Under the pieces are notes generated by a model. That model was not told where the DNA came from, did not search any database, and saw only the letters and a program-made list of their open reading frames with translations. Of a stretch of DNA of 64,000 nucleotides, positions 1 through 64,000 are shown piece after piece. This DNA comes from Spirochaetia bacterium (lineage in GTDB: Bacteria; Spirochaetota; Spirochaetia; CAKZLE01). The stretch lies in NCBI GenBank assembly GCA_963677595.1, contig OY782041.1, positions 544,001 through 608,000 on the forward strand, read 5' to 3'. Each line of letters begins with the position of its first letter. Position 1 is the stretch's first letter. A program made the translations under genes and the position numbers.

Positions 1-1603
1 GCTCTTGTACGGTGGTCGTGAAGGAAGGATAGGTATCCTTCAGCCAGGTGATCATCTCGCCAGCTGTTTTTCCCTCAATCGCCTCGCGAATCTCGGCAAG
101 TTCCTGATTCACCATCTGCTGCGCAGTATCTCTGACCTGCCCCCGGTACCGATCTGCGATAAACCGCCGGTCGGCAAGCGAACGATACTCGATCGATCGT
201 CTCTCCACTCCTGAGAGACTGCCCCTGTTTGCCGCAGAAGGCCTTTGGTCTCCGGCAGAGCCCATGACGGCCAGGGCCTGTTCATCACTCAGTCCGAAGA
301 GGATGTTCAACTGGGAGATGCCGGCATCTTTCGGGATGACTCCGGTATTCACTTTTTCCACAATGGCCGTGATTGCCGTGGTATTCGCCGTGGTTGACTG
401 CTGCTCGGTCGGCAGCAGGTTCCGCTTATCACCCATATTCAGGGGGGCTAAGAAGATCTTCCCCATTCCGTCAGGCTGGGGATTCATATCTTCCAAGGCC
501 CTGATCTCATCCGCATTCATCCACCCATTCTCGATCGCGATCTTGTAGGCTTCATACCGGCTCTTGATATCTCCTCGAAGTAGCCCCTCAAGGGAAAACT
601 TAATATATTCATCATCTCGGAGCAGTTTCATGGTGAGTTCCTGCTCTAACCGGATCACCCGCGGCCGCCATGTGTAGGCCACCGCTTCAATGGACTGCTG
701 CTCAATATTGCTGAAGGTTGCCTTCTCGAGATCCCCGATCATATGCGGCTTCATCCCAAACCAGCGGGCAATCTCACTGTTCTGGAACTTCCTGGTCTCG
801 AGAAACTGTGCATCCTCATTCGTAAGCCCGATCTTTTGGTATTCCAGACCATCTTCCAGGATAATGAGGCCGTGTGATTTCTCGAGCCCCTTGTACTTCT
901 GATTCATCTCTTCGCGCAGCCGGTTAAATGCCTGATCACTCAAGCCTTTCGGGTGCCGCAAGAAACCGCCCATGTTGGTGCCCTGGCCGAAGAACCGCGA
1001 TCCATACTGCTGCGCTGATAATCCAAGCCCAATAGACTCCCTGGCCAACTGGATCACCGAATAGCTATCAATCCCGTTTGACCCCAGGCCCCGAAAGTGC
1101 AGAATCTTGCTTGCAGGAAACTTGTGTCCGGTCGGTAGGTACTCATAGATGAGCTGCTGCTTACTTCCCCGTGTAATCCGCATATGATCCGGGTGAATCG
1201 GCCAGAGTTCTACCGGGTCCCCATAGCCATTACGGACAATCTCAGCAAATGCCTTTCCCCGCAATTCAAGATGTCCCTGGATGACTTCCCGGAACACATT
1301 CGCGGGCATCTCAGGATTAGCTTGTCGAGTTAACAGCTTGGTCACAGGGTGGCTCGCCACCTCTTCACGTCCTGCAGTAGTACGCCTGAAGATATGCGCC
1401 GGGATCGTAGAGATCGTTTCGGTCGATAAACGGACACAGGCAAAGACCGCAGAGAGATTGAGCGCACTATGATTGGTCACCGTGATGCCAGAGGCAGTTT
1501 TTGGCGCAAAGATATCTTCCCAGCCGGAGGCGTCCTGCAAATTGATCACAGTTCCACCTAAGGAACGAGCGGCAAACTGCAGCATTCTAGATCGTAGACT
1601 CAT
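1..1603 (-). CDS. Phage portal protein (HK97 family) with long C-terminal extension; runs off window edge
   Basis: Absent from the ORF track, as expected for a frame with no stop in the window. Manual translation from ATG 1603 (overlapping the TerL stop) gives MSLRSRMLQF...SALNLSAVFACVRLSTETISTIP, a typical portal N-terminus; the same frame is open at the window edge (~534 codons). Confidence 0.88.
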   Translation of the reverse strand, partial: MSLRSRMLQFAARSLGGTVINLQDASGWEDIFAPKTASGITVTNHSALNLSAVFACVRLSTETISTIPAHIFRRTTAGREEVASHPVTKLLTRQANPEMPANVFREVIQGHLELRGKAFAEIVRNGYGDPVELWPIHPDHMRITRGSKQQLIYEYLPTGHKFPASKILHFRGLGSNGIDSYSVIQLARESIGLGLSAQQYGSRFFGQGTNMGGFLRHPKGLSDQAFNRLREEMNQKYKGLEKSHGLIILEDGLEYQKIGLTNEDAQFLETRKFQNSEIARWFGMKPHMIGDLEKATFSNIEQQSIEAVAYTWRPRVIRLEQELTMKLLRDDEYIKFSLEGLLRGDIKSRYEAYKIAIENGWMNADEIRALEDMNPQPDGMGKIFLAPLNMGDKRNLLPTEQQSTTANTTAITAIVEKVNTGVIPKDAGISQLNILFGLSDEQALAVMGSAGDQRPSAANRGSLSGVERRSIEYRSLADRRFIADRYRGQVRDTAQQMVNQELAEIREAIEGKTAGEMITWLKDTYPSFTTTVQE

Positions 1604-3297
1604 ACGGCTCGCACTCCTCGTTTGTCATACACACTTCCGTTGATATTCCCATGGACCGCCCGATCGAGAGACATAATTGAGGTGACCGTCCCGTCAATCC
1701 GTTTCCCGGTCTTCTTCCGTTCCGGTTTTACTGGCTTGATGTTATCTGATGGGTCTGATTTCACCTCGGTACAGCTGATCATCCAAGCTGTCACCGGATT
1801 ATTCCCGTGATTGATCTCCCTCGCCAGGACCTTCTTCTCAAAATCTTTCGAGGGAGCGCTCATCGAGGCATACCCCTGGCGAAATTGCACCATTTCCATC
1901 CCCTCATCCATGAGATTCTGGACGATCTCGTTGGAGTTCCAGGGGTCATATGCAATCTCTTCAATCATGAAGGTATCGGCATCCTTGCGAATCTGGGCTT
2001 TAATGAAGGCATAATCAATCACATTTCCAGGAGTCGCAAAGACAAATCCGCGATCCCGCCACAGCAGATACGGCACTTTATCCCGTCGCTGGCGATCTAG
2101 GAGATTCTCTTCCGGGATGAAGTAGCGATACAGGAAGATATACCGGGGATCAAGGTCTGTAGGGGGGAAACAGAGCGTCCATGATGTGATATCGGTACTG
2201 GTTGAGAGGTCCATGGCCCCATAACAGGTACGGCCGGCAAGATCAGCTTCATGCACCTTGCCCCCACATGCGGCCCAGGCTTCATCGCCAATCCAGGCAG
2301 TCACAGCCTGCGTCCATATATTCAGATTCTTGGTTTTCACCGAGTTCTGTTTCTGCGGGGTGGCCAAAGCTTTCCGAACCTGGGATCTGATGTATTCCTC
2401 GTAGACTGACACACCCAGGTTCGGATTCGCTTTGATCCATACGGTTTCATCTGTCCAATCATCGCCCTCATCCAGAGTAAAGATAATCCCAAAGACATCC
2501 TCCGGGACCGGGTCCAAGGTCCCGGAGAGGATCCCGACAACCAGGGTGCGTTCTTCCTGGTAGCAGGGGCAGTTTTTATCATAGCCGGCTGTGGTAATGA
2601 TGTAGATAATCGGCTGTTCACGTGCCCCCATACCATCTTCCATGACATTCAGGAGCTCTGCAGTCTTATGCGCATGGTACTCATCGATGAGGGCAAAGTG
2701 CGGGTTCTGTCCATCTTCAGTATCGGAGTCCTTACCAAGCGGACGCATGAGCGCATTACTCCCCGGAAGGGTCACCGTCGAGTTCTGTTTGTAGACCTTG
2801 CACTTATTCCGCAGGAATGAATGCTTCCTGATCTGCATCTCAGCTTCCCGCCAGCCGATCTTGGCCTGGTCCTTCTTGGTTGCTACCATATAGACCTCAG
2901 GCCCCTCTTCGCCGTCCATGAGCAGGCAGTAATTCGCCGATGTTGCTCCGAAGGTGGTCTTCCCGTTCTTCCGGGAGACCTCGATGTAGGCTTTGGTGAA
3001 TCGTCGGGTGTGGGTATCTGAGCGTTTCCACCCGAACACACACCAGTCAATAAACTGCTGCCAGGGCTCGAGCGTGATATTCAATCGCTCTTTGGCCCAT
3101 TTACCCTTCGTGTGTTTCAGATCCTGGGAGAAATTAATCTTCCGCTCAGCTGCCTTCTCATCGAAATAGTAGGGGAATCCTTTGGTATTCTGGCGCCTGA
3201 GATCCCGAACATGGCGCTGGACCGCCTGTTTTACAAACACACAAACCGTAATGCGGCCATGTAGCACATCCTCGATGTATTCTTTGGCTCTAACCAT
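1600..3297 (-). CDS. Phage terminase large subunit
   Basis: LEPWQ, Walker A RKNGKT, Walker B LIDEYH, ITTAG, nuclease motifs DLS..D and RIDG; probable start MVRAKEY at 3297. Confidence 0.95.
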   Translation of the reverse strand: MVRAKEYIEDVLHGRITVCVFVKQAVQRHVRDLRRQNTKGFPYYFDEKAAERKINFSQDLKHTKGKWAKERLNITLEPWQQFIDWCVFGWKRSDTHTRRFTKAYIEVSRKNGKTTFGATSANYCLLMDGEEGPEVYMVATKKDQAKIGWREAEMQIRKHSFLRNKCKVYKQNSTVTLPGSNALMRPLGKDSDTEDGQNPHFALIDEYHAHKTAELLNVMEDGMGAREQPIIYIITTAGYDKNCPCYQEERTLVVGILSGTLDPVPEDVFGIIFTLDEGDDWTDETVWIKANPNLGVSVYEEYIRSQVRKALATPQKQNSVKTKNLNIWTQAVTAWIGDEAWAACGGKVHEADLAGRTCYGAMDLSTSTDITSWTLCFPPTDLDPRYIFLYRYFIPEENLLDRQRRDKVPYLLWRDRGFVFATPGNVIDYAFIKAQIRKDADTFMIEEIAYDPWNSNEIVQNLMDEGMEMVQFRQGYASMSAPSKDFEKKVLAREINHGNNPVTAWMISCTEVKSDPSDNIKPVKPERKKTGKRIDGTVTSIMSLDRAVHGNINGSVYDKRGVRAV

Positions 3298-3862
3298 GGG
3301 ATTCCTCCCACATGAGCTCCATCTCGCTCTTCTCTTCAGGCTTCTTCCCGGAGATATCGATCCGGTTACGCGCCACCGGGGTGAGGCCAAGCTGAATCGC
3401 ATACTTGAGGAATTGCTCTTTCCCTTTATGCATAGTCGTGAGCTCAAACCCGGTTTGGGAGTTCCTGGTCTTCAGGTACTCGGCAAGCTTCTGTGCATGG
3501 ACTTTCATCTTGAATGATGAGGACCCGCACTGGGGGCAGTAACCATCGTCCACGATTTCCCCGCATTCGGTACAAGTCCGGTATACGGGTTTATAGATAG
3601 CATCCCTGGCTTCACGGAACATGTTGTAGGATTCGCAGCAGATCTCAAGTGACTGCCAGTCAACCTCACTCATGATCCCGCTGGATACCAGCTCTTCGGC
3701 CAACTCATCCCATAGCCGTTTCCCATATTTCCCGATATGGCTGGGGGCATTCCGTACGCCGCTGCTCATCGTCGGTTCGGGTTCCTCACCCACTTCGCGG
3801 TCGGGCCGAAAGGTTCCTTGATGGAGTTTTATGATCTTCGGTTTTCGTGGTCTTCCGCTCAT
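3290..3862 (-). CDS. Phage terminase small subunit (P27-like) with zinc-ribbon insertion
   Basis: MSGRPRKP N-terminus, LGLTPVAR C-terminal motif, position between HNH and TerL. Confidence 0.88.
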   Translation of the reverse strand: MSGRPRKPKIIKLHQGTFRPDREVGEEPEPTMSSGVRNAPSHIGKYGKRLWDELAEELVSSGIMSEVDWQSLEICCESYNMFREARDAIYKPVYRTCTECGEIVDDGYCPQCGSSSFKMKVHAQKLAEYLKTRNSQTGFELTTMHKGKEQFLKYAIQLGLTPVARNRIDISGKKPEEKSEMELMWEESHG

Positions 3863-3945
3863 AACCCCTTATCTCCATTTTGACCATGCACACACGGAGC
3901 TACTCCCGCGGTAGGATCGCGATAGATTGTAGAGATTCATCTACC
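3863..3945 (-). other. Candidate cos (packaging) region
   Basis: Intergenic stretch between HNH and TerS, the usual cos location in HK97-like phages; exact cut site not determinable. Confidence 0.4.
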
Positions 3946-4312
3946 CCCTCCCCCTGCTTGAAGCAAACCGTCCTTGGTGATCCCGAATCACATCTTCGGT
4001 GGCAGTCTTGCGGTTATGGTCAGAGATTCTCTTCGGTACGAGATCATACTTTCGGTGGTCAGGTTCTATCTGAGGATTGTAGGGAGGATTATGATCGACC
4101 GCATAACACGGCCATAGGTCGGTGGGGATTCCTGCTGCAGATAAAACTTCTTCTCGAATCTTCTTCCATCGATGGTCATAACCACGCTGATAGGAAGAGG
4201 ATCGCTGCTTGATTTTGTCTGCAGATCGTTTACATGAAGGGCAATGAGATCCAGTACCTGAAAATGTTCTGCGGCATCTGATACAGATGACTTTATCGTT
4301 CCGCTGTGCCAT
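3941..4312 (-). CDS. Phage packaging-associated HNH endonuclease-like protein
   Basis: RGYDHRWKKIR, VDH, HNRKT motifs; directly upstream of TerS. Confidence 0.8.
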   Translation of the reverse strand: MAQRNDKVICIRCRRTFSGTGSHCPSCKRSADKIKQRSSSYQRGYDHRWKKIREEVLSAAGIPTDLWPCYAVDHNPPYNPQIEPDHRKYDLVPKRISDHNRKTATEDVIRDHQGRFASSRGRG

Positions 4313-4830
4313 GATTTTAGTGTGATACTGGTAGAGACTTGTATGGAAGGACTAACGGCCCAATCTTGGGCCGAATAAAAAAGAATACTCTATATTACTG
4401 ATTTTCCTCTCTGTTTTAAACATATCACTCCTGAGTTTGATTTTTTGCAACTTGTTATTATACATGCAATTATGAGTCTTTCAAACAATAAACATTTGAC
4501 AGCAGTAAGGGAAGAATACTATAATTTATTTGTTCATATTAAAAAGTATATATCACCAAAAAACTCGTATACTCTTATCCTTCAATTTATTTTAAGATTT
4601 AAAGATATTATTCTTACATCCTGAAAATACTCTTTATTCCCATGTAATTACCTTATTTAGTACTGTATTTTCTGTATTGTAAATTATTACTATAAAAATA
4701 AGAGCATTTACACTTTTATAAAACATTATTTCCTATTATTAAGAGTTTTTACACTTGCATTACTAGTTTTTATGGTTTAATATTTTATGTAATAAGTGCT
4801 ATCGATAGTAAAAAAATTCAGGAGTATGAA

Positions 4831-5040
4831 ATGAAAAAACGATCACTGAAAGGCGTCGTAGCTTTAGCCGCAATTCTTGTTTCTGGTTTTGTGATTCCAA
4901 ATCTGGGATTGATGGTACCTGCAGCAGGGGTTGGGATTGCTGTTGGTTCTGCATATTTTGGAGCATGCGCTGTTGCTTGTGGAGCAACAGGTCCTGCTGG
5001 TTGGGGAATCTTTGGTCTGATAACAGCTTGGTCTCTCTAA
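4831..5040 (+). CDS. Small hydrophobic peptide precursor (putative circular bacteriocin-like RiPP)
   Basis: 69 aa, AGGAG RBS, basic N-terminus followed by 62 uncharged Gly/Ala-rich residues ending AWSL; first gene of a membrane/ABC cluster. Confidence 0.7.
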   Translation: MKKRSLKGVVALAAILVSGFVIPNLGLMVPAAGVGIAVGSAYFGACAVACGATGPAGWGIFGLITAWSL

Positions 5041-5054
5041 AAATTTAACATGAT

Positions 5055-5084
5055 CTACAGTAAAGGCCTTAGCCTTTACTGTAG
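5055..5084 (+). terminator. Perfect 13-bp hairpin after the precursor gene (attenuator or mRNA stabiliser)
   Basis: CTACAGTAAAGGC-CTTA-GCCTTTACTGTAG. Confidence 0.7.
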
Positions 5085-5091
5085 TAATATT

Positions 5092-5595
5092 ATGAAAAAA
5101 AAGAAATTTCCAATTTTAGCATCCCTCATGATCTGGGGGCTAATAATAATTACCTCATATTACTTTTCTTTGTCTAAAGAAATAGAAATAGATAAACTTT
5201 TAGAAATGTCTCCATTAAATATATGGATTAAGAACCTTTTTGTTTTAGGTTTATATATTTCAGGCATATTTACATATGGTATATCAACAATAATATTAAT
5301 AGTATCAAATGCTACTTATATAGGATATATAGTAATTCCATATGTAAAACACTATTCTCAAATTCACCCATTAATATGGATTTTTGTGGTCCTTGAACTA
5401 TTTTCATATATACTTGCATCTTCAATAGGTCTTCCAAATTTCCTGCGTTTATTTAACGTGAAGATGAGAAAAAATTATAAAGTAGATTTAGCATTAACTA
5501 TTCTATGTAGCTTATTACTACTATTAGCAGCATTTCTAGAAAATCATGATATTAATTATATTAATTCTCAACTGGAGCTTCTATGCAATATTTAA
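5092..5595 (+). CDS. SpoIIM/DUF95-like membrane protein
   Basis: Multi-TM; IKNL...GIFTYG...NATYIG...LELFSY...LAAFLE pattern characteristic of DUF95. Confidence 0.7.
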   Translation: MKKKKFPILASLMIWGLIIITSYYFSLSKEIEIDKLLEMSPLNIWIKNLFVLGLYISGIFTYGISTIILIVSNATYIGYIVIPYVKHYSQIHPLIWIFVVLELFSYILASSIGLPNFLRLFNVKMRKNYKVDLALTILCSLLLLLAAFLENHDINYINSQLELLCNI

Positions 5596-6140
5596 AATTC
5601 ATACTAATTCTTATTTGCGCCTTTGTTCAAACAAAAGTACAAATAGTTAATTTTTCATTTATAGATCTTTCAGATGGGGCAATACCATCAATAGTTAATT
5701 CAAACATCTATTTAGCTTTCATGACATTAATACAATTCTTTATTTATATCGTCTTAGCTAAAATATATACAAAAGCATATTTTTACTTTTTTTTATATGA
5801 TTCTGAAATAAAAGACTCAGAGCAAATTCTCTATAATTCAATTTGCAGGTCTTATATTGTATTTTTAATCTCAGGTATATTATTTCTTTTTTTTGCAAGA
5901 ATCCAACCAGGTTCTTATGAATTATATATTTTTGGCACACACAAAGATGGAAATTCTATAAATAGCTTTGTTATGTTGGCATTAGCCTTTATTCAAGCTA
6001 TAATAGTTTTTTTTCAATTTTATATACAAGTTCTTAAGCAAGAGGAAAATATCAATAAATTTCTTAGATTATTAACTCTTTGTATAATATTACTAATCGT
6101 ACATTTACCTGGAGTGATCCACTTTGGAGGAACTTTTTGA
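5583..6140 (+). CDS. Multi-pass membrane protein (Yip1-like or immunity candidate)
   Basis: About 5 hydrophobic segments; overlaps neighbouring genes. Confidence 0.55.
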   Translation: MQYLKFILILICAFVQTKVQIVNFSFIDLSDGAIPSIVNSNIYLAFMTLIQFFIYIVLAKIYTKAYFYFFLYDSEIKDSEQILYNSICRSYIVFLISGILFLFFARIQPGSYELYIFGTHKDGNSINSFVMLALAFIQAIIVFFQFYIQVLKQEENINKFLRLLTLCIILLIVHLPGVIHFGGTF

Positions 6141-6862
6141 TTCAAATTAAAAATATATCAAAGCAAATATCCAATAACTTAATTCTTAATAATATTAGTT
6201 TAGATTGCCCAGAAAACAGTATTTATGCACTCATTGGGCCTAATGGAGTTGGAAAAACAACATTAATAAGATGCATTCTAGGAATTTATTCAATTCAAAC
6301 GGGTAAAATATTCATAGATAAAGTGCCAGTTATTTATAATAATTTTTCAACACCATCACATGTTGGTGTTTTTACAGACGATGCAAAAATGTATCCGAAT
6401 CTTTCCGTTAAAGATAATTTAAACTATTATTATTCTTTTTATGAAAAAAAAATATTTAGCAATAATATTTTGTTAATTATTGAAGAACTTGGATTAATGA
6501 AATATTTAGATACTAAATATTATGCCCTATCAACCGGGAATAAAAGGAAGTGTGGTATAGTTAGATCCCTTTTAAATAACCCTAAAATTATTATTTGGGA
6601 TGAACCTTTCGCCTCTCTAGACCCAGAAAGCATCTTTGAATTAAAAACTCTTATTAAACATCTTAAAAGTTTGAAGAAAACAATTTTTATTACATCAAAC
6701 GATCTTAATCGTCTTGAATTGATTTATGATAAAGTAGGTTTTTTCTATACAAATGAACTTTTAGCAGAATACCAAGCAAATTCCTTAAAAACCATGTATA
6801 AGGGCTCTTCACTAGAAGAAATATATTTCAAACTAAAAAAAGAGATTGTTACATATGATTGA
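6137..6862 (+). CDS. ABC transporter ATP-binding protein
   Basis: GPNGVGKTT, LSTG, IIIWDEP; TTG start after GGAGG overlapping the upstream TGA. Confidence 0.92.
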   Translation: MIQIKNISKQISNNLILNNISLDCPENSIYALIGPNGVGKTTLIRCILGIYSIQTGKIFIDKVPVIYNNFSTPSHVGVFTDDAKMYPNLSVKDNLNYYYSFYEKKIFSNNILLIIEELGLMKYLDTKYYALSTGNKRKCGIVRSLLNNPKIIIWDEPFASLDPESIFELKTLIKHLKSLKKTIFITSNDLNRLELIYDKVGFFYTNELLAEYQANSLKTMYKGSSLEEIYFKLKKEIVTYD

Positions 6863-7613
6863 AAATAAAATATTCCTTTTTGACTTAAAAAATATTTTAA
6901 GAGATAAAAAAACAATGATCACCGTTTTTATTAACTTACTAATCCAATTATTATTATGCTTTTCATTAGTCATAATCAAACTTACAAGCAAAGAAAGCAT
7001 TTTAGAGCCCCTTGCTATTTATATAACTGAAAATTATTCTCCTTTCTTTTTTCTTATTAACTATATTTATCCTGTCTACATATTTGTCTTATTATCTGTA
7101 ATCCCCTTTGTAATCGGATTATCACTTGTAAGTTCAGAGAAAGAAATGGGAACCTTAGAATCTTTACTATATTTACCAATTAAAAGAAGAAGTATTTTTT
7201 ATACAAAAATCATATGTCTTTTTATTGTATCTTATTGCTTATCTCTTATTTGTGTTCTAACCCAACTAATAATATTTGTAATATTTTCAGGTCCACAAAC
7301 ATTAGATCTATTGTTTTGGATTAAGTACTTACTAATATATTTACCATTCTGGATAGCCTTTATTTCTTCAATTATTACCATTATTTCCACAATTTCTAAA
7401 ACCACCAAAGAAGCTAATCAGTTTTCATTAGGTTTTTGTTTTGCTCTACTAATTTTAGTTCAAGGTAGCACCATTTTTAAAATCAATATATTTTCACATT
7501 ATTTTTTTCTGATTATTTTAGTTTTATCTGTTATACCAATTATAATGACTCTTATATGGATTGCTAGAAATTTACAAATTGAAAAAATACTTTTTAGGAT
7601 TTCAAAGTACTGA
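6855..7613 (+). CDS. ABC-2 type exporter permease
   Basis: Six TM segments, EKEMGTLESLLYLP motif. Confidence 0.88.
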   Translation: MIENKIFLFDLKNILRDKKTMITVFINLLIQLLLCFSLVIIKLTSKESILEPLAIYITENYSPFFFLINYIYPVYIFVLLSVIPFVIGLSLVSSEKEMGTLESLLYLPIKRRSIFYTKIICLFIVSYCLSLICVLTQLIIFVIFSGPQTLDLLFWIKYLLIYLPFWIAFISSIITIISTISKTTKEANQFSLGFCFALLILVQGSTIFKINIFSHYFFLIILVLSVIPIIMTLIWIARNLQIEKILFRISKY

Positions 7614-7793
7614 TGATAATTCATCATCAATTGTGCAAAAATCAGATCCTCTAAAATAGAATTTACCACTTTTTAAAAGTCGTTTAATATGGCTCGTAGA
7701 AGTATTCAAAGCTTGAGCACAATCCTTTATTGATTCAAAATTCTCAGTTTTATTGGATATATTCCAAAAGACAATCACTGGTCTCCGTCGCAT
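7602..7793 (-). CDS. Small NUMOD1-like HTH protein
   Basis: FESIKDCAQALNTSTSHI; GAGG RBS. Confidence 0.55.
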   Translation of the reverse strand: MRRRPVIVFWNISNKTENFESIKDCAQALNTSTSHIKRLLKSGKFYFRGSDFCTIDDELSSVL

Positions 7794-7802
7794 ACGTTCC
7801 TC

Positions 7803-8612
7803 CTAAAACAACTCCTGCTGTCCCATATCAAGATCATAATTTGCTGTCAGCACTTCTATCTTGGTAGTCTTCCGATTCTTCGATTTCGAGTTCACACTCA
7901 TCTTCATTTCTAGTTCTCTTTGCTCCCATCCATGCTCTTTCGTGAATTCTTTCAAGATGTCACTGGGGTATGAACTCAGGAGGAACCGACCCTCAATCTT
8001 TGAAAGGTGCTCCAATAGTTGACGATAATCTTCTTCAGAATATCCATCGTAATGACCGCAGTCAGATCCGATGTAGGGCGGATCACAATAGAAGAAAGCA
8101 TCTGGAGCATCATAACTTCTGATAATCCTCAGTGCATCAGTACATTCAATATCAACTTTCTGCAGTCGAATAGCATAATCAAGCGTGAAAGAATTCCGCT
8201 TATTCATCACCTTCAATGACGTCTGACCAGTATGGTCATACCCATAGGTCCCGCCAAGCATCGAGCCAAAACTCTGTGCTGCAGTTACCCATACCGCCCA
8301 GGCGCGCTTGATTTTATCAAACATATCCGGGTTGTTATAAATCACATTTGCCTGACGGTGAATACTCCTACTATGGAGACTGATCTGAATCTCTTTTTCC
8401 AATGATACGTAGTCTCTCTGTATGACCTCATAGAAATTGATTAGTTCCGCATTGACATCGTTGATCACTTCATTCTCTGATGGTTTCTTGCTGAAGAAGA
8501 TAGCCCCTCCTCCAAGAAACGGCTCACAGTACGTTCTATGTTCTGGGATCAAGGGTAAAATGGTCGATACTAATTGCTGCTTTCCTCCGTAATACGTCAA
8601 AGGTGTCTTCAT
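7803..8612 (-). CDS. DNA adenine methyltransferase (Dam/D12 class), orphan
   Basis: YYGGK, EPFLGGG, IND, DPPY motifs. Confidence 0.93.
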   Translation of the reverse strand: MKTPLTYYGGKQQLVSTILPLIPEHRTYCEPFLGGGAIFFSKKPSENEVINDVNAELINFYEVIQRDYVSLEKEIQISLHSRSIHRQANVIYNNPDMFDKIKRAWAVWVTAAQSFGSMLGGTYGYDHTGQTSLKVMNKRNSFTLDYAIRLQKVDIECTDALRIIRSYDAPDAFFYCDPPYIGSDCGHYDGYSEEDYRQLLEHLSKIEGRFLLSSYPSDILKEFTKEHGWEQRELEMKMSVNSKSKNRKTTKIEVLTANYDLDMGQQELF

Positions 8613-8808
8613 ACTTATAGTTCCTCGTTATTGATGAATTAGGACGATTGAACAACTGGATATTATCCGGTACCATACCGCTATTCAAAATATAAGCTTG
8701 CTGGATGGTGGTGGGTTATCCTATAGGTGTCACAAGCACCTGTTCGGGAGTTGCTGCTCCTGAACCGCTGTCCTTTCACAGTTCTCATTCATAAAAATTC
8801 AGTGAAAC

Positions 8809-9012
8809 TCACTTCCTATTCTTGGTCTTAAATGCCTCTTCAAATCCACAGGCAGTGCATACAAATTTCTTGCCGTTGGTAAAAAGCTTTTTCTCACACG
8901 TAGGGCATGGTCTTACTGACATCCAATAGGTCCCAGCATAGAGCCCATTGATCAGCTCTTTCTTTTCCCCTACCTGGAACATCCCTCTGGTGATACCCCC
9001 TATCGGTTCCAT
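8809..9012 (-). CDS. Small zinc-ribbon phage protein
   Basis: CPTC...CTAC. Confidence 0.55.
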   Translation of the reverse strand: MEPIGGITRGMFQVGEKKELINGLYAGTYWMSVRPCPTCEKKLFTNGKKFVCTACGFEEAFKTKNRK

Positions 9013-9314
9013 TTCACGGCTCCATGCAAATATTCCTCGACGGCCATACAGGACATTCCCAAGACACCTGCAAGCATCATCTCAATACCCATACCCCGAG
9101 AAGTGTGTTTGGTATGCACCACGGCTACCCCATCACATTCCAGCATCGCTTTGAGGTCTTGCTTCATCGCATCTTCCCAGGTTGCAGGATCCTCAACAAT
9201 TTCAACCGGATTGACTACCTCATACCCGGCTTTCCTCATGCGTAACGCAGCTTCCTGGAATTCTTCGCGATACTTGGGATTTTGACTGATCGGCCCCGAC
9301 AAATAGATCTTCAT
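9000..9314 (-). CDS. DUF4406 / nucleoside deoxyribosyltransferase-like protein
   Basis: KIYLSGPI, VVNP, ECD, SRG..E motifs. Confidence 0.8.
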   Translation of the reverse strand: MKIYLSGPISQNPKYREEFQEAALRMRKAGYEVVNPVEIVEDPATWEDAMKQDLKAMLECDGVAVVHTKHTSRGMGIEMMLAGVLGMSCMAVEEYLHGAVKWNR

Positions 9315-9341
9315 ACTGCTGTACTCCTCCTGATGTACTAT

Positions 9342-10349
9342 TTAGTAATTCGGCAACGCCCGTTTATTCATCTTCACATGCACATACATGTCCTGCGTCA
9401 TGGCAGTGCTATAATGTCCGAGATATTCTGATACTGCTTTGATTGGCTGCCCATCCTCAATCATGAGGGTAGCGAAGCTGTGCCGTAAGCGGTGTGCTGA
9501 TACCGGTCTCCCGATAATCATCTTTCCATATCGATGCAACTCCCGAGATATGTAATTCCTGGAGAATTTCCCTCCTCCGCGATTACAGAACAAGGCTCCC
9601 CGCTGAAATATCCCACCTGGATGGAATTCCTTCATAATCTTTCTGAAGAGATCCTGGTCTATGTAGATAATCCGCTCTTTCTGGCCCTTCCCCATGACGG
9701 TGATCTCATATTCATCCTGGACCGTGAGCTCATAATTACCCCACGTGATATTCACCATTTCAGAGACACGGCATCCGGTATTAATCAAGAATCGGGCAAA
9801 CAGGTGAATCCGCGGGTTGATATGGGAAAGATGATCCATGAATTCATTCAACTCATCCCGTGACAAGATCCGCTGGTACGATACCGCATTGGTCTGTTTC
9901 TTCTGGGACTTGATTGATCGGAACAGCTGATCAATTTTGTATTGCTCGATCACCGTCCAATGATCAGGATTTTGTTTTGAAATCTCAGTCACGATCTTTT
10001 TCACCTGGGCTTTCCGCACATTCACCGTATTGGCTGAGTATCGCTTACTGCTTCGCGCCTCCTCGATGTAGGCGACCAGTGATGGAAGGTCAAAATCATA
10101 ATCACTGAATTCGAGCCAGTAGATCAGCTGTTTATTCTTCTCTACATAGGAGCCAAACCGGACATCATCCAGAAGAAAGTCTACCTGCTTCTCGGTAAGG
10201 TATTTCTTGGTATCCACAGTAACAGCGAGTGAAGAAACAAAGCAGGCAGTATGGTTTCTGAAGGGGAATCCTTTCAGGTTGGTATACCGGGCATGCTTCT
10301 TACATTCAGTGTTTTCGGTATCAAAAAATACGCACGTTTTACACGCCAT
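9342..10349 (-). CDS. Tyrosine recombinase (XerC/D-like)
   Basis: Complete catalytic set: TGCRVSE, GKG, HRLRH, LGH, Y. Confidence 0.92.
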   Translation of the reverse strand: MACKTCVFFDTENTECKKHARYTNLKGFPFRNHTACFVSSLAVTVDTKKYLTEKQVDFLLDDVRFGSYVEKNKQLIYWLEFSDYDFDLPSLVAYIEEARSSKRYSANTVNVRKAQVKKIVTEISKQNPDHWTVIEQYKIDQLFRSIKSQKKQTNAVSYQRILSRDELNEFMDHLSHINPRIHLFARFLINTGCRVSEMVNITWGNYELTVQDEYEITVMGKGQKERIIYIDQDLFRKIMKEFHPGGIFQRGALFCNRGGGKFSRNYISRELHRYGKMIIGRPVSAHRLRHSFATLMIEDGQPIKAVSEYLGHYSTAMTQDMYVHVKMNKRALPNY

Positions 10350-10495
10350 AATCTCTCTCTTTTCTCCCCTCAAAATTTGTTTTGGTAGCGAATTTTCATA
10401 AAAGTAAAATGTAAAAATATTTCTTTACTTTATCGGTAATTATAAGCCGTCAAGTACGACTTTGTTAACGGAATGCTAATTCTGTATACTTTCTT

Positions 10496-11608
10496 CTAAC
10501 TAGCTTGTTCATCACCGCGCTTGGGCACCTCGACATCATCGGTATTCGTCACCCAAACCCCGTCTTGCAGCTCCATAAACGTCCGGCATTTCCGGCACAT
10601 CCGCACCCCGGTAACACTGCCGAGCTCAGTACTCCCGCAGGTCGGACACACGGTAGGAGCCTCTGGAATCCGGTTCTTCTCTTCAGGACGTTTGACCATC
10701 GCCAAGGCTTCAATCTGGGAGGAGAATACCTTGTACCGGTACCCGGCCTTCTCTGCGAACCAGGCTATGTTCTGGACCTTGTCAGTAAAGAATATCTCGA
10801 GCATGAAGAGTACTTTCTCCATTCCGAAGCGGGAGAGATGCTGTGAAATCAGGTCGATCTCTTCAGTGGTCAAGAGAGCTGGATCATACCCAAAGCGATC
10901 ATGGTATGCTGTGCAAAATGCCTTGGTGATTTCCTGAACTGGATCTGAGAGAGAATGATCCTCTTGGTTTCTCTTTCTCTCTTTAAGCATTTTATTTCTT
11001 TCTTTAAGCATTTGTTGCCCATCACCGTACGTACGGCTAGCCGCTGGGCGGTCAGCTATACCACCGGTCTGTTTTTCATTCTGAGCCGGTGGTATGGATT
11101 CCGACCCTCCGGGTGTATGTGTAGTTCCAGCCGGAGGGTTGTTTTCTGTACCTTCGGCCGGGATTCCTTTTTTTACCGGTGGTATGGATTCTGTACTACC
11201 GGTCATAAATCCGAATAATGCCAGTTGGCCAGCTTTCTCAGGATCGTAGGTTTCCTCAATCTGTGGCTCCCATCGGAAAAAGTTAACCTGGATAAACACA
11301 TCATGCAGCTTGCCGGAAGAGTCCCGCCGTTGGACGTAGGAGATCAGCCCCTTCGTCTTCAGGAACGCCTTAGCCCGTTTAATCTTCACCTGTCCCCATC
11401 CAAGCCCTTTACTCAAGTACGTGTTATTTGCATGAATGACATTCGTCTCCTGTAGCCTGGCGGTGAAGAGTAGATGGTCATAGAGTTGTTTGGCCTCCAA
11501 TCCTTCTTGCCGGTTTGCCAGGAACATCTTATAGAGCCCGACCGAACAAAAAATGAGATCATAATCCTTATCGATGTGTACATTCACAATATTCTGATCA
11601 TCCATCAA
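10496..11608 (-). CDS. Putative phage replication initiator
   Basis: N-terminal wHTH-like region, low-complexity middle with DNA repeats, C-terminal zinc ribbon; typical position. Confidence 0.65.
   Translation of the reverse strand: MMDDQNIVNVHIDKDYDLIFCSVGLYKMFLANRQEGLEAKQLYDHLLFTARLQETNVIHANNTYLSKGLGWGQVKIKRAKAFLKTKGLISYVQRRDSSGKLHDVFIQVNFFRWEPQIEETYDPEKAGQLALFGFMTGSTESIPPVKKGIPAEGTENNPPAGTTHTPGGSESIPPAQNEKQTGGIADRPAASRTYGDGQQMLKERNKMLKERKRNQEDHSLSDPVQEITKAFCTAYHDRFGYDPALLTTEEIDLISQHLSRFGMEKVLFMLEIFFTDKVQNIAWFAEKAGYRYKVFSSQIEALAMVKRPEEKNRIPEAPTVCPTCGSTELGSVTGVRMCRKCRTFMELQDGVWVTNTDDVEVPKRGDEQAS
10980..11200. repeat. Iteron-like repeats inside the replication gene (candidate phage ori)
   Basis: CCGGTGGTATGGATTC at 11086 and 11176, inverted ATACCACCGG at 11058, TCTTTAAGCATTT at 10980 and 11001. 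Confidence 0.6.
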
Positions 11609-12309
11609 CTTGCCTCCTGTGATATTATGTGATGTTCAATGAGTTTTCGTCTGATATAGTCAACTCCTCGTTGGTATACGAGGGTTTTAAGTGAAATACT
11701 GACTTCTCCATTTGCCTTATTGAACCGCTGCTCAATAACCCGGAAGTATCCCCGATCCACAAAGGTTTGATACGGGATATTATTCTGCTGCAGTACTTGA
11801 ATCTCACGAAGGAAGGTAAAGAGCTTATTTCGCCCGATCCCAGGGATACCCAGAGTCTTGGCAACAGACGCCATTTCGATCGCCGTCTTAGAGCCTGCAA
11901 CCTGATCATAGAAATCGGCCTTCGGCTTGAGTTCGAGGAGTTGTTGCTGCTGTTGATCGATCTTTACCTGAGCGACCTGCAGGGCCCTGGCTATGACTAG
12001 ATCAGGGGAGTTCCAGGCTTTCTCAACTTTGATAAAGTATTCCCTGACCTCTTTCCCCTTCTCTGACCGGGACAACATACAGATGTGTTTCGCGATATCG
12101 AGATTGAGGAGGAAGTCTTCAAATGGCCTACCGCCGGTACTTTGTAAGGGTAACCTGACAAAGTCTATTCCTTCAATCAGATCCTCGAGGTGGGGACCAA
12201 TCCATGAAGCATACCGCATCCTGATTTCCAGGGCGGTATAGAGATCATGCGCAGATACGGAATCTGTACCGATCTCCTGCTGATAGGTAATCGGAACCAA
12301 TTCGTTCAT
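11605..12309 (-). CDS. Phage antirepressor (AntA/AntB + KilAC domains)
   Basis: VSAHDLY...AKHICML...REYFIKVEK; KPKADFYD...GRNKLF. Confidence 0.9.
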   Translation of the reverse strand: MNELVPITYQQEIGTDSVSAHDLYTALEIRMRYASWIGPHLEDLIEGIDFVRLPLQSTGGRPFEDFLLNLDIAKHICMLSRSEKGKEVREYFIKVEKAWNSPDLVIARALQVAQVKIDQQQQQLLELKPKADFYDQVAGSKTAIEMASVAKTLGIPGIGRNKLFTFLREIQVLQQNNIPYQTFVDRGYFRVIEQRFNKANGEVSISLKTLVYQRGVDYIRRKLIEHHIISQEAS

Positions 12310-12599
12310 AAGGTGACTCCCCGTGCATCGGGGAGCTCATCCTCCTCATCGAACCTATCCGAACTCCGATAATCATCCAACCGGGCAAACACGAGCTGGG
12401 TCTTCTGGCACAGCTGCAGTTGGATGGTACTTGATGAGATTTCAAGCGGTTCTTGAAAGTGTGGGCACCAATCGCCACACTCGATGCCGCTTGTCGACAT
12501 TAGCGGACATTCCTGTTGGATATATGCACCTTTTCGACAAATAAGCAGTAATCCATCTGATGTAATCATTCCGGTAATCATGGTTTTCCCCCTATACAA
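12306..12599 (-). CDS. Hypothetical phage protein
   Basis: Operonic overlap; Cys motif CGDWCPHF. Confidence 0.5.
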   Translation of the reverse strand: MYRGKTMITGMITSDGLLLICRKGAYIQQECPLMSTSGIECGDWCPHFQEPLEISSSTIQLQLCQKTQLVFARLDDYRSSDRFDEEDELPDARGVTL

Positions 12600-12607
12600 T
12601 GAAGCTG

Positions 12608-12799
12608 CTACAGAATCTGTGGCAGCTTGTTTCCTGATGAGATGATAGATTGTTCCAATAACGTGATATACTTCCCTACGAGATGATATGAGAGCGGTGT
12701 GAGATCTGATCTGGGATCATGGGCTTTCGCAGATATTCCCGCTGATAGGATCGATCGTATCTTTAGATTGGTGATCTGGTAGTCAAATACTCTACTCAT
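12608..12799 (-). CDS. Hypothetical phage protein
   Basis: ATGA overlap with the upstream gene. Confidence 0.45.
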   Translation of the reverse strand: MSRVFDYQITNLKIRSILSAGISAKAHDPRSDLTPLSYHLVGKYITLLEQSIISSGNKLPQIL

Positions 12800-13473
12800 G
12801 CTTCTACCTGGATACTCAACTGCACTTGCTCACCCGCAACGAGACCTCGATAGAACGCACGAGAACCGCGTGGAGCCTTTACCGATACCATTTCTTCACC
12901 TCCTAGCTGGTCAAGATACTCATGCAGCGCCTTATCCTCAGTTACGACCACTGCCCGAGTCTCGGGATCGATTTCTTCCTGGTGGTACATCTGGGAGAGG
13001 TTATAGGCGATGGTGTAGGCCATACCAAGCCGGAACTCACGTCTGTACTGCTGCTTGGCCTGTCTGGGTATCTGTTGCTTTGCTATCCGATCGATTGCAC
13101 CGATCAGATACACGGCCATCCATGTGGCAGTTGCGATGTGGGCTTTTTTCCCAACAAATCGCACGCGGAAAAAATCTTTACGATAATACCCGCCAGAATA
13201 TCTTGAATACACCGCTCTACAGAAATTGGTCCTGGCGGTCACATCATAGATAGTTCGCCGCCAATCCTTTAGTCTGTGTCCGGATGTAATCTCAGATTCC
13301 TCAATCTGCTCCTGTTCAATCTCAAGGTCTTGTATTGAGACCTTGTATTTCATCATGAGCTTATGAGCCATGATTGCAGCGGCTTCCGCTTCGGCCTGAA
13401 CAGGAGAACCTTTCAGAGCTAAGAGCTTTTGAATCTTCTGCAGTACACGATCGAGCTGATCTCGCTCCTCCAT
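12796..13473 (-). CDS. DUF2786-domain phage protein
   Basis: KIQKLLAL....EAEAA...AHKLMMKY. Confidence 0.85.
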   Translation of the reverse strand: MEERDQLDRVLQKIQKLLALKGSPVQAEAEAAAIMAHKLMMKYKVSIQDLEIEQEQIEESEITSGHRLKDWRRTIYDVTARTNFCRAVYSRYSGGYYRKDFFRVRFVGKKAHIATATWMAVYLIGAIDRIAKQQIPRQAKQQYRREFRLGMAYTIAYNLSQMYHQEEIDPETRAVVVTEDKALHEYLDQLGGEEMVSVKAPRGSRAFYRGLVAGEQVQLSIQVEA

Positions 13474-13474
13474 G

Positions 13475-13597
13475 TTACCCTCTCCCCTGCCCCGAGAGAT
13501 CAACTCCCATATCGGTGAGGTCTTTGGTGCTGTACCGGATACTGATACATATCAATCCTAGAGAAACGATACCTATACAGATACATGCAATCATCAA
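13475..13597 (-). CDS. Small single-TM phage protein
   Basis: AGGAG RBS, hydrophobic N-terminus, about 40 aa. Confidence 0.4.
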   Translation of the reverse strand: MMIACICIGIVSLGLICISIRYSTKDLTDMGVDLSGQGRG

Positions 13598-13704
13598 TGT
13601 CTCCTTATGAAAATTGCCGGTCTTTCCCGGCTGCCTAGCAGTTGGCGCTACTTCTCGTCTTTCCGAGCCGTCAAAAACATAAGCATGCTGCTTCTTGCAG
13701 CGGA

Positions 13705-13775
13705 TAGCACCGGCAGGATTCGAACCTGCGATAAGTAGGTGTGACAAATCCTCCTAATCAAACCGATTCAGTGCT
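13705..13775 (-). ncRNA. tRNA-like element A (short D-arm, aberrant anticodon loop)
   Basis: Acceptor stem AGCACTG/CGGTGCT, T-arm GCAGG-TTCGAAT-CCTGC. Confidence 0.6.
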
Positions 13776-13909
13776 GTATGCCGGGTTCCCCCGGCATCAA
13801 AATTGGAAATTACTATGAAACGTATGTCTACCAATCATCGAAAGAAAACTGATATACATTGCACCTGTACGCCGGTGCCTGCTTTATTTCCAGCTCATAC
13901 GGGCAAGGA

Positions 13910-14134
13910 TTACTCATTAGGTCCTGGGGCGATATCAATGAAGAACCTCTGGCCTTCCTTGAAACAGGAGTCTGTATCGTTGGTTTTCACGAAAAAGCTT
14001 GAGGCAGCAAGCAGAGTAAAGGGTGATGAACTTTCATCATCCTGAGAAGATTCTTGACCAAGCACAACCACATCTACTGCCTTCAGGCCATTCCCATAAT
14101 CTGATACCTTATGACTGATACACTCGAACCTCAT
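13910..14134 (-). CDS. Hypothetical phage protein
   Basis: GAGGAG RBS, 74 aa. Confidence 0.5.
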   Translation of the reverse strand: MRFECISHKVSDYGNGLKAVDVVVLGQESSQDDESSSPFTLLAASSFFVKTNDTDSCFKEGQRFFIDIAPGPNE

Positions 14135-14173
14135 TGACAGCTTCTCCTCTCTGAACAATCACTACAGATATAT

Positions 14174-14285
14174 TGGGGGATGGTGGACTTGAACCACCGA
14201 CCCTGCGGGAACCAGGGCTTATCCTATATTGCCTGGCTATATATCGCCTGGGTCCCGATGCTCTGACCATCTGAGCTAATCCCCC
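14174..14285 (-). ncRNA. tRNA-like element B with ~54-nt extended anticodon arm
   Basis: GGGGGAT/ATCCCCC acceptor, GCTC-AGATGGTCA-GAGC D-arm, GGTGG-TTCAAGT-CCACC T-arm; 112 nt. Confidence 0.8.
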
Positions 14286-14463
14286 AGGTACCGGCAACGC
14301 CGGTCCTATGAAAAGTATGGGAACATTTCAGGTTGTTCCCGGACCTCCCAACATGTACTCATCACACTCTGCAGGTGGCAGATTCGAGGGGCCGATGATT
14401 CCCCTCCGGTCGGTCAGGCATTGGCATTCTACCTGGTCTCGTATAGCTACAAACATCGGGTTA

Positions 14464-14565
14464 TGGATTGGACGGGACTTGAACCCGCAGCCGCTACTGG
14501 CTCCTATATTCCAACCCGTTTCTCGTCTCCCCTGGTAAGGTGTAGCCATTTCGCCTTACAGATTC
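14464..14565 (-). ncRNA. tRNA-like element C (degenerate acceptor stem, extended central arm)
   Basis: T-arm GCGGG-TTCAAGT-CCCGT, D-like AGGCG-AAATGGCTA-CACCT; shares AATATAGGA with element B. Confidence 0.5.
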
Positions 14566-14573
14566 ACCAGACT

Positions 14574-14807
14574 CTACGATCTGATGTTTTTATAAACAGC
14601 AACAACTTCTTGTGCATCTATAAACTCGTCCAACTGTTTTTTTGTGAACATGACCCGTCCATTCAACATTTTCATGTAATCAATTTTCCTGTTCCCCATC
14701 ATTCTCCGAAGTGTTGACTCCGAAATTCGGAGATACTTTGCAGCTTCAGATACCAGTAGTAATGGAGAATTCAATTCGTTAATTGAAACCGTTGCAAGAT
14801 TCTTCAT
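14574..14807 (-). CDS. Excisionase-like HTH protein
   Basis: LLLVSEAAKYLRISESTLRR...GRVMF; GGAGG RBS. Confidence 0.85.
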   Translation of the reverse strand: MKNLATVSINELNSPLLLVSEAAKYLRISESTLRRMMGNRKIDYMKMLNGRVMFTKKQLDEFIDAQEVVAVYKNIRS

Positions 14808-14902
14808 AATCCCTCCTGCCGGGTATCGTGATACCCAGAACGTTATATAAAATGCTGAAAACTGTAGGGCCGGCCACTGAGGCGCAGTGTAGCCCTGCAG
14901 CA

Positions 14903-15082
14903 TCAGCAATCTATTTCTTTTGTTTCACGGGTATACCGTTCAAGAATTGCCTGGCGAATCCACCAACCTTTTTTCTGGCCCTGAGTTTTTAGAAGTAACT
15001 CAAGGTTTTTGTTTTCTGTAGGTGTGAGGTCCGTCCGAACTGTACAAGTTTGTTTCTCTTTGATTACATCAACATCAATCAT
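14903..15082 (-). CDS. Small Cro-position DNA-binding protein, probably ribbon-helix-helix
   Basis: Manually found 59-aa ORF MIDVDVIKEKQTCTVRTDLTPTENKNLELLLKTQGQKKGWWIRQAILERY..., divergent from the repressor. Confidence 0.6.
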   Translation of the reverse strand: MIDVDVIKEKQTCTVRTDLTPTENKNLELLLKTQGQKKGWWIRQAILERYTRETKEIDC

Positions 15083-15159
15083 GTTGCTATAATAGTCTCA
15101 CTTCTGTGACATGTCAACCATTTTTTTCCAGTTTTGTACCTTTTGTGATACAATTTGCC
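15083..15159. promoter_or_regulatory. Divergent lysis/lysogeny switch promoters
   Basis: Minus strand TTGACA-17-TATTAT 6 nt before ATG 15082, with a TCAC-AGAA-GTGA IR in the spacer; plus strand TACAAT 5 nt before ATG 15160. Confidence 0.65.
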
Positions 15160-15540
15160 ATGGACCAAGATATTTTAGAGTTTTGGAAACGATTCGATAC
15201 TCTATGCCGAGCACAAGACCTTTCTCTTCTGGAAGTATCAAGCCTAACAGGTATAAGCTATTCAAATATCAGGAATCAAAGGACAAAACTCATACTTCCA
15301 AAGACTATTGCTACGCTAAAAATTGCCAAAGCTCTGAACACAAGTGTTGAGTATTTAATAACTGGATCGGGATCAGAGCAGATTGTGGACCCCGTCATAG
15401 ATATTGTATTAAAACGTGAACCCCTTAAAGATCTGATGATTAAAATGATCAGTTTAAACGATAAACAACTAGCAGCCATTTCCACAGTTGTCGATTCCTA
15501 TATGCCGGATCAACCGAAACATCAGAGCCAGGTCGGATAA
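15160..15540 (+). CDS. CI-like XRE-family repressor
   Basis: HTH LLEVSSLTGISYSNI...KIAKALNTSVEYLITG; no C-terminal peptidase domain. Confidence 0.85.
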   Translation: MDQDILEFWKRFDTLCRAQDLSLLEVSSLTGISYSNIRNQRTKLILPKTIATLKIAKALNTSVEYLITGSGSEQIVDPVIDIVLKREPLKDLMIKMISLNDKQLAAISTVVDSYMPDQPKHQSQVG

Positions 15541-15756
15541 TCCCATTTCCCCAAGTACCTGAAAAGTACTGACGTTTGGGAGGATATCCAAGAAAAACTT
15601 ATACATGACTTATTTACTACTCTTTATCTTGTCTTTGCTACCACATCTTAAATGATGTTTTTATATCTCATGCTGTACTTATACCCTCTTATGGGTTATC
15701 ATTATTATAGATCCTGTAGGAATGGGTAATGAGTAATACTAATTTAAAGGATTTAT

Positions 15757-15955
15757 ATGCCATATTATTTTGTTAATGATGTTGCTCAGCATGATGGATA
15801 CCATGAAGTTCATGATAGTTCTTGTGGATGGATTGGTCTAAAAAAACATTACACAGACTTAGGTTGGCATGCAAACTGCCAGGAAGCAATGAATGCAGCA
15901 ATATCCTCTTGTAGATGGTTGTAAGTTTTGTTGTTTCCATTGTCATAAACGATAG
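15757..15955 (+). pseudogene. Frameshifted small Cys/His-rich protein
   Basis: Frame 1 MPYYFVNDVAQHDGYHEVHDSSC...; another frame continues YPLVDGCKFCCFHCHKR*. Confidence 0.55.
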
Positions 15956-15968
15956 AGAATATACAATA

Positions 15969-16385
15969 ATGAACTCATGCCTTAATTGTTATAATCTGAC
16001 ACAAAACTGGATAAGTATGGAGCCAGCAACTCATAATCAAACCCAATCTGAACCTGTTTCAGAAGAGAGAAGAGAAATTCTTAAATCCACTGTAACCCCC
16101 TTTAATAGGAATAGACCTTCCTGGATTTCATGTTCTTATAGTGTTTGGGATTATGAAAGAGTGTTAGAACCCTTACAATTACACGAAGCTATTACGAAAT
16201 CGAGAAATAACTGTCCAATGTTTACTCCTTTCTCTAAACACAAAGAAAAACTTATCATTCAGGGAAAAGTAATCAGGAATAAAACAAGAAAAGAAAATTT
16301 AAAACAAACAATAATTAGAATATGGAGACCTGTAATCACTGCAGTGCTTATTGGCTTAGTAACCACCTATATCTTGAAGAAATAA
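15969..16385 (+). CDS. Hypothetical protein with C-terminal TM anchor
   Basis: CLNC near N-terminus, hydrophobic C-terminus. Confidence 0.55.
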   Translation: MNSCLNCYNLTQNWISMEPATHNQTQSEPVSEERREILKSTVTPFNRNRPSWISCSYSVWDYERVLEPLQLHEAITKSRNNCPMFTPFSKHKEKLIIQGKVIRNKTRKENLKQTIIRIWRPVITAVLIGLVTTYILKK

Positions 16386-16400
16386 TAATAGGAATATTCA

Positions 16401-17375
16401 ATGGCTGAAACGAAAAACATAAGTGAAATGGCAAATAGAATATCGGAAGAGATATTCAAAGTATTTGGATGGGAAAGAGTTGGTCAGAATGATAAAAACT
16501 GGCCATGTATCAATCCAGATCACAAGAAGAAGACTCACCCTACGGATTGTGTTTTTACATATCCTGATCCTTACTCGAATTCGCATACATACTTCAATTG
16601 TGACTTGAAAAGTTATAAGGAAACATCAATTACAACAAAATCATTTCGAGACTCATTAATAAGTTTAGCTATGGGGAGTTCCTGTGCAAAAAAAAGTAAG
16701 GAATGGCAAAACGCTTATATTACAAATGAAGTAAATTCTAATATTCATGGATTATTATTTATCTTTAACTATAATAATTTATATGATAAAGACTTATATA
16801 TTGAGTTAGAAAAAATTACCAAAACAGCTTTACCATTGAATATCAATACAAAATTATTTCTTATAACTCCAAAAGATATTAGACTTTTAAATACAATTGC
16901 TAATGATATCATGGTATCTATAGGAAAAAATGTATTACCATCATTTGAGAATATTTCCTTTTTTTATCCGGATCAAGATAGCAGGATCACAACGAAATCA
17001 AATTGGAAAAAAGCTGCTACGATAGAAATGTTGAAAAGCCAATGGATAATCTTAAAACATCGTAAAGATAGTTCAATCCCTAATTATGATGGTTTGACAA
17101 TTTACTATAAAAGCAGAGGGACGATTAGAGAAGAATTCGTATATTTAATTGACTATCTAGTGCATTGGCAGATAATTAGCAGCATCAACAATATTACAAT
17201 CAAATTAGTCAATCCAGATGAAAGTGCATTTGAGTTAGCTGAAAAAGCCAAATCTACTTACTGTTCAAGATATAGTATTTATGAAAATCATGAATCTACA
17301 ATAAAAAGTATAAAAATCAAATCAGTTCAAAATGTAATTCCTACTTTTTATGAAGCAGAAATTGGTATGGAGTAA
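16401..17375 (+). CDS. PD-(D/E)xK nuclease-like protein (GAPS4a-like defence candidate)
   Basis: HPTD...CDLKSY motif; AT-rich cargo near att. Confidence 0.6.
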   Translation: MAETKNISEMANRISEEIFKVFGWERVGQNDKNWPCINPDHKKKTHPTDCVFTYPDPYSNSHTYFNCDLKSYKETSITTKSFRDSLISLAMGSSCAKKSKEWQNAYITNEVNSNIHGLLFIFNYNNLYDKDLYIELEKITKTALPLNINTKLFLITPKDIRLLNTIANDIMVSIGKNVLPSFENISFFYPDQDSRITTKSNWKKAATIEMLKSQWIILKHRKDSSIPNYDGLTIYYKSRGTIREEFVYLIDYLVHWQIISSINNITIKLVNPDESAFELAEKAKSTYCSRYSIYENHESTIKSIKIKSVQNVIPTFYEAEIGME

Positions 17376-17380
17376 TTAAT

Positions 17381-18499
17381 ATGGAGTTTAAATCAGTTTT
17401 TTACCCTACAGAAATGGATTTATATGATGCTTTCATCTCAAATCACCAGAAGGTGACAAATAATTATCTAATAACGTTGCTGAGAGATAAGGGTATTTTG
17501 GTTTCCAATGATTGTTCACGAGAATTCTTAGTAGGTTATGTTTCACAATTAAATTTTGATTACCTCGAATTTAAAAACATTTCAAACTATCTTACACCTA
17601 GCAGTAGATCGGAAAAAACTACTTCAGAAATTATTGAAACTGAAATCAATGATGATGAAATACTACAGGGCTTTGATAATCTAAAAGAAGCAAGAGGGAG
17701 TCATAATGAAAATTATAATATTGTTCTTCTTGAAGGAGCAAACACCACAAGAATAGAAATTTTCTATGAAGAAGTTGATCATTCAAAAACAAGAGTAATC
17801 CAAAAAGTCACTAAAGAAGGATTTATTGATATAGTAAAAACTGATAAAGGAATAAAAATCCGTCATACATCAAATGATAGAGTAGCGAGAATTAAAGATT
17901 CTTTTATTAAACAGATCGCAGAGAACAAGGACGATAAAATTGAACCTATTAGAATTTCATTTAGCGGTATTGCAGATTTAAAATACCAAACCATATTCTT
18001 TACTAGTTTATTGAAATATATAAAAGGATTGACTCCTGAGACTGTTGTCAAAATAAGTCTTAGTAGAGATGATATTACCCCACTTGATTTAGATATTGAC
18101 GATGCAGAAAAAGAGGACCTAGAGGATAATATGCGTCAATGTATTAGAAAAGCAAGATTTGATGGGGAAAGTCTTTTAGAAACAGACATCTACCAAGAGT
18201 TGAAGCAAAAAGGATATTATTTAACATCAATGCGTTGGATTTCTCTTGAGAATCTAAATAACCCGAGGAAATTTGAATTTGAAGCTTCATTTGTGGATAG
18301 AGGATATGCAATTGTTTTTGAATATTCGCTTAAGGGAGTATATAATTTTAAAAAAGAAAAATACACAAACCTAATTACAAAAATACCAGAAGATGAGAAA
18401 AAAAATCTAATATCCAGATTTGAAACTGCAGCAAATCAGGTTTATACTAAAATAATTAACGAAATCAAAGAGTTGAAAAATGACAATAAGAACATATAA
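17381..18499 (+). CDS. Hypothetical protein (GAPS4b-like partner candidate)
   Basis: 372 aa, 5 bp after the nuclease gene, LLRDKGI N-terminal motif. Confidence 0.5.
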   Translation: MEFKSVFYPTEMDLYDAFISNHQKVTNNYLITLLRDKGILVSNDCSREFLVGYVSQLNFDYLEFKNISNYLTPSSRSEKTTSEIIETEINDDEILQGFDNLKEARGSHNENYNIVLLEGANTTRIEIFYEEVDHSKTRVIQKVTKEGFIDIVKTDKGIKIRHTSNDRVARIKDSFIKQIAENKDDKIEPIRISFSGIADLKYQTIFFTSLLKYIKGLTPETVVKISLSRDDITPLDLDIDDAEKEDLEDNMRQCIRKARFDGESLLETDIYQELKQKGYYLTSMRWISLENLNNPRKFEFEASFVDRGYAIVFEYSLKGVYNFKKEKYTNLITKIPEDEKKNLISRFETAANQVYTKIINEIKELKNDNKNI

Positions 18500-19160
18500 G
18501 ATCAATTATAACTTTGATTTGGATATCCTGTTTAAAGGGATGCAATCCTGCCCATATAATGAAGATGAAAAAAGTGGGTACTTCATTGATAGCTTCATTA
18601 ATAATCAAATTGAAGGACGATTTGTTTTAAAAAGAATCTTCTCCGAAGAATCTATTTCTCCAATAGATGGAGAAATTCAACTTAACGAAATAATTCAATT
18701 TGAGGTTTTTCATTTCAAGATTTTTCATGATAATAAAATACTGATGCTCTATAATTCTCCAAGAAGCACATCAATTTTCTTCACTAGTATTAACTCTCTA
18801 TTCGATTTTTCAATATCAATAGAAAAATGTGATTTGAATCTTTTAAACTTTATTGAAAACGTGAAATTAAAAACTGATATCAATGAAGTTATATATTTAG
18901 AATTATGTAATATCTCATTTTCGAATCTTACAAAGGGAAAGGTCATAATTTCAGGCAATGAAAATGTTATACCATATATTGAAAAAGCAACATTCCATTC
19001 CACAAACTATGAGATAAATCGATTAGGTTTAAAAATAATTTTTAATGACAAACCAATTAGATTAGATATTACAAATACTGGGTCTTATAGGGTTGCTGAT
19101 TCCTATGCCCATTTTGTTCTCCCGAAGATCTCTGAAGCTATACTTGATTATTTTGAATGA
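18480..19160 (+). CDS. Hypothetical protein, third gene of the putative defence operon
   Basis: 226 aa, overlaps the upstream gene. Confidence 0.6.
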   Translation: MTIRTYKINYNFDLDILFKGMQSCPYNEDEKSGYFIDSFINNQIEGRFVLKRIFSEESISPIDGEIQLNEIIQFEVFHFKIFHDNKILMLYNSPRSTSIFFTSINSLFDFSISIEKCDLNLLNFIENVKLKTDINEVIYLELCNISFSNLTKGKVIISGNENVIPYIEKATFHSTNYEINRLGLKIIFNDKPIRLDITNTGSYRVADSYAHFVLPKISEAILDYFE

Positions 19161-19165
19161 TCGTT

Positions 19166-19188
19166 TTATGTAACCAGTTATGTAGCCA
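19166..19188. repeat. Tandem integrase arm-type-like sites
   Basis: TTATGTAACCA-G-TTATGTAGCCA about 105 bp inside the att core. Confidence 0.5.
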
Positions 19189-19369
19189 ATTGAGTGCTAT
19201 TGACCTATATAATTTGGTATATTTTAATATTGATTAACTTTTTATTTTGTTATATAGTATAAATATATAAAATTTTAAATGAGGCTTCTTGCGGTTCAAC
19301 CCACATTCCTCACTATTTCTCAGCAAAAAACGGGTATTTAATTTCGGGCTAAAATCGGTTTAAAAAGCG

Positions 19370-19732
19370 CTACCCTTCATCGTCCAAGAGGACCAAAATG
19401 GCTTCATACGCATCCTGAGAGAGCTTCTTCATGGCATTCATCGTCTTCTCCAGGGTTCTCCTGTTCTCAATCCATGGTTGGAGGACCTCAGCCTGCTGCT
19501 CTGTGAGCTTCCTGGCTACGGTCTTCCCGCCCTTTTTGGTCGTCCAATAGTAATACGGTCCATGCTTGGCCTCAGTGTCTGTATGACACTTGCACGAGGG
19601 GTTCCCGCAGGTAAGAAACCGTTTGGAGATGGATCCTGACCAGATAAATTCGATCGTGCTCAGTTCCTTGGCGAGTTCCTGCTGTTTGCGGCGAAGTACC
19701 TGAAGGCGCTTCTGTGCCGTCTCGGTGGTCAT
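19370..19732 (-). CDS. DUF6788-like IS accessory protein
   Basis: GSI...CGNPSCKC...HGPYYYW. Confidence 0.75.
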   Translation of the reverse strand: MTTETAQKRLQVLRRKQQELAKELSTIEFIWSGSISKRFLTCGNPSCKCHTDTEAKHGPYYYWTTKKGGKTVARKLTEQQAEVLQPWIENRRTLEKTMNAMKKLSQDAYEAILVLLDDEG

Positions 19733-19822
19733 GACTTGACTCCTCTCTTGTCCTACTGTATAATACAGTAGGTTCAGTGATCAGTCAAGTCCTGTTTCCA
19801 CGACCGCTACAGGAGGATACCG

Positions 19823-21526
19823 ATGGCCAGTACTCCGCCCCTTTCAACCCTGTTTCAGCATACCAGAATCTATACCCATTCCTACCTGCCCATTGCGGCG
19901 GCCTACTGCCGCATGCTCGGGTTGAGAGACATCGTGGATGCGGCGGTGGAGACCCGTATGCAGCTATCTCCGGGGCTCGTGGTACAGACGATGGTGCTCG
20001 ATGTCCTGCATGGACGGTCGCCGCTGTATCGGATCGAGCAGTTCATCGAGCAGCAGAACCGCAGCCTATTGCTGGGACAGGAGGTAGATCCGCATCTGTT
20101 CAATGACACGAACATAGCTCGGTCCCTGGATGCGATCTTCGATGCCGGCCCATCGAAGATTGTGACCGAACTGGGGATTCGGGCAGCACAGGTCTTCGAT
20201 CTGGATATGCATGCCCTCAGTTACGATACTACCAGTACGAGTGTCTGGGGGGAATACCGGGGGAGTGAGCAGGAAAAGACCCCGGGGCCTTCGATCGTCC
20301 TGGGGCACTCCAAGGATCACCGACCGGATCTCAAGCAGTTCATGACGGAGTTACTGTGCGTGGATCATGGGGTCCCAATCTTCAGCAGTACCCTCAATGG
20401 GAACTCCTCAGACAAGACGTCTAACAATGCGATGCTCACACGGATCAGTACACTGCTCTCCCGACATGGGTTGGGAGATGGGGCCTGTATCTATGTTGCA
20501 GACTCGGCCATGGTGACGCAGGAGAATCTGGAGGCTTTAGGGTCGATGCCATTCATCAGCCGTCTTCCGGCAACCTACGGCGCATGTGACCAGGCAATAA
20601 GGGAAGCGATCGGAGCGGGTCGCTGGAGTCCCATAGGCATGATGGCTGAAACACCAACAGGGAAGAACCGGCCTCCTGCGATCTATAAGGGGTGCGAGAC
20701 GACGGTAACGTTGTATGAAAAGCCCTATCGCGGGGTCGTGATACATTCGAGTTCCCATGATAAGCGAAGGCAGAAGAAGATTGACAAAGCGATTGAGCAA
20801 TCGTTGAAGGAGCTGAACGGGAAATTGAAGAAAGTTCAGCGACAGTATTACTGCAGCGAAGATGCGCAGGTTGCTGCTGCCAACCTCGCTGCGGTCTCTT
20901 CCCCGCTGCACTCGTTAACGGTTACGATCCAAGAAGTGGCGGTTCGGCGTCGTGGACGTCCCCCGAAGGAGGGTCCGCCGCCTGTAGATCTGCGGTATGA
21001 GTTGAACTGGGAGATCACCGAAAAGTCGGACAAGCTGCAGGTGCTCAGAGAGCAGGCAGGATGTTTTGTGCTGCTTACCAATGTTGCTGTTGCATCGCTT
21101 GATGCCGCATCGGTACTGCGTACGTACAAAGGCCAGTATGGGATCGAGAGTGATTTTTCATTCCTCAAGGATCCCCTGGTAGTCAATGACCTGTTTCTGA
21201 AAACCCCTTCCCGCATAGATGCATTGGGGATGATTCTCGTGATCGCCCTGATGGTCTGGCGGTTGATGGAGCGGCAGATGCGGCGGTATCTCCAGAAGGA
21301 AGGTACTACGGTACCAGGCTGGGACAACAAACCGACGGCAAAGCCGACTTCATTCATGATGAGTACCGTGTTTGGCGGTATCATGGCGGCAGAGATGGGA
21401 GCAGAAGCGGTGCTGGTAAATCCGCTCTCTTCCCGTCAGTTGGCCTTCCTGTCTGCATTGGGTCTTGATGAACGCGTATTCTACGACAAGGGGGTGAGGT
21501 GTGTCCTGACCTCTCTGCATGCATGA
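19823..21526 (+). CDS. IS1634-family DDE transposase
   Basis: YDTTS, GHSKDHRPDLKQ, VADS, Y..Q..IE..F..LK. Confidence 0.93.
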   Translation: MASTPPLSTLFQHTRIYTHSYLPIAAAYCRMLGLRDIVDAAVETRMQLSPGLVVQTMVLDVLHGRSPLYRIEQFIEQQNRSLLLGQEVDPHLFNDTNIARSLDAIFDAGPSKIVTELGIRAAQVFDLDMHALSYDTTSTSVWGEYRGSEQEKTPGPSIVLGHSKDHRPDLKQFMTELLCVDHGVPIFSSTLNGNSSDKTSNNAMLTRISTLLSRHGLGDGACIYVADSAMVTQENLEALGSMPFISRLPATYGACDQAIREAIGAGRWSPIGMMAETPTGKNRPPAIYKGCETTVTLYEKPYRGVVIHSSSHDKRRQKKIDKAIEQSLKELNGKLKKVQRQYYCSEDAQVAAANLAAVSSPLHSLTVTIQEVAVRRRGRPPKEGPPPVDLRYELNWEITEKSDKLQVLREQAGCFVLLTNVAVASLDAASVLRTYKGQYGIESDFSFLKDPLVVNDLFLKTPSRIDALGMILVIALMVWRLMERQMRRYLQKEGTTVPGWDNKPTAKPTSFMMSTVFGGIMAAEMGAEAVLVNPLSSRQLAFLSALGLDERVFYDKGVRCVLTSLHA

Positions 21527-21774
21527 ACTTCGTAGGTGTACCTGCGTCTGATCCTCAGAACCTATGAGAAGGCTGGTTACTGTCCTGATCATCAGCATGT
21601 CTGTTCAGACGGGGTAGCAACCAGGCGGATTTGCCGATTTTTATGCCGTGTGGAGGATCGGTAAGGATGAATAGCCCTTCGTAGTCTCAATCCTTTCCTG
21701 AAATGGAAAATCCTGCTATGTGTGCGTCATGAAAGTGAGGAATGTGGGGTTCAACTCCCCTTACCTCCACAAAG

Positions 21775-21806
21775 GAAGCCGCTGCATCTGCAGCGGCTTC
21801 TCTCTT
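21775..21806 (+). terminator. Stem-loop after the att fragment
   Basis: GAAGCCGCTGCA-TC-TGCAGCGGCTTC followed by TCTCTT. Confidence 0.65.
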
Positions 21807-21808
21807 GG

Positions 21809-21844
21809 TTGACATGTTACGATTTTATGATAAAATAGTAACAT
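21809..21844 (+). promoter_or_regulatory. AbiE promoter with 31-bp inverted-repeat operator
   Basis: TTGACA...TAAAAT; ATGTTACGATTTTAT-G-ATAAAATAGTAACAT abutting the ATG. Confidence 0.7.
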
Positions 21845-22495
21845 ATGAAGCAAGAGAAACCGCTCTCAAAAACTCAACAAATCCGGAATCAGATACTACG
21901 GCTGGAGAAAGGAACCATCTTTTTATCGGATATTATTGATCTAAGCGATAGATCTGTGCTTCGAGTGATTCTATCACGCATCATTGCTGAAGGATTGATT
22001 GAGCGGCTTGGGCCCGGAATCTATCTATACCCGAGATATTCAGCATTACTGCAAAGAAATGTAACACCATCTCTAGAGGAAATCGCACAAGCCATTGCAC
22101 TGAAAGAACACTCAAGGATTGTACCTTCCGGTTCGTATTCAATGTACAAACTCGGATTTACAACACAGGTTCCCACGAAAGCTGTGTTCCTTACTGATGG
22201 CTCACCTAGAAAGATCACATTGGTCGATGGCAGAACAATCTTATTTAAATCAACGACGGCAAAGAACCTTGCTTTCAAAAATCCCCTTATGCAGTTATTG
22301 GTCTCAAGTCTCAAAATGATGAGATCAACCAATATCTCACCTGAGCAGTTAGTAAAGATTCGTTCTTTACTCACACATATACCTGATAAGGATTTTCAAT
22401 CTGATATCAAGCTGGCACCGGAAAGGATCCAAAAACTATTGATCCAACACAGGGAGGATACCCATGTTGCTCTGCAACCTATCGAAACAGGATAG
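21845..22495 (+). CDS. Type IV TA antitoxin, AbiEi/DUF6088-like
   Basis: LIERLGPGIY, LGFTTQVP...TDG. Confidence 0.85.
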   Translation: MKQEKPLSKTQQIRNQILRLEKGTIFLSDIIDLSDRSVLRVILSRIIAEGLIERLGPGIYLYPRYSALLQRNVTPSLEEIAQAIALKEHSRIVPSGSYSMYKLGFTTQVPTKAVFLTDGSPRKITLVDGRTILFKSTTAKNLAFKNPLMQLLVSSLKMMRSTNISPEQLVKIRSLLTHIPDKDFQSDIKLAPERIQKLLIQHREDTHVALQPIETG

Positions 22496-23492
22496 AATAG
22501 ATATTTTCAATGAAGCTGAAACACAAATGTTTATCGTTAGTAAAGCTATAGAGAAGGACTGGTGGGTATGCATTATATTGAAAGCCTTATTTTCAACTAA
22601 ATTTTATGATTATCTTGTTTTCAAGGGAGGTACTTCGCTTAGCAAAGGCTGGCACCTTATTGAGAGGTTCTCTGAGGATATCGATATTTCCATCCAAAGG
22701 GAATATCTTGGATTTGGGAACACTCTATCAAAAACACAAATCAGCAACAGATTACGTCGTGCTTCATGCTCTTTCGTAAGAACAGATCTGAAAAATGCTG
22801 TATCAGATGAGCTTTTAAAACTCGGAGTACCGGCAGCCCAATTCAACATCTCTGTGGAAAAAACAGCAGTGACCACTGTTGACCCGGAAAGAATCTTTGT
22901 CGAATATGAAAGTGTCTTTGATGATCCAGTGAATACCTATATTCACCCAAGCGTGATCATTGAAGCTGGGGCTAGAAGCATCTATGAACCCGCATCAAGA
23001 AGAACGATCAAGTCATTCATCTCGGAGTTATTCCCCAATCAGCCTTTCTCAGATACAGGAGTTGTTGTACATATTGCTCCTGCAGAAAGAACCTTTCTTG
23101 AAAAAGCATTTCTTCTTCATGAAGAATTCCATAAGCCAGAAGAATGCATTCGATCTGAACGAATGAGTCGCCATCTCTATGATCTGGAAAGGATGATGGA
23201 CACTCCTATATCGAAGGTTATAGGAAACACAACGATGTACCATGAAATAGTGGATCATCGAAAAAGGTATTTTGGCCTTAAAGGATTTAACTATGATACA
23301 TTGGACTATGGGTCCATAGATTTCGTCCCTCCTGAGACTGTTGCCAAGGTATGGAAACAGGACTATCAGGCTATGCGTGAATCAATCATTTATGGGCCTT
23401 CACTAACATATGAAAGCTTGATTGCACGTATTCAAGAATTGAATCGTATATTCCACCATCATGCTACAGATAGCACATCGAAATTTCCTTAA
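22464..23492 (+). CDS. Type IV TA toxin, AbiEii nucleotidyltransferase
   Basis: IEKDWW, FKGGTSLSK...RFSEDID, RHLYD. Confidence 0.92.
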   Translation: MLLCNLSKQDRIDIFNEAETQMFIVSKAIEKDWWVCIILKALFSTKFYDYLVFKGGTSLSKGWHLIERFSEDIDISIQREYLGFGNTLSKTQISNRLRRASCSFVRTDLKNAVSDELLKLGVPAAQFNISVEKTAVTTVDPERIFVEYESVFDDPVNTYIHPSVIIEAGARSIYEPASRRTIKSFISELFPNQPFSDTGVVVHIAPAERTFLEKAFLLHEEFHKPEECIRSERMSRHLYDLERMMDTPISKVIGNTTMYHEIVDHRKRYFGLKGFNYDTLDYGSIDFVPPETVAKVWKQDYQAMRESIIYGPSLTYESLIARIQELNRIFHHHATDSTSKFP

Positions 23493-23578
23493 CGCAAAGT
23501 ATTCTACAGGATGATCGACTACCGCATCCTGAACGGTATGCAGTATGCAGCTGGCACTGCATACTGCTCTCGGGAGAT

Positions 23579-24232
23579 TTATGCATCCAAAGGTTTATGG
23601 CAGAACCACCAGTCAAATCCCTCATACTCATCAAGCCGCTTCTCAGCAGCAGCCTGACTGTTTGCCGGCGGGATGATGACCCGGTCACCGATGAGTTCGT
23701 TCTCTGGCCATCCCGCAGGTATTGCTACTTTGTTGTTATCGGCTATCTGCAGGGCTTTCACCGCCCTGACGATCTCGTCCATGTTCCTGCCGATCTCCTG
23801 GGGATAGTAGAGGACCAGCCGTACCGCTCCCTTCGGGTCCACGACGAATACCGCCCGGACTGTGTTAGAACCCTTCCCCGGATGGAGGAGCCCGAGTGAG
23901 TTGGCAATCGCATCATTCGCTGCGACGATCGGGAAGGTGATCTCGACTCCCAGAGATTCCTTGATCCACTGGACCCACTTGATATGGCTGAAGACCTGGT
24001 CTACCGAGAGGCCAACCAGCTTGACGCCGAGAGCATCGAACTGCTCCACCCGCTTCTGGAAGGCCACGAACTCCGTGGTACATACCGGGGTGAAATCAGC
24101 CGGATGGCTGAAGAGGACGAACCATGACCCGTTCATATCATCGGGCAGGATCATCGGACCATGGGTGGTGTTGACTTTCAGCTGGGGAAACGCGTCTCCG
24201 AGGAGAGGCATATTGATTGACTCATTGTTCAT
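23579..24232 (-). CDS. Peroxiredoxin
   Basis: [13 protein letters not shown]; C-terminal DWWFCHK. Confidence 0.95.
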
Positions 24233-24264
24233 ACTAAGAATCCTCCTGTTTTGTTTATGGCTTA

Positions 24265-24281
24265 ATGATAATAATTATCAT
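24265..24281. promoter_or_regulatory. Fur/PerR-type box upstream of peroxiredoxin
   Basis: Perfect 8-1-8 IR ATGATAAT-A-ATTATCAT. Confidence 0.75.
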
Positions 24282-24497
24282 ATTTAATGTCAATATATTT
24301 TTGTAATAATTATAAATCTTAATTTATATTAACCACTAGGTAGGAATCATTCATAGATACGCGACGGTACAGGGATGAGAGTCGGTTATAGAGTTTGCCG
24401 TATTGGGACAGCCTGAGGTCCAGGCCTTCAGGAGATGAGAGAGCAGGAACACCGCTCTATTGAAGATATTCCCCAGTATATCTTCAGGTGATGCATG

Positions 24498-24698
24498 CTA
24501 AATGAAACCTTCGTCTAATGCTAAATCATACTCATCGGGATAATCTTCGAGATCATCAACAAAGATATCATATACCTCATAATACTGATAATCATCGTCA
24601 TCACTATATAACTTCATATAGTTGTTTGCAGCAGCTTTTGAAAGAAAACAGCCGATGGGGCTTACCCCGTCGGTTACGAACCATAACTTATCTTTCAT
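24498..24698 (-). CDS. Small acidic hypothetical protein
   Basis: GGAG RBS; D/E/Y-rich. Confidence 0.55.
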   Translation of the reverse strand: MKDKLWFVTDGVSPIGCFLSKAAANNYMKLYSDDDDYQYYEVYDIFVDDLEDYPDEYDLALDEGFI

Positions 24699-24988
24699 TC
24701 CATACTCCGTACATGTCAGAAAATTGAGTTCTTCAGGCTGGGGAACGGGTATAGGACGGACCTATGGTTCACGACTTATACCTCCTAGAATAGCTCAAAT
24801 CCTTTCCAAGTAAGATATAAGCAGACACCGTTAGCGTGCAGGGTCCGTTTGTCTGCCAAGATTTATAAAAATCTAGGTTCAATATAATCGATTTTGCTGT
24901 TTTGTCAATTCTTTTATAGAGAGACAGGGCCTCCTTTTTCCCGGGAGAGAGAGTGTGTTCCAGCCGGGAGCAGGAAGCCCTGTCAGGA

Positions 24989-25621
24989 TTACCTACCGAT
25001 ACTGCAGACATCCCTGGGACAGGGATCGATGCACTGGTAGCACTGCAGGCATTCGTGTCCAAGGTTGTAGCGCTTGCCGTCCTCCCTGGTCTGGATCGAC
25101 CCTGCAGGGCACTTCTTCTGGCAGATCCCGCAGCTGATGCAGCCCGATTCATCGATCTTCATCGAGACTCCTGCCTTCCTGGAGGTCAGGCTCAGGATCG
25201 TGCCGAAGGGACAGAGCCGCCGGTGCCAGAACTCCTCCTCGAAGATGAGTGTGACGAGGATGGAGAAACCGACGATGTAGAGCAGGATGTTCACCTTGAT
25301 ATGAAGCATCCTGGTCGCGACCATGGCGGCGATGAAGAGGATGAGAAGGATATACCTCACGGCAGGATGCGAGAGTACCTTCGGGGAAGGCAGCCGCTTG
25401 ATCTTCAGCTTCCGGTAGATCCAGTCGATGGGACGGAATAGCGTGTTCATCGGGCAGACCCAGCCGCAGTAGTAGCGGCCGATGAAGATCGATAGGATGA
25501 CCCCCGCAGCGAAGATGACGAACCAGAGTTGGAGCTTGTGGTTCACCGTCAAGGCAATGAACAGGATAAGTGCGGCGATCTCAATGACCCACCTGATGAT
25601 ATACAGCCTGTTTCTCTTCAT
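24989..25621 (-). CDS. Membrane 4Fe-4S binding protein (NapH/MauN-like)
   Basis: CGWVCP, LCPFG, two CxxCxxCxxxCP motifs. Confidence 0.88.
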   Translation of the reverse strand: MKRNRLYIIRWVIEIAALILFIALTVNHKLQLWFVIFAAGVILSIFIGRYYCGWVCPMNTLFRPIDWIYRKLKIKRLPSPKVLSHPAVRYILLILFIAAMVATRMLHIKVNILLYIVGFSILVTLIFEEEFWHRRLCPFGTILSLTSRKAGVSMKIDESGCISCGICQKKCPAGSIQTREDGKRYNLGHECLQCYQCIDPCPRDVCSIGR

Positions 25622-25714
25622 ACGATCCCCCTGTGCGTGATGCTGTATCAAGCATACGGCTTAGGGTCACTGCCGTCCGTGATTGTGATCACACACTAAG
25701 GGATTAACAGAAGA

Positions 25715-26551
25715 TCAACCAGGTGTCTCGGCATCTGCTGCCATGGGAACAGGGTAATGGACCGTGACCTGCGGGAAGGGGATCTCGACCCCCTGTTCAC
25801 GGAATCGCTCATGGATATCGATCATGATGGAGTTCCGGGTCTCGATATACTGGGTCTTATCGAACCAGACACCGAACTTGACGGTGATGCCGGAGTCCCC
25901 GAAAGCGTTGACCATCCTGAAGGGTGCCGGCTCGTTGAGACAGAAAGGATTGTCCCTCCCGATAGCCTGCAGGATCGCGAGGACCTGTTCCAGGTCGGAG
26001 CGGTAGGCTACCGACAGGAGGATATCCATCCTCCTGATGGGAAACCGCGTGATATTGATGATATCGGTGGAGATCATCGTCTCATTGGGGATCCTGATGA
26101 GCAGGTTGTCGAAGGTCCTGAGCATGACCGAGAGCAGCTCGACCGAGCTGACCACCCCGGTCTTGTCCCCTACGGTGATGACATCCCCGATCTCGAAACT
26201 CTTCTCGGTGATGATGAAGAACCCGCTTATGATGTTACCCAGGCTCTTCTGGGAGGCGACACCGAGGGCGATACCGAGGATACCCGCAGCTCCCAGGAGG
26301 GCAGTGAGGCTGATCCCCAGTTCGGAGAGGACGATCACGATCAGGATGAGGAACCCGGCATAGTTGATGAGCTTCATCCCGATCATGCGTGTCTGCCGTT
26401 TCGCCCTACTGAAGACGGACTTGGTGAGCAGGAGCTTGATCAGCCGCAGCAGCAGGAACCCGACGAGGAGGATGATGACGACCTTGATGATCTGCTGGTA
26501 CTGGATCGAGGCGAAGAACTTCGTGATCGACTCTTTACTGAATATATCCAT
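25715..26551 (-). CDS. MscS-family mechanosensitive channel
   Basis: GAAGILGIALG, GD.I, IPN, IPFPQ. Confidence 0.92.
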   Translation of the reverse strand: MDIFSKESITKFFASIQYQQIIKVVIILLVGFLLLRLIKLLLTKSVFSRAKRQTRMIGMKLINYAGFLILIVIVLSELGISLTALLGAAGILGIALGVASQKSLGNIISGFFIITEKSFEIGDVITVGDKTGVVSSVELLSVMLRTFDNLLIRIPNETMISTDIINITRFPIRRMDILLSVAYRSDLEQVLAILQAIGRDNPFCLNEPAPFRMVNAFGDSGITVKFGVWFDKTQYIETRNSIMIDIHERFREQGVEIPFPQVTVHYPVPMAADAETPG

Positions 26552-26554
26552 AGC

Positions 26555-27298
26555 CTACCCTGAATAGAGATTCTTGATATAGTAGAAGCTCCGCTTGAGG
26601 ATACTCTGCGGTTCTGCCTTCTTCGAGAGCGAAACGAGTTTGAGCTCGTTCTCGGGGTCAGCGGGAGACTTCCGGTAGACGACTTGGCTGACCTGGTCCT
26701 GCCCCTTGAAGGTGATGTGGACGGGGCTGGCGATGAGCACCGTGGGGCTGTGGAAGATCGAGAGATTCGCCGTCCTGAAGACCAGTCGGTCGAACGCGAG
26801 ACTCGCGGATGACTTGTTGATGACCACGAGCGGGCAGTACACACTTATATGGGGTCTCTCGTAGTCGGAGATCCTCGGGAATACCCGGCTCTCCATGTGG
26901 TAGGCGAACTCCCCCTTCTCGGGACCGTCGACATAGCATCGGGAGATGTCCGAAGGACGGTACTCGAAGAGCAGTGTCTTCTTCTGCTCTGGACCGAAAA
27001 GGAACTTGATGGAGAACGGGATCTCGAGGAAGGCATTGAACTTCATGGCTGGGAGGATCGTGATGGTATCGACCGGCTTGATGAGGATCGGCAGGTCAGG
27101 CAGCCCCGGCTCCATATAGACCGGGGTATCAGAGCCGATGACGAAACGGTGAGCCTCCTCATTCCCGTTCACGGAGATCCTGATGAGGATCTCCCGGCTG
27201 TTCTTCACCACCTCGAGGGTATGGCCTTCTGCCAGTTCGAATGAGAACAGCGTATCAGTGAACTGTATCTCCCCCCAGGGGATCCTCTCTTCCTGCAC
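26555..27298 (-). CDS. DUF432-like hypothetical protein
   Basis: 247 aa, co-transcribed with mscS. Confidence 0.55.
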   Translation of the reverse strand: MQEERIPWGEIQFTDTLFSFELAEGHTLEVVKNSREILIRISVNGNEEAHRFVIGSDTPVYMEPGLPDLPILIKPVDTITILPAMKFNAFLEIPFSIKFLFGPEQKKTLLFEYRPSDISRCYVDGPEKGEFAYHMESRVFPRISDYERPHISVYCPLVVINKSSASLAFDRLVFRTANLSIFHSPTVLIASPVHITFKGQDQVSQVVYRKSPADPENELKLVSLSKKAEPQSILKRSFYYIKNLYSG

Positions 27299-27327
27299 AT
27301 GGACCTCACATCATTCGTCTTACTGAC

Positions 27328-27356
27328 AGTATACCTGTTGAGAAGATTTCTTTCCA
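27328..27356 (-). promoter_or_regulatory. sigma70 promoter for the DUF432-mscS operon
   Basis: TGGAAA-17 nt-TATACT, about 30 bp upstream of the start codon. Confidence 0.65.
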
Positions 27357-28035
27357 TGGAAAAATATATTATACTGTCTGAAACCAGGGATCGGAGGTGA
27401 CCGTATGTCCAGATTCTTCAAGAAGCGGGATGCAGTACTCGGCAAGCGCCCGGGAGAACTCGTCTATATAGGCAAGCACGGTACGAATGTACTCCGTGCC
27501 GATACGATCAGCTATACCCATGCAGGGCTTGCGGAACAGGAGGGGCTCCCCGCTGACAGGGTCCCGAGGTCGGCACCGGACGGGAACCTGTGGGTCAATG
27601 TCGAGGGTATCTCCGATGTCCCAGCCATGGAACAGCTGGAATCCCTCTGGGACCTCGATCCTCTGGTCGCGGCCAGTATCATGCATACCGGGACGAGGCC
27701 GATGATCATGAGGACCGGGGACGGGATCTTCTTCCTCATGAAGATGCTCTGCTACGACGAGGACCACGGGAGGATCACCTCCGAGCAGCTGAGCATGCTC
27801 ATCACCGATTCCAGGCTGATCACCTTCCAGGAAGCTGCCGGGGATGTCTTCGATGCTGTCAGGGCAAGGCTCGGGGATGTGAACTCACGCCTCAGGCACA
27901 GCGGCGTTGACTACCTCGCCTTCTCCCTCATGGATTCCATCGTGGACAACTATATGCTCATCATCCAGAACATAGCGGAAGCGGTAGAGAACATCGAGGA
28001 GAAGATGCTCGAGAGACCCGACGAGACGGTCATCC
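27329..28035. repeat. 707-bp direct repeat, left copy (target duplication)
   Basis: Matches 30194-30900; both copies abut the IS termini. Confidence 0.95.
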
Positions 28036-28094
28036 CCGGTCTTTTTACCAGAATTAGCGAGTATGCCCATTTTCCCCATTTCAGCCCTGTCTAG
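27405..28094 (+). pseudogene. corA: Truncated duplicate of the corA 5' part, fused to the IS end
   Basis: First ~211 aa identical to the ORF at 30270; then reads into the IS. Confidence 0.92.
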
Positions 28095-30193
28095 GGCTAT
28101 TTTTTTGGCCATTACGAATTTTTAAAGAAATATTACTGTGCTACGTTGTACCACGTTGCGCCACGCTACCAAATGTGTTACACTATATTACACAGGAGGT
28201 AGCCCATGCATGTCTCCGTTATCCCAGAACACGCAACCGGCAAGCATCTGATGCAGTACGTCACAAGTACCCGCAAAGGGAAAAAGACTAAGAAAACCAC
28301 GGAGGAAACCATCGGCTATGTCGAGGACTTCCTTGATCGCTATGATGACCCGGTCGCTCACTTCAAAGCAGAGGCCAAGCGGATCACAGCAGAGCGGAAA
28401 GCTCAGCAGAAGACTATAGGGGTTGAACTCCAACCCGATGCACGGCTTCCCTTCGATCCGGATACCCACAGCTTCTCCCGTGAATTCAACATCGGCCATG
28501 CGGCGATCAGTCAGGTATTCCACACCCTTGACCTCCACACCTTCTTTGATCGGCGCCGGATAAAGCTTGATGTGCAGTTCAATCTGACCGCTGTCATGAA
28601 ACTCCTCATCTATGAGCGTATTCTGGCTCCTGCCTCCAAACGCGCTACCTGGAAGTCTCGAAGGCGATACTTTGACAAGATGGACTTCAATCTCAATGCG
28701 GTATACCAGACCCTTTCTCACATCAACCCCTGGACTGATGACCTGATCGCTCACCTGCATGCGAAGATGGTAGAACTCTATGACCGGGATACCACCCTCA
28801 TGTACTATGATGTGACCAACTACTACTTTGAGATCGACGAAGCTGATGATTTTCGCATAAGGGGAATCTGCAAGGAGCACCGTCCGTTACCGATCGTGCA
28901 GATGGGGCTGTTCATGGATGAACAGGGCTTCCCGGTGTCCTTTGACTTGTTTCCCGGTAATGTCAATGACTGCCTGACCTTTGAAGCAATGAGCGAGCAT
29001 GCCAGAACCCTGTTTGAGGCCAAGCATCTGATCTTCGTAGCTGACAAGGCCATGCTCACGGGGAACAACATCGCAGATGTGATCCTCCATCATAACGGGT
29101 ATGTCTTCAGCAAGTCGGTACGGGGCGGGACGAAAAAACTCAAGCAGGCGGTCAGGGATCCTCATGGCTATCTGCGGTTTGCGGAAGACGGGAAGCTCAT
29201 TGCGCCTGGTGACAACGAGACGGCAGTCTGGTCCAAGTACAAGATCCTTGATGAGCAGAAACCCACCTATGTGACGAACACGGACGGCAAGCGGGTAGCC
29301 TCCTCAGGTGTTGGCCACTACCAGATCATCTATTGGTCACGTGCGTATGACAAACGAGCCAAAGCGCAGCGGCTGGAAGCGGTAGAGCATGCGCTTGATG
29401 CATCATCACGGCAGAGTAAGGAAGTCATCGACAGTAACTACGGGAAGAACAAGTATCTGATGACCATGGTCTATGATCCCCAGACCAAGAAGTATACCGA
29501 CAACTATAAGGCCAAGACGGAGTTTGATGCTGCCAAGCTTGAAGAAGATGAGTCGTTTGACGGATTCTATGTCATTGAGACCAATGTGACGGGGCTCAGA
29601 CCGTTTGTCGATGCCAGGGGACATGAGACCGGTGAACTCGAGCCTGCGTTTGCCACACCTCACCGCTGGCTCAAAGAAGAGGGCATGCTGCAGCTCAACC
29701 GGCCGATTGGCCCTCTGGATATTATTACGATGTACCATGGGCTGTGGAAGATCGAACAGTCCTTCAGGGTCACCAAGAGTGAGTTGGATGCCCGTCCGGT
29801 CTTTCTGTCTTTAGAGGATCGAATTCATTCCCACTTCCTTACCTGCTTCATCGCTCTGCTCATCCTGCGTATCCTGGAGCATGAACTCGATCATGAATTC
29901 TCAACAGAGCAGATAGGGACTTCCCTGAATCAGGCGAATGTCGCAGAGATCACTGGGGCAACGTACATGACTTTGCAGTACGATGAAGTCCAAAAGGCTT
30001 TGAAGGAAAAGATGGGAATCCCGTTCGGCATGAATGTATACTCGAGAGCTGCGATCAAGAAGATGATCGCTGAGACGAAAAAAAACCGGAAACGGTAGGG
30101 ACGTACTACAAGTTTTTTTAGCCAGGTGCTGACCTATTGTGTTGTATTGCAATAGGTTAGCGCCGTCATTTCCTAAATTGGTAAAAACACAGG
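28036..30193 (+). mobile_element. IS1634-family insertion sequence, copy 1 (2,158 bp)
   Basis: Imperfect IR CCGGTCTTTTTACCA / CCTGTGTTTTTACCA (13/15); near-identical copy at 45133-47290. Confidence 0.95.
28206..30098 (+). CDS. IS1634-family DDE transposase
   Basis: YYDVTNYYFE, G..KEHR, FVADKA, YHGLWKIEQSFRVTKS. Confidence 0.95.
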   Translation: MHVSVIPEHATGKHLMQYVTSTRKGKKTKKTTEETIGYVEDFLDRYDDPVAHFKAEAKRITAERKAQQKTIGVELQPDARLPFDPDTHSFSREFNIGHAAISQVFHTLDLHTFFDRRRIKLDVQFNLTAVMKLLIYERILAPASKRATWKSRRRYFDKMDFNLNAVYQTLSHINPWTDDLIAHLHAKMVELYDRDTTLMYYDVTNYYFEIDEADDFRIRGICKEHRPLPIVQMGLFMDEQGFPVSFDLFPGNVNDCLTFEAMSEHARTLFEAKHLIFVADKAMLTGNNIADVILHHNGYVFSKSVRGGTKKLKQAVRDPHGYLRFAEDGKLIAPGDNETAVWSKYKILDEQKPTYVTNTDGKRVASSGVGHYQIIYWSRAYDKRAKAQRLEAVEHALDASSRQSKEVIDSNYGKNKYLMTMVYDPQTKKYTDNYKAKTEFDAAKLEEDESFDGFYVIETNVTGLRPFVDARGHETGELEPAFATPHRWLKEEGMLQLNRPIGPLDIITMYHGLWKIEQSFRVTKSELDARPVFLSLEDRIHSHFLTCFIALLILRILEHELDHEFSTEQIGTSLNQANVAEITGATYMTLQYDEVQKALKEKMGIPFGMNVYSRAAIKKMIAETKKNRKR

Positions 30194-30900
30194 GTATACC
30201 TGTTGAGAAGATTTCTTTCCATGGAAAAATATATTATACTGTCTGAAACCAGGGATCGGAGGTGACCGTATGTCCAGATTCTTCAAGAAGCGGGATGCAG
30301 TACTCGGCAAGCGCCCGGGAGAACTCGTCTATATAGGCAAGCACGGTACGAATGTACTCCGTGCCGATACGATCAGCTATACCCATGCAGGGCTTGCGGA
30401 ACAGGAGGGGCTCCCCGCTGACAGGGTCCCGAGGTCGGCACCGGACGGGAACCTGTGGGTCAATGTCGAGGGTATCTCCGATGTCCCAGCCATGGAACAG
30501 CTGGAATCCCTCTGGGACCTCGATCCTCTGGTCGCGGCCAGTATCATGCATACCGGGACGAGGCCGATGATCATGAGGACCGGGGACGGGATCTTCTTCC
30601 TCATGAAGATGCTCTGCTACGACGAGGACCACGGGAGGATCACCTCCGAGCAGCTGAGCATGCTCATCACCGATTCCAGGCTGATCACCTTCCAGGAAGC
30701 TGCCGGGGATGTCTTCGATGCTGTCAGGGCAAGGCTCGGGGATGTGAACTCACGCCTCAGGCACAGCGGCGTTGACTACCTCGCCTTCTCCCTCATGGAT
30801 TCCATCGTGGACAACTATATGCTCATCATCCAGAACATAGCGGAAGCGGTAGAGAACATCGAGGAGAAGATGCTCGAGAGACCCGACGAGACGGTCATCC
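30194..30900. repeat. 707-bp direct repeat, right copy
   Basis: Matches 27329-28035. Confidence 0.95.
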
Positions 30901-31328
30901 CCGATATCGTCTTCCACAAGAAGGAGCTGCTCTACCTGAGGAAGACGATCCTCCCCTTCCGGGACGCCCTGCGCCAGTTCCTCAGCGACCTGCCGCCGCT
31001 CTTTGCCGATTCCGAGCGGTTCCTCCAGGACCTCCTCTCCAACCTGCTCCATATCGTGGACACGATCGAGGTCTACCGGGAGATCACCTCAGGGCTGCAG
31101 AACACCTATGACTCCTTCATGAACAACCGGCTCAATGACATCATGCGGTTCCTCACCATCTTCTCAGTCATCTTCCTGCCGCTGACGCTGATCACCGGGA
31201 TCTACGGGACGAACTTCGACTACATCCCGGAGCTGCACTTCGCCTATGGGTATCTGTTCCTCTGGGGGACGCTGGTCATCTCCACCGTGGTCATGATCAT
31301 CATCTTCAAGAAGAAGAAATGGCTCTGA
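30270..31328 (+). CDS. corA: Magnesium/cobalt transporter CorA
   Basis: Two C-terminal TM helices with YGTNF (variant of GMN). Confidence 0.9.
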   Translation: MSRFFKKRDAVLGKRPGELVYIGKHGTNVLRADTISYTHAGLAEQEGLPADRVPRSAPDGNLWVNVEGISDVPAMEQLESLWDLDPLVAASIMHTGTRPMIMRTGDGIFFLMKMLCYDEDHGRITSEQLSMLITDSRLITFQEAAGDVFDAVRARLGDVNSRLRHSGVDYLAFSLMDSIVDNYMLIIQNIAEAVENIEEKMLERPDETVIPDIVFHKKELLYLRKTILPFRDALRQFLSDLPPLFADSERFLQDLLSNLLHIVDTIEVYREITSGLQNTYDSFMNNRLNDIMRFLTIFSVIFLPLTLITGIYGTNFDYIPELHFAYGYLFLWGTLVISTVVMIIIFKKKKWL

Positions 31329-31406
31329 GACCTTTTGGCAGAACGATCGATCCATGATAGAATAAACTCTATACAAATAGACAAAGACGATAAGGAGACT
31401 TGCCTC

Positions 31407-32615
31407 ATGATAGGAGTTGAAGAGTATACCGGGAGGATAGACCGGGTCAGGACCCGCTGCAGGGAGGAGGGCCTCGATGCGTTCCTGGCAACCTCGGGAG
31501 ACAACCTCTATTACCTGACAGGTAAGTCCTTCATGCCGTTCGAGCGGCCCTTCATCCTGATCATCAGGGCTGAGGGTGAACCGACGTTCATCGTCCCGCA
31601 GCTCGAGGTGGACCATCTCCGGGTGATCAGCCATATAACGGATTTCGTGACCTACTATGAGTACCCTGCCGAGCAGGAGAAGAGCTGGCACACGATCCTC
31701 TCACAGCAGACTGCAGGCATGAAGAGGATCGGGACCGACCTCTATACCCGGTCGGAGATCTTCAGCCTCCTGGGAAAGGAAGCTGAGGTGGAGTGCTTTG
31801 ACTGGGTCTACAGCCAGAGGTTCACCAAGTCGCCGGCGGAGATCGATATGCTCAGGGAGACAGCCCGGTATGTGAGGGCCTCCATGGGTGATTTCATGGG
31901 GAAGGTACGTAAGGGGTCCATGGTCCTCGACACGCTGGAACCAGCCAAGCAGGCACAGAAGAAGGCCATGATGGACCGGGGATTCGATATCGACTTCCTC
32001 GCGTTCAACTTCCTGAGTGCAGGCTGGCCTGATGCCGCAGGGGCGGAACCACACAGCATCCCGAACCCGGCCCACCAGTTCACCGGGGGGCCGAACATGA
32101 TGGTCATGTCCTACCGGGTGGACGGCTATGCCATCGAACTCGAGCGTACCTTCTTCACGGGAGAACCGGATGATACCATGAGGGAGCGGTTCGCCCACAT
32201 GCTCGAGGCACGGGAGATCGCCTTCTCCATGCTCAAGCCCGGGGTCGCCTGCCATGATGTGGATGCGGCAGTGAGGGAGTTCATCATATCGAAGGGGTAC
32301 GCTGAGAACCTCATCCACCGCACCGGCCATGGGATGGGGGTATCGAACCATGAGGGACCCTTCCTCGCCATGGGGTCACAGACCATCCTCGAACCGGGGA
32401 TGGTGCTCACCGTGGAGCCAGGGATCTATTTCACCGGACACGGAGCATACCGCCATTCCGATACGGTCGTGATCACAGCGACAGGCTATGAGTGCCTGAC
32501 CGAGTTCCCGACCGATATCGGGAGCCTGACCCATACAAAACGGGCAGGATTGTCCACGGTCCTCAAACGCATGATCCTCTCGAGGATGCTGGAGAAAGGC
32601 CGGAGGGAAGCGTAG
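31407..32615 (+). CDS. Xaa-Pro peptidase family M24 (creatinase/prolidase-like)
   Basis: NLYYLTG, HRTGHGMG, HEGP, TVEPGIY. Confidence 0.9.
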   Translation: MIGVEEYTGRIDRVRTRCREEGLDAFLATSGDNLYYLTGKSFMPFERPFILIIRAEGEPTFIVPQLEVDHLRVISHITDFVTYYEYPAEQEKSWHTILSQQTAGMKRIGTDLYTRSEIFSLLGKEAEVECFDWVYSQRFTKSPAEIDMLRETARYVRASMGDFMGKVRKGSMVLDTLEPAKQAQKKAMMDRGFDIDFLAFNFLSAGWPDAAGAEPHSIPNPAHQFTGGPNMMVMSYRVDGYAIELERTFFTGEPDDTMRERFAHMLEAREIAFSMLKPGVACHDVDAAVREFIISKGYAENLIHRTGHGMGVSNHEGPFLAMGSQTILEPGMVLTVEPGIYFTGHGAYRHSDTVVITATGYECLTEFPTDIGSLTHTKRAGLSTVLKRMILSRMLEKGRREA

Positions 32616-33050
32616 CTACGCCAGGACCTGCTGGGCGACTTTGAGCGTGTACAGGTCCGGGATCGAGCCGCTCACCCGGCTATCACCATCAAGGAGGTCG
32701 AGCCGGAAGGCCATCTCGCCCTCCTCATGGAACAGGAAGGGGTTCATCGCCATGATGATGTTGAGCTTCTTTGCCCCAGGCCTCCTGTTCAAGTCGGCCG
32801 TCGCAATCACATTGACCGGTCCCCCATCGGTGCGGGAGGAGAGCCTGGCACGACAGAAGGAGGCAGCATCCTCCCCTTCTTCAAGCACGATCCGGATGAA
32901 GAAGGCGAGGTTCTTGGCCCTGGGCCAGGAGTCCTTCTTTGCCGGGGGGACATGGAAGATTATCGCATCATCATAGATCCCCATCAGGGAGTGCTTATTC
33001 CCGACCTCCCTCCTGATATCCTCACAGATGATGCATGCTTTCAGTCTCAT
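32616..33050 (-). CDS. DUF6941-like protein, third gene of the TA operon
   Basis: IICEDIRREVGNKHSLMGIY. Confidence 0.65.
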   Translation of the reverse strand: MRLKACIICEDIRREVGNKHSLMGIYDDAIIFHVPPAKKDSWPRAKNLAFFIRIVLEEGEDAASFCRARLSSRTDGGPVNVIATADLNRRPGAKKLNIIMAMNPFLFHEEGEMAFRLDLLDGDSRVSGSIPDLYTLKVAQQVLA

Positions 33051-33057
33051 ACGTTCT

Positions 33058-33675
33058 TCACTCCTTGGGGCAGCTGTCGCCGGGTTCGGCGGTAGCGGTA
33101 TCGAAGTCACAGCAGCCCTCCTCCAGCTGTAACGCCGGGGCGGCCGTGCAGTAGACGGTATCATCGCAGGGTGCACTCTCCGGGCTGACCGTCTGTACCG
33201 GGTTCGGGAAGGACATCCCGTCGATCAGCTTCCCGGTGATCAGCTTCAGGAAGTACTTCTGGGAGAAATCATAATCATACTTCTCCTCTGCAATATCCAG
33301 CAGCCAGGGAAAGGTCCTGAGCATGTTGAAGAGGGTATACGCCGCAGCACTGGGTCTTGAGTTCCCCGTCTTCCACTTCGATATCGTCCGCTGGGGCAAG
33401 TCGAGGACCCGCTCCATGGAAGCGAAGCTGTATCTGTTCTCAAGGAAGTACTCGAGGATGTTCTCCATGGCTTCCTTCTTCAGATCAGCCTCTGCAGCCT
33501 GCAGCAGGGCATCCGGGTCTCCCTCGGCATACACCTCATATTCACAGCTCCCGCACGTACGTGTGCTGTAGTCGACCGTCCTGGAACTCCCCGAATAGGG
33601 TTCGGTGACCACAAGGGAATCATTCCTGATGACTACCGAGGCCTCCCCGCACAGGGGGCAAACGTTTCGGCTCAT
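33058..33675 (-). CDS. MqsA-like antitoxin (zinc finger + HTH) with C-terminal extension
   Basis: CPLCG...CGSC; LDLPQRTISKWKTG. Confidence 0.75.
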   Translation of the reverse strand: MSRNVCPLCGEASVVIRNDSLVVTEPYSGSSRTVDYSTRTCGSCEYEVYAEGDPDALLQAAEADLKKEAMENILEYFLENRYSFASMERVLDLPQRTISKWKTGNSRPSAAAYTLFNMLRTFPWLLDIAEEKYDYDFSQKYFLKLITGKLIDGMSFPNPVQTVSPESAPCDDTVYCTAAPALQLEEGCCDFDTATAEPGDSCPKE

Positions 33676-34055
33676 GTTATACCTCCGTTATACAGGCAGC
33701 CGTCCACAGCGAGGGAACAGGTCGATCGCTTGAAGGACTTCAGGTACCATCTCCCGCTCACCGGGTTGTTGAGGAAGGCGATGTACCCGGTCTTCCTGCC
33801 CGACGTGAACAGGTAGGAATCCACCCAGACGGGATGCTCCCGGTCTGGGATGATATGCCCTACATGATTCCTCAAGACCTCCGACCGATCGAACCTGAGG
33901 TTCTCCAGTCCGCCGTTCCCGATGAAATCGAGCAGCCGCCCCGTCCCCCGTATGTTGAAATCGGCATAGGCATCCCTCACAGCTGCCGGCCTGACATCGA
34001 TGTTCGTATGGGTCCGGCAGGAACAAAAGAACGCCTCGGCTGTATATACTACCAT
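33672..34055 (-). CDS. Putative MqsR/RelE-fold toxin
   Basis: 127 aa, overlaps the antitoxin start; C-terminal LKSFK. Confidence 0.5.
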   Translation of the reverse strand: MVVYTAEAFFCSCRTHTNIDVRPAAVRDAYADFNIRGTGRLLDFIGNGGLENLRFDRSEVLRNHVGHIIPDREHPVWVDSYLFTSGRKTGYIAFLNNPVSGRWYLKSFKRSTCSLAVDGCLYNGGIT

Positions 34056-34065
34056 GCCTGTACTA

Positions 34066-34096
34066 CCAGATTATACGTTACGTATACGTTTGTCAA
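34066..34096 (-). promoter_or_regulatory. TA promoter with palindromic operator
   Basis: TTGACA...TATAAT with TATACGT-T-ACGTATA IR (34072-34086). Confidence 0.6.
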
Positions 34097-34338
34097 TGTT
34101 TCGTATCTTTTTTCCATACCCACCATAGAATTTCTCCTCCTTCACAAGGATATTCACCAGGACACCCGAGAACCAGGCTCCTGCATGGTATCTCACTGAA
34201 CAGATTCCCGCTATTTCCTAGTTTCATGACGGGCTTCCCATTTCAGGGTACCCCCCCCCTACCGCCTGGGATCAGCCATTAACCTTTTACCGGTATGCAC
34301 TCACTGTGTTACAATGGTAGGAAAGGAGATGGCGAGCC

Positions 34339-37300
34339 ATGGCGATAGAATTCGATATGACACTCTTCCTACTCAGGAACCTGGGAATCGTCCTCGCTTC
34401 CATCGGCGCCGTGCTCCTGACGGCCTGGCTGGTCAAGGGGAGACCGAAGCAGCTCAGCATCAGGCATTCCCTCATAACCATCGGGTTCGTCTACGCGGGG
34501 ATGCTCCTCTCGATCACCTTCTTCGTGATACTCCTGCACCATACTTTCGAGCAAGAGGATGAGATCGCTGACCACAACCTGGAATCTGTCTATCTCGCCT
34601 TCGAGCTGAAGCGCTCATCAGACGATCTCACCCGTTTCGCACGCTCCTATGCGGTGACGGGCGATCCCGATTACGAGGAGTATTTCTACCGAAGCGTTGC
34701 TGTCCGGGACGGGGTCATCCCCCACCCTGCGACCATCACCCCCTTCTACTGGGACTACGAAGCTGCAGGAGAGATGGGGATCGACACGAATGGTGAGTCC
34801 TACAGCATCGAGGAACGGATCCTGGCACTGGAGCTCACCGCAAAGGAAGAGGAGAAGCTCCTGGGGGCAAAGAAGGAGTCGGATGACCTGATCAGCCTCG
34901 AGCAGCGGGCCTTCAATGCCATGAAAGGCATATTCCCCGATGAGGCAGGTGCTTATACGGTCGAAGGGGCCCCTGACATGCCCCTGGCACAGCAGCTGCT
35001 CTACGGGGAGGAATACCTCCAGTCGAAAGCGGCGATCATGAAGCTGCTCGAACAGTTCTTCTCGCTGCACCAGGTGAGGATGTCCAGTGAGAAGCTGCTG
35101 CTGTACACCAAAGTCAATGCGCTCATGGTTACCATCACCCTGCTGGTCACCATGATGATCGGGTTCTCGGTCTATGTCTTCTTCCTCCTGAGGAGTCGCA
35201 TCATACAGCCGTTCAATGCCTTCGAACAGGGGGCGGAAGCCTTCAGGAAGGGGGATTTCCAGCACCAGATCGAGGTCGGTTCAGACGATGAGATCGGCTC
35301 CCTCGCCGCACTCCTCAACACGACCGCACGGAGCGTCGGGGAGAGGACCTCCCAGCTCCATGCCACCATCGAGTCGACCACTGACGGTATCCTGGTACTC
35401 GACCTGAACCAGAAGATAACCTCGTACAACGCTCGGTTCCTCAGGATCTGGAAGATAACCCGGGAGATGATCGAGACGGAGGATGACCAGACCATGTGGG
35501 AGGTCTTCCTCTCCCAGCTGCAGGACCCTGAGGGGTTCATGAGGAACTTCGAGCATATAACGGCACATCCCGAGATAGAGGACTTCTCCACCCTCCTCCT
35601 GCAGGATGGACGGATCATTGAACGCTATTCCAGGCCCCAGCGCCTGGAAGACCAGATCATCGGCAGGGTATGGAGTTTCCGGGATGTCACGGAACGCTAC
35701 CAGACAGAGGCTGAGATGAGAAAACTCTCCCAGGCTGTAGAAGCCAATCCCGCCTCTGTCGTGATCACCGATACGGCCGGGACCATCGAGTACGTCAACC
35801 CGAAGTTCAGCGAGATGACGGGCTACGCTCCCGAAGAGGCCATCGGCAGGAAGCCGAACCTGCTCAAGTCTGGTACCCATGCCCCTGAGTTCTACCAGGG
35901 ACTGTGGGACACGATCTCTTCCGGGAGGGTCTGGCACGGTGAGCTCTGCAACAGGAGGAGGGACGGCTCGCTCTACTGGGAATCGGCATCGATCGCACCG
36001 GTACAGGACGAGCAGGGACGGATCACCAACTATGTCGCGGTCAAGGAGGACATCACCGAGCGCAAGGAGCTGGAGACGACGCTCAGGACACATGATGAAC
36101 GGCTGAAGGAAGCGGCCAAGATAGCGGATCTCGGTTATTTCGAGGTTGATCTCCATACCCTGAGAGGGACCTTCGATGAGTTCCTGTGGGAGCAGCTGGG
36201 GACCTCGATCGAGGAGGAGGGAACCGATGAGATCAAGGTCAGCACCTACCTGGAACGGTTCTGCCACCCTGATGACCGGGAGACTATCACGCGTGAACTG
36301 CAGCACCTCATGGAGGCTTCGGAGGCCCTCTACACGGAACTCGAATACCGCATCATTAGGACGGACGGGACCCCCCGGAACGTCTATGTGCGATACAGGC
36401 TCCAGCTTGACGGAGAGCATAAGCCGCAGAAGGTATATGGTGTCATCCAGGATATAACAGCAAGGAAGCAGGCGGAGCTGGAGATCCTCAAAACCCGGGA
36501 AGAAGCGAAAAAGAATGAGGAGAAGCTGATCGAGGCTGCCGAGATCTCGAACCTGGGCTACTTCGAGCTTGACCTGCATACCCTCATTTTCACCCTCGAC
36601 AGCCTCCTGTGGAAGCAGTTGGGCACATCTATCGAGGAACAGGGGGGGAACAGCATCGACGCAGCCGAGTACCTGATGACCTACTGCCACCCTGAGGATC
36701 GCAGCAGGATCGAGTGGCACATCCAGCGGTCACTGGCCGCGCATGAAGTGATCGAGGACCAGATGGAGTACCGGGTACTCCTGGGGGACAGTACGATCAG
36801 GAATTTCGATGTCAGGTACCGTGTCCTGGTTGATGCCCAGGGAGTACCCTACAGGTCATACGGCTTCCACCATGATGTGACAGGTCTCAAACAGGCTGAA
36901 CAGGAGATCCTGCTGGCTAAGGAGGCTGCCGAGAAAGCCACTCTCGCGAAGAGCGAGTTCCTCGCCAACATGAGCCATGAGATCAGGACCCCGATGAACG
37001 CGATCATCGGGATGAGCCAGCTCGCACTCAGGACCGAGATGCCCTCCAGGCAGAGAGACTACCTGAAGAAGGTCGAGACCTCCTCGAGGACACTCCTGAA
37101 CATCATCAACGACATCCTCGATTTCTCCAAGATCGAGGCCGGCAGGCTCGATCTGGAATCCATCCCCTTCTCTCTCGATGATGTCCTGACCACCCTCTCC
37201 GACATGATCGCGGTCAGCTGCCAGGCCAAAGGGATCGAGTTCGTCTTCGATACCGATCCCCGGCTCTCCGGGCAGCTGGTCGGGGATCCCCTGAGGATAG

Positions 37301-39102
37301 GACAGATCCTTCTCAATCTCTGCAGTAATGCCGTCAAGTTCACCGATGAAGGGGCGATCGTACTTACCGCCGAGGTAGAGAAGCAGTATGATGCGGGGCT
37401 GATGGTGCGGTTCAGCGTACGGGATACCGGGATCGGCCTGACAGTCGAACAGCAGGAGCGGCTGTTCCAGTCCTTCTTCCAGGCTGACTCCTCGACCACC
37501 AGGCAGTACGGCGGTACCGGCCTTGGGCTTGCTATCTGCAGGAACCTTAGCACCCTCATGGGCGGGGATATCGGGGTGAGTTCCCAGCCGGGAAAGGGGA
37601 GCACCTTCTGGGTCACGGTTCGCCTTGGGGGCCTATCCGCAGGATCTAAAGCCTCTCCTGAGAGTTCGCAGCGCCGCAGGGTCCTGATCGTAGAGGGCAA
37701 TAAGACGACAGCGGGGGCCTTGGGCCGGATGGCGGAGAGTCTCGGGCTGGAGGTAACGACAGCCGATTCACCGGGGGAAGCCGCCGAGCTGCTGGTACAG
37801 GAAGAGAAGGAGGTGCCTATCTCCATGGCGCTTATCGATGCCCGGCTGCCGTATGCAGACCTGCAGGGGATCGGGGGCGAACAGGTACGCACCGTCGTCC
37901 TGGTCACCGCTTTCCTCCAGGAAGAGCTGATCAGGGACGCCGGGGAAGTAGGGATCACCTCCTACCTCATCAAGCCGGTCTGCAGGTCTCAGCTTGGCAG
38001 GCTGGTCGATGGAGAGCCGGCCGGTATCCAGCAGGGAACGGCTGGGCTTGTCGAAACCGTAGATATCGAACCGATCCGCGGGGCAAGGATCCTGCTCGTC
38101 GAGGACAATGAGTTCAACCAGCAGGTTGCCGCCGAACTGCTCAGGGGTGAGGGGTTCTTCGTCACGATAGCCGTGAACGGGGAAGAAGCCGTGGAGGCCG
38201 TCGTCTCAGCAGGGCCTGCATCATGGGACGCCGTGCTCATGGACCTCCATATGCCGGTCCTGGACGGGTTCACGGCGGCACGTAGGATCCATGAAGATGA
38301 ACGGTACAGGAATCTTCCCGTCATTGCCATGACCGCAGATGCCCAGGAGGGTACAAGAGGACGGATCGCTGCCGGGGGGATGGTCGATTTCGTGACCAAG
38401 CCGTTCGAGGTCGGCACCCTCTTCTCGACCTTACGGAAATGGATCAAGCCGGGAAACCGCACACTGCCGGAAGGATACAGCATACCGGGCAGGGGGCAGA
38501 AGATCTCACTTATACTGCCGGGCATAGATTGTGATGCAGGACTCGCGAGGGTAGACAACCATCCCGGCAGGTATCTGAAGCTGCTGCGAACGTTCGTCTC
38601 CAACCAGGAAGGGACAGCCCTCCTCATCCGGGACAGTCTGGATTCCGGGGACCTGGAGACGGCATACCGGGCAGCCCATACACTCAAGAGCGTCTCCGGC
38701 ACCCTCGGTGCCAAAGCCCTGCAGGAGAAAGCAAGGGCCTTGGAGACCGCCCTGCAGCAGGGGGAAGCACCAACTGCCCGTACCTTGTTGGAGGACGTCA
38801 GAACGGTACTGCACAGCACCCTCACGGTCATCCGTAACGGCCTGCCGGAACTCGAACTGCTGTACCAGGATGAGGGATCCGGTGATGGGGAGAGCCTCCA
38901 GGAGCTCTCTGCACAGCTCGGGCAGCGCCTGCTGGAAGATGATGCACGGGCTGAGGAGCTCATCGAACGGATGCTGGTCATGGCTGAAGGGCCATTGGAG
39001 CGGGAGGCCTACCGGTCGATCCAGGAAGACATCCTGGATATCGAATACAGGAAAGCCTACAAGAAGTTAACACAGATGGAGAGAGGAGGATCCGATGGCT
39101 AA
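34339..39102 (+). CDS. Hybrid sensor histidine kinase (HAMP, multiple PAS, HisKA, HATPase, 2 REC, Hpt)
   Basis: SHEIRTPMN, NAVKFT, GGTGLGL, VEDN, AHTLKS. Confidence 0.95.
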   Translation: MAIEFDMTLFLLRNLGIVLASIGAVLLTAWLVKGRPKQLSIRHSLITIGFVYAGMLLSITFFVILLHHTFEQEDEIADHNLESVYLAFELKRSSDDLTRFARSYAVTGDPDYEEYFYRSVAVRDGVIPHPATITPFYWDYEAAGEMGIDTNGESYSIEERILALELTAKEEEKLLGAKKESDDLISLEQRAFNAMKGIFPDEAGAYTVEGAPDMPLAQQLLYGEEYLQSKAAIMKLLEQFFSLHQVRMSSEKLLLYTKVNALMVTITLLVTMMIGFSVYVFFLLRSRIIQPFNAFEQGAEAFRKGDFQHQIEVGSDDEIGSLAALLNTTARSVGERTSQLHATIESTTDGILVLDLNQKITSYNARFLRIWKITREMIETEDDQTMWEVFLSQLQDPEGFMRNFEHITAHPEIEDFSTLLLQDGRIIERYSRPQRLEDQIIGRVWSFRDVTERYQTEAEMRKLSQAVEANPASVVITDTAGTIEYVNPKFSEMTGYAPEEAIGRKPNLLKSGTHAPEFYQGLWDTISSGRVWHGELCNRRRDGSLYWESASIAPVQDEQGRITNYVAVKEDITERKELETTLRTHDERLKEAAKIADLGYFEVDLHTLRGTFDEFLWEQLGTSIEEEGTDEIKVSTYLERFCHPDDRETITRELQHLMEASEALYTELEYRIIRTDGTPRNVYVRYRLQLDGEHKPQKVYGVIQDITARKQAELEILKTREEAKKNEEKLIEAAEISNLGYFELDLHTLIFTLDSLLWKQLGTSIEEQGGNSIDAAEYLMTYCHPEDRSRIEWHIQRSLAAHEVIEDQMEYRVLLGDSTIRNFDVRYRVLVDAQGVPYRSYGFHHDVTGLKQAEQEILLAKEAAEKATLAKSEFLANMSHEIRTPMNAIIGMSQLALRTEMPSRQRDYLKKVETSSRTLLNIINDILDFSKIEAGRLDLESIPFSLDDVLTTLSDMIAVSCQAKGIEFVFDTDPRLSGQLVGDPLRIGQILLNLCSNAVKFTDEGAIVLTAEVEKQYDAGLMVRFSVRDTGIGLTVEQQERLFQSFFQADSSTTRQYGGTGLGLAICRNLSTLMGGDIGVSSQPGKGSTFWVTVRLGGLSAGSKASPESSQRRRVLIVEGNKTTAGALGRMAESLGLEVTTADSPGEAAELLVQEEKEVPISMALIDARLPYADLQGIGGEQVRTVVLVTAFLQEELIRDAGEVGITSYLIKPVCRSQLGRLVDGEPAGIQQGTAGLVETVDIEPIRGARILLVEDNEFNQQVAAELLRGEGFFVTIAVNGEEAVEAVVSAGPASWDAVLMDLHMPVLDGFTAARRIHEDERYRNLPVIAMTADAQEGTRGRIAAGGMVDFVTKPFEVGTLFSTLRKWIKPGNRTLPEGYSIPGRGQKISLILPGIDCDAGLARVDNHPGRYLKLLRTFVSNQEGTALLIRDSLDSGDLETAYRAAHTLKSVSGTLGAKALQEKARALETALQQGEAPTARTLLEDVRTVLHSTLTVIRNGLPELELLYQDEGSGDGESLQELSAQLGQRLLEDDARAEELIERMLVMAEGPLEREAYRSIQEDILDIEYRKAYKKLTQMERGGSDG

Positions 39103-40171
39103 GATCCTGATCGTTGACGACTCCGCCGAGAATCGCGGGATCATCAAGGGACTGCTGGGAGAGTCGCATACTATCTATCTCGCGAAGGACGGCAGTCAGG
39201 CCCTGCGCCTGGCCCGGACACGGGTCCCGGACCTCATCCTGATGGATGTGGTCATGCCGGTGACTGACGGGTATGAGGCCTGCAGGATCCTGAAGGGGGA
39301 CAGTCTCACCGCTGACATACCCATCATCTTCCTCACCTCACTCGATGAGACTGATGATGAGACCAAGGGACTGGAACTTGGTGCTGTCGACTATATCACG
39401 AAGCCGATCACCCCCGCGGTCCTCAAGGCTCGGGTCAGGACCCACCTTGAGCTGAAAGCCTCGGGAGACCTCCTGAAGCGCCATAACGAGGACCTTGAGG
39501 AGAAGGTCCTCGAGAGGACACGACAGCTTGAACAGCTCCATGATGTGACGGTCATAGCCATGAGTGCCCTTGCAGAATCAAGGGACTTCGAGACCGGCTA
39601 CCATATTCGGAGAACCCAGTATTATGTGGAGGCCCTCGCACAGGAACTCAGGGAGAGACCGGGATTCAGCGAAGCCCTGACCCCCGAGAACATCGTCTCG
39701 ATCGTGAAATCCACACCCCTCCATGATATAGGGAAGATCGGGATCCCCGACAGGATCCTGCAGAAGCCGGGAAAACTGACCGCGGAGGAGTTCGAGATCA
39801 TGAAGCAGCACACGATCATCGGCAGGGATGCCATCATCGCCGCAGAACGATCCATGACGATCACCGATGATTTCCTGCAGTACGCCAAGGAGATCACCTG
39901 TTCCCATCATGAGCGGTGGGACGGCACCGGTTACCCGGAGGGGTTGAAAGGCGGGGAGATCCCCCTCTCGGCACGGATGATGGCCATCGCCGATGTGTAT
40001 GATGCCCTGATCTGCCGCAGGGTCTATAAACCACCCTTCTCCCATGAACAGGCTGTGAAGATCATCACAGAGGGAAGAGGGACCCATTTCGATCCCGACA
40101 TGGTAGATGCGTTCCTCGAGATCTCCGACCAGTTCCGCATGATATCAAAGCAGTTCAGTGAGACAGAATGA
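39095..40171 (+). CDS. Response regulator with HD-GYP phosphodiesterase domain
   Basis: IVDD REC domain; LHDIGK, HHERWDGTGYP. Confidence 0.95.
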   Translation: MAKILIVDDSAENRGIIKGLLGESHTIYLAKDGSQALRLARTRVPDLILMDVVMPVTDGYEACRILKGDSLTADIPIIFLTSLDETDDETKGLELGAVDYITKPITPAVLKARVRTHLELKASGDLLKRHNEDLEEKVLERTRQLEQLHDVTVIAMSALAESRDFETGYHIRRTQYYVEALAQELRERPGFSEALTPENIVSIVKSTPLHDIGKIGIPDRILQKPGKLTAEEFEIMKQHTIIGRDAIIAAERSMTITDDFLQYAKEITCSHHERWDGTGYPEGLKGGEIPLSARMMAIADVYDALICRRVYKPPFSHEQAVKIITEGRGTHFDPDMVDAFLEISDQFRMISKQFSETE

Positions 40172-40389
40172 CACAGAAAAATGCTTACGATTCTGTAGGA
40201 TGAACAGGGAGAAACCATACAATAATGTAATCTTTACCAAAAAATGGATAGCGTATTCATCGCATGACAGGCCTGAATCCTACGTTTTCTGTGTTTGGTA
40301 CGGAAAATGCTGCTAAAACAGCTGTGACCTGATTCATTATAATCAGGATCTTTCATACACTGTTGTGTATCGAATAAACAAAGAACTAT

Positions 40390-42621
40390 ATGGAAGAGGA
40401 ACGCATGCAGCACCGAATGGTTGGAAGACATATCGCACGGGTGGACGGGCCGGAGAAGGCCACGGGAAGGTTGGAGTATATGTCCGATATCACCGTGCCG
40501 GGTATGCTCTACGGCAAGATCCTCCTCTCACCATACCATCGTGCTGAGATCGTGCATCTCGATCACACCGAAGCCATGAAGGTCAGGGGTGTCGTGAAGG
40601 TCGTCACCGCAGATGACATCCCCGGGGAGAACGCCCGCGGGCTCATCATACAGGACCAGCCGGTCCTCTGCGACAGGTTCGTGAACTTCAAGGGCGACGC
40701 GGTCGCCGTCGTCGTTGCGGAGAGTGAGGAAGCGGCATTAGAGGCCTGCAGCCTCATACAGGTCGACTATAGAGAACTCCCGTATACCAGGACAGCCGAA
40801 GAGTCCCTTGAGCCGGGTGCCCCGGAGATCCATGAGGGCGGCAACATCGCCGCCCGGAATGCCTTCAGCTCTACCGATGATATCGAATCAGTCTTTGCTA
40901 GAGCACCCCATGTCTTCGATGAGACGTTCGAGACCGGGTACCAGGAACATGCCTACTTAGAGGCAGAGAACGGCTTCGCAGTCCCCCGTGAGGACGGCAG
41001 TATCGAGATCTGGTACGGGTGCCAGCATGGGCATCGGGCCAGGAGGGACCTCCAGGCGATCCTGGATCTCCCGTTAGAGAAGATCGAGGTCCACTCCCAC
41101 CCCCTTGGGGGAGGCTTCGGGGGGAAGGATGACCTGCTGCTGCAGGGGATCCTCGCAGTATGCGCCCTCGCCTGCAGGCGGCCCGTCGCAATCAACCTTA
41201 CCAGGGAAGAATCCTTCCGGATGAGCCCGAAGCGGATGCCCTTCCAGATCAGGACGAGGATCGCAGCTGATGCAGAAGGGAACCTGCTGGCACTCAAGGT
41301 GAATATACTGGGCACCGCTGGAGCCTATATGTCCTACGCGCCGGCGATCCTCGATTTCGCCCTGGAGCTCTGCACCGGGATATACTTCTTCCCCCACCTC
41401 GATATTGAAGGCAGGGTGGCATACACGAACAGCCATCTCGTCAGCGCGTTCCGGGGGTTCGGGAACATCCAGGTCGCTTTCGCTATCGAGTCCATGATGG
41501 ACATCATCGCCGAGAGACTCCAGCTCGACAAGCTCGAGCTTCGTCGCCGGAACATGGTCACTCCCGGGCAGAAGCATAGTTTCGGCAACGTCTCCAGTAC
41601 CAGCTATTATTCTCAGGAGCTGATAGACAGGGTAGAGAAGTCCGCCCTTCTCAACCGGGCTGGTGAGTTCAAGGCCGGGGCAGCTAAGCCTTGGCTGAAG
41701 CGCGGCATCGGCATCGCGACGACCCATCAGGGCATGGGGTTCGGAAGCCCTGCCATTAACGATGCCTCGACCTGTGAGGTCGAGCTCCGGGAAGACGGGA
41801 GGCTCCATGTCTTCTTCGGTAATGAGGATATGGGACAGGGAAGTATCACCACCCTGCTGATCATGGCTGCCGAGGCGATGCATATGCCGATCGACCAGAT
41901 CTCCTACACCAATGGGAATACGGCATTGACCCAGGACTCAGGCCCGATCACCGCATCACGCGTGACCTATGTCTCGGGGAAAGCCGTCTGCCGCTGCATC
42001 GAGAAACTCCAGGGTCACATAGCTTCAGTCCTGAGCTGTGAAGTCGCAGAGCTCAGCTATACTGATGGAGGGGTGAACGGGAGAAGCTGGCAGGAGATCG
42101 CCGGGATGCTCCCGCCCGGGGACAGGCGCCAGGCACATACGGAAGCGATCGCGAAAGAGGGGTTCCAGACCTCAGTCAGCCTGAACCTCTTCTACTGCCA
42201 TGCTGCGCTTGTCGCCGGGGTGGAGGTCAACACCCTGACAGGAGAGACGATGGTACTTGAGACGGAGATCATCGTCTCCAGCGGGACGGTCATCAACCCC
42301 CTCGGGTATGAGGGGCAGTGTGAAGGCGGTGTCCTCATGAGCCAGGGGTTCGCCCTGACCGAGGAGTACCAGGACGGGACGAGGAACTTCCAGACCTATA
42401 TGGTCCCGACCTTCGCCGATATGCCGGAGATCAAGGTCACCCCGATCGAGGATCCCGAGGAGACCGGGCCGTACGGGGCCAAGGGACTTGGTGAGATAGT
42501 CAACGTGCCCGGGGCCCCGGCAATCATCAACGCGGTACATGATGCCGTGGGGATCAGGCTCATGAAGCTGCCGGCGACCTCCCAATCGGTGCTGACTGCC
42601 CTGACCGAAGGCATGGCATGA
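40390..42621 (+). CDS. Xanthine dehydrogenase-family molybdopterin-binding subunit
   Basis: GGGFGGK, AFRGFG, GAKGLGE. Confidence 0.93.
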   Translation: MEEERMQHRMVGRHIARVDGPEKATGRLEYMSDITVPGMLYGKILLSPYHRAEIVHLDHTEAMKVRGVVKVVTADDIPGENARGLIIQDQPVLCDRFVNFKGDAVAVVVAESEEAALEACSLIQVDYRELPYTRTAEESLEPGAPEIHEGGNIAARNAFSSTDDIESVFARAPHVFDETFETGYQEHAYLEAENGFAVPREDGSIEIWYGCQHGHRARRDLQAILDLPLEKIEVHSHPLGGGFGGKDDLLLQGILAVCALACRRPVAINLTREESFRMSPKRMPFQIRTRIAADAEGNLLALKVNILGTAGAYMSYAPAILDFALELCTGIYFFPHLDIEGRVAYTNSHLVSAFRGFGNIQVAFAIESMMDIIAERLQLDKLELRRRNMVTPGQKHSFGNVSSTSYYSQELIDRVEKSALLNRAGEFKAGAAKPWLKRGIGIATTHQGMGFGSPAINDASTCEVELREDGRLHVFFGNEDMGQGSITTLLIMAAEAMHMPIDQISYTNGNTALTQDSGPITASRVTYVSGKAVCRCIEKLQGHIASVLSCEVAELSYTDGGVNGRSWQEIAGMLPPGDRRQAHTEAIAKEGFQTSVSLNLFYCHAALVAGVEVNTLTGETMVLETEIIVSSGTVINPLGYEGQCEGGVLMSQGFALTEEYQDGTRNFQTYMVPTFADMPEIKVTPIEDPEETGPYGAKGLGEIVNVPGAPAIINAVHDAVGIRLMKLPATSQSVLTALTEGMA

Positions 42622-42654
42622 TACAAGAGATCACGAACAGAGAAGAGAGATAAG

Positions 42655-43131
42655 ATGCTGCATATACGATTTACACTGAACAACGAAGAAGTCGAGGCTG
42701 CTATCCCAGAGGGGACCAGGGTCATCGACCTGATCAGGGACACGTTCAAGCTGACGGGGACCAAGGAGTCCTGCGGCCAGGGGGAATGCGGGTCGTGCAC
42801 GATCCTCCTTGATGATGAGGCCGTTCACTCCTGCCTGCTCCTGGCAGCCCAGGTAGATGGGCATCGGATCGTGACGATCGAGGGACTTGAGAAGGACGGC
42901 GAACTCGATGTACTGCAGCAGGCATTCATCGATGCCGGGGCGATCCAATGCGGATACTGCACCCCCGGTATGATCATGGCGGCGAAGGGGCTGCTGCTTC
43001 ATAATCCATCACCAAGCCCTGAGGAGATCAGGGAAGCGATGTCCGGGAACCTGTGCCGGTGCACCGGGTACAAGAAGATCGGTGAAGCCGTCGCGCTGTC
43101 AGCCGAACGGCAACAAGGTTCGGGGGTATGA
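42655..43131 (+). CDS. XDH-family 2Fe-2S subunit
   Basis: CGQGECGSC, QCGYCTPG, LCRCTGY. Confidence 0.95.
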   Translation: MLHIRFTLNNEEVEAAIPEGTRVIDLIRDTFKLTGTKESCGQGECGSCTILLDDEAVHSCLLLAAQVDGHRIVTIEGLEKDGELDVLQQAFIDAGAIQCGYCTPGMIMAAKGLLLHNPSPSPEEIREAMSGNLCRCTGYKKIGEAVALSAERQQGSGV

Positions 43132-43970
43132 GTATGAGGCTCTCCATAGACAAGATCTATCAATGCGAAACCATAGACCAAGCCCTGGATCAACTCAAGC
43201 AGGATCCTTCAGCGATCGTGCTGGCGGCAGGGACGGATATCATCCCTACCCTTCGTGACCGTGTTCAGGAGCATGTCAGGCTCGTGGACCTGCAGGGTAT
43301 ACAGGGACTGGACCATATCAGGCTTGAGGAGGGTGTTCTGAGAATCGGGTCCATGGCCATGCACCAGGAGATCGCGGACAACCCGGTCGTGGGAGACCTG
43401 CTGCCGGCCCTGGCCCAGGCCTGCCGGGTGATCGGATCCCCGCAGATCCGCAGGCGTGCGACCATCGGGGGGAATATATGCCATGCATCGCCAGCGGCAG
43501 ACACCCTGCCCGTTCTCGTTGCAGTTGGTGCCCATGCAGTCATCAGAACCCCGGAAGGGACGAGAACCGTCCTGCTGGAGCAGTTCACTACCGGCGTGAA
43601 GAAGACGGTCATGCCGCAGGCTGCGATCCTTGAAGAAATAACGATTCCCATCCCTGCAGGCGGTTGGAAGGGGAACTACTACCGCCTGGGAGGGAGGAAT
43701 GCCCTCACCATCTCGATAGCGGCTGTTGCAGTCATACGGGATACAGACGGGTTCCGGGTGGCTTATGGGTCCATGGCCCCGGTCGTAAGAAGGATCCAGG
43801 CTGTTGAGACATACCTGAATACCTGTGAGCATGCAGACAAGGCTGTCCTGAATGATCTAACGACCCAATCCCTCTCCCCTATTTCAGATATTCGGGCTTC
43901 AAAGGAATATAGGACACAAGTAGCTGCCAACTTCACCTGGCTTGGGTGGCAAGAGTTGATGGGTGTGTGA
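43128..43970 (+). CDS. XDH-family FAD-binding subunit
   Basis: AAGTD, QIRRRATIGGN, PISDIRAS. Confidence 0.92.
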   Translation: MSMRLSIDKIYQCETIDQALDQLKQDPSAIVLAAGTDIIPTLRDRVQEHVRLVDLQGIQGLDHIRLEEGVLRIGSMAMHQEIADNPVVGDLLPALAQACRVIGSPQIRRRATIGGNICHASPAADTLPVLVAVGAHAVIRTPEGTRTVLLEQFTTGVKKTVMPQAAILEEITIPIPAGGWKGNYYRLGGRNALTISIAAVAVIRDTDGFRVAYGSMAPVVRRIQAVETYLNTCEHADKAVLNDLTTQSLSPISDIRASKEYRTQVAANFTWLGWQELMGV

Positions 43971-44062
43971 GGGAGCCCAGCCTGCACGTGTATGGTATCT
44001 GAGGTTTCATTCGTCTTACTGTCTTACTTGCCTGGTATAAGAAGTTATAGTATGCTTTGAGT

Positions 44063-44356
44063 ATGAGATTGAGGGAAAAGGAACTGGCCATCATTATATC
44101 AACGTTGAAGGAGCATACTCCTGATGCATCGATGTATCTCTTTGGAAGCCGAGTCGATGACAACGCCCGCGGCGGTGATATCGATCTTTTTCTCTCCACT
44201 AATAGAGAAGTCTCCCTGGACGAAAAGATCAGCATGCTCACTCATCTCGCAAGGAACGGGATCTGCCGCAAGGTGGATCTCATCATACAGACACCTCACA
44301 AGAGGCAGCATACCCTGTCCCGGGAAGTGATGAAGAGAGGGATTCGATTATGCTGA
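44063..44356 (+). CDS. MNT minimal nucleotidyltransferase antitoxin
   Basis: LFGSR...GGDIDL. Confidence 0.88.
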   Translation: MRLREKELAIIISTLKEHTPDASMYLFGSRVDDNARGGDIDLFLSTNREVSLDEKISMLTHLARNGICRKVDLIIQTPHKRQHTLSREVMKRGIRLC

Positions 44357-44823
44357 AAAAGAATCCTCAACTCCTGTTCAAGGACTATCTCGTCAAAGCT
44401 GAATTGCATATAACTAGAGGCAGAACCGCTCGTGAGGAGATTCAGGGATGGGATCTGTTGTCCCCTGCTGTATTTCTTGATCCTGAGAAAGTAAAGACGA
44501 TTGATTCTTTCATCTTCCGGTTCGTGAAGCTCCAGGATCTTATCGGCCAGAAGCTCTTCAAACTCTATCTGGATGTCGTAGGAGAACTTCAGGATGATAT
44601 GTCCTTTCTTGATGTTCTTGACAGACTCGAGAAGTTGCATATTATCAAGGACTCTGACCGATGGTTTGGTTTTCGTAGACTGCGCAATGAACTCACGCAT
44701 GAATATCCTGACAATGAGTCTGAGATTATCGAGGGTATCACACTTGCTCTCGAGGCCTTCGATGAGACGGTCATGATCATAGATCGATTGAACATGGAAG
44801 CGAAACGGTTTCCTGGGGAGTGA
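44350..44823 (+). CDS. HEPN-type toxin (HepT/DUF86-like)
   Basis: RNELTH (R-x4-H). Confidence 0.85.
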   Translation: MLKKNPQLLFKDYLVKAELHITRGRTAREEIQGWDLLSPAVFLDPEKVKTIDSFIFRFVKLQDLIGQKLFKLYLDVVGELQDDMSFLDVLDRLEKLHIIKDSDRWFGFRRLRNELTHEYPDNESEIIEGITLALEAFDETVMIIDRLNMEAKRFPGE

Positions 44824-44912
44824 AGGACTCGGGTTGACGCCTTAAAAAAATATCGGCTGAGATTTCTCCCAGCCGGTAATGATTTTTCATCGTATGAAAG
44901 TTCATAAGGAAG

Positions 44913-44984
44913 AGCGGCTGAAGGGAGTCGAACCCTCGTCACGAGCTTGGGAAGCTCGGGTAATAGCCGTTATACGACAGCCGC
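44913..44984 (-). tRNA. tRNA-Gly(CCC)
   Basis: GCGGCTG/CAGCCGC acceptor, CGAGC-TTCCCAA-GCTCG anticodon arm, TTCGA T-loop; CCA not encoded. Confidence 0.95.
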
Positions 44985-45003
44985 AGGTAACCGAACACAA
45001 GTC

Positions 45004-45031
45004 ATTATACCGAACTTGAAGAATTAATCAA
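45004..45031 (-). promoter_or_regulatory. sigma70 promoter of tRNA-Gly
   Basis: TTGATT-16 nt-TATAAT, 20 bp upstream of the tRNA. Confidence 0.7.
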
Positions 45032-45132
45032 CTATTTATGGTCAATTCATCAGAATATAGTAAGCCACCCGGGCATCCTGGTTGAGCTATGCCGGAATAT
45101 CACATCCTACAGAGTATCAGCATTTTCAGACG
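45005..45132. repeat. 128-bp direct repeat, left copy
   Basis: Matches 47291-47418 with one mismatch (45102 A vs 47388 C). Confidence 0.95.
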
Positions 45133-47290
45133 CCGGTCTTTTTACCAGAATTAGCGAGTATGCCCATTTTCCCCATTTCAGCCCTGTCTAGGGCTATTTT
45201 TTTGGCCATTACGAATTTTTAAAGAAATATTACTGTGCTACGTTGTACCACGTTGCGCCACGCTACCAAATGTGTTACACTATATTACACAGGAGGTAGC
45301 CCATGTATGTCTCCGTTATCCCAGAACACGCAACCGGCAAGCATCTGATGCAGTACGTCACAAGTACCCGCAAAGGGAAAAAGACTAAGAAAACCACGGA
45401 GGAAACCATCGGCTATGTCGAGGACTTCCTTGATCGCTATGATGACCCGGTCGCTCACTTCAAAGCAGAGGCCAAGCGGATCACAGCAGAGCGGAAAGCT
45501 CAGCAGAAGACTATAGGGGTTGAACTCCAACCCGATGCACGGCTTCCCTTCGATCCGGATACCCACAGCTTCTCCCGTGAATTCAACATCGGCCATGCGG
45601 CGATCAGTCAGGTATTCCACACCCTTGACCTCCACACCTTCTTTGATCGGCGCCGGATAAAGCTTGATGTGCAGTTCAATCTGACCGCTGTCATGAAACT
45701 CCTCATCTATGAGCGTATTCTGGCTCCTGCCTCCAAACGCGCTACCTGGAAGTCTCGAAGGCGATACTTTGACAAGATGGACTTCAATCTCAATGCGGTA
45801 TACCAGACCCTTTCTCACATCAACCCCTGGACTGATGACCTGATCGCTCACCTGCATGCGAAGATGGTAGAACTCTATGACCGGGATACCACCCTCATGT
45901 ACTATGATGTGACCAACTACTACTTTGAGATCGACGAAGCTGATGATTTTCGCATAAGGGGAATCTGCAAGGAGCACCGTCCGTTACCGATCGTGCAGAT
46001 GGGGCTGTTCATGGATGAACAGGGCTTCCCGGTGTCCTTTGACTTGTTTCCCGGTAATGTCAATGACTGCCTGACCTTTGAAGCAATGAGCGAGCATGCC
46101 AGAACCCTGTTTGAGGCCAAGCATCTGATCTTCGTAGCTGACAAGGCCATGCTCACGGGGAACAACATCGCAGATGTGATCCTCCATCATAACGGGTATG
46201 TCTTCAGCAAGTCGGTACGGGGCGGGACGAAAAAACTCAAGCAGGCGGTCAGGGATCCTCATGGCTATCTGCGGTTTGCGGAAGACGGGAAGCTCATTGC
46301 GCCTGGTGACAACGAGACGGCAGTCTGGTCCAAGTACAAGATCCTTGATGAGCAGAAACCCACCTATGTGACGAACACGGACGGCAAGCGGGTAGCCTCC
46401 TCAGGTGTTGGCCACTACCAGATCATCTATTGGTCACGTGCGTATGACAAACGAGCCAAAGCGCAGCGGCTGGAAGCGGTAGAGCATGCGCTTGATGCAT
46501 CATCACGGCAGAGTAAGGAAGTCATCGACAGTAACTACGGGAAGAACAAGTATCTGATGACCATGGTCTATGATCCCCAGACCAAGAAGTATACCGACAA
46601 CTATAAGGCCAAGACGGAGTTTGATGCTGCCAAGCTTGAAGAAGATGAGTCGTTTGACGGATTCTATGTCATTGAGACCAATGTGACGGGGCTCAGACCG
46701 TTTGTCGATGCCAGGGGACATGAGACCGGTGAACTCGAGCCTGCGTTTGCCACACCTCACCGCTGGCTCAAAGAAGAGGGCATGCTGCAGCTCAACCGGC
46801 CGATTGGCCCTCTGGATATTATTACGATGTACCATGGGCTGTGGAAGATCGAACAGTCCTTCAGGGTCACCAAGAGTGAGTTGGATGCCCGTCCGGTCTT
46901 TCTGTCTTTAGAGGATCGAATTCATTCCCACTTCCTTACCTGCTTCATCGCTCTGCTCATCCTGCGTATCCTGGAGCATGAACTCGATCATGAATTCTCA
47001 ACAGAGCAGATAGGGACTTCCCTGAATCAGGCGAATGTCGCAGAGATCACTGGGGCAACGTACATGACTTTGCAGTACGATGAAGTCCAAAAGGCTTTGA
47101 AGGAAAAGATGGGAATCCCGTTCGGCATGAATGTATACTCGAGAGCTGCGATCAAGAAGATGATCGCTGAGACGAAAAAAAACCGGAAACGGTAGGGACG
47201 TACTACAAGTTTTTTTAGCCAGGTGCTGACCTATTGTGTTGTATTGCAATAGGTTAGCGCCGTCATTTCCTAAATTGGTAAAAACACAGG
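45133..47290 (+). mobile_element. IS1634-family insertion sequence, copy 2 (2,158 bp)
   Basis: Same termini and transposase as 28036-30193 (H2Y difference). Confidence 0.95.
45303..47195 (+). CDS. IS1634-family DDE transposase
   Basis: As 28206-30098. Confidence 0.95.
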   Translation: MYVSVIPEHATGKHLMQYVTSTRKGKKTKKTTEETIGYVEDFLDRYDDPVAHFKAEAKRITAERKAQQKTIGVELQPDARLPFDPDTHSFSREFNIGHAAISQVFHTLDLHTFFDRRRIKLDVQFNLTAVMKLLIYERILAPASKRATWKSRRRYFDKMDFNLNAVYQTLSHINPWTDDLIAHLHAKMVELYDRDTTLMYYDVTNYYFEIDEADDFRIRGICKEHRPLPIVQMGLFMDEQGFPVSFDLFPGNVNDCLTFEAMSEHARTLFEAKHLIFVADKAMLTGNNIADVILHHNGYVFSKSVRGGTKKLKQAVRDPHGYLRFAEDGKLIAPGDNETAVWSKYKILDEQKPTYVTNTDGKRVASSGVGHYQIIYWSRAYDKRAKAQRLEAVEHALDASSRQSKEVIDSNYGKNKYLMTMVYDPQTKKYTDNYKAKTEFDAAKLEEDESFDGFYVIETNVTGLRPFVDARGHETGELEPAFATPHRWLKEEGMLQLNRPIGPLDIITMYHGLWKIEQSFRVTKSELDARPVFLSLEDRIHSHFLTCFIALLILRILEHELDHEFSTEQIGTSLNQANVAEITGATYMTLQYDEVQKALKEKMGIPFGMNVYSRAAIKKMIAETKKNRKR

Positions 47291-47418
47291 TTATACCGAA
47301 CTTGAAGAATTAATCAACTATTTATGGTCAATTCATCAGAATATAGTAAGCCACCCGGGCATCCTGGTTGAGCTATGCCGGAATATCCCATCCTACAGAG
47401 TATCAGCATTTTCAGACG
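47291..47418. repeat. 128-bp direct repeat, right copy
   Basis: Matches 45005-45132. Confidence 0.95.
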
Positions 47419-47881
47419 GGACTGAAGTTCGAGGCATCTCATTATCAAGTATCCTGTATAGGTACTCTTTCAGAAGCATCTTGACCGTCGTTCCTCTCTG
47501 TATTGCTTCTTGTTTGATCCTGTCCTGCAATTCGTAAGGAACCGTGAATGAGTATTCATCCATTGGAGAGATGAACAGGGATCCATTGACTGCTGTACTC
47601 ATCTTCCTCAGGATGTCGTAACTCGGCTTGCCTTTCATCCTGAGTACCCGTGAGATCGCGCTTTGCTTTGTCCCCATGGTTCTTGCGATATCATCTTGGG
47701 TCAAGTTCTGGATATCTTTCAGGAATTCAAAATCGAGTATGAACTGTGATAGAGCACCCCATGTCTCTTCGAATTCAAGAAACTTTTTATCCCCTTCAAC
47801 CAATTCATCAACATATGAATCGATATCATCTATGGGCTTCAATTCCAATGAATCAAGTTCTGGATTCTCTTCTCTTCTCAT
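47393..47881 (-). CDS. XRE HTH antitoxin (HigA-like)
   Basis: LTQDDIARTMGTKQSAISRV. Confidence 0.8.
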   Translation of the reverse strand: MRREENPELDSLELKPIDDIDSYVDELVEGDKKFLEFEETWGALSQFILDFEFLKDIQNLTQDDIARTMGTKQSAISRVLRMKGKPSYDILRKMSTAVNGSLFISPMDEYSFTVPYELQDRIKQEAIQRGTTVKMLLKEYLYRILDNEMPRTSVPSENADTL

Positions 47882-48263
47882 ATTCCCTTACAGCCTCCCT
47901 CTTGATTCTTGCAGCTCGTTCGAATTCAGGCGGGATCTTATCATTCCGCTTAAATTCCGCATGTAGGATCAGTATGGCATTCCTCCTGGTTGGATGCGTA
48001 ATAAAATAGATTCTTGTTACTCCATCAGAACAATGGTCTGACGGGATCCTGATCTCTGAGATACCGCCTCCTAATGACTTAAGCTTTTTAGTCATATAGT
48101 GAACTCCCAGACTGTCCAGATCAGTTTGCTGCAGAACTTTCAAGAAAGCTTTCAACTGAAGCATGATAGATTCCCGTCTTCTGCGTCGCAACGTGTCAAA
48201 CAGTCTTTTCAACACACTTGTACCGACACAGTTCAGTTCTGTCGGGTATTGGAATATTTCCAT
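47853..48263 (-). CDS. RelE/HigB-like toxin
   Basis: KKL...GISEIR...RIYF...ILHAEFK; toxin-first order; upstream IR AAATATAACA-TATT-TGTTATATTT (48275-48298). Confidence 0.75.
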   Translation of the reverse strand: MEIFQYPTELNCVGTSVLKRLFDTLRRRRRESIMLQLKAFLKVLQQTDLDSLGVHYMTKKLKSLGGGISEIRIPSDHCSDGVTRIYFITHPTRRNAILILHAEFKRNDKIPPEFERAARIKREAVREYEKRRESRT

Positions 48264-48570
48264 CCAGACTCCTAAAATATAACATATTTGTTATATTTGT
48301 CAATGTAAAATCGATCCACTGCATGTGTACTGAAGCGATACATACAGGCAGGACATGTATCAATACTACGATAGACTGACAAACTAACCTATACCCTTCT
48401 TATTGTACCTGAACCGGTAAATTACCATCTTCTCAGCAGGTCATCTTTCTAGCCCTCGTTCAATCCTTTAGCAGCAGGTAGTACCGGCAGGCCAACCTTT
48501 ATCATGTTGAGGCAGGAAGTCATTACCGTGGTGTGTATCAATAGTGAAAAGAGGGTAAAGTATTCTTATG

Positions 48571-48642
48571 ATCAAATGATGGGAGTCGGACCCTCGTCAC
48601 GAGCTTGGGAAGCTCGGGTACCAACCGTTATACAGGAGCCGC
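48571..48642 (-). pseudogene. Degenerate tRNA-Gly(CCC) copy
   Basis: Anticodon arm identical to the 44913-44984 gene; D-arm and T-loop mutated, 3' acceptor strand lost. Confidence 0.8.
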
Positions 48643-48687
48643 AATACAGGAACTTAGATCTTTTCACTGAACATGCAGCATGCAGGG

Positions 48688-50886
48688 TCAATTCATCAGA
48701 ATATAGTAAGCCACCCGGGCATCCTGGTTGATCCCGACCCCGATGATCACGTCCCCGAGGAAGGAGCTTATGCCTATACCCGCACCACTCCCGAACTTCA
48801 GGTCTATCCCATCGGTGCTTGCCGGGAACTCATCCCAGCCGTTCCCGAGGCGGAACTGGGTGATACCGTAGATATCGGCTCCAATGACCTCCGAGATGGT
48901 CTTGAACCGGTGCTGGTAGGCAACCCCGATCATGAGCGAATCATTATAGACATTCCGGCTGGTGAGGTATCCTGGGATACCGTCCCAGCCACCGATATCG
49001 AACCCCATCTGCCTGTTTGTGAACCGACCCCTGTAGGAGCCGAAATGAAGGTCATAAGACAGGGTCCCGAACTCGGTTATCGGTATATGGTGATCATGTT
49101 CCAGGAAGATCCGGTGGTACCAGCTGTCCGAGGGTATCATGGAGAACTCGATGAAAGAGGAATGGATGATCCCGCTGTGGATGAACGGATGGTGTTCCGT
49201 ATCCTTCCAGATGAAGGAGGGGCCGAAGACCAGGTCAATGTCCGTCTGCACATCCACGGCCTCAGGATCCTCCCCGTAGAGCCAGGAGATATATTCAGAG
49301 AAGTGCGCACCTATCTCAGTGAACCTGCCGAACAGCAGCCCCGCTTCCTGCCTGGCAGAGAGCAGGATGGACCTCTTTATCGTCTCATCAGCAGCCGTCA
49401 ATTCCTCGTTATAGAGGTTCACCGTCGGGTGGATATACCCGAAGGAACCTATCGGGGTGAAGAGTTCAAGGTCCAGCTTGAACTGCTCCCCGAGCTTCAT
49501 GTCCATCATCGCGTAGGCATGGGTACCAAAGAGCTCGGTGAACACCAGGGAGGCCGTAAGGGCCGGGTCAAGGTACCAGGGAACTGCTAGGTTCGCCGAA
49601 TACTCGGCATCAAAGGCGAAACCGAGCCCGATCGAATTCCTCCCGCGGTCTGAGAGGACCGGTGAGATCTCCAGGTCGAACCCATCGTCCGCAGGGACCA
49701 GGGCATATCGGATGGAATCGTACCGGCCGGTCGCTACGAGCCTGTTGATCGACCTGTCAAGCTCCTCGAGTGTCGCATGGTCCAGGGTCGTCTCCCTGAT
49801 CCCCTCGAAGAGATCCAGCGGGAACAGTTCATCATCGGTCGCCAGGGAGACTGCAAGGAATTCCGGGTTCGGGAGGCTCGCATAGACCCCTTCCCGGTCA
49901 GGGGCAGGGATGGGGATATCACGGGTCTTGGAGACCTGGTCCCGCAATGAGAGGAGCTTTGCTTCCAGTTCCCTCGCAGCAGCCTCTCCTCGCTTGATGA
50001 ACTCTTCATACTCGGTGAACATCGCCGCATTGAGACCTGAGAGGTCCGGTTGGATCACGAGATCAGCCAGCTTCGCATGCTCCTCCTCGGTGCTGTCGAG
50101 GATGATCAGCAGCGTCTGGGTCAGGATGTCGATGCTCGAATTCAACTTCTCAGGAGACGATACCTGCTCAGAGTCGACATCGACCGCGATGATGATATCG
50201 GCTCCCATGGATCGTGCGACATCGACGGGGAGGTTGTTCCTCACTCCCCCGTCGAGGTAGTAGTTCCCGTCGATCTCATAGGGGGCGAATACGGTAGGTA
50301 TCGACATAGTCGCCCGCATCGCATCAGCGATCCTGCCGGAGTCGAAGACCTTCTCCTCTCCGGTCAGGAGGTTGACGCCGACACAGCGGAACCTTCGGGA
50401 GAACTGATCGAAATCATCGATATACGAGACCTTGGAGGTGACCCGTGAGAGCATGGAGAGGATCTTCTGGTCTGAGATGACCCCAAGGGAGGTCCCGAAC
50501 CCGTCCTTGTCGAATGAGAAGGAGAGGATATTCTGCTCCCCGTCGATGACCGGACCGAAATAGTAGTCATAGGGGCTGGAAGGTGGAAGGAAGAGATCTA
50601 CCCAGTCCGTGGAAGCGACTGTCTCCTGGATCTCTTCAGGGGTGTACCCGATCGCGTACAAGCCGCCTGCAAGTCCTCCCATGCTCGTCCCCACCACGAT
50701 ATCGACGGGGATACCAAGTTCTTCGATGACCTTGAGCACCCCGATATGGGCGAAACCGAGCGCAGCTCCCCCTGACAGGACCAGGGCGACCTGGGGATCG
50801 CGTCCTGCTGCCTCATCCATCGACTCTGCCGGCACTGCCGAACAGATGAGGAGGATGAAGAACACAGCCGCAAGCGATCGTTTCAT
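48688..50886 (-). CDS. Patatin-like phospholipase with C-terminal beta-barrel (PlpD-like)
   Basis: Signal peptide, SGGAALG, GTSMG, DGG. Confidence 0.88.
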   Translation of the reverse strand: MKRSLAAVFFILLICSAVPAESMDEAAGRDPQVALVLSGGAALGFAHIGVLKVIEELGIPVDIVVGTSMGGLAGGLYAIGYTPEEIQETVASTDWVDLFLPPSSPYDYYFGPVIDGEQNILSFSFDKDGFGTSLGVISDQKILSMLSRVTSKVSYIDDFDQFSRRFRCVGVNLLTGEEKVFDSGRIADAMRATMSIPTVFAPYEIDGNYYLDGGVRNNLPVDVARSMGADIIIAVDVDSEQVSSPEKLNSSIDILTQTLLIILDSTEEEHAKLADLVIQPDLSGLNAAMFTEYEEFIKRGEAAARELEAKLLSLRDQVSKTRDIPIPAPDREGVYASLPNPEFLAVSLATDDELFPLDLFEGIRETTLDHATLEELDRSINRLVATGRYDSIRYALVPADDGFDLEISPVLSDRGRNSIGLGFAFDAEYSANLAVPWYLDPALTASLVFTELFGTHAYAMMDMKLGEQFKLDLELFTPIGSFGYIHPTVNLYNEELTAADETIKRSILLSARQEAGLLFGRFTEIGAHFSEYISWLYGEDPEAVDVQTDIDLVFGPSFIWKDTEHHPFIHSGIIHSSFIEFSMIPSDSWYHRIFLEHDHHIPITEFGTLSYDLHFGSYRGRFTNRQMGFDIGGWDGIPGYLTSRNVYNDSLMIGVAYQHRFKTISEVIGADIYGITQFRLGNGWDEFPASTDGIDLKFGSGAGIGISSFLGDVIIGVGINQDARVAYYILMN

Positions 50887-50914
50887 GTCAGGCTATTCCT
50901 TGTAATAGAGAGGG

Positions 50915-51865
50915 CTAGACTCCCAGTTCTGCCCCGATCAGGCCGGGGTTCCCATTGATGAAGGATTTCCAATCCAGTTCCTTCTTCGACTGCAGCTGCA
51001 GTCTCCCCACCCCGAGCAGGCCGCTGCCTGCCGCGATGATGACTCCGTGCCCCGCAACGGCACCGAGGACCGTTCCCGGCCTTGTCGAACCGTCGACCGT
51101 GATACCGGGGATCTCATCGGTAAACTCATGGACATCACTGAGCATGAGGGTATTCCCCTGGTAGCTGGTGAAGGCCTTCGGCCAGGGGTAGTATGCACGG
51201 ACCATGCAGGAGATACTCCCTGCAGATTGCCCCCAGTCGATCAGGGCATCCGACTTCTGGATGAACGAACAGTAGGTGGCCCCATCCGGGTTCTGGGCTT
51301 GCGGTACGGCAGTACCGTCAACCAGGGAGCGTACCGCCCTGCAGAGCACGTCAGGGCTCTGCAGCGATACATACGCGCTCAGGGACTCGGTCGTCTCGGT
51401 CCCCTCGAGGGGGAACCTCAGGACCTCGAGGATATCACCCTCGTCCATCCCGGGAGAGATGCGCTGCACTGTGATCCCCGTCTCCTCGTCACCTGCCCGG
51501 ATAGCGGCAGGGATCGGGGTCGCACCCCGATACTTGGGCAACAGTGAAGGATGTACGTTGAGTCCACCTTCAGGGAAGACCGCGAGGAACTTCGGGCCGA
51601 AGATCCTCCCGAATGCGAAGGAGACCAGCAGGTCAGGTTCCAGGCTGCGTACCGCCTCACGGGCTTCCGCATAGAGGTGGTCGAACTGGAGCACGGGGAT
51701 CCCGAGTTCCACTGCCTTGGTTTTCACCTCGGTAGGGAGCAGCTTCTTGCCCCTGCCCTTCTTCCTGTCCGGGTTTGTCAGGACACCTACGACCTCGAAC
51801 TCATTCGCAAGGGCTTCGAGACAGGGAACAGCGATGGCTGGACTGCCGGCGAACACGATCCTCAT
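50915..51865 (-). CDS. fmt: Methionyl-tRNA formyltransferase
   Basis: NVHPSLLPKYRGA; adjacent to def. Confidence 0.96.
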   Translation of the reverse strand: MRIVFAGSPAIAVPCLEALANEFEVVGVLTNPDRKKGRGKKLLPTEVKTKAVELGIPVLQFDHLYAEAREAVRSLEPDLLVSFAFGRIFGPKFLAVFPEGGLNVHPSLLPKYRGATPIPAAIRAGDEETGITVQRISPGMDEGDILEVLRFPLEGTETTESLSAYVSLQSPDVLCRAVRSLVDGTAVPQAQNPDGATYCSFIQKSDALIDWGQSAGSISCMVRAYYPWPKAFTSYQGNTLMLSDVHEFTDEIPGITVDGSTRPGTVLGAVAGHGVIIAAGSGLLGVGRLQLQSKKELDWKSFINGNPGLIGAELGV

Positions 51866-51867
51866 CT

Positions 51868-52371
51868 TCAGACTCTTCGCTTTCTCGGTCTATGCTTCTT
51901 CTCATATGCCTTGAGGAGCCGCTCGCGGCGGTCCTCAGGTATCCTGTCGACGAAGAGGACCCCGTTGAGGTGGTCATACTCATGCTGGATGACCCTGGCT
52001 AGCATGCCTGAAGCCTTCAGGACAAAGGCTTTCCCTTGGAGGTCCTGGGCCTGGATGGTGATCCCTGAAGGCCTGACGACTTCGGAGTAGACACCGGGAA
52101 CACTCAGGCACCCCTCCTCATAGGCGACTACCTCCTGGGAAGTCTCGACGATCTCAGGGTTGATGAAGACTCGCGGCTCATCATCCTTGGGATGCGTCAC
52201 GAAGATCCTCTTCCCCACAGCGATCTGCGGTGCAGCAAGCCCGATACCGTCATCATCATCCATCGACTCGAACATGGCATCGACGAGGAGCTTCAGCTCA
52301 GAGCCGAAAGAGGTCACAGGTTTTGCCTTCTCACGTAAAATATCTTCACCAATCGTTACTATTTCCAACAT
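51868..52371 (-). CDS. def: Peptide deformylase
   Basis: GIGLAAPQ, EGCLS, HEYDH. Confidence 0.97.
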   Translation of the reverse strand: MLEIVTIGEDILREKAKPVTSFGSELKLLVDAMFESMDDDDGIGLAAPQIAVGKRIFVTHPKDDEPRVFINPEIVETSQEVVAYEEGCLSVPGVYSEVVRPSGITIQAQDLQGKAFVLKASGMLARVIQHEYDHLNGVLFVDRIPEDRRERLLKAYEKKHRPRKRRV

Positions 52372-52412
52372 GCCTGTATGATACCGATTCCATCTGCGAT
52401 GGTCAATGAATA

Positions 52413-54368
52413 TCAGAGTAAGTTCACCGGGTCGAAGTCTATCTCAAGGTAGACCTTGCCGTCAGCCTTATACACGGAATCAAGATAGCCGACGACCCGG
52501 TGCAGGGACTTGAACTCACGGCTCTTCACGAGGATCTGGAACCGGTAGTTGTTCGATATCTTCGCGATCGGGGCCTCGGCCGGGCCGAGGATCTCGACTT
52601 CTGACATCTTGAGCTCCTCGATCATCCCCGAGAGCACCTCCGCCGCCGCCTCAGCCGCCCTGTTGGCATGTGAAGCACTCCTGGACCTGAAGACCAGCCG
52701 GCAGAACCTGGTGAAGGGAGGGAAATCGAGCTCATTGCGCATCTGCAGCTCCTGCTCGAAGAACTCTTCCAGCTTCCCTGCCGCGGCTGCCTGGATCGCG
52801 GGGTTCTCCGGATGGTAGGTCTGGATGATGACCCGTCCGCTGTCGCTGAACCTGCCGGAACGACCCGCTACCTGGAGCAGCAGGGAGAAGGTCCTCTCAT
52901 ACGCCCGGAAGTCAGGCAGGTGCAGTCCGCTGTCAGCGAGGACGATCCCGACCAGGTCCACGTCAGGGAAGTTCAACCCCTTAGCTACCATCTGGGTCCC
53001 AAGCAGAATATCGAGCTTGTGAGAGGAGAACTCATCGAGGACACCTTTAAGCTGGTGCCGGTCCTTCGTCACATCTGCATCCAGCCTCCCGACACGGGCG
53101 GCTGGGAAGGTCCGCCTGACGGTCTCCTCCACCAGTTCCGTCCCAAACCCGGAATACCCCACATCGACCGACCCGCACTCAGGGCAGGAGGTGATCGGGC
53201 GCTCCGAGTACCCGCAGTAATGGCATACCATCCGGTGCTTGTGCCGGTGGTAGGTCAGCGGGACCGAGCAGTGCCGGCAGTGCATCTCGTAGCCGCAGCT
53301 CCGGCAGTGGAAGAAGTAGGAGAACCCCCGCCTGTTGAGGAAGAGGATCACCTGCTTGTCCCTGGAGAGGACCTCGCGAATCGCTGTGACCAGCTCCCGG
53401 GAGAGGATATCGGGCTTGCTGTGGATATCGATGACCTCGATCTCCGGCATCGAACCGCCCGATACCCGTTGGGGGAGGTCCAGCCGGCGGATGCGGCCGG
53501 TCTTCATCAACCTCCATGCCTCGAGCGACGGTGTCGCACTGCCCATGACCACCACGGCCCCATGGTCTGCAGCACGCTTCATGGCGATCTGCCGGGCATG
53601 GTAGCGGGGTGTCGAACCGGACTTGTAGCTGTTCTCATGCTCCTCATCGATGATGATCATCCCGAGCTCCCTGCACGGTGCGAACACGGCACTCCGTGCA
53701 CCGATCACCAGGTGGACCTCATCACGGAGGATCCGTCTCCACTCCTTCAGTCGCTGCGAAGGGGTCAGCGCAGAATGGAGGATCGCCACGTCATCCGGAA
53801 ACCGCTCCTTCACCATGGCTGCCAGCTGATGGGTCAGTGAGATCTCGGGCACCAGGTAGATGACGCTCTTCCCCCGCCCTATGAACTCCTCTGCTGCCTG
53901 GAGGAAGACCTCGGTCTTCCCGGAGCCTGTCACCCCGTAGAGGTAGTAGAGGTCATCTTCATGCGCGAGTATCGATGCGAGGGCTTCCTTCTGGTGTGAG
54001 GAGAGGCTGATCCCCTCCTGTCTTGGGGTCTCCTCGATCCCGAGGGACGGGACCTCGACCTCACGTCTGCCGCCCGGGATCATCAGGGAGAGAGCCTCTC
54101 CCTGAGAACAGAGGTAGAGGGAAGAGACCCAGGAAGCGAGTTCTATCTCGGCCTTCCCGAAGAGGGGCTCCTTATCGATGACGCGTTTGATGGGCTTGAT
54201 CGGGTAGGAGGATTCATGTTCCTCGGCTGTGCTGATGACATAGCCGGTCAGGTTCCTGTTCCTGAACGGGGCGGTGACCCTGAAACCTGCCTCACAGGGA
54301 ACATCATCTGCAGCCTCATAGGTGAAGGAGCTGCGGAGAGGCAGGTTGAACAGGACGTCTATGTACAT
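52413..54368 (-). CDS. priA: Primosomal protein N'
   Basis: GVTGSGKT, DEEH, Cys cluster, QVAGRSGR. Confidence 0.96.
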   Translation of the reverse strand: MYIDVLFNLPLRSSFTYEAADDVPCEAGFRVTAPFRNRNLTGYVISTAEEHESSYPIKPIKRVIDKEPLFGKAEIELASWVSSLYLCSQGEALSLMIPGGRREVEVPSLGIEETPRQEGISLSSHQKEALASILAHEDDLYYLYGVTGSGKTEVFLQAAEEFIGRGKSVIYLVPEISLTHQLAAMVKERFPDDVAILHSALTPSQRLKEWRRILRDEVHLVIGARSAVFAPCRELGMIIIDEEHENSYKSGSTPRYHARQIAMKRAADHGAVVVMGSATPSLEAWRLMKTGRIRRLDLPQRVSGGSMPEIEVIDIHSKPDILSRELVTAIREVLSRDKQVILFLNRRGFSYFFHCRSCGYEMHCRHCSVPLTYHRHKHRMVCHYCGYSERPITSCPECGSVDVGYSGFGTELVEETVRRTFPAARVGRLDADVTKDRHQLKGVLDEFSSHKLDILLGTQMVAKGLNFPDVDLVGIVLADSGLHLPDFRAYERTFSLLLQVAGRSGRFSDSGRVIIQTYHPENPAIQAAAAGKLEEFFEQELQMRNELDFPPFTRFCRLVFRSRSASHANRAAEAAAEVLSGMIEELKMSEVEILGPAEAPIAKISNNYRFQILVKSREFKSLHRVVGYLDSVYKADGKVYLEIDFDPVNLL

Positions 54369-54370
54369 GG

Positions 54371-55075
54371 CTACTCACCGGAAGCCGGGTCGAAGACCGA
54401 ACGCAGGAGCTTCAGGTCCTCCCAGACCGGACGGCGGTACTTGTCAGGGTACCTGAGGACGGCACTCGGGTGGTAGGTAGCTACCAGCGGTATGCCGCGG
54501 TAGGAGTAGACCGTGCCCCGCAGCTTGCCGAGGCCGTCTGTCGTGTCGAGGAGGATCTGTGTTGAGATCCTCCCGACGCAGAGGATGGTCTCAGGCTTGA
54601 TGAGCTCGAGCTGCCTGTTCAGGTAGGGGATACAAGCAGCCTGTTCCTCCGGAAAGGGATCTCGATTGTCAGGAGGCCTGCACTTGATGATATTGCCGAT
54701 GAAGAGGTCGTGCTGCCGGTCGAGATCGATCGCGTTCATCCAGCGGTCAAGGTAGTTCCCCGACTTCCCGACGAACGGGAGGCCGCTCTCATCCTCCTGT
54801 GCCCCGGGTGCCTCCCCGATGACCATGACCTTGGGATTCATCACACCGGTCCCTGGCACGGGATGCTTCCTCCCGGAACAGAGCCCGCACAAGGTACAAT
54901 CCATGATCCGTTCGGCGATCTGGTCAAGGTCCAGGGAATCGAGGGTCTCCTCTTCCGGTGCAGCTGTCTCGATGACCAGGTCCCCAGTCTCCAGCACCTC
55001 TTTCCGTCTGTCCTTCCCCTGGAGGAGCTGGTGCGTTCCCTCCAGGATATCCCAGTACTGTTCGATCCTATTCAT
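54371..55075 (-). CDS. Uracil-DNA glycosylase family 4
   Basis: GEAPG, KCRPP, TYHPS. Confidence 0.93.
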   Translation of the reverse strand: MNRIEQYWDILEGTHQLLQGKDRRKEVLETGDLVIETAAPEEETLDSLDLDQIAERIMDCTLCGLCSGRKHPVPGTGVMNPKVMVIGEAPGAQEDESGLPFVGKSGNYLDRWMNAIDLDRQHDLFIGNIIKCRPPDNRDPFPEEQAACIPYLNRQLELIKPETILCVGRISTQILLDTTDGLGKLRGTVYSYRGIPLVATYHPSAVLRYPDKYRRPVWEDLKLLRSVFDPASGE

Positions 55076-55820
55076 ATTCCACTCTCTCCAGTCTCAAACC
55101 CATCGCGGGGGCAGTCGTCCCAGCCCTTCCCCGGTCAGCTGACGCAAGGATATCACGCATATACTCAGGGGGGAAGCCCTCCCGTGCTGCATCCAGCATC
55201 GTCCCGACGAGGGAGCGAACCATCCTCCAGAGGAAGGCATTCCCACAGATCGTGAACTCCAGGGCTGCCCCGTTCATGTTCCATGATGCCTGGTAGATCT
55301 CCCGGACCCGGGACTCGCTCGCATCCTTTGCCGTCGTGAAGGTCGTGAAATCATGGACCCCGACCAGGTATGCAGCATAGCCGTTCAGCTGTGCCAGGCC
55401 AGGCAGCTGAGGCAGGCTGAGGCAGAAACGCTGGTCCATCGGCGTCATGCTCGCATAACTCCTGACCACGTATCGGTAGGCTCTCCTGAGCGCACTGTAC
55501 CGTGCATGGAAGTCAGGGGAGACCTCCTCAGAGCGGTAGATCCTCACATCCCCCGGCAGCCTACTGTTCAGGGCAGGCACGAACTTGTCGGCAGGGATCG
55601 ATGCGATATCGGTATCGAAGTGGGCCGTCTGGCCTGTGGCATGGACCCCGGTATCAGTCCTCCCCGAGCCATGGAGCCGTACCGGGTGGCCATGGACTGC
55701 GGCCAGGGCCTTCTCGATCTCGCCCTGTACTGAGCGGTCGACCGGCTGGACCTGCCAACCGCAGAAATCAGTACCGTCATACCCGATGAGGAGTCGGATC
55801 CTTCTCTGGTGTTCTCCCAT
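55068..55820 (-). CDS. truA: tRNA pseudouridine(38-40) synthase
   Basis: GRTDTGVHA, FLWRMVR. Confidence 0.95.
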   Translation of the reverse strand: MGEHQRRIRLLIGYDGTDFCGWQVQPVDRSVQGEIEKALAAVHGHPVRLHGSGRTDTGVHATGQTAHFDTDIASIPADKFVPALNSRLPGDVRIYRSEEVSPDFHARYSALRRAYRYVVRSYASMTPMDQRFCLSLPQLPGLAQLNGYAAYLVGVHDFTTFTTAKDASESRVREIYQASWNMNGAALEFTICGNAFLWRMVRSLVGTMLDAAREGFPPEYMRDILASADRGRAGTTAPAMGLRLERVEYE

Positions 55821-55822
55821 GA

Positions 55823-56194
55823 TCAGCTCTCGAACAGGACGACTGCAGCCGCAGTCTTCGATTCATGGGAGAGCGACACATGGATGCTGCCCACGCCAAG
55901 CTGCTTCACCGCCTCAGCGGCTGTCCCATGGAGCCTGAGAAAAGGCCTTCCAAACTCATCGTGGTCAAGCTGGATGTCGGGAAGCGACAACCCCCGGAGC
56001 CCCTTTCCCGTCGCCTTCCCGAACGCCTCCTTCACGGCGAACCGGGAGGCCAGGAGGACCGCACGGGACTCCCGGCTCTCCATGATCTCCGCATACTCCT
56101 GCGGGTGGAGGAACCGCCTCATGAACGGGCTCTCTTCGGTCAGCTTCTCCATCCTCGACACGTCCACGATATCGAGTCCCATACCGATGATCAT
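55823..56194 (-). CDS. acpS: Holo-ACP synthase
   Basis: GLDIV, RFAVKEA, SLSH. Confidence 0.93.
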   Translation of the reverse strand: MIIGMGLDIVDVSRMEKLTEESPFMRRFLHPQEYAEIMESRESRAVLLASRFAVKEAFGKATGKGLRGLSLPDIQLDHDEFGRPFLRLHGTAAEAVKQLGVGSIHVSLSHESKTAAAVVLFES

Positions 56195-56598
56195 AAGGAC
56201 GCTCCCGGTGCCAGGTGTATCCTGATCCCCGAGGGATCCGGGATCACCTGGAGTTCTCCGATGGTCTCGAATACCAGCCCCCGGGTGATCCTCACTGGGA
56301 CGGTGACCGTCCCCTCCTCGGTGATGCCGGAGATATCGATGAAGGCGGAGATGTCTTCGGGGTAGACGGAGAAGACATCAGCCTGGTCTCCGGTGATCTC
56401 CACGTCGACCGTCTCAGGGTAGGCGGTATCGATGACGAGTGAGGCATTGCCGACTACCGTCAGCGGGATCTCGAAGGAACGGTGCTCGACCGAGATGAGC
56501 TGCACGAAGAAGTAGAGCAGTACGGCTACCAACAGGGAGATGATCTTGACCGGCCAGTCGAAGACCAGCCAGTTGAGGAACTTATTCTGTCTCATCAT
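56191..56598 (-). CDS. CdaR/YbbR-like protein
   Basis: Single TM plus YbbR-like domain, downstream of cdaA. Confidence 0.8.
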   Translation of the reverse strand: MMRQNKFLNWLVFDWPVKIISLLVAVLLYFFVQLISVEHRSFEIPLTVVGNASLVIDTAYPETVDVEITGDQADVFSVYPEDISAFIDISGITEEGTVTVPVRITRGLVFETIGELQVIPDPSGIRIHLAPGASL

Positions 56599-57397
56599 GC
56601 GCCTCCTCGATCTCCTCCGGTGTCACGTCATAGTAGTTGAGCAGGGCTATGAGCATCTTGTGGATGGTATCGGGTACGAGATCATAATAGAGATTGGCAT
56701 TATAGGCAAGGGACATGGCTCCTGTCTCCTCGGAGACGGCAAGGACCACGGCATCCGTGTCCTCAGCCATACCGAGAGCCGCACGGTGCCGTGCACCGAA
56801 GCTCTTCCTGATATCGGCCTGCTCGCTCAGCGGGAGGAAACAGCCGGCGGAGAGGATCTTGCGCCCCTGGATCAGCACGGCCCCGTCATGGAGCGGTGTG
56901 TCATGGTCGAAGATCGTGAGGATCAGGGCACTCGAGAGGTCTGCATTCAGCCGGGTCCCGGAATCGAGGATCCCCTTGACGCCGAGTTTGCGCGGGAAGA
57001 CGATCAGCGCCCCGCGGCGCTTGGTCGAGAGTACGTCGAGCGCGTTGATGATCGTATCGATCTGTTCGCTGGTCGTCTGGGAGCCGAACCTGAACAGGCC
57101 CCTGCTGCCGCCCCACAACCTGGTGAACGCCCGCCGGAGTTCTGGCTGGTAGATGATGGCAAGGACGATGATGATGATCGGGGTCAGTTCACGGTACCCC
57201 CACAGGATCGTCTGCAGCTTCAGCAGGTAGGCAAGCAGGTAGAGACAGGCCATATAGACGAACACCTTGATCATCTGGACGGCGTTCGTCTGAGAGACCG
57301 TCGTATACACCTTGTAGAGGAGAAAGGTCACGATCAGAATGTCTATTGCAGGTATGATGATCTCTTTCACATACCAGATTGCCAGGATCTCATCCAA
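56582..57397 (-). CDS. cdaA: Diadenylate cyclase
   Basis: Three TM segments, LHDGA, GARHRAA. Confidence 0.93.
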   Translation of the reverse strand: MDEILAIWYVKEIIIPAIDILIVTFLLYKVYTTVSQTNAVQMIKVFVYMACLYLLAYLLKLQTILWGYRELTPIIIIVLAIIYQPELRRAFTRLWGGSRGLFRFGSQTTSEQIDTIINALDVLSTKRRGALIVFPRKLGVKGILDSGTRLNADLSSALILTIFDHDTPLHDGAVLIQGRKILSAGCFLPLSEQADIRKSFGARHRAALGMAEDTDAVVLAVSEETGAMSLAYNANLYYDLVPDTIHKMLIALLNYYDVTPEEIEEAHDETE

Positions 57398-57454
57398 AGC
57401 AGGCTCCTTCGTTCCGGGTCATATATCTCACAGTATAGATGCTGTTCCCAGTTA

Positions 57455-58909
57455 TCACAAGAGCGGTGATATCAGGCGGAACACAGAGTTGCGAAGTTTA
57501 CGCAGCGACGATATATTATGGTAGTCCACCATGGTGAACCGGCGGCTTGCCTCGCAATCCTGCTCGAACTGCCTGACGAACTCCTTCGCCGTCTGCGGGT
57601 CATAGAAGGTGGTGTTCAGCTCGAAATCGAGGAAGAAGCTCCGCTGGTCCATGTTGCAGCTGCCGCAGGTGACGATCCGGTCATCGATGATCACGACCTT
57701 GCTGTGCAGGAATCCCGCAGTATAGAGATAGATCTTCACCCCGGCCTTCAGGAGCGACTCGAAGAAGGTATGGGCAGCCCAATACGGGATCAGCTTGTCC
57801 GGCCTGCCCGTGATCATGAGGTTCACATCCACCCCGCCGAGTGCCGCATTCTCCATCGCCGTCGTGATGCTCTCATCGGGGATGAAGTAGGGGCTCTGGA
57901 TGATGACCCGGTCATTCGCATTGGTGATCATCGTGAAATAGAGCTGCTGGATCGAGTACCAGTCCGAATCTGGCCCGCTCGAGAGCATCTGCACCCCGGT
58001 GAGGTTGACCCCATGGGTGGAGAGATCGAGTTCCTGGAAGAACCTGCCGATATCCTCCACGACGCCGCCGGAATTCATCCAGTCGGCGAGGAAGATCGAC
58101 TGCAGGACACCCGAGACATTCCCTGCGAACCGCATATGGGTGTCCCTCCAGGAATCGAACCGCTTTCCGCCGTCGATGTACTCCTTCCCGATATTCATCC
58201 CCCCGGTATAGGAAATCCGGTTGTCGATGACGACAATCTTCCGGTGGGAACTGTAGTTGAGAAGCCATGCGAAGAAGACGTTGCTCGGGTCGAGGAAGTT
58301 GCGGTACTCGACCTGGCTCCGGCGGAGCCTCCTGCGCCCCCTCCTGGAGAAGGTGAACTTGGAACCGGCACCGTCAACGAGGAGTCGAACCTCTACCCCT
58401 TCTGCGGCCTTGGCTTTGAGGATCTCCAGGATCTCCCCGCCGATCTCATCGTCACGGTAGATGAAGTACTCGATATGGATCGTTTTCCTGGCACTTTTAA
58501 GGTCCTCGATCAGGTCTGCGAAGTGCGGCTCCCCGGTATGGTAGATACGGCAGTCATTGTTCCCCATGACCACCCCGTTTGCCGCCCGCATGGTCATCAT
58601 CATGATCTTGTGCATATCGGAGCCGATATGCTCCTTCTTCTCGTTGATCAGCTCCCGCTGGTGGGCAAGGACATCACTCAGGTAGGTGCCGTACAGCTCC
58701 TCCGGGCGGTATTTCACCAGCTTTCGCTTCCGCCAGTTGATGCCCGAGAGCACATAGGCACCTACCCCCACATAGGGGATGAGGAACATGGCCATGATCC
58801 AGGCAAGGGAGGACTGGGCCGTCTTATTGTCAAAGAGCAGCTGGATGCTGAACGACACCGCCAGCACCAGTGAGATGATATAGAAGATGGAAAATCCGCC
58901 TATCTCCAT
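57455..58909 (-). CDS. cls: Cardiolipin synthase
   Basis: Two HKD motifs (HRKIVVID, HSKVVIID). Confidence 0.93.
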   Translation of the reverse strand: MEIGGFSIFYIISLVLAVSFSIQLLFDNKTAQSSLAWIMAMFLIPYVGVGAYVLSGINWRKRKLVKYRPEELYGTYLSDVLAHQRELINEKKEHIGSDMHKIMMMTMRAANGVVMGNNDCRIYHTGEPHFADLIEDLKSARKTIHIEYFIYRDDEIGGEILEILKAKAAEGVEVRLLVDGAGSKFTFSRRGRRRLRRSQVEYRNFLDPSNVFFAWLLNYSSHRKIVVIDNRISYTGGMNIGKEYIDGGKRFDSWRDTHMRFAGNVSGVLQSIFLADWMNSGGVVEDIGRFFQELDLSTHGVNLTGVQMLSSGPDSDWYSIQQLYFTMITNANDRVIIQSPYFIPDESITTAMENAALGGVDVNLMITGRPDKLIPYWAAHTFFESLLKAGVKIYLYTAGFLHSKVVIIDDRIVTCGSCNMDQRSFFLDFELNTTFYDPQTAKEFVRQFEQDCEASRRFTMVDYHNISSLRKLRNSVFRLISPLL

Positions 58910-58934
58910 CGAGTGGTATCCTCCCGAACCCCTA

Positions 58935-60449
58935 TCAGTCTGCCCAGTCCAGGGTCCTCTCTACCGCCTTGTGCCAGAACCTGATCTTCTCTTCCCGCAT
59001 ACCGGCATCCATGTCCGGCACCCAACGCTTCTTCTCCTTCCATTGGGAGGAGAGCTCGTCGGTATCCTTCCAGAAGCCGGTCGTCAGTCCCGCAGCATAG
59101 GCTGAGCCGAGCGCGGTCGTCTCCGCGACTGCCGGCCGTATCACCGGTATATTCAGGATGTCAGCCTGGAACTGCATGAGCGGCCTGCTGTTGATCAGCC
59201 CGCCGTCCACCTTCAGTTCAGTGATCCTGATCCCCGAGTCAGCTTCCATCGCATGGAAGATATCGTTCGCCTGGAATGCCGTCGCCTCCAGGACCGCCCG
59301 CGCGATATGGGCTGAGGTCGCATAGCCGGTCAGCCCGCAGATGACCCCCCGTGCATCCGAGCGCCAGTAGGGTGCGTACAGGCCGGCAAAGGCCGGTACG
59401 AAGTAGACCCCGCCGTTATCCTCGACCGTCTCGGCCAGGACATCGATCGCCGGGGCTGAATCCACGAGCCCGAGGTTGTCCCGAGTCCACTGTACCAGAG
59501 AACCCGCAACCGCGACCGATCCTTCCAGGGCATAGACGGGCCTCTTCCCCTCCTCCAGGTAGGCAACGGTCGTGAGCAGTCCTTGGGTCGAGTGGCAGAG
59601 TTCTTCTCCGATGTTCACCAGCATGAAGCAGCCGGTCCCGTAGGTGTTCTTCCCCATCCCCTTGGCGAAGCAGGCCTGCCCGAAGAGCGCCGCCTGCTGG
59701 TCCCCGAGGATCCCGCAGACGGGTATCTCCCCGCCGAAGGGCCCTGCTGCACTCGTCATCCCGTAGACCCGTCCCGTGGACGGCACGATCTGCGGCAGTG
59801 CCTGCCGCGGAACGCCGAAGGTCTCAAGCAGCCCATCGTCCCATGAGAGCGTCTCGATATCCATCAGCAGGTAGCGCGATGCGTTGCTCGCATCCGTGAT
59901 ATGGACACCCCCGTTCTTCCCACCGGTCAGGTTCCAAGCCAGCCAGGAGTCGATCGTCCCGAGCAGGAGCTCCCCGCTCTCAGCCTTCTCTTTCAGGCCA
60001 GAAACGTTATCAAGCAGCCAGCTGATCTTCGAGCCGGCAAAGTAGGGGCTCAAGGGGACCCCTGAGCGCTTCTGGATGGCCTCAGCCTTCCCGCTCTCTG
60101 TCAGGCTGTCGATGAGCTCCTTCCCCCGGAGGTCCTGCCAGACGATGGCATGGTGGTAGGGGATCCCCGTGCGGGGGTCCCAGGCGACCACCGTCTCCCG
60201 CTGGTTGGTGATCCCGATCCCGGAGATATCCTCCGCGGTCGCACCGACAGCTTTAAGGGTCTCCCGGATGACCTCCTGTGAGCGCTCCCAGATTTCCAGG
60301 GCATCATGCTCGACCCAGCCCGGTTTCGGGTAGATCTGTTTATGTTCCAGTTGGTGTGACGCCGCTATCTGCCCGTCATGATCGAACAGTATGAATCTTG
60401 TGCTGGTCGTCCCCTGGTCAAGGGACCCTGCATACCTCTTTTCCGCCAT
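58935..60449 (-). CDS. glpK: Glycerol kinase
   Basis: DQGTTSTR, GITNQRET, GDQQAAL. Confidence 0.96.
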   Translation of the reverse strand: MAEKRYAGSLDQGTTSTRFILFDHDGQIAASHQLEHKQIYPKPGWVEHDALEIWERSQEVIRETLKAVGATAEDISGIGITNQRETVVAWDPRTGIPYHHAIVWQDLRGKELIDSLTESGKAEAIQKRSGVPLSPYFAGSKISWLLDNVSGLKEKAESGELLLGTIDSWLAWNLTGGKNGGVHITDASNASRYLLMDIETLSWDDGLLETFGVPRQALPQIVPSTGRVYGMTSAAGPFGGEIPVCGILGDQQAALFGQACFAKGMGKNTYGTGCFMLVNIGEELCHSTQGLLTTVAYLEEGKRPVYALEGSVAVAGSLVQWTRDNLGLVDSAPAIDVLAETVEDNGGVYFVPAFAGLYAPYWRSDARGVICGLTGYATSAHIARAVLEATAFQANDIFHAMEADSGIRITELKVDGGLINSRPLMQFQADILNIPVIRPAVAETTALGSAYAAGLTTGFWKDTDELSSQWKEKKRWVPDMDAGMREEKIRFWHKAVERTLDWAD

Positions 60450-60526
60450 TCGTACAAGCTCCTATTTTATTGATGTGTTGGACTCTCATTATATAGCCAT
60501 ACCTACGGTTCTGAAAAGGGCAAGAA

Positions 60527-60949
60527 TCAATCAGCCGTATCCCCGTCCCGCTTCCGGACCCAAACATGGTAGGCATCGACCAGCCGGCGCATGATGACTG
60601 ATCCCATCAGGGCCCCGATGAGGTCTGAGAGGAGATCCAGCAGTTCCATGCTCCTGCCGGTCAGCGGCTGCACCAGTTCGATGGCTCCCCCGAGCAGGGT
60701 GCAGTAGGCAATGGTCAGGAGGATCTTCATACCGGTCCTCTCCACGAGTGCATTATGGAGGAAGGAGAGGAAGAGGTATGTCAGTGCCCCGAGAACGGCG
60801 TAGCCGAACCAGTGGGCGAGCTTGTCGTTGATGGTGTGCCCGCCCATGACCCTGTCAGCCGGCAGCAGTGACAGGACCAGGATCCCGAGGTTCACCCCGA
60901 CCCAGAGGATGGTGCTTATGATCCTGATGACCTTATGACGTTTCAACAT
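60527..60949 (-). CDS. VanZ-family membrane protein
   Basis: DKLAH, E..Q....R....D. Confidence 0.85.
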   Translation of the reverse strand: MLKRHKVIRIISTILWVGVNLGILVLSLLPADRVMGGHTINDKLAHWFGYAVLGALTYLFLSFLHNALVERTGMKILLTIAYCTLLGGAIELVQPLTGRSMELLDLLSDLIGALMGSVIMRRLVDAYHVWVRKRDGDTAD

Positions 60950-61962
60950 TGGATAGTACTCCCTGTGTGGATCCCCTGGCAGGTCTTCCTTCGTGACATC
61001 TCCGCCTCGAGCTGCTGCACGAAGGATCCCTTCGCCCCGAACCGGAGCGGTGCGGCAAGTCGGTGTGCCGGGGTATCGCAGACCACCCGCCCGATGATGA
61101 TATCATCAGGGATCCGTTCGAGGAAGAAGATCGTATTGGAGAGGTGCCGCTTCACTGAAGGCGGGCAGAACTCCCCGGCAAGGTACTGCCGGTACATCCT
61201 CGTACGTATCGGTATGTGCAGGTTATGGATCTTCACGGCATCCGGATGGATCTCCCTGACCACCTCTGCGGTCCGGGATACCTGGTCATATCCCTCACCC
61301 GGCAGGCCAAGGATCACATGGAGAGAGACCTTGATCCCCCTGGCACGGAGTATGGAGACAGCAGTAGAGCACTCCCCTACGGTATGGCCGCGCCTGATAA
61401 GCCCTAAGGTCTCATCATTCCCGCTCTGCAGCCCGAGTTCCACCCAGACATCCTGCAGGCTGCCGCCACGATACGATGCGATCAGGTCAGCGTTGGCTTC
61501 CGTGATGCAGTCAGGTCTCGTCGCGATGATGAACTCGGTGAACTCTTCCTGGGATAGCGCATGGTCATAGATCTCTTTAAGCTCAGCCAGGGGGGCGAAG
61601 GTATTTGAGTAGGACTGCAGGTAGAGGATGAACCTCTCTGCACGATAGCGCCTGCACAGGAACGCTATACCCGTTCTCACCTGCTCGGTGATCGAGGTTT
61701 TGCGCATCTCCATGGACAGGGGGCCTTCCGGGCACCCCGCTCCTTCAAGCAGCTCCTCGCTGATCCTCCCGGTCCTGGCCATACCGCTCTCTGACGAACG
61801 GTGGTAGACGGCTGTGGCCCCGAGGTCATCGCAGTAGGTGCAGCCGCCGTGCCGGTCGCTCCCCCGGTTGGGGCAGCTGAATCCTGCATCGACCCCGATC
61901 CGGTAGGTTGGGACATCATAGAGATCCTTCAGATACGACTTGTATGTTCTGTACGGCTCGAT
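60943..61962 (-). CDS. Radical SAM protein, TIGR01212/YhcC family (apparent ATC start)
   Basis: In-frame extension upstream of 61782 encodes DAGFSCPNR...GGCTYC; also TRPDC and ELGLQS. Confidence 0.85.
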   Translation of the reverse strand: MEPYRTYKSYLKDLYDVPTYRIGVDAGFSCPNRGSDRHGGCTYCDDLGATAVYHRSSESGMARTGRISEELLEGAGCPEGPLSMEMRKTSITEQVRTGIAFLCRRYRAERFILYLQSYSNTFAPLAELKEIYDHALSQEEFTEFIIATRPDCITEANADLIASYRGGSLQDVWVELGLQSGNDETLGLIRRGHTVGECSTAVSILRARGIKVSLHVILGLPGEGYDQVSRTAEVVREIHPDAVKIHNLHIPIRTRMYRQYLAGEFCPPSVKRHLSNTIFFLERIPDDIIIGRVVCDTPAHRLAAPLRFGAKGSFVQQLEAEMSRRKTCQGIHTGSTIQC

Positions 61963-62149
61963 AGTACGCTCCTGCCACCAGTGTTCAAGGCGTGATTATA
62001 CCACTCCTCCCTGATGCATGTCCATCAGCCTGCAGGCAGCGCTGTCACGGTCCCTGGGTAGAATTGCCTATACCGCCGGAATGATTCATTATGGGGTATT
62101 CCTTGACAAACTGTCAGAAAACAGTACCTTCAATAGCAGGAGACATGAG

Positions 62150-63808
62150 ATGGATGAGAGAAACGTGAGAACACTCCTGGACCTGGTCGTCCAGGCTGAC
62201 AGAGAGCTCGGGGATGCCCCGGCCCTCGCCTTCGTGGGCGAAGAACCCTGGAGCTACCATGAAGTCTATTCGGCAGCCAGTACCCTGGCCGGCCAGATTC
62301 GCGAGAAGGGGATCAAGCGCGGGGACCGGGTTGCCTTACTTGCCGAGAGTTCCCCGCGATGGGGCATCGCCTATTTTGCGGGAATCCTCTCCGGGGCAGT
62401 CATGGTCCCGATCCTGCCCGATTTCCACGAGCAGGAGATCCGCTCCATCCTCGAACACAGTGAGGCATCCTTACTGCTCATCAGCAGTAAGCTGGGGCAG
62501 CGGTTCTCCCCTGAACAGGCCGGGCTGCCGAGCTTCGTGCTGGAGGAGGCCATCGGCAAAGCCGCAGATCCAGTCGAGCTCGAACTCCCGGTTATCGCCC
62601 CGGATGACCTGGCCTGCATCATCTATACCTCAGGGACGACCGGCAACTCCAAGGGAGTCATGCTCACCCACGATAATATCATCTGCAATGCCTGGACCGC
62701 AGAGAAGATCCCCAACTGGACCGAGACGACCAACGCCCTCTCCGTGCTTCCCCTGGCGCATACCTATGAGTTCACGATCGGGTTCGTCATCATCCTCCTG
62801 AAGGGAGGGACGGTCTTCTACCTGAAGAGACCGCCTTCTGCAAGCGTGCTCATCCCTGCCCTGAAGAAGGTACGGCCGCAGATCATGCTATCGGTACCGC
62901 TGCTGATCGAGAAACTCCACGCCGGCATCATGAAGACGAAGGTCAATAACAGGAAGCTCCTGAAGGTGCTGTATACCCTTCCCCCGACCAGGAGACTGCT
63001 GAACAAGGTCATCGGGAAGAGCCTCATGGAGACCTTCGGGGGGAATCTCCACTTCTTCGGTATTGGCGGGGCTCCGCTCTCGAAGGAGACCGAGGTCTTC
63101 CTCCGTGAAGCAGGGTTCCCCTTCTCCATCGGCTACGGGCTGACCGAGACTTCCCCGCTTGTGGCGGGCGGCCTGAGTGCCGACATACCGTTCGGCTCTA
63201 CCGGGCCGGTCCTCCCGAACCTCGAGTACGAACTGCGCCGCAGCGAAGATTCCGGGAAGGACGGGGAACTCTTCGTCAGGGGACCAAGCATCATGCAAGG
63301 GTACTACAACGACCCCGAAAGGACTGCAGAGGTACTCTCTGACGACGGCTGGTTCAGGACAGGGGATCTTGGAAGGATCTCGTCTGACGGTTCCCTGACC
63401 ATCTCCGGGAGGGCGAAGACCATGATCCTCGGGTCGAACGGGGAGAACATCTACCCCGAACAGATCGAGTCGGTCATCAACTCCCAGGACTATGTACTGG
63501 AATCGCTGGTGACCCAGGATACGAAGACCAAGGGACTCGTTGCCCTGATCCACCTCGATTATGACCAGTTCAGGGATTCGCTCAAGGAGGGAAGGATCCT
63601 CAGGGAGCTCCACCACCTCGAACAGCGGTTTCTTCACAGGGGGGAGGAATCGTTCGAGGAGCAGGTCAACAGGTACCTGCAGGAGATGCTTTCAGCCGTG
63701 AATCGGCAGCTGTCTGTCATCTCGAAGCTCTCACAGGCTGTCGAGCAGAAGGACCCCTTCGTGAGGACACCGACACAGAAGATAAAACGGTTCCTCTACG
63801 AGATATAG
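62150..63808 (+). CDS. Long-chain fatty acid-CoA ligase
   Basis: YTSGTTGNSKG, GYGLTE, RTGD. Confidence 0.9.
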   Translation: MDERNVRTLLDLVVQADRELGDAPALAFVGEEPWSYHEVYSAASTLAGQIREKGIKRGDRVALLAESSPRWGIAYFAGILSGAVMVPILPDFHEQEIRSILEHSEASLLLISSKLGQRFSPEQAGLPSFVLEEAIGKAADPVELELPVIAPDDLACIIYTSGTTGNSKGVMLTHDNIICNAWTAEKIPNWTETTNALSVLPLAHTYEFTIGFVIILLKGGTVFYLKRPPSASVLIPALKKVRPQIMLSVPLLIEKLHAGIMKTKVNNRKLLKVLYTLPPTRRLLNKVIGKSLMETFGGNLHFFGIGGAPLSKETEVFLREAGFPFSIGYGLTETSPLVAGGLSADIPFGSTGPVLPNLEYELRRSEDSGKDGELFVRGPSIMQGYYNDPERTAEVLSDDGWFRTGDLGRISSDGSLTISGRAKTMILGSNGENIYPEQIESVINSQDYVLESLVTQDTKTKGLVALIHLDYDQFRDSLKEGRILRELHHLEQRFLHRGEESFEEQVNRYLQEMLSAVNRQLSVISKLSQAVEQKDPFVRTPTQKIKRFLYEI

Positions 63809-63925
63809 CCGCCTCACAGGCAAGATCATGTAACTCTTCACGGCATAACCAATTCTCAAAACTACAGTTGACAGTTCAGGCTTTCTGTTGTAAGGTTGAA
63901 TCAATAAGATAAATAGGGGGTTTTT

Positions 63926-64000
63926 ATGGCCACTGTAGTTTTGAAGGACATCACTAAGATCTATGATGGTGGTGTCAAAGCGGTTGACAGCGTCAATGTC
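63926..64000 (+). CDS. Sugar ABC transporter ATP-binding protein (MalK/UgpC-like), 5' fragment
   Basis: MATVVLKDITKIYDGGVKAVDSVN after a GGGGG RBS; runs off the window. Confidence 0.65.
   Translation, partial: MATVVLKDITKIYDGGVKAVDSVNV

Follow-up and report, generated by a model that had tools for sequence, protein, structure and literature searches.

The sequence analysed here, called the window, is a 64,000-nt stretch of the Spirochaetia bacterium contig OY782041.1 (positions 544,001-608,000; GCA_963677595.1), and all coordinates are positions in it. It contains two copies of a 2,158-bp insertion sequence (IS) of the IS1634 family, which occurs in five copies in its own genome. The ends of the IS are CCGGTCTT and CCTGTGTT, of the C-----YT inverted-repeat type, and enclose a single ORF of 630 aa; in the window copies they form imperfect terminal inverted repeats starting with CC. 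The two copies differ from each other by one internal base (28209), and each lies between the halves of a target duplication, one of which includes part of corA (Table 1). The duplications of the five copies measure 707, 577, 128, 564 and 213 bp. Two genomes of the same genus, both without a match to our corA query, yielded no empty corA site, and no joint across the IS (an element-free site) was detected among the contigs of the sequencing runs.

Table 1. Features of the two IS copies and their surroundings in the window.
Feature	Position	Strand	Remarks
mscS	25715-26551		after the weak-DUF432 gene
Weak-DUF432 gene	26555-27298	-	first gene downstream of the targeted promoter
Predicted sigma70 promoter TGGAAA-17-TATACT	27328-27356	-	precedes the DUF432-like and mscS genes; duplication boundary 27329/27328
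Target duplication of copy 1, left half	27329-28035	.	707 bp, 0 mismatches to right half; includes the 5' two-thirds of corA and some of the promoter
Truncated corA, 5' part	27405-28035	+	reads into the IS left end
IS1634-family IS, copy 1	28036-30193	+	2,158 bp
Intrinsic-terminator-like hairpin and T tract	28083-28106	+	just within the IS left end; consensus match only
Transposase of copy 1	28206-30098	+	630 aa; DDE triad D202/D280/E517; Tn5-like core
Target duplication of copy 1, right half	30194-30900	.	707 bp; abuts the IS right end
Intact corA	30270-31328	+	restored through the duplication
tRNA-Gly(CCC)	44912-44984	-	-10 box 20 bp upstream
Predicted sigma70 promoter TTGATT-16-TATAAT of tRNA-Gly	45004-45031	-	duplication boundary 45005/45004
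Target duplication of copy 2, left half	45005-45132	.	128 bp, 1 mismatch to right half
IS copy 2	45133-47290	+	transposase 45303-47195
Terminator-like hairpin of copy 2	from 45180		identical to its copy 1 counterpart; consensus match only
Target duplication of copy 2, right half	47291-47418	.	128 bp; abuts the IS right end

The transposase was assigned to the IS1634 family by the model NF033559 (E 6.5e-89, 299 bits, cut-off 100). Residues D202, D280 and E517 were invariant in 30/30 aligned relatives, and the predicted structure matched Tn5 transposase over 345 residues (Z 16.7, rmsd 4.8), with an IS4/Tn5-like fold and a long spacer ahead of the catalytic E. Since the Pfam call was DDE_Tnp_1, the NCBIfam call IS1634 and the best fold Tn5, the enzyme is not Mutator-like (p-MULT). 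The N-terminal region, of about 95 aa, was predicted to consist of a beta-sheet plus a helix; it gave no Foldseek match at E 0.001 and no clear fold match (best structural match Z 6.1; arm-type integrase domain Z 4.5), and a sequence search returned no solved structure of a relative. The IS is slightly longer than the 1,500-2,000 bp given for the family, whose inverted-repeat consensus is C-----YT (PMC2266710). The family-typical target duplication of 5-6 bp was found at none of the five copies, all of which carry long, variable direct repeats of the IS1634/IS1549 type; such duplications (here 128-707 bp) are a known exception common to IS1634 and IS1549 (PMC2266710).

A sequence-only reading of the window had claimed that the right-end junctions of both copies lie inside sigma70-like promoters of the minus strand, between the fifth and sixth base of the -10 hexamer. 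Promoters were predicted here by consensus, part of the scoring using weight matrices. The scanner recovered TGGAAA-17-TATACT and TTGATT-16-TATAAT, and both duplication boundaries were confirmed at that base step. Downstream of the first promoter the reading had named a DUF432-mscS operon, of which mscS was confirmed while the DUF432 match remained weak (E 0.026, below the Pfam cut-off); the tRNA-Gly that it named downstream of the second is tRNA-Gly(CCC). Promoter targeting also held beyond these two copies: in 5/5 own-genome copies the right-end junction lay inside the -10 box of a predicted sigma70 promoter (9-12 bits) or shortly behind it, always on the same strand. By comparison, a promoter of at least 9 bits whose -10 ended between -13 and +4 was present at 0.64% of positions taken at random and at 3.1% of AT-rich ones. 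For this element, the junction on the template strand and the constant IS orientation relative to transcription were borne out as well, and so was the second junction at a variable distance upstream (128-707 bp). A fixed position within the -10 box was exact in the window copies and failed in the other three, which are joined 4-10 bases behind the best -10 (offsets to the best-scoring promoter of +1, +1, -4, -8 and -10). A 5|6 register for every copy was therefore rejected, as it was exact in only 2/5 copies and the register differs by element. The motif TATA[ACG] was present at 4/5 own junctions as compared with 0.5% of intergenic positions (binomial p 3e-9, for a motif picked after the sites had been seen), even where the best promoter sits 4 or 10 bases upstream. 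This shared TATA-V shows that the element reads sequence directly to some extent.

The survey was widened to the clade of this IS, comprising 50 tips (FastTree support 0.99) and 74 long-duplication sites in 40 element clusters; sites from one element or from related hosts are not independent, so that the p-values given here overstate the significance. A site was called strict when a strict -10 ended at the junction or one base past it (0/+1). This was the case for 39/74 sites, 34 of them at the right end on the antisense strand (34/74) and five at the left end, and for 4/85, 5/84 and 1/84 in the other strand and junction combinations. The left-end cases (L094, L100, L283, L290 and L291) are exact mirror images, all at +1; four of the five come from elements whose ends match at 11-12/12 positions (8/12 in L290), and the symmetric L090 and L337 use the right end. 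The other 35/74 sites had no strict -10 at 0/+1, and close relatives with 54-63% identity were often low-scoring (e.g., L031, L035, L164 and L167). As judged from these junctions, each element or subclade has a register of its own, falling after base 6 in some and at 5|6 in others. A promoter of at least 8 bits was found near one junction in 57/74 sites, the junction was intergenic in 62/74, and in 58/74 the nearest gene on the downstream side started in the direction of the promoter. The second junction lay 32-853 bp from the promoter-side one. Among held-out sites lacking an accepted long duplication, a looser criterion was satisfied by 28/46 within the clade versus 4/32 outside it.

The hexamers used by the clade were set against 158 intergenic -10 hexamers upstream of genes at the same loci. 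Either a TTG at spacer 16-18 or an extended-10 TG accompanied 31/39 strict sites versus 27/158 controls. For TTG at 16-18 taken by itself the figures were 18/39 versus 13/158 (Fisher p 2e-7), and in the own genome 344/1,879 intergenic -10 hexamers had it. In the 45 sites with a -10 within three bases of the junction, TTG was found 5, 14 and 2 times at spacers 16, 17 and 18, and at most 4 times at each of the remaining spacers from 8 to 31. The sequence-only reading had named a -10-like motif recurring without a -35 element as the outcome that would speak against it; with TTG peaking at spacer 17, this check did not refute it. At least one strict site with TTG or extended-10 TG was present in 25/40 element clusters. 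The sequences show directly where the junction lies, how it is oriented, its -35/extended-10 context and that the duplication extends upstream. In sequencing run X2, one contig carried the end of an apparently different, related IS, attached at this tRNA-Gly -10 but shifted onward by one base. A contrary case in X2 is a junction (26 bases visible) with a -35-like hexamer only about 8 bases off.

These data bear on the possibility that the transposase itself reads TATAAT-like sequence, or responds to the meltability of promoters under negative supercoiling, independently of RNA polymerase. Such reading would be in keeping with the element-specific registers, with the TATA-V of the own copies and the ATA-N or TATA-V also seen at new loose-end junctions of runs X1 and X2, and with the preference of short-duplication relatives for AT-rich 5-6 bp targets (PMC2266710). 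We regard it as unlikely, since -35 or extended-10 elements stand in register at far more of the strict sites than of equally good intergenic -10 hexamers, and copy L026, with no TATA at its junction, is still inserted 8 bases behind TTGACA-18-TAGAGT.

The sequence-only reading had further offered promoter targeting as the explanation of long, variable duplications, and this was contradicted outside the clade, where only 1/40 long-duplication sites had a -10 at the junction (0/11, and 1/29 in the G1083 order, L540 being left out as mis-called). Promoter targeting was therefore rejected as the cause of long duplications. The long-duplication elements concerned, from small TGA-recoding genomes and from the G1083 order, fall outside the promoter clade, and the single exception belongs to the latter. 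Bacteroidota promoters have the consensus xAnnTTTG; neither this nor a sigma70 -10 was enriched at the 29 G1083-order sites, none of which is in the clade. Non-targeting long-duplication relatives had an A at both joins (25/29 and 24/29 sites). The short-duplication relatives sampled had AT-rich 4-6 bp targets without a -10 or -35 register, and archaeal elements with a called duplication (family of G750), also outside the clade, had duplications of 5-6 bp. The comparison shows long duplication and promoter targeting to be separable traits, targeting being confined to one clade. The N-terminal region averages 91 residues versus 40 in short-duplication relatives (about 50 fewer), and it was excluded as the promoter-specific part because non-targeting long-duplication elements also have it. 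The same comparison makes it highly improbable that near-random insertion into AT-rich DNA, followed by selection retaining harmless intergenic events, produced the pattern. Genome copies are survivors, promoter regions are AT-rich and GC dips occur at several junctions, but selection yields no single-base register, strand bias or 17-bp -35 peak, and the long-duplication elements outside the clade, equally selected, are not found at -10 boxes in this way.

Taken together, the clade joins one end in or just behind a predicted -10 and the other 32-853 bp upstream, and it probably finds these sites by capturing DNA that sigma70 RNA polymerase has opened; from the junctions we infer that the open complex is what is captured. 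By DDE chemistry, in which every 3'-OH is joined to a strand of its own, the template strand receives the promoter-side join and the non-template strand the far one. The transposase-end complex would attack the template strand where the open complex exposes it, between about -8/-7 and the downstream edge of the bubble, with a local preference for an AT-rich step within that stretch. The second end would be joined upstream in a separate step, and the DNA between the joins would be copied by host replication or repair. The broader proposition, that a widespread DDE clade targets the open complex, attacking the template strand at the -10 or in the bubble, placing the second end beyond the footprint and duplicating the promoter, seems to us slightly better than evenly balanced. 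Duplications below 32 bp numbered 0/74 in the clade versus 4/40 outside (p 0.014, post hoc), and a 32-bp minimum would fit the polymerase footprint, a weak suggestion made after the fact. The promoter-side cut lies between genes, so that none extends across both cuts, and because the duplication runs upstream, the original promoter and both neighbouring genes are kept. In both window copies the duplicate promoter facing the IS lacks the last T of the -10 and is therefore probably weak.

In a closed complex, RNA polymerase covers the region where the cut of the clade falls. A transposase held by sigma or another polymerase subunit, with geometry and not melted DNA setting the cut, would thus have to act inside covered DNA, and the junctions of our element spread over about 11 bases, roughly the length of the bubble. 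We find this quite unlikely, with the following in its favour: the sharp register within many elements (L351, L386 and L414 at 0; L090 and L337 at +1), the clade-specific conserved residues close to the catalytic core (e.g., N205, I230, Q232 and S304), and the proposal that TnGBS-type elements contact the RNA polymerase initiation complex (PMC3942029). The order of the joins might also be reversed, the upstream end being joined first and the complex then moving, by tracking or strand displacement, until it reaches an open promoter and joins the second end there. The equally long duplications of non-targeting relatives do imply a distance-generating step without promoters. However, a random first join would need a correctly oriented promoter within reach and would leave many junctions off promoters, as opposed to the majority of clade sites with a promoter by one junction, and L232, L277 and L287, as assembled, may have 4-6 bp duplications at the clade register. 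We consider this order very unlikely, and retain capture of the open complex followed by an upstream join as the preferred reading.

These results define precisely where elements in one part of the IS1634 family insert; in the account of PMC2266710 the long duplications of this family were left without a mechanistic model. With the promoter setting the place of one junction and the duplication always running the same way, experiments can tell the two strand transfers apart and establish their order, and the non-targeting long-duplication relatives are natural controls for finding the responsible residues. The mode of insertion spares genes while copying promoters and 5' parts of genes. If open-complex capture is true, each element would record the position of a promoter open in vivo at near base resolution, and the transposase could be used to map active promoters. 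We found no paper on -10 targeting by IS1634-family elements in a search covering mainly open-access articles.

Among known systems, yeast Ty3, an LTR retrotransposon of eukaryotes, is guided by TFIIIB/TFIIIC and makes short duplications. Its insertion at RNA polymerase III start sites is the analogy named in PMC3942029, and it resembles the proposed habit of the clade in integrating in the initiation zone with the initiation machinery as guide. Closest to our IS are IS1634 (Mycoplasma mycoides) and IS1549 (Mycobacterium smegmatis), which have in common with it the family, a single DDE transposase, C-starting ends and long variable repeats, and differ, as described, in that the passages of PMC2266710 give no promoter rule; these report long direct repeats of 8-514 bp and propose no mechanism. 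ISGka5, with a 6-bp target duplication (PMC8024623), and the methanogen-family elements sampled are like our IS in HMM family and similar ends, whereas short-duplication elements of the ISGka5 type differ from the clade in their AT-rich 4-6 bp duplications and shorter N-terminal region. TnGBS, the ISLre2 family and the ISKra4 group resemble the clade in inserting in one orientation at a set place with respect to sigmaA promoters; in the TnGBS type the orientation is relaxed where both inverted repeats are alike (PMC3942029). They have Mutator-like transposases, a different family, and insert 15-17 bp upstream of the -35, leaving the promoter uncut (PMC3942029), whereas the cut of the clade described here falls within the -10 or just behind it, and the promoter is rebuilt by the long upstream duplication.

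The element present twice in the window (see table) has imperfect terminal inverted repeats that start with CC, and each copy contains a single ORF of 630 aa that scored 299 bits against the IS1634 family model NF033559 (cut-off 100). Residues D202, D280 and E517 of the transposase were invariant in an alignment of 30 relatives, its predicted model (mean pLDDT 81.6) gave Tn5 transposase as the best structural match, and its nearest homologues came from records titled Spirochaetia and Sphaerochaetaceae. The two window copies differ by one base: at position 28209 copy 1 has a C and the other four copies of the genome a T, a Tyr to His change at transposase residue 2. In the intact left repeats, the boundary of the target duplication was located between bases 5 and 6 of the -10 hexamer of a predicted leftward promoter, TGGAAA-17-TATACT at copy 1 (downstream, mscS and a gene weakly matching DUF432) and TTGATT-16-TATAAT at copy 2 (downstream, tRNA-Gly), as the sequence-only reading had described. 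At copy 1, corA is truncated on the left side of the duplication and whole on the right side. In the duplicate promoter that would face into the IS, the last T of the -10 is replaced by the terminal C of the IS, the effect of which is a prediction; a hairpin resembling a terminator, located within the left IS end, is likewise predicted to shield the transposase gene from read-through. Contigs of other sequencing runs diverge at the tRNA-Gly 3' end, and some of them are probably tRNAs of other organisms.

Coordinates of the element copies, their duplications and other features (window positions unless a genome contig is named)
Feature	Coordinates	Remarks
IS copy 1	28036-30193	2,158 bp
IS copy 2	45133-47290	2,158 bp
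Target duplication of copy 1	27329-28035 and 30194-30900	707 bp
Target duplication of copy 2	45005-45132 and 47291-47418	128 bp
Transposase residues 1-95	28206-28490	N-terminal
Second IS1634-family element (L029, L261)	G000:C1:757087-759134 and 1576178-1578224	two copies
Two genes	32616-33675	weakly matched to DUF6941 and MqsA-type antitoxin; neither reaches the cut-off
Nucleotidyltransferase substrate-binding-like gene	44350-44823	below cut-off; flanks tRNA-Gly locus
HTH gene	47393-47881	flanks tRNA-Gly locus
ARAGORN tRNA-Met call	54179-54274	inside 651-aa ORF of opposite strand; probably false

Five copies of the element were found in its own genome, with duplications of 707, 577, 128, 564 and 213 bp and with the junctions TATAC/T, TATAG/G, TATAA/T, TATAG/G and TGGAA/A (slash, junction) when read on the strand that does not encode the transposase. 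On that strand, the best promoter predicted at each copy scored 9.0-12.1 bits using generic sigma70 weight matrices (not trained on these sites), and its -10 ended at +1, -10, +1, -4 and -8 relative to the junction. Such a promoter occurred within -13 to +4 at 0.64% of 20,000 random positions and at 3.1% of 5,000 AT-rich positions. The proposal that the right end always enters the -10 at one fixed step was thus retained for the presence of a predicted promoter at the junction (5/5 copies) and lost for the exact 5/6 step (2/5). In the other three copies, the junction coincides with the expected position of the open bubble or of its downstream edge. At one of the five copies, L021 (G000:C1:785438-787595), convergent ORFs of at least 100 codons flank the promoter-like site that was targeted, and since no ORF of this size starts downstream, the product may be a small or non-coding transcript. 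The genome also contains a second IS1634-family element, whose protein is 31-34% identical to the studied one and whose ends, flanked by duplications of 298 and 94 bp, lie at or near -10-like boxes.

Loci of relatives were gathered through homology and family searches, and IS ends were set by inverted repeats, an end-motif prior and a bonus for an adjoining repeat, leaving promoter sequence unused. The 352 distinct transposase sites comprised 93 with a long duplication, 41 with a short one, 8 with a partial call and 210 with none, many of the latter being cut by contig ends; after removal of eight tandem or mis-called cases, 85 long duplications were analysed. A strict -10 (TA...T, at least 5/6 matches, ending at the junction or at +1) was present on the right-end antisense strand at 34/85 sites, and in the remaining strand and junction combinations at 4/85, 5/84 and 1/84. 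In a tree of 75 element clusters, all 34 sites belonged to a single 50-tip clade with a support of 0.99, so that the frequency at the right-end junction was 34/74 inside the clade and 0/11 outside; 29 additional long-duplication sites outside it, from the order of genome G1083, showed the strict -10 once. When either end was counted, 39/74 clade sites and 25/40 element clusters had it, and drawing one random site per cluster gave 21.7/40 on average. Held-out sites without an accepted long duplication gave 28/46 in the clade against 4/32 outside, in a test that is looser because only the upstream side was used. We consider it very probable that, in this clade, one IS junction is set at the -10 of a predicted promoter.

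The register was element-specific: L351, L386 and L414 cut after base 6, L090, L094 and L337 between bases 5 and 6, and L353 and L359 were scattered. In five cases (L094, L100, L283, L290 and L291), mostly elements with nearly identical ends, the left end lay at the 5/6 step of a predicted rightward promoter of 9.0-15.4 bits; judged by this exact mirror geometry, they are not noise. In three clade elements (L232, L277 and L287), what looks like a 4-6 bp duplication lies at a -10-like junction; these could be genuine one-step insertions or chimeras of the assembly. Dense groups of several IS1634-family elements within a few kb were seen in two genomes, G061 (L110-L139) and G834 (L408-L430).

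A promoter was distinguished from a bare TATAAT by its upstream elements. TTG was counted by spacer at the 45 sites whose -10 lies no more than three bases from the junction: there were 5 occurrences at spacer 16, 14 at 17 and 2 at 18, and no other spacer between 8 and 31 had more than four. The strictest control consisted of intergenic -10 hexamers of the same loci at most 150 bp upstream of a same-strand ORF (n=158). TTG at spacers 16-18 was found in 18/39 targets and 13/158 control hexamers (p 2e-7, a value that overstates the case because copies and hosts are related), and TTG or an extended-10 TG in 31/39 and 27/158; control rates in the element's own genome were 344/1,879 and 538/1,879, respectively. 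This in-register enrichment argues against a simple TATAAT preference, and a transposase reading the DNA directly, or guided by supercoiling, is an unlikely alternative. With ORFs called by a simple script, the right junction was intergenic at 62/74 clade sites and the far junction at 35/73, and the nearest gene on the downstream side started in the promoter's direction at 58/74.

One contig of sequencing run X2 (record 12) aligns with window 45004-45076, and the sequence ahead of the match resembles, at its end, the right end of a related IS. From this one contig, and 30 letters, a different related IS appears to have entered this tRNA-Gly -10 too, one base further along, which suggests that this predicted promoter has been targeted repeatedly and independently. 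On the top strand, every other loose end in runs X1 and X2 starts with N-TAT; one agrees with a TG-extended -10 at register 0, another finishes in TATA-N, and a third is contrary to the rule, with a -35-like hexamer only ~8 bases from the junction.

The idea that promoter targeting causes the long duplications had to be abandoned, since 40 long-duplication sites outside the clade (median 81.5 bp) lacked the -10. The 29 sites from the order of G1083 had A at both joins (25/29 and 24/29). Long-duplication transposases, targeting or not, have an N-terminal region ~45-50 residues longer than short-duplication ones, which makes it a candidate for the distance-making step. Residues 1-95 form a three-strand sheet plus a helix, for which structure comparison gave no clear fold match. 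Residues specific to the clade are concentrated around the catalytic core. Read most simply, a long-duplication mechanism existed first and promoter targeting came on top of it, an order that is tentative because the tree was given its root by midpoint or by short-duplication elements only.

The duplications reach 32-853 bp upstream of the promoter (median 115.5). By established DDE chemistry, the join next to the promoter is made on the template strand and the more distant one on the non-template strand. The joint reading that we favour, with some reserve, is that the transposase complex would capture a sigma70 open complex and attack its exposed template strand, the second IS end would be joined upstream as a distinct step, and the stretch between the two joins would be filled in by the host. 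The same two joins made in reverse order seem improbable; tethering of the transposase to the polymerase by protein contact is rather doubtful, if a little less so. With an intergenic cut on the promoter side, both cuts are not spanned by any gene, and the promoter and both neighbours therefore survive. That selection alone produced the pattern is very hard to credit next to open-complex capture.

In the portions available, PMC2266710 defines the IS1634 family with a typical duplication of 5-6 bp and, proposing no model, lists repeats of 8-514 bp for IS1549 and IS1634, PMC8024623 gives a 6-bp duplication for ISGka5, and PMC3053259 and PMC11004492 add no target rule. No report of -10 targeting in the IS1634 family was found in the literature searched, whose coverage leaves out most subscription journals. 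For TnGBS, ISLre2 and ISKra4, PMC3942029 reports that insertion is oriented and falls 15-17 bp upstream of sigmaA -35 boxes, and it proposes contact with the polymerase. The targeting rule described here is real, and it is both general and precise within one clade of a known IS family; as a form of promoter-targeted transposition it stands apart in that the clade elements cut the promoter core and rebuild it by duplication.

Follow-up and report, generated by a model that had tools for sequence, protein, structure and literature searches.

The IS1634-family insertion sequence that lies at corA in this Spirochaetia bacterium is a long but ordinary example of a rule that, in our sequence comparisons, appears to extend across its clade. 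One end of the element joins at the predicted -10 box or start of a promoter in a fixed orientation and the other joins at a loose upstream T|C site, and it is this asymmetry that is of main interest. The counts at right-end junctions make oriented promoter targeting by the clade highly probable. For the corA locus itself, we put at about 70% the probability that a target duplication, with the right end at a promoter -10 and the left end 707 bases upstream, is the whole explanation. The locus lies in a window of 64,000 nucleotides, the whole stretch of DNA that was analysed (contig OY782041.1, positions 544,001 to 608,000), with the following features:

25715..26551, minus strand: mscS-like gene, after the 247-aa gene and followed by a 4Fe-4S gene on the same strand
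26555..27298, minus strand: 247-aa gene without Pfam or NCBIfam match, first downstream of the putatively targeted promoter, its start 30 nt from the cut
27328..27356, minus strand: predicted sigma70 promoter of the leftward genes, TGGAAA-17-TATACT (consensus scan; best-scoring site)
27329..28035, no strand: left copy of the probable 707-bp target duplication (707/707 identity to 30194-30900)
27338..27365, plus strand: candidate corA promoter TTGAGA-16-AAAAAT (consensus scan only), entirely within the repeat and so duplicated at 30203-30230
27405..28094, plus strand: truncated corA, 229 aa (211 CorA residues and 18 encoded by the IS), without the C-terminal membrane part and GxN motif (ORF list, comparison with the right copy)
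28036..30193, plus strand: IS1634-family insertion sequence, 2,158 bp, five near-identical copies in the genome (blastn against the genome; NF033559, 299.1 bits, cut-off 100)
28036..28050, plus strand: left terminal inverted repeat (IRL), at the duplication end that lies upstream and is loosely chosen (13/15 positions matching IRR; boundary identical in all five copies)
28083..28098, plus strand: terminator-like hairpin at the IS left end (consensus scan)
28206..30098, plus strand: DDE transposase, 630 aa, Tn5-like fold, predicted catalytic D202, D280 and E517 (Pfam DDE_Tnp_1; NF033559)
30179..30193, minus strand: right terminal inverted repeat (IRR), joined within the -10 box predicted for the leftward promoter (13/15 positions matching IRL; consensus scan)
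30194..30900, no strand: right copy of the probable 707-bp target duplication (identity to the left copy)
30270..31328, plus strand: intact corA, 352 aa, the sole full corA found in the genome (TIGR00383, 244.9 bits, cut-off 200.75)
45005..47418, plus strand: another copy of this IS (45133-47290), flanked by 128-bp repeats (one mismatch); the minus-strand tRNA-Gly (44912-44984) has its 5' end 21 nt downstream of the cut

An earlier note on this DNA had described the element with abutting 707-bp direct repeats, a truncated corA on its left and a complete one on its right, and this description holds to the base: the repeats are identical at all 707 positions, both adjoin the IS termini at base-precise junctions bounded by the 15-bp inverted repeats, and the two reading frames encode 229 and 352 aa. 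The exact match extends to 710 bp because CCG, the three target bases after the repeat, is also the first three bases of the IS. The 4.33-Mb genome holds just these two copies of the repeat, and removal of the IS and one repeat in silico gives an intact corA again. The predicted promoter of the leftward operon had also been read as intact, which the consensus scan bears out. A point absent from that reading is that the repeat starts within the predicted -10 box. Its boundary precedes the last T, the candidate promoter is whole in the left copy only, and the right-hand copy reads TATACC as it runs into the IS. The genes are likely spared because the repeat starts inside this box. A plus-strand -10 driving corA was considered as the target and rejected, as promoter score and gene orientation both favour the opposite strand.

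The assignment to the IS1634 family was likewise upheld by the NF033559 score. The transposase has the DDE triad with a long spacer before E and an RNase H/IS4-like fold; D202 and D280 are invariant and E517 is at least 90% conserved among 112 sequences. Its variant YREK motif (Y510-L513-E517-K524, each at least 90% conserved) is without the arginine, which is usually absent in this family (PMC2266710), and both IS ends start with CC and carry TT at positions 7-8, in agreement with the terminal consensus C-----YT (PMC2266710). An alignment-based model of the transposase (pLDDT 91.3, compared with only 31.6 for a single-sequence prediction) matched Tn5 best (1mm8; Z 18.9, rmsd 4.4, 331 aligned; Foldseek E 1.6e-9), with the IS256-family ISCth4 behind (Z 9.9) and residues 1-95 outside the top fold matches. 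Sequence search with the transposase returned no match to solved structures.

That the 707-bp repeats are a target duplication made by this IS, as previously proposed, is close to certain, given that all seven IS1634 copies in the genome have long repeats (94-707 bp). The five near-identical copies carry their own repeats of 707, 577, 564, about 213 and 128 bp, a length varying from copy to copy as in the long-repeat type, and the two copies of another IS1634 (31% identical) also carry long repeats (94 and 298 bp). At 707 bp of duplication and 2,158 bp of element, the IS does not match the majority type of the family, with 5-6-bp AT-rich duplications and a length of 1.5-2.0 kb. Across five near-complete spirochaete genomes, 27/27 full copies had long repeats (G000, 7; G380, 9; G338, 4; G268, 5; G392, 2), the flanks of two of the five G268 copies being swapped between copies (repeats of 311 and 177 bp). 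The 28 long-repeat transposases in a quick tree form one clade (SH-aLRT 97).

The 44 repeats measured span 35-707 bp (median 128). The earlier note had called 707 bp exceptionally long, and this stands against the variable 8-514 bp published for long repeats of the family (PMC2266710), a range exceeded by 4/44, but not within the clade: repeats of 705 bp flank a different IS1634 in a genome of the same genus, and sister copies have 577 and 564 bp, so that 707 bp as a unique length was rejected. Repeat lengths showed no 10-11-bp periodicity (Rayleigh p 0.18-0.54, n=44), and a helical periodicity, as from a fixed protein-bridged loop, was rejected on that result. Among 56 loci with full flanks, some of them duplicates, 16 lacked a repeat of at least 25 bp; swapped flanks explain two of these but not the other 14. 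Copies in Mycoplasmopsis had long repeats (43-255 bp) in five of eight resolved cases, with no clear -10 and two beside hairpins; long repeats thus need no promoter targeting.

We analysed 47 distinct right-end junctions, which are the 59 loci with a repeat match minus 12 rows (four duplicates, and eight whose repeat was unbounded by inverted repeats, including the circular contigs L062, L066 and L153). T was found at +2 in 42/47 and A at +3 in 36/47. With promoters defined as consensus matches and scored with hand-set weights, the sigma70 score was greater at 40 of the 47 sites on the strand that reads outward from the repeat (three genome controls: 49-50%), and this strand carried a -35-like word within the repeat at 29/47, compared with 25-29% in genome controls. 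The flanking gene had its 5' end toward the cut in 37/42 cases, against 58-64% in the intergenic and intergenic-TATA controls (p about 5e-4, such p-values overstating the significance since related elements lack independence); genes across the cut were divided 21/19. Thirty-five sites scored well, and their cuts fell inside the -10 box (16), 0-12 nt after it (17) or in the spacer (2). At two sites the right end lies 21 and 27 nt before tRNA genes, and a Carnobacterium copy with a 175-bp repeat has TTGACA-17-TATATT running to the cut. A stricter test, which asked for a Shine-Dalgarno-led ORF or a tRNA within 300 nt, was passed on the predicted side at 25/41 sites and on the mirror side at 15/41; counted by distinct element, the predicted side was favoured in 11 of 20 and the mirror side in two. 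Counter-cases exist: the other strand scores better at 7/47 sites, both Flexilinea sites are without a -10, and the G000 copy at 785438 has a good promoter score, yet lacks an Rfam match and any gene within 250 nt.

The left-end junctions look different. The base after the repeat was C in 26/42 (background 23%) and the repeat ended in T in 27/42, a weak T|C preference, and the left end fell within an ORF in 28/42.

Long variable duplications by IS1634 of Mycoplasma mycoides subsp. mycoides SC and IS1549 of Mycobacterium smegmatis were reportedly described in 1998-1999. These elements are like the present IS in family (HMM, DDE motif and termini) and in their long variable duplications; our IS exceeds the 1.5-2.0 kb given for the family (PMC2266710), and oriented right-end joining at a -10 or start is undescribed for them in the excerpted text of that 2008 survey, which likewise records no mechanistic model as having been proposed by then. 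The openly accessible papers searched gave no account of IS1634-family elements being targeted to a -10 box. Other members share the family and the DDE transposase but make short 5-6-bp duplications: ISGka5 (Geobacillus) and ISPfe2 (Paracoccus) duplicate 6 bp, compared with 35-707 bp in the long-repeat clade, and a Geobacillus plasmid copy with inverted repeats similar to those of our IS duplicates 5 bp. In the quick tree, the transposases of the Geobacillus plasmid and of the Acidiphilium plasmid, the Acidiphilium IS1634 being another short-duplication member, branch apart from the long-repeat clade. TnGBS, ISLre2 and ISKra4 share oriented, gene-sparing insertion set by a housekeeping (sigma-A) promoter, but have transposases of the prokaryotic Mutator-like superfamily, whereas that of our IS is DDE_Tnp_1/IS1634 with a Tn5-like fold, and their insertion point is 15-17 bp upstream of the -35 box (PMC3942029), whereas 33/35 well-scoring sites here are cut inside or at most 12 nt after the -10 box. 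Unlike them, the long-repeat clade duplicates everything upstream of the cut, over 35-707 bp. The closest solved fold to our transposase is that of Tn5/IS50. In Tn5 the two ends are joined together in a single step, and the stagger is fixed at 9 bp. The IS50 target duplication is given as 8-9 bp (PMC2266710).

Standard DDE chemistry suggests how such junctions might arise. Here the right end would join at the -10 box predicted for the leftward promoter, and the left end would join 707 bases upstream: the right-end 3'-OH would attack the promoter template strand, usually at about -12 to +5, a region that would match the DNA melted during initiation, and the left end would next attack the opposite strand at a variable distance upstream. 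The asymmetry of the two ends suggests two uncoupled strand transfers. Speculatively, these may be separated in time, with the target 3'-OH from the first nick priming strand-displacement synthesis upstream, the second end joining at the moving single/double-strand junction, and gap filling copying the stretch between. The template strand is normally buried in the RNA polymerase open complex, so that direct attack on it fits poorly, and we hold this uncoupled strand-displacement route only tentatively. The same caution, at somewhat under even odds, applies to the wider proposal that the transposases of an IS1634 clade found in Spirochaetota and Bacillota seek out the melted -10/start of housekeeping promoters, the second end joining only after host strand-displacement synthesis tens to hundreds of bases upstream. 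As the right-end cut is intergenic, a gene severed by the left end is still complete in the right-hand copy, and the gene downstream of the promoter retains that promoter in the left-hand copy.

Replication forks offer another, rather unlikely, source of the duplicated stretch. The two IS ends would enter two daughter duplexes, or a lagging-strand gap, at different positions behind the fork, and replication itself would duplicate what lies between; promoter targeting could still set the first end. Repeats of up to about 0.7 kb are within the scale of Okazaki fragments, and the transposase is head-on to the fork inferred from GC skew in six of the seven G000 copies, although this would also be expected if most targeted promoters are co-directional. 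The beta clamp is bound by an Acidiphilium IS1634 transposase (PMC4549789), but its C-terminal clamp motif was not seen in the long-repeat clade (QxxLF-like motif in the last 45 residues of 0/111 relatives, by an insensitive pattern that misses the Acidiphilium plasmid protein too), and the excerpted text of PMC3971601 gives no family-wide IS1634 orientation bias (P 0.227 and 0.282). Deletions should arise as often as duplications by this route; all 27 full copies in the near-complete genomes carry duplications, though selection could remove deletions. It is improbable, more so than the fork route, that there is no promoter targeting and that the transposase prefers AT-rich TATA-like steps, with selection retaining gene-sparing insertions. 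Family targets are described as AT-rich 5-6-bp tracts (PMC2266710), only surviving insertions are visible, and at intergenic TATA sites the left gene faces the site in 64% of cases and the promoter score is raised (7.66). Yet the two strands of these controls score alike (minus over plus in 49.5%, compared with 40/47 observed), -35-like words occur at 29% of them, compared with 29/47, and selection offers no reason for the left gene to present its 5' rather than its 3' end to the cut.

We consider very improbable that short-duplication insertions at two nearby sister-chromosome sites were followed by homologous recombination between the IS copies. The swapped G268 flanks, a tandem IS-207 bp-IS-207 bp array in L119 and the 5-6-bp duplications of other family members would suit such a history, but 0/27 copies in near-complete genomes have a short duplication, and the same signature would be predicted at both junctions, where two different ones are seen. 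Least probable of all is that mis-assembly at a multi-copy IS created the repeat. Contamination is 6.28% in this genome, which probably derives from a metagenome, some sister repeats have mismatches or indels, and no read set was seen to span the full 3.6 kb; against this, the boundaries are base-precise at the inverted repeats and the same pattern recurs in numerous independent assemblies, among them four circular contigs from short reads that each hold one IS and one spacer of 65-501 bp. In short-read run X3, possibly the source sample, no single contig spans the whole corA-IS locus, and one unitig is exactly 27329-28038, with limits coinciding with those of the repeat and a depth of 75.9 compared with 36-54 for the flanking contigs among those listed; limits and depth are as expected if both junctions are present in the reads. 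No contig joined across the insertion site in runs X1-X4 (X4 gave nothing), and a DNA search of 40 other genomes for an IS-free allele returned distant corA or IS matches only; neither an empty allele nor an intermediate of transposition was seen.

Promoter homing with late joining of the second end, if true, would answer how long variable duplications form and would amount to an insertion strategy that does no damage while copying promoters and the ends of genes. The asymmetry measured here makes that puzzle experimentally testable. It would also explain spread without gene breakage while seeding duplicated promoters and truncated gene copies, and would add a second route to promoter targeting, chemically unrelated to that of TnGBS/ISLre2. 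For annotation, IS callers tuned to short duplications miss repeats of hundreds of bases, and such repeats collapse into loops in short-read assemblies.

As the earlier note proposed, the insertion may be phenotypically near-silent and might be reverted by RecA recombination between the repeats. Rfam gave no match near the corA locus. The candidate corA promoter is retained in the left copy, from which a 229-aa fragment without membrane helices could be made. MgtE, also encoded in the genome, might mask a corA defect. The predicted hairpin at the left end of the IS would curb read-through from the truncated corA into the transposase gene.

The insertion sequence (IS) at 28036-30193 is 2,158 bp long, ends in 15-bp inverted repeats (13 positions matching) and is bordered on both sides by a 707-bp direct repeat. 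The coordinates in the earlier note are exact: the two copies, 27329-28035 and 30194-30900, match at all 707 positions and each adjoins one end of the IS. The raw direct match reaches 710 bp, since the target sequence after the repeat begins with the same three bases as the IS. Within the single-contig 4.33-Mb genome the repeat occurs only twice, both times at this locus. The corA anatomy described in that note also holds, with a truncated copy on the left (a 229-aa ORF of 211 CorA residues and 18 IS-derived ones) and a complete 352-aa CorA on the right that starts within the right repeat copy; deletion of the IS and one repeat in silico regains the same 352-aa corA. GMN is the usual CorA motif; the CorA at 30270-31328 has GTN, as does a relative in L004, and those in L003, L006 and L007 have GMN.

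Four sequencing runs (X1-X4) were searched for matching contigs. A short-read unitig of X3 corresponds exactly to 27329-28038, with no differences, at depth 75.9 (listed flanking contigs, 36-54), and the assembly graph breaks at both repeat limits, as expected when reads contain both junctions. X3 also carries the junctions of two of the four sister copies of the IS and thus represents a close population, which may even be the source sample; its data are of another type, but the sample is not necessarily independent of the assembly. A depth ratio under 2, together with SNPs in the flanks, points to a mixture of strains. None of the X1-X4 contigs spans the entire locus, and no IS-free allele was seen in these runs or in 40 other genomes. 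A single base, at 28209 (IS position 174), separates this copy from its four sisters and changes transposase residue 2 from Y to H; contigs of X1-X3 have the sister allele. We conclude that the 707-bp repeat is very probably a true target duplication, made by a member of the IS1634 family that belongs to the established long-repeat type.

Membership in this family is confirmed by the 630-aa transposase, which scores 299.1 bits on NF033559 (cut-off 100) and whose close relatives, where named, come from spirochaetes. In an alignment of 112 sequences D202 and D280 never vary, and E517 is part of a Y-x2-L-x3-E-x6-K motif, the arginine-less YREK variant known for the IS1634 family (PMC2266710). The fold predicted by an alignment-based structure model (pLDDT 91.3) is closest to Tn5 transposase (E 1.6e-9; Z 18.9, rmsd 4.4, 331 aligned).

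Long repeats accompany this IS throughout the genome, its five copies having repeats of 707, 577, 564, about 213 and 128 bp; the two arms of the 213-bp repeat are 98% identical, and those of the 128-bp repeat differ by one mismatch. A second IS1634 (31% identical) has two copies with repeats of 94 and 298 bp. With four more near-complete genomes of the class (G380, 9/9 full copies; G338, 4/4; G392, 2/2; G268, 5/5, counting two copies whose flanks are exchanged), all 27 full copies found have a long repeat. The accessible text of PMC2266710 gives 8-514 bp for the long, variable repeats of IS1634 and IS1549, and states that no mechanistic model had been proposed as of 2008. The 707 bp, which seemed exceptionally long in the earlier note, exceeds that maximum, but a same-genus genome has 705 bp with a different IS1634; among 44 measured repeats (35-707 bp, median 128) four exceed 514 bp, and the length by itself is a modest extension of the known range. 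A repeat of at least 25 bp is absent at 16 of 56 full-flank loci (some duplicates). Two of these are a pair in G268 (L257/L258) whose 311- and 177-bp flanks are exchanged, implying chromosomal rearrangement through recombination between IS copies; the other 14, mostly in fragmented assemblies, are unaccounted for. Each of four circular short-read contigs contains just a single IS and a single spacer (65, 263, 501 and 163 bp), the spacer always exceeding the contig's end overlap, which fits collapsed repeat-flanked copies or excised circles. L119 (3848-8453) carries IS-207 bp-IS-207 bp in tandem but lacks a matching repeat to the left of the array; same-site re-insertion, amplification through the repeat or mis-assembly could account for it.

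The sequences at the two junctions differ. Removing 4 duplicates and 8 loci not bounded by inverted repeats from 59 repeat loci gave 47 right-end junctions, 42 of them with both ends usable. The right-end flank has T at +2 in 42/47 and A at +3 in 36/47, the TAT step continuing at three further junctions (loose ends in X1 and X3), and the opposite strand resembles a sigma70 promoter directed out of the repeat. Here the predicted promoter is TGGAAA-17-TATACT, the repeat boundary preceding the last T. Scored by a hand-weighted sigma70 consensus, the outward strand is the higher at 40/47 sites; its mean is 8.47, while the other strand averages 7.10, shuffled sequences 7.12 and 24 left-end junctions 6.65-6.79. 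A -35-like word lies in the repeat on the outward strand at 29/47 sites vs 12-14/47 at three mirror positions, and does not depend on the TATA step where the element joins. The nearest gene beyond the repeat faces the cut with its 5' end in 37/42 cases (genes on the other side, 21 vs 19). In three control sets of 1,500 positions drawn from the same genome (random intergenic, intergenic NTAY, intergenic NTATA), the gene was oriented this way in 58-64%, the -35 word was present in 25-29% and the outward strand scored higher in 49-50%; the binomial p values (5e-4, 2e-6 and 5e-7, respectively) are overstated, the elements being related. Under a stricter test (a Shine-Dalgarno-led ORF or tRNA) the predicted side scored 25/41 vs 15/41 for the mirror, or 11 vs 2 when counted per element (20 distinct elements). 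Two seeming exceptions in the genome are accounted for: one copy cuts 21 nt upstream of tRNA-Gly, the other 13 nt upstream of a start codon. One IS copy has no gene within 250 nt of its right-end cut. At locus L014 of the genome (784622-784874), a 251-bp gap downstream of the targeted promoter-like site, without ORF, tRNA or Rfam match, is possibly a small RNA. Among 35 well-scoring sites the cut falls within the -10 box at 16, up to 12 nt past it at 17 and in the spacer at 2.

Left ends show a weak signal, T|C at 19/42, with C following the repeat in 26/42 (background 23%), the same base as the first of the IS; 28/42 of these joins lie inside ORFs.

Junction asymmetry, IS anatomy and the variation of repeat length between copies are direct observations. 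By ordinary DDE chemistry, a duplication would require two joins: one of the right-end 3'-OH to the top strand where the repeat begins (for the leftward promoter, the template strand), and one of the left end to the other strand where the repeat stops. Two uncoupled transfers are favoured because one Tn5-like pair of active sites cannot stagger by hundreds of bases, and because no helical phase is found in the repeat lengths. The first transfer would nick the promoter, the freed target 3'-OH would prime strand-displacement synthesis, and the second IS end would be captured at the moving junction; capture with 1-3 bases pairing to the IS end would account for the left-end C bias. We put such second-end capture, a speculative step, at a probability of about 0.4. 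At the promoter the transposase may contact sigma or RNA polymerase, or may simply recognise DNA that melts easily. A route based on the replication fork is a possible alternative: six of the seven copies in this genome face the fork the same way, and the Acidiphilium IS1634 transposase binds the clamp, according to the accessible part of PMC4549789. However, a clamp-like motif was found in 0 of 111 relatives by an insensitive pattern, and the part of PMC3971601 available reports no family-wide orientation bias for IS1634.

Oriented joining at predicted promoter -10/start regions, as measured here with controls, appears new for this long-repeat kind, and makes the old question of the long-duplication mechanism testable. 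We found no report of -10 targeting by the IS1634 family in the main text of openly accessible papers, and the accessible text of PMC3053259 has nothing on target choice. For TnGBS, ISLre2 and ISKra4, Mutator-like elements unrelated to the family, promoter targeting is described in PMC3942029, with insertions 15-17 bp upstream of the -35 box. In Carnobacterium, a plasmid copy is flanked by a 175-bp repeat, and TTGACA-17-TATATT ends at its cut. The 5-bp duplication of a Geobacillus plasmid copy resembles the 6-bp duplications given for ISGka5 and ISPfe2 in excerpts of PMC8024623 and PMC3281130. In Mycoplasmopsis, 5/8 resolved copies have 43-255-bp repeats and no clear -10 box was found at the junctions; this lineage may use another target signal. 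Two of these long-repeat copies, L270 and L282 of a Mycoplasmopsis record, have junctions beside terminator-like hairpins. Both Flexilinea sites lack a -10 box. A quick tree built from 32 proteins groups 28 of them, the long-repeat ones from spirochaetes, Bacillota and Flexilinea, in one clade (SH-aLRT 97), outside which lie the Geobacillus, Rhodococcus, Acidiphilium and long-branched Mycoplasmopsis proteins.

For the host, the right-end cut lies between genes, so a gene interrupted by the left end is complete on the right; this applies to corA here and to PIG-L deacetylase and phosphofructokinase genes at sister copies. At 15/35 sites, this one included (TATACT becomes TATACC), the targeted promoter has a lower score in its right-hand copy, and a hairpin predicted at the left end of the IS would limit read-through. 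That the insertion is near-silent, as the earlier note proposed, is plausible, and the reversion it envisaged, by recombination across 707 identical bases, is expected on general grounds. The left copy keeps a candidate corA promoter and could yield a soluble CorA fragment; the genome's MgtE gene could hide a corA defect. Neighbouring features of the window are:

21845-23492 and 33058-33675, DUF6088 and AbiEii toxin-antitoxin pair, and weak, below-cut-off match to an MqsA-like antitoxin (E 8e-4)
26555-27298, 247-aa gene without Pfam or NCBIfam match, immediately upstream of an mscS-like gene
Within 44912-48731, second IS copy, just upstream of tRNA-Gly(CCC)

A partial copy of this tRNA gene (48577-48643; 67 nt, 88% identical) and a 46-nt repeat at 45040, 47326 and 48686 suggest an older integration or duplication at tRNA-Gly.
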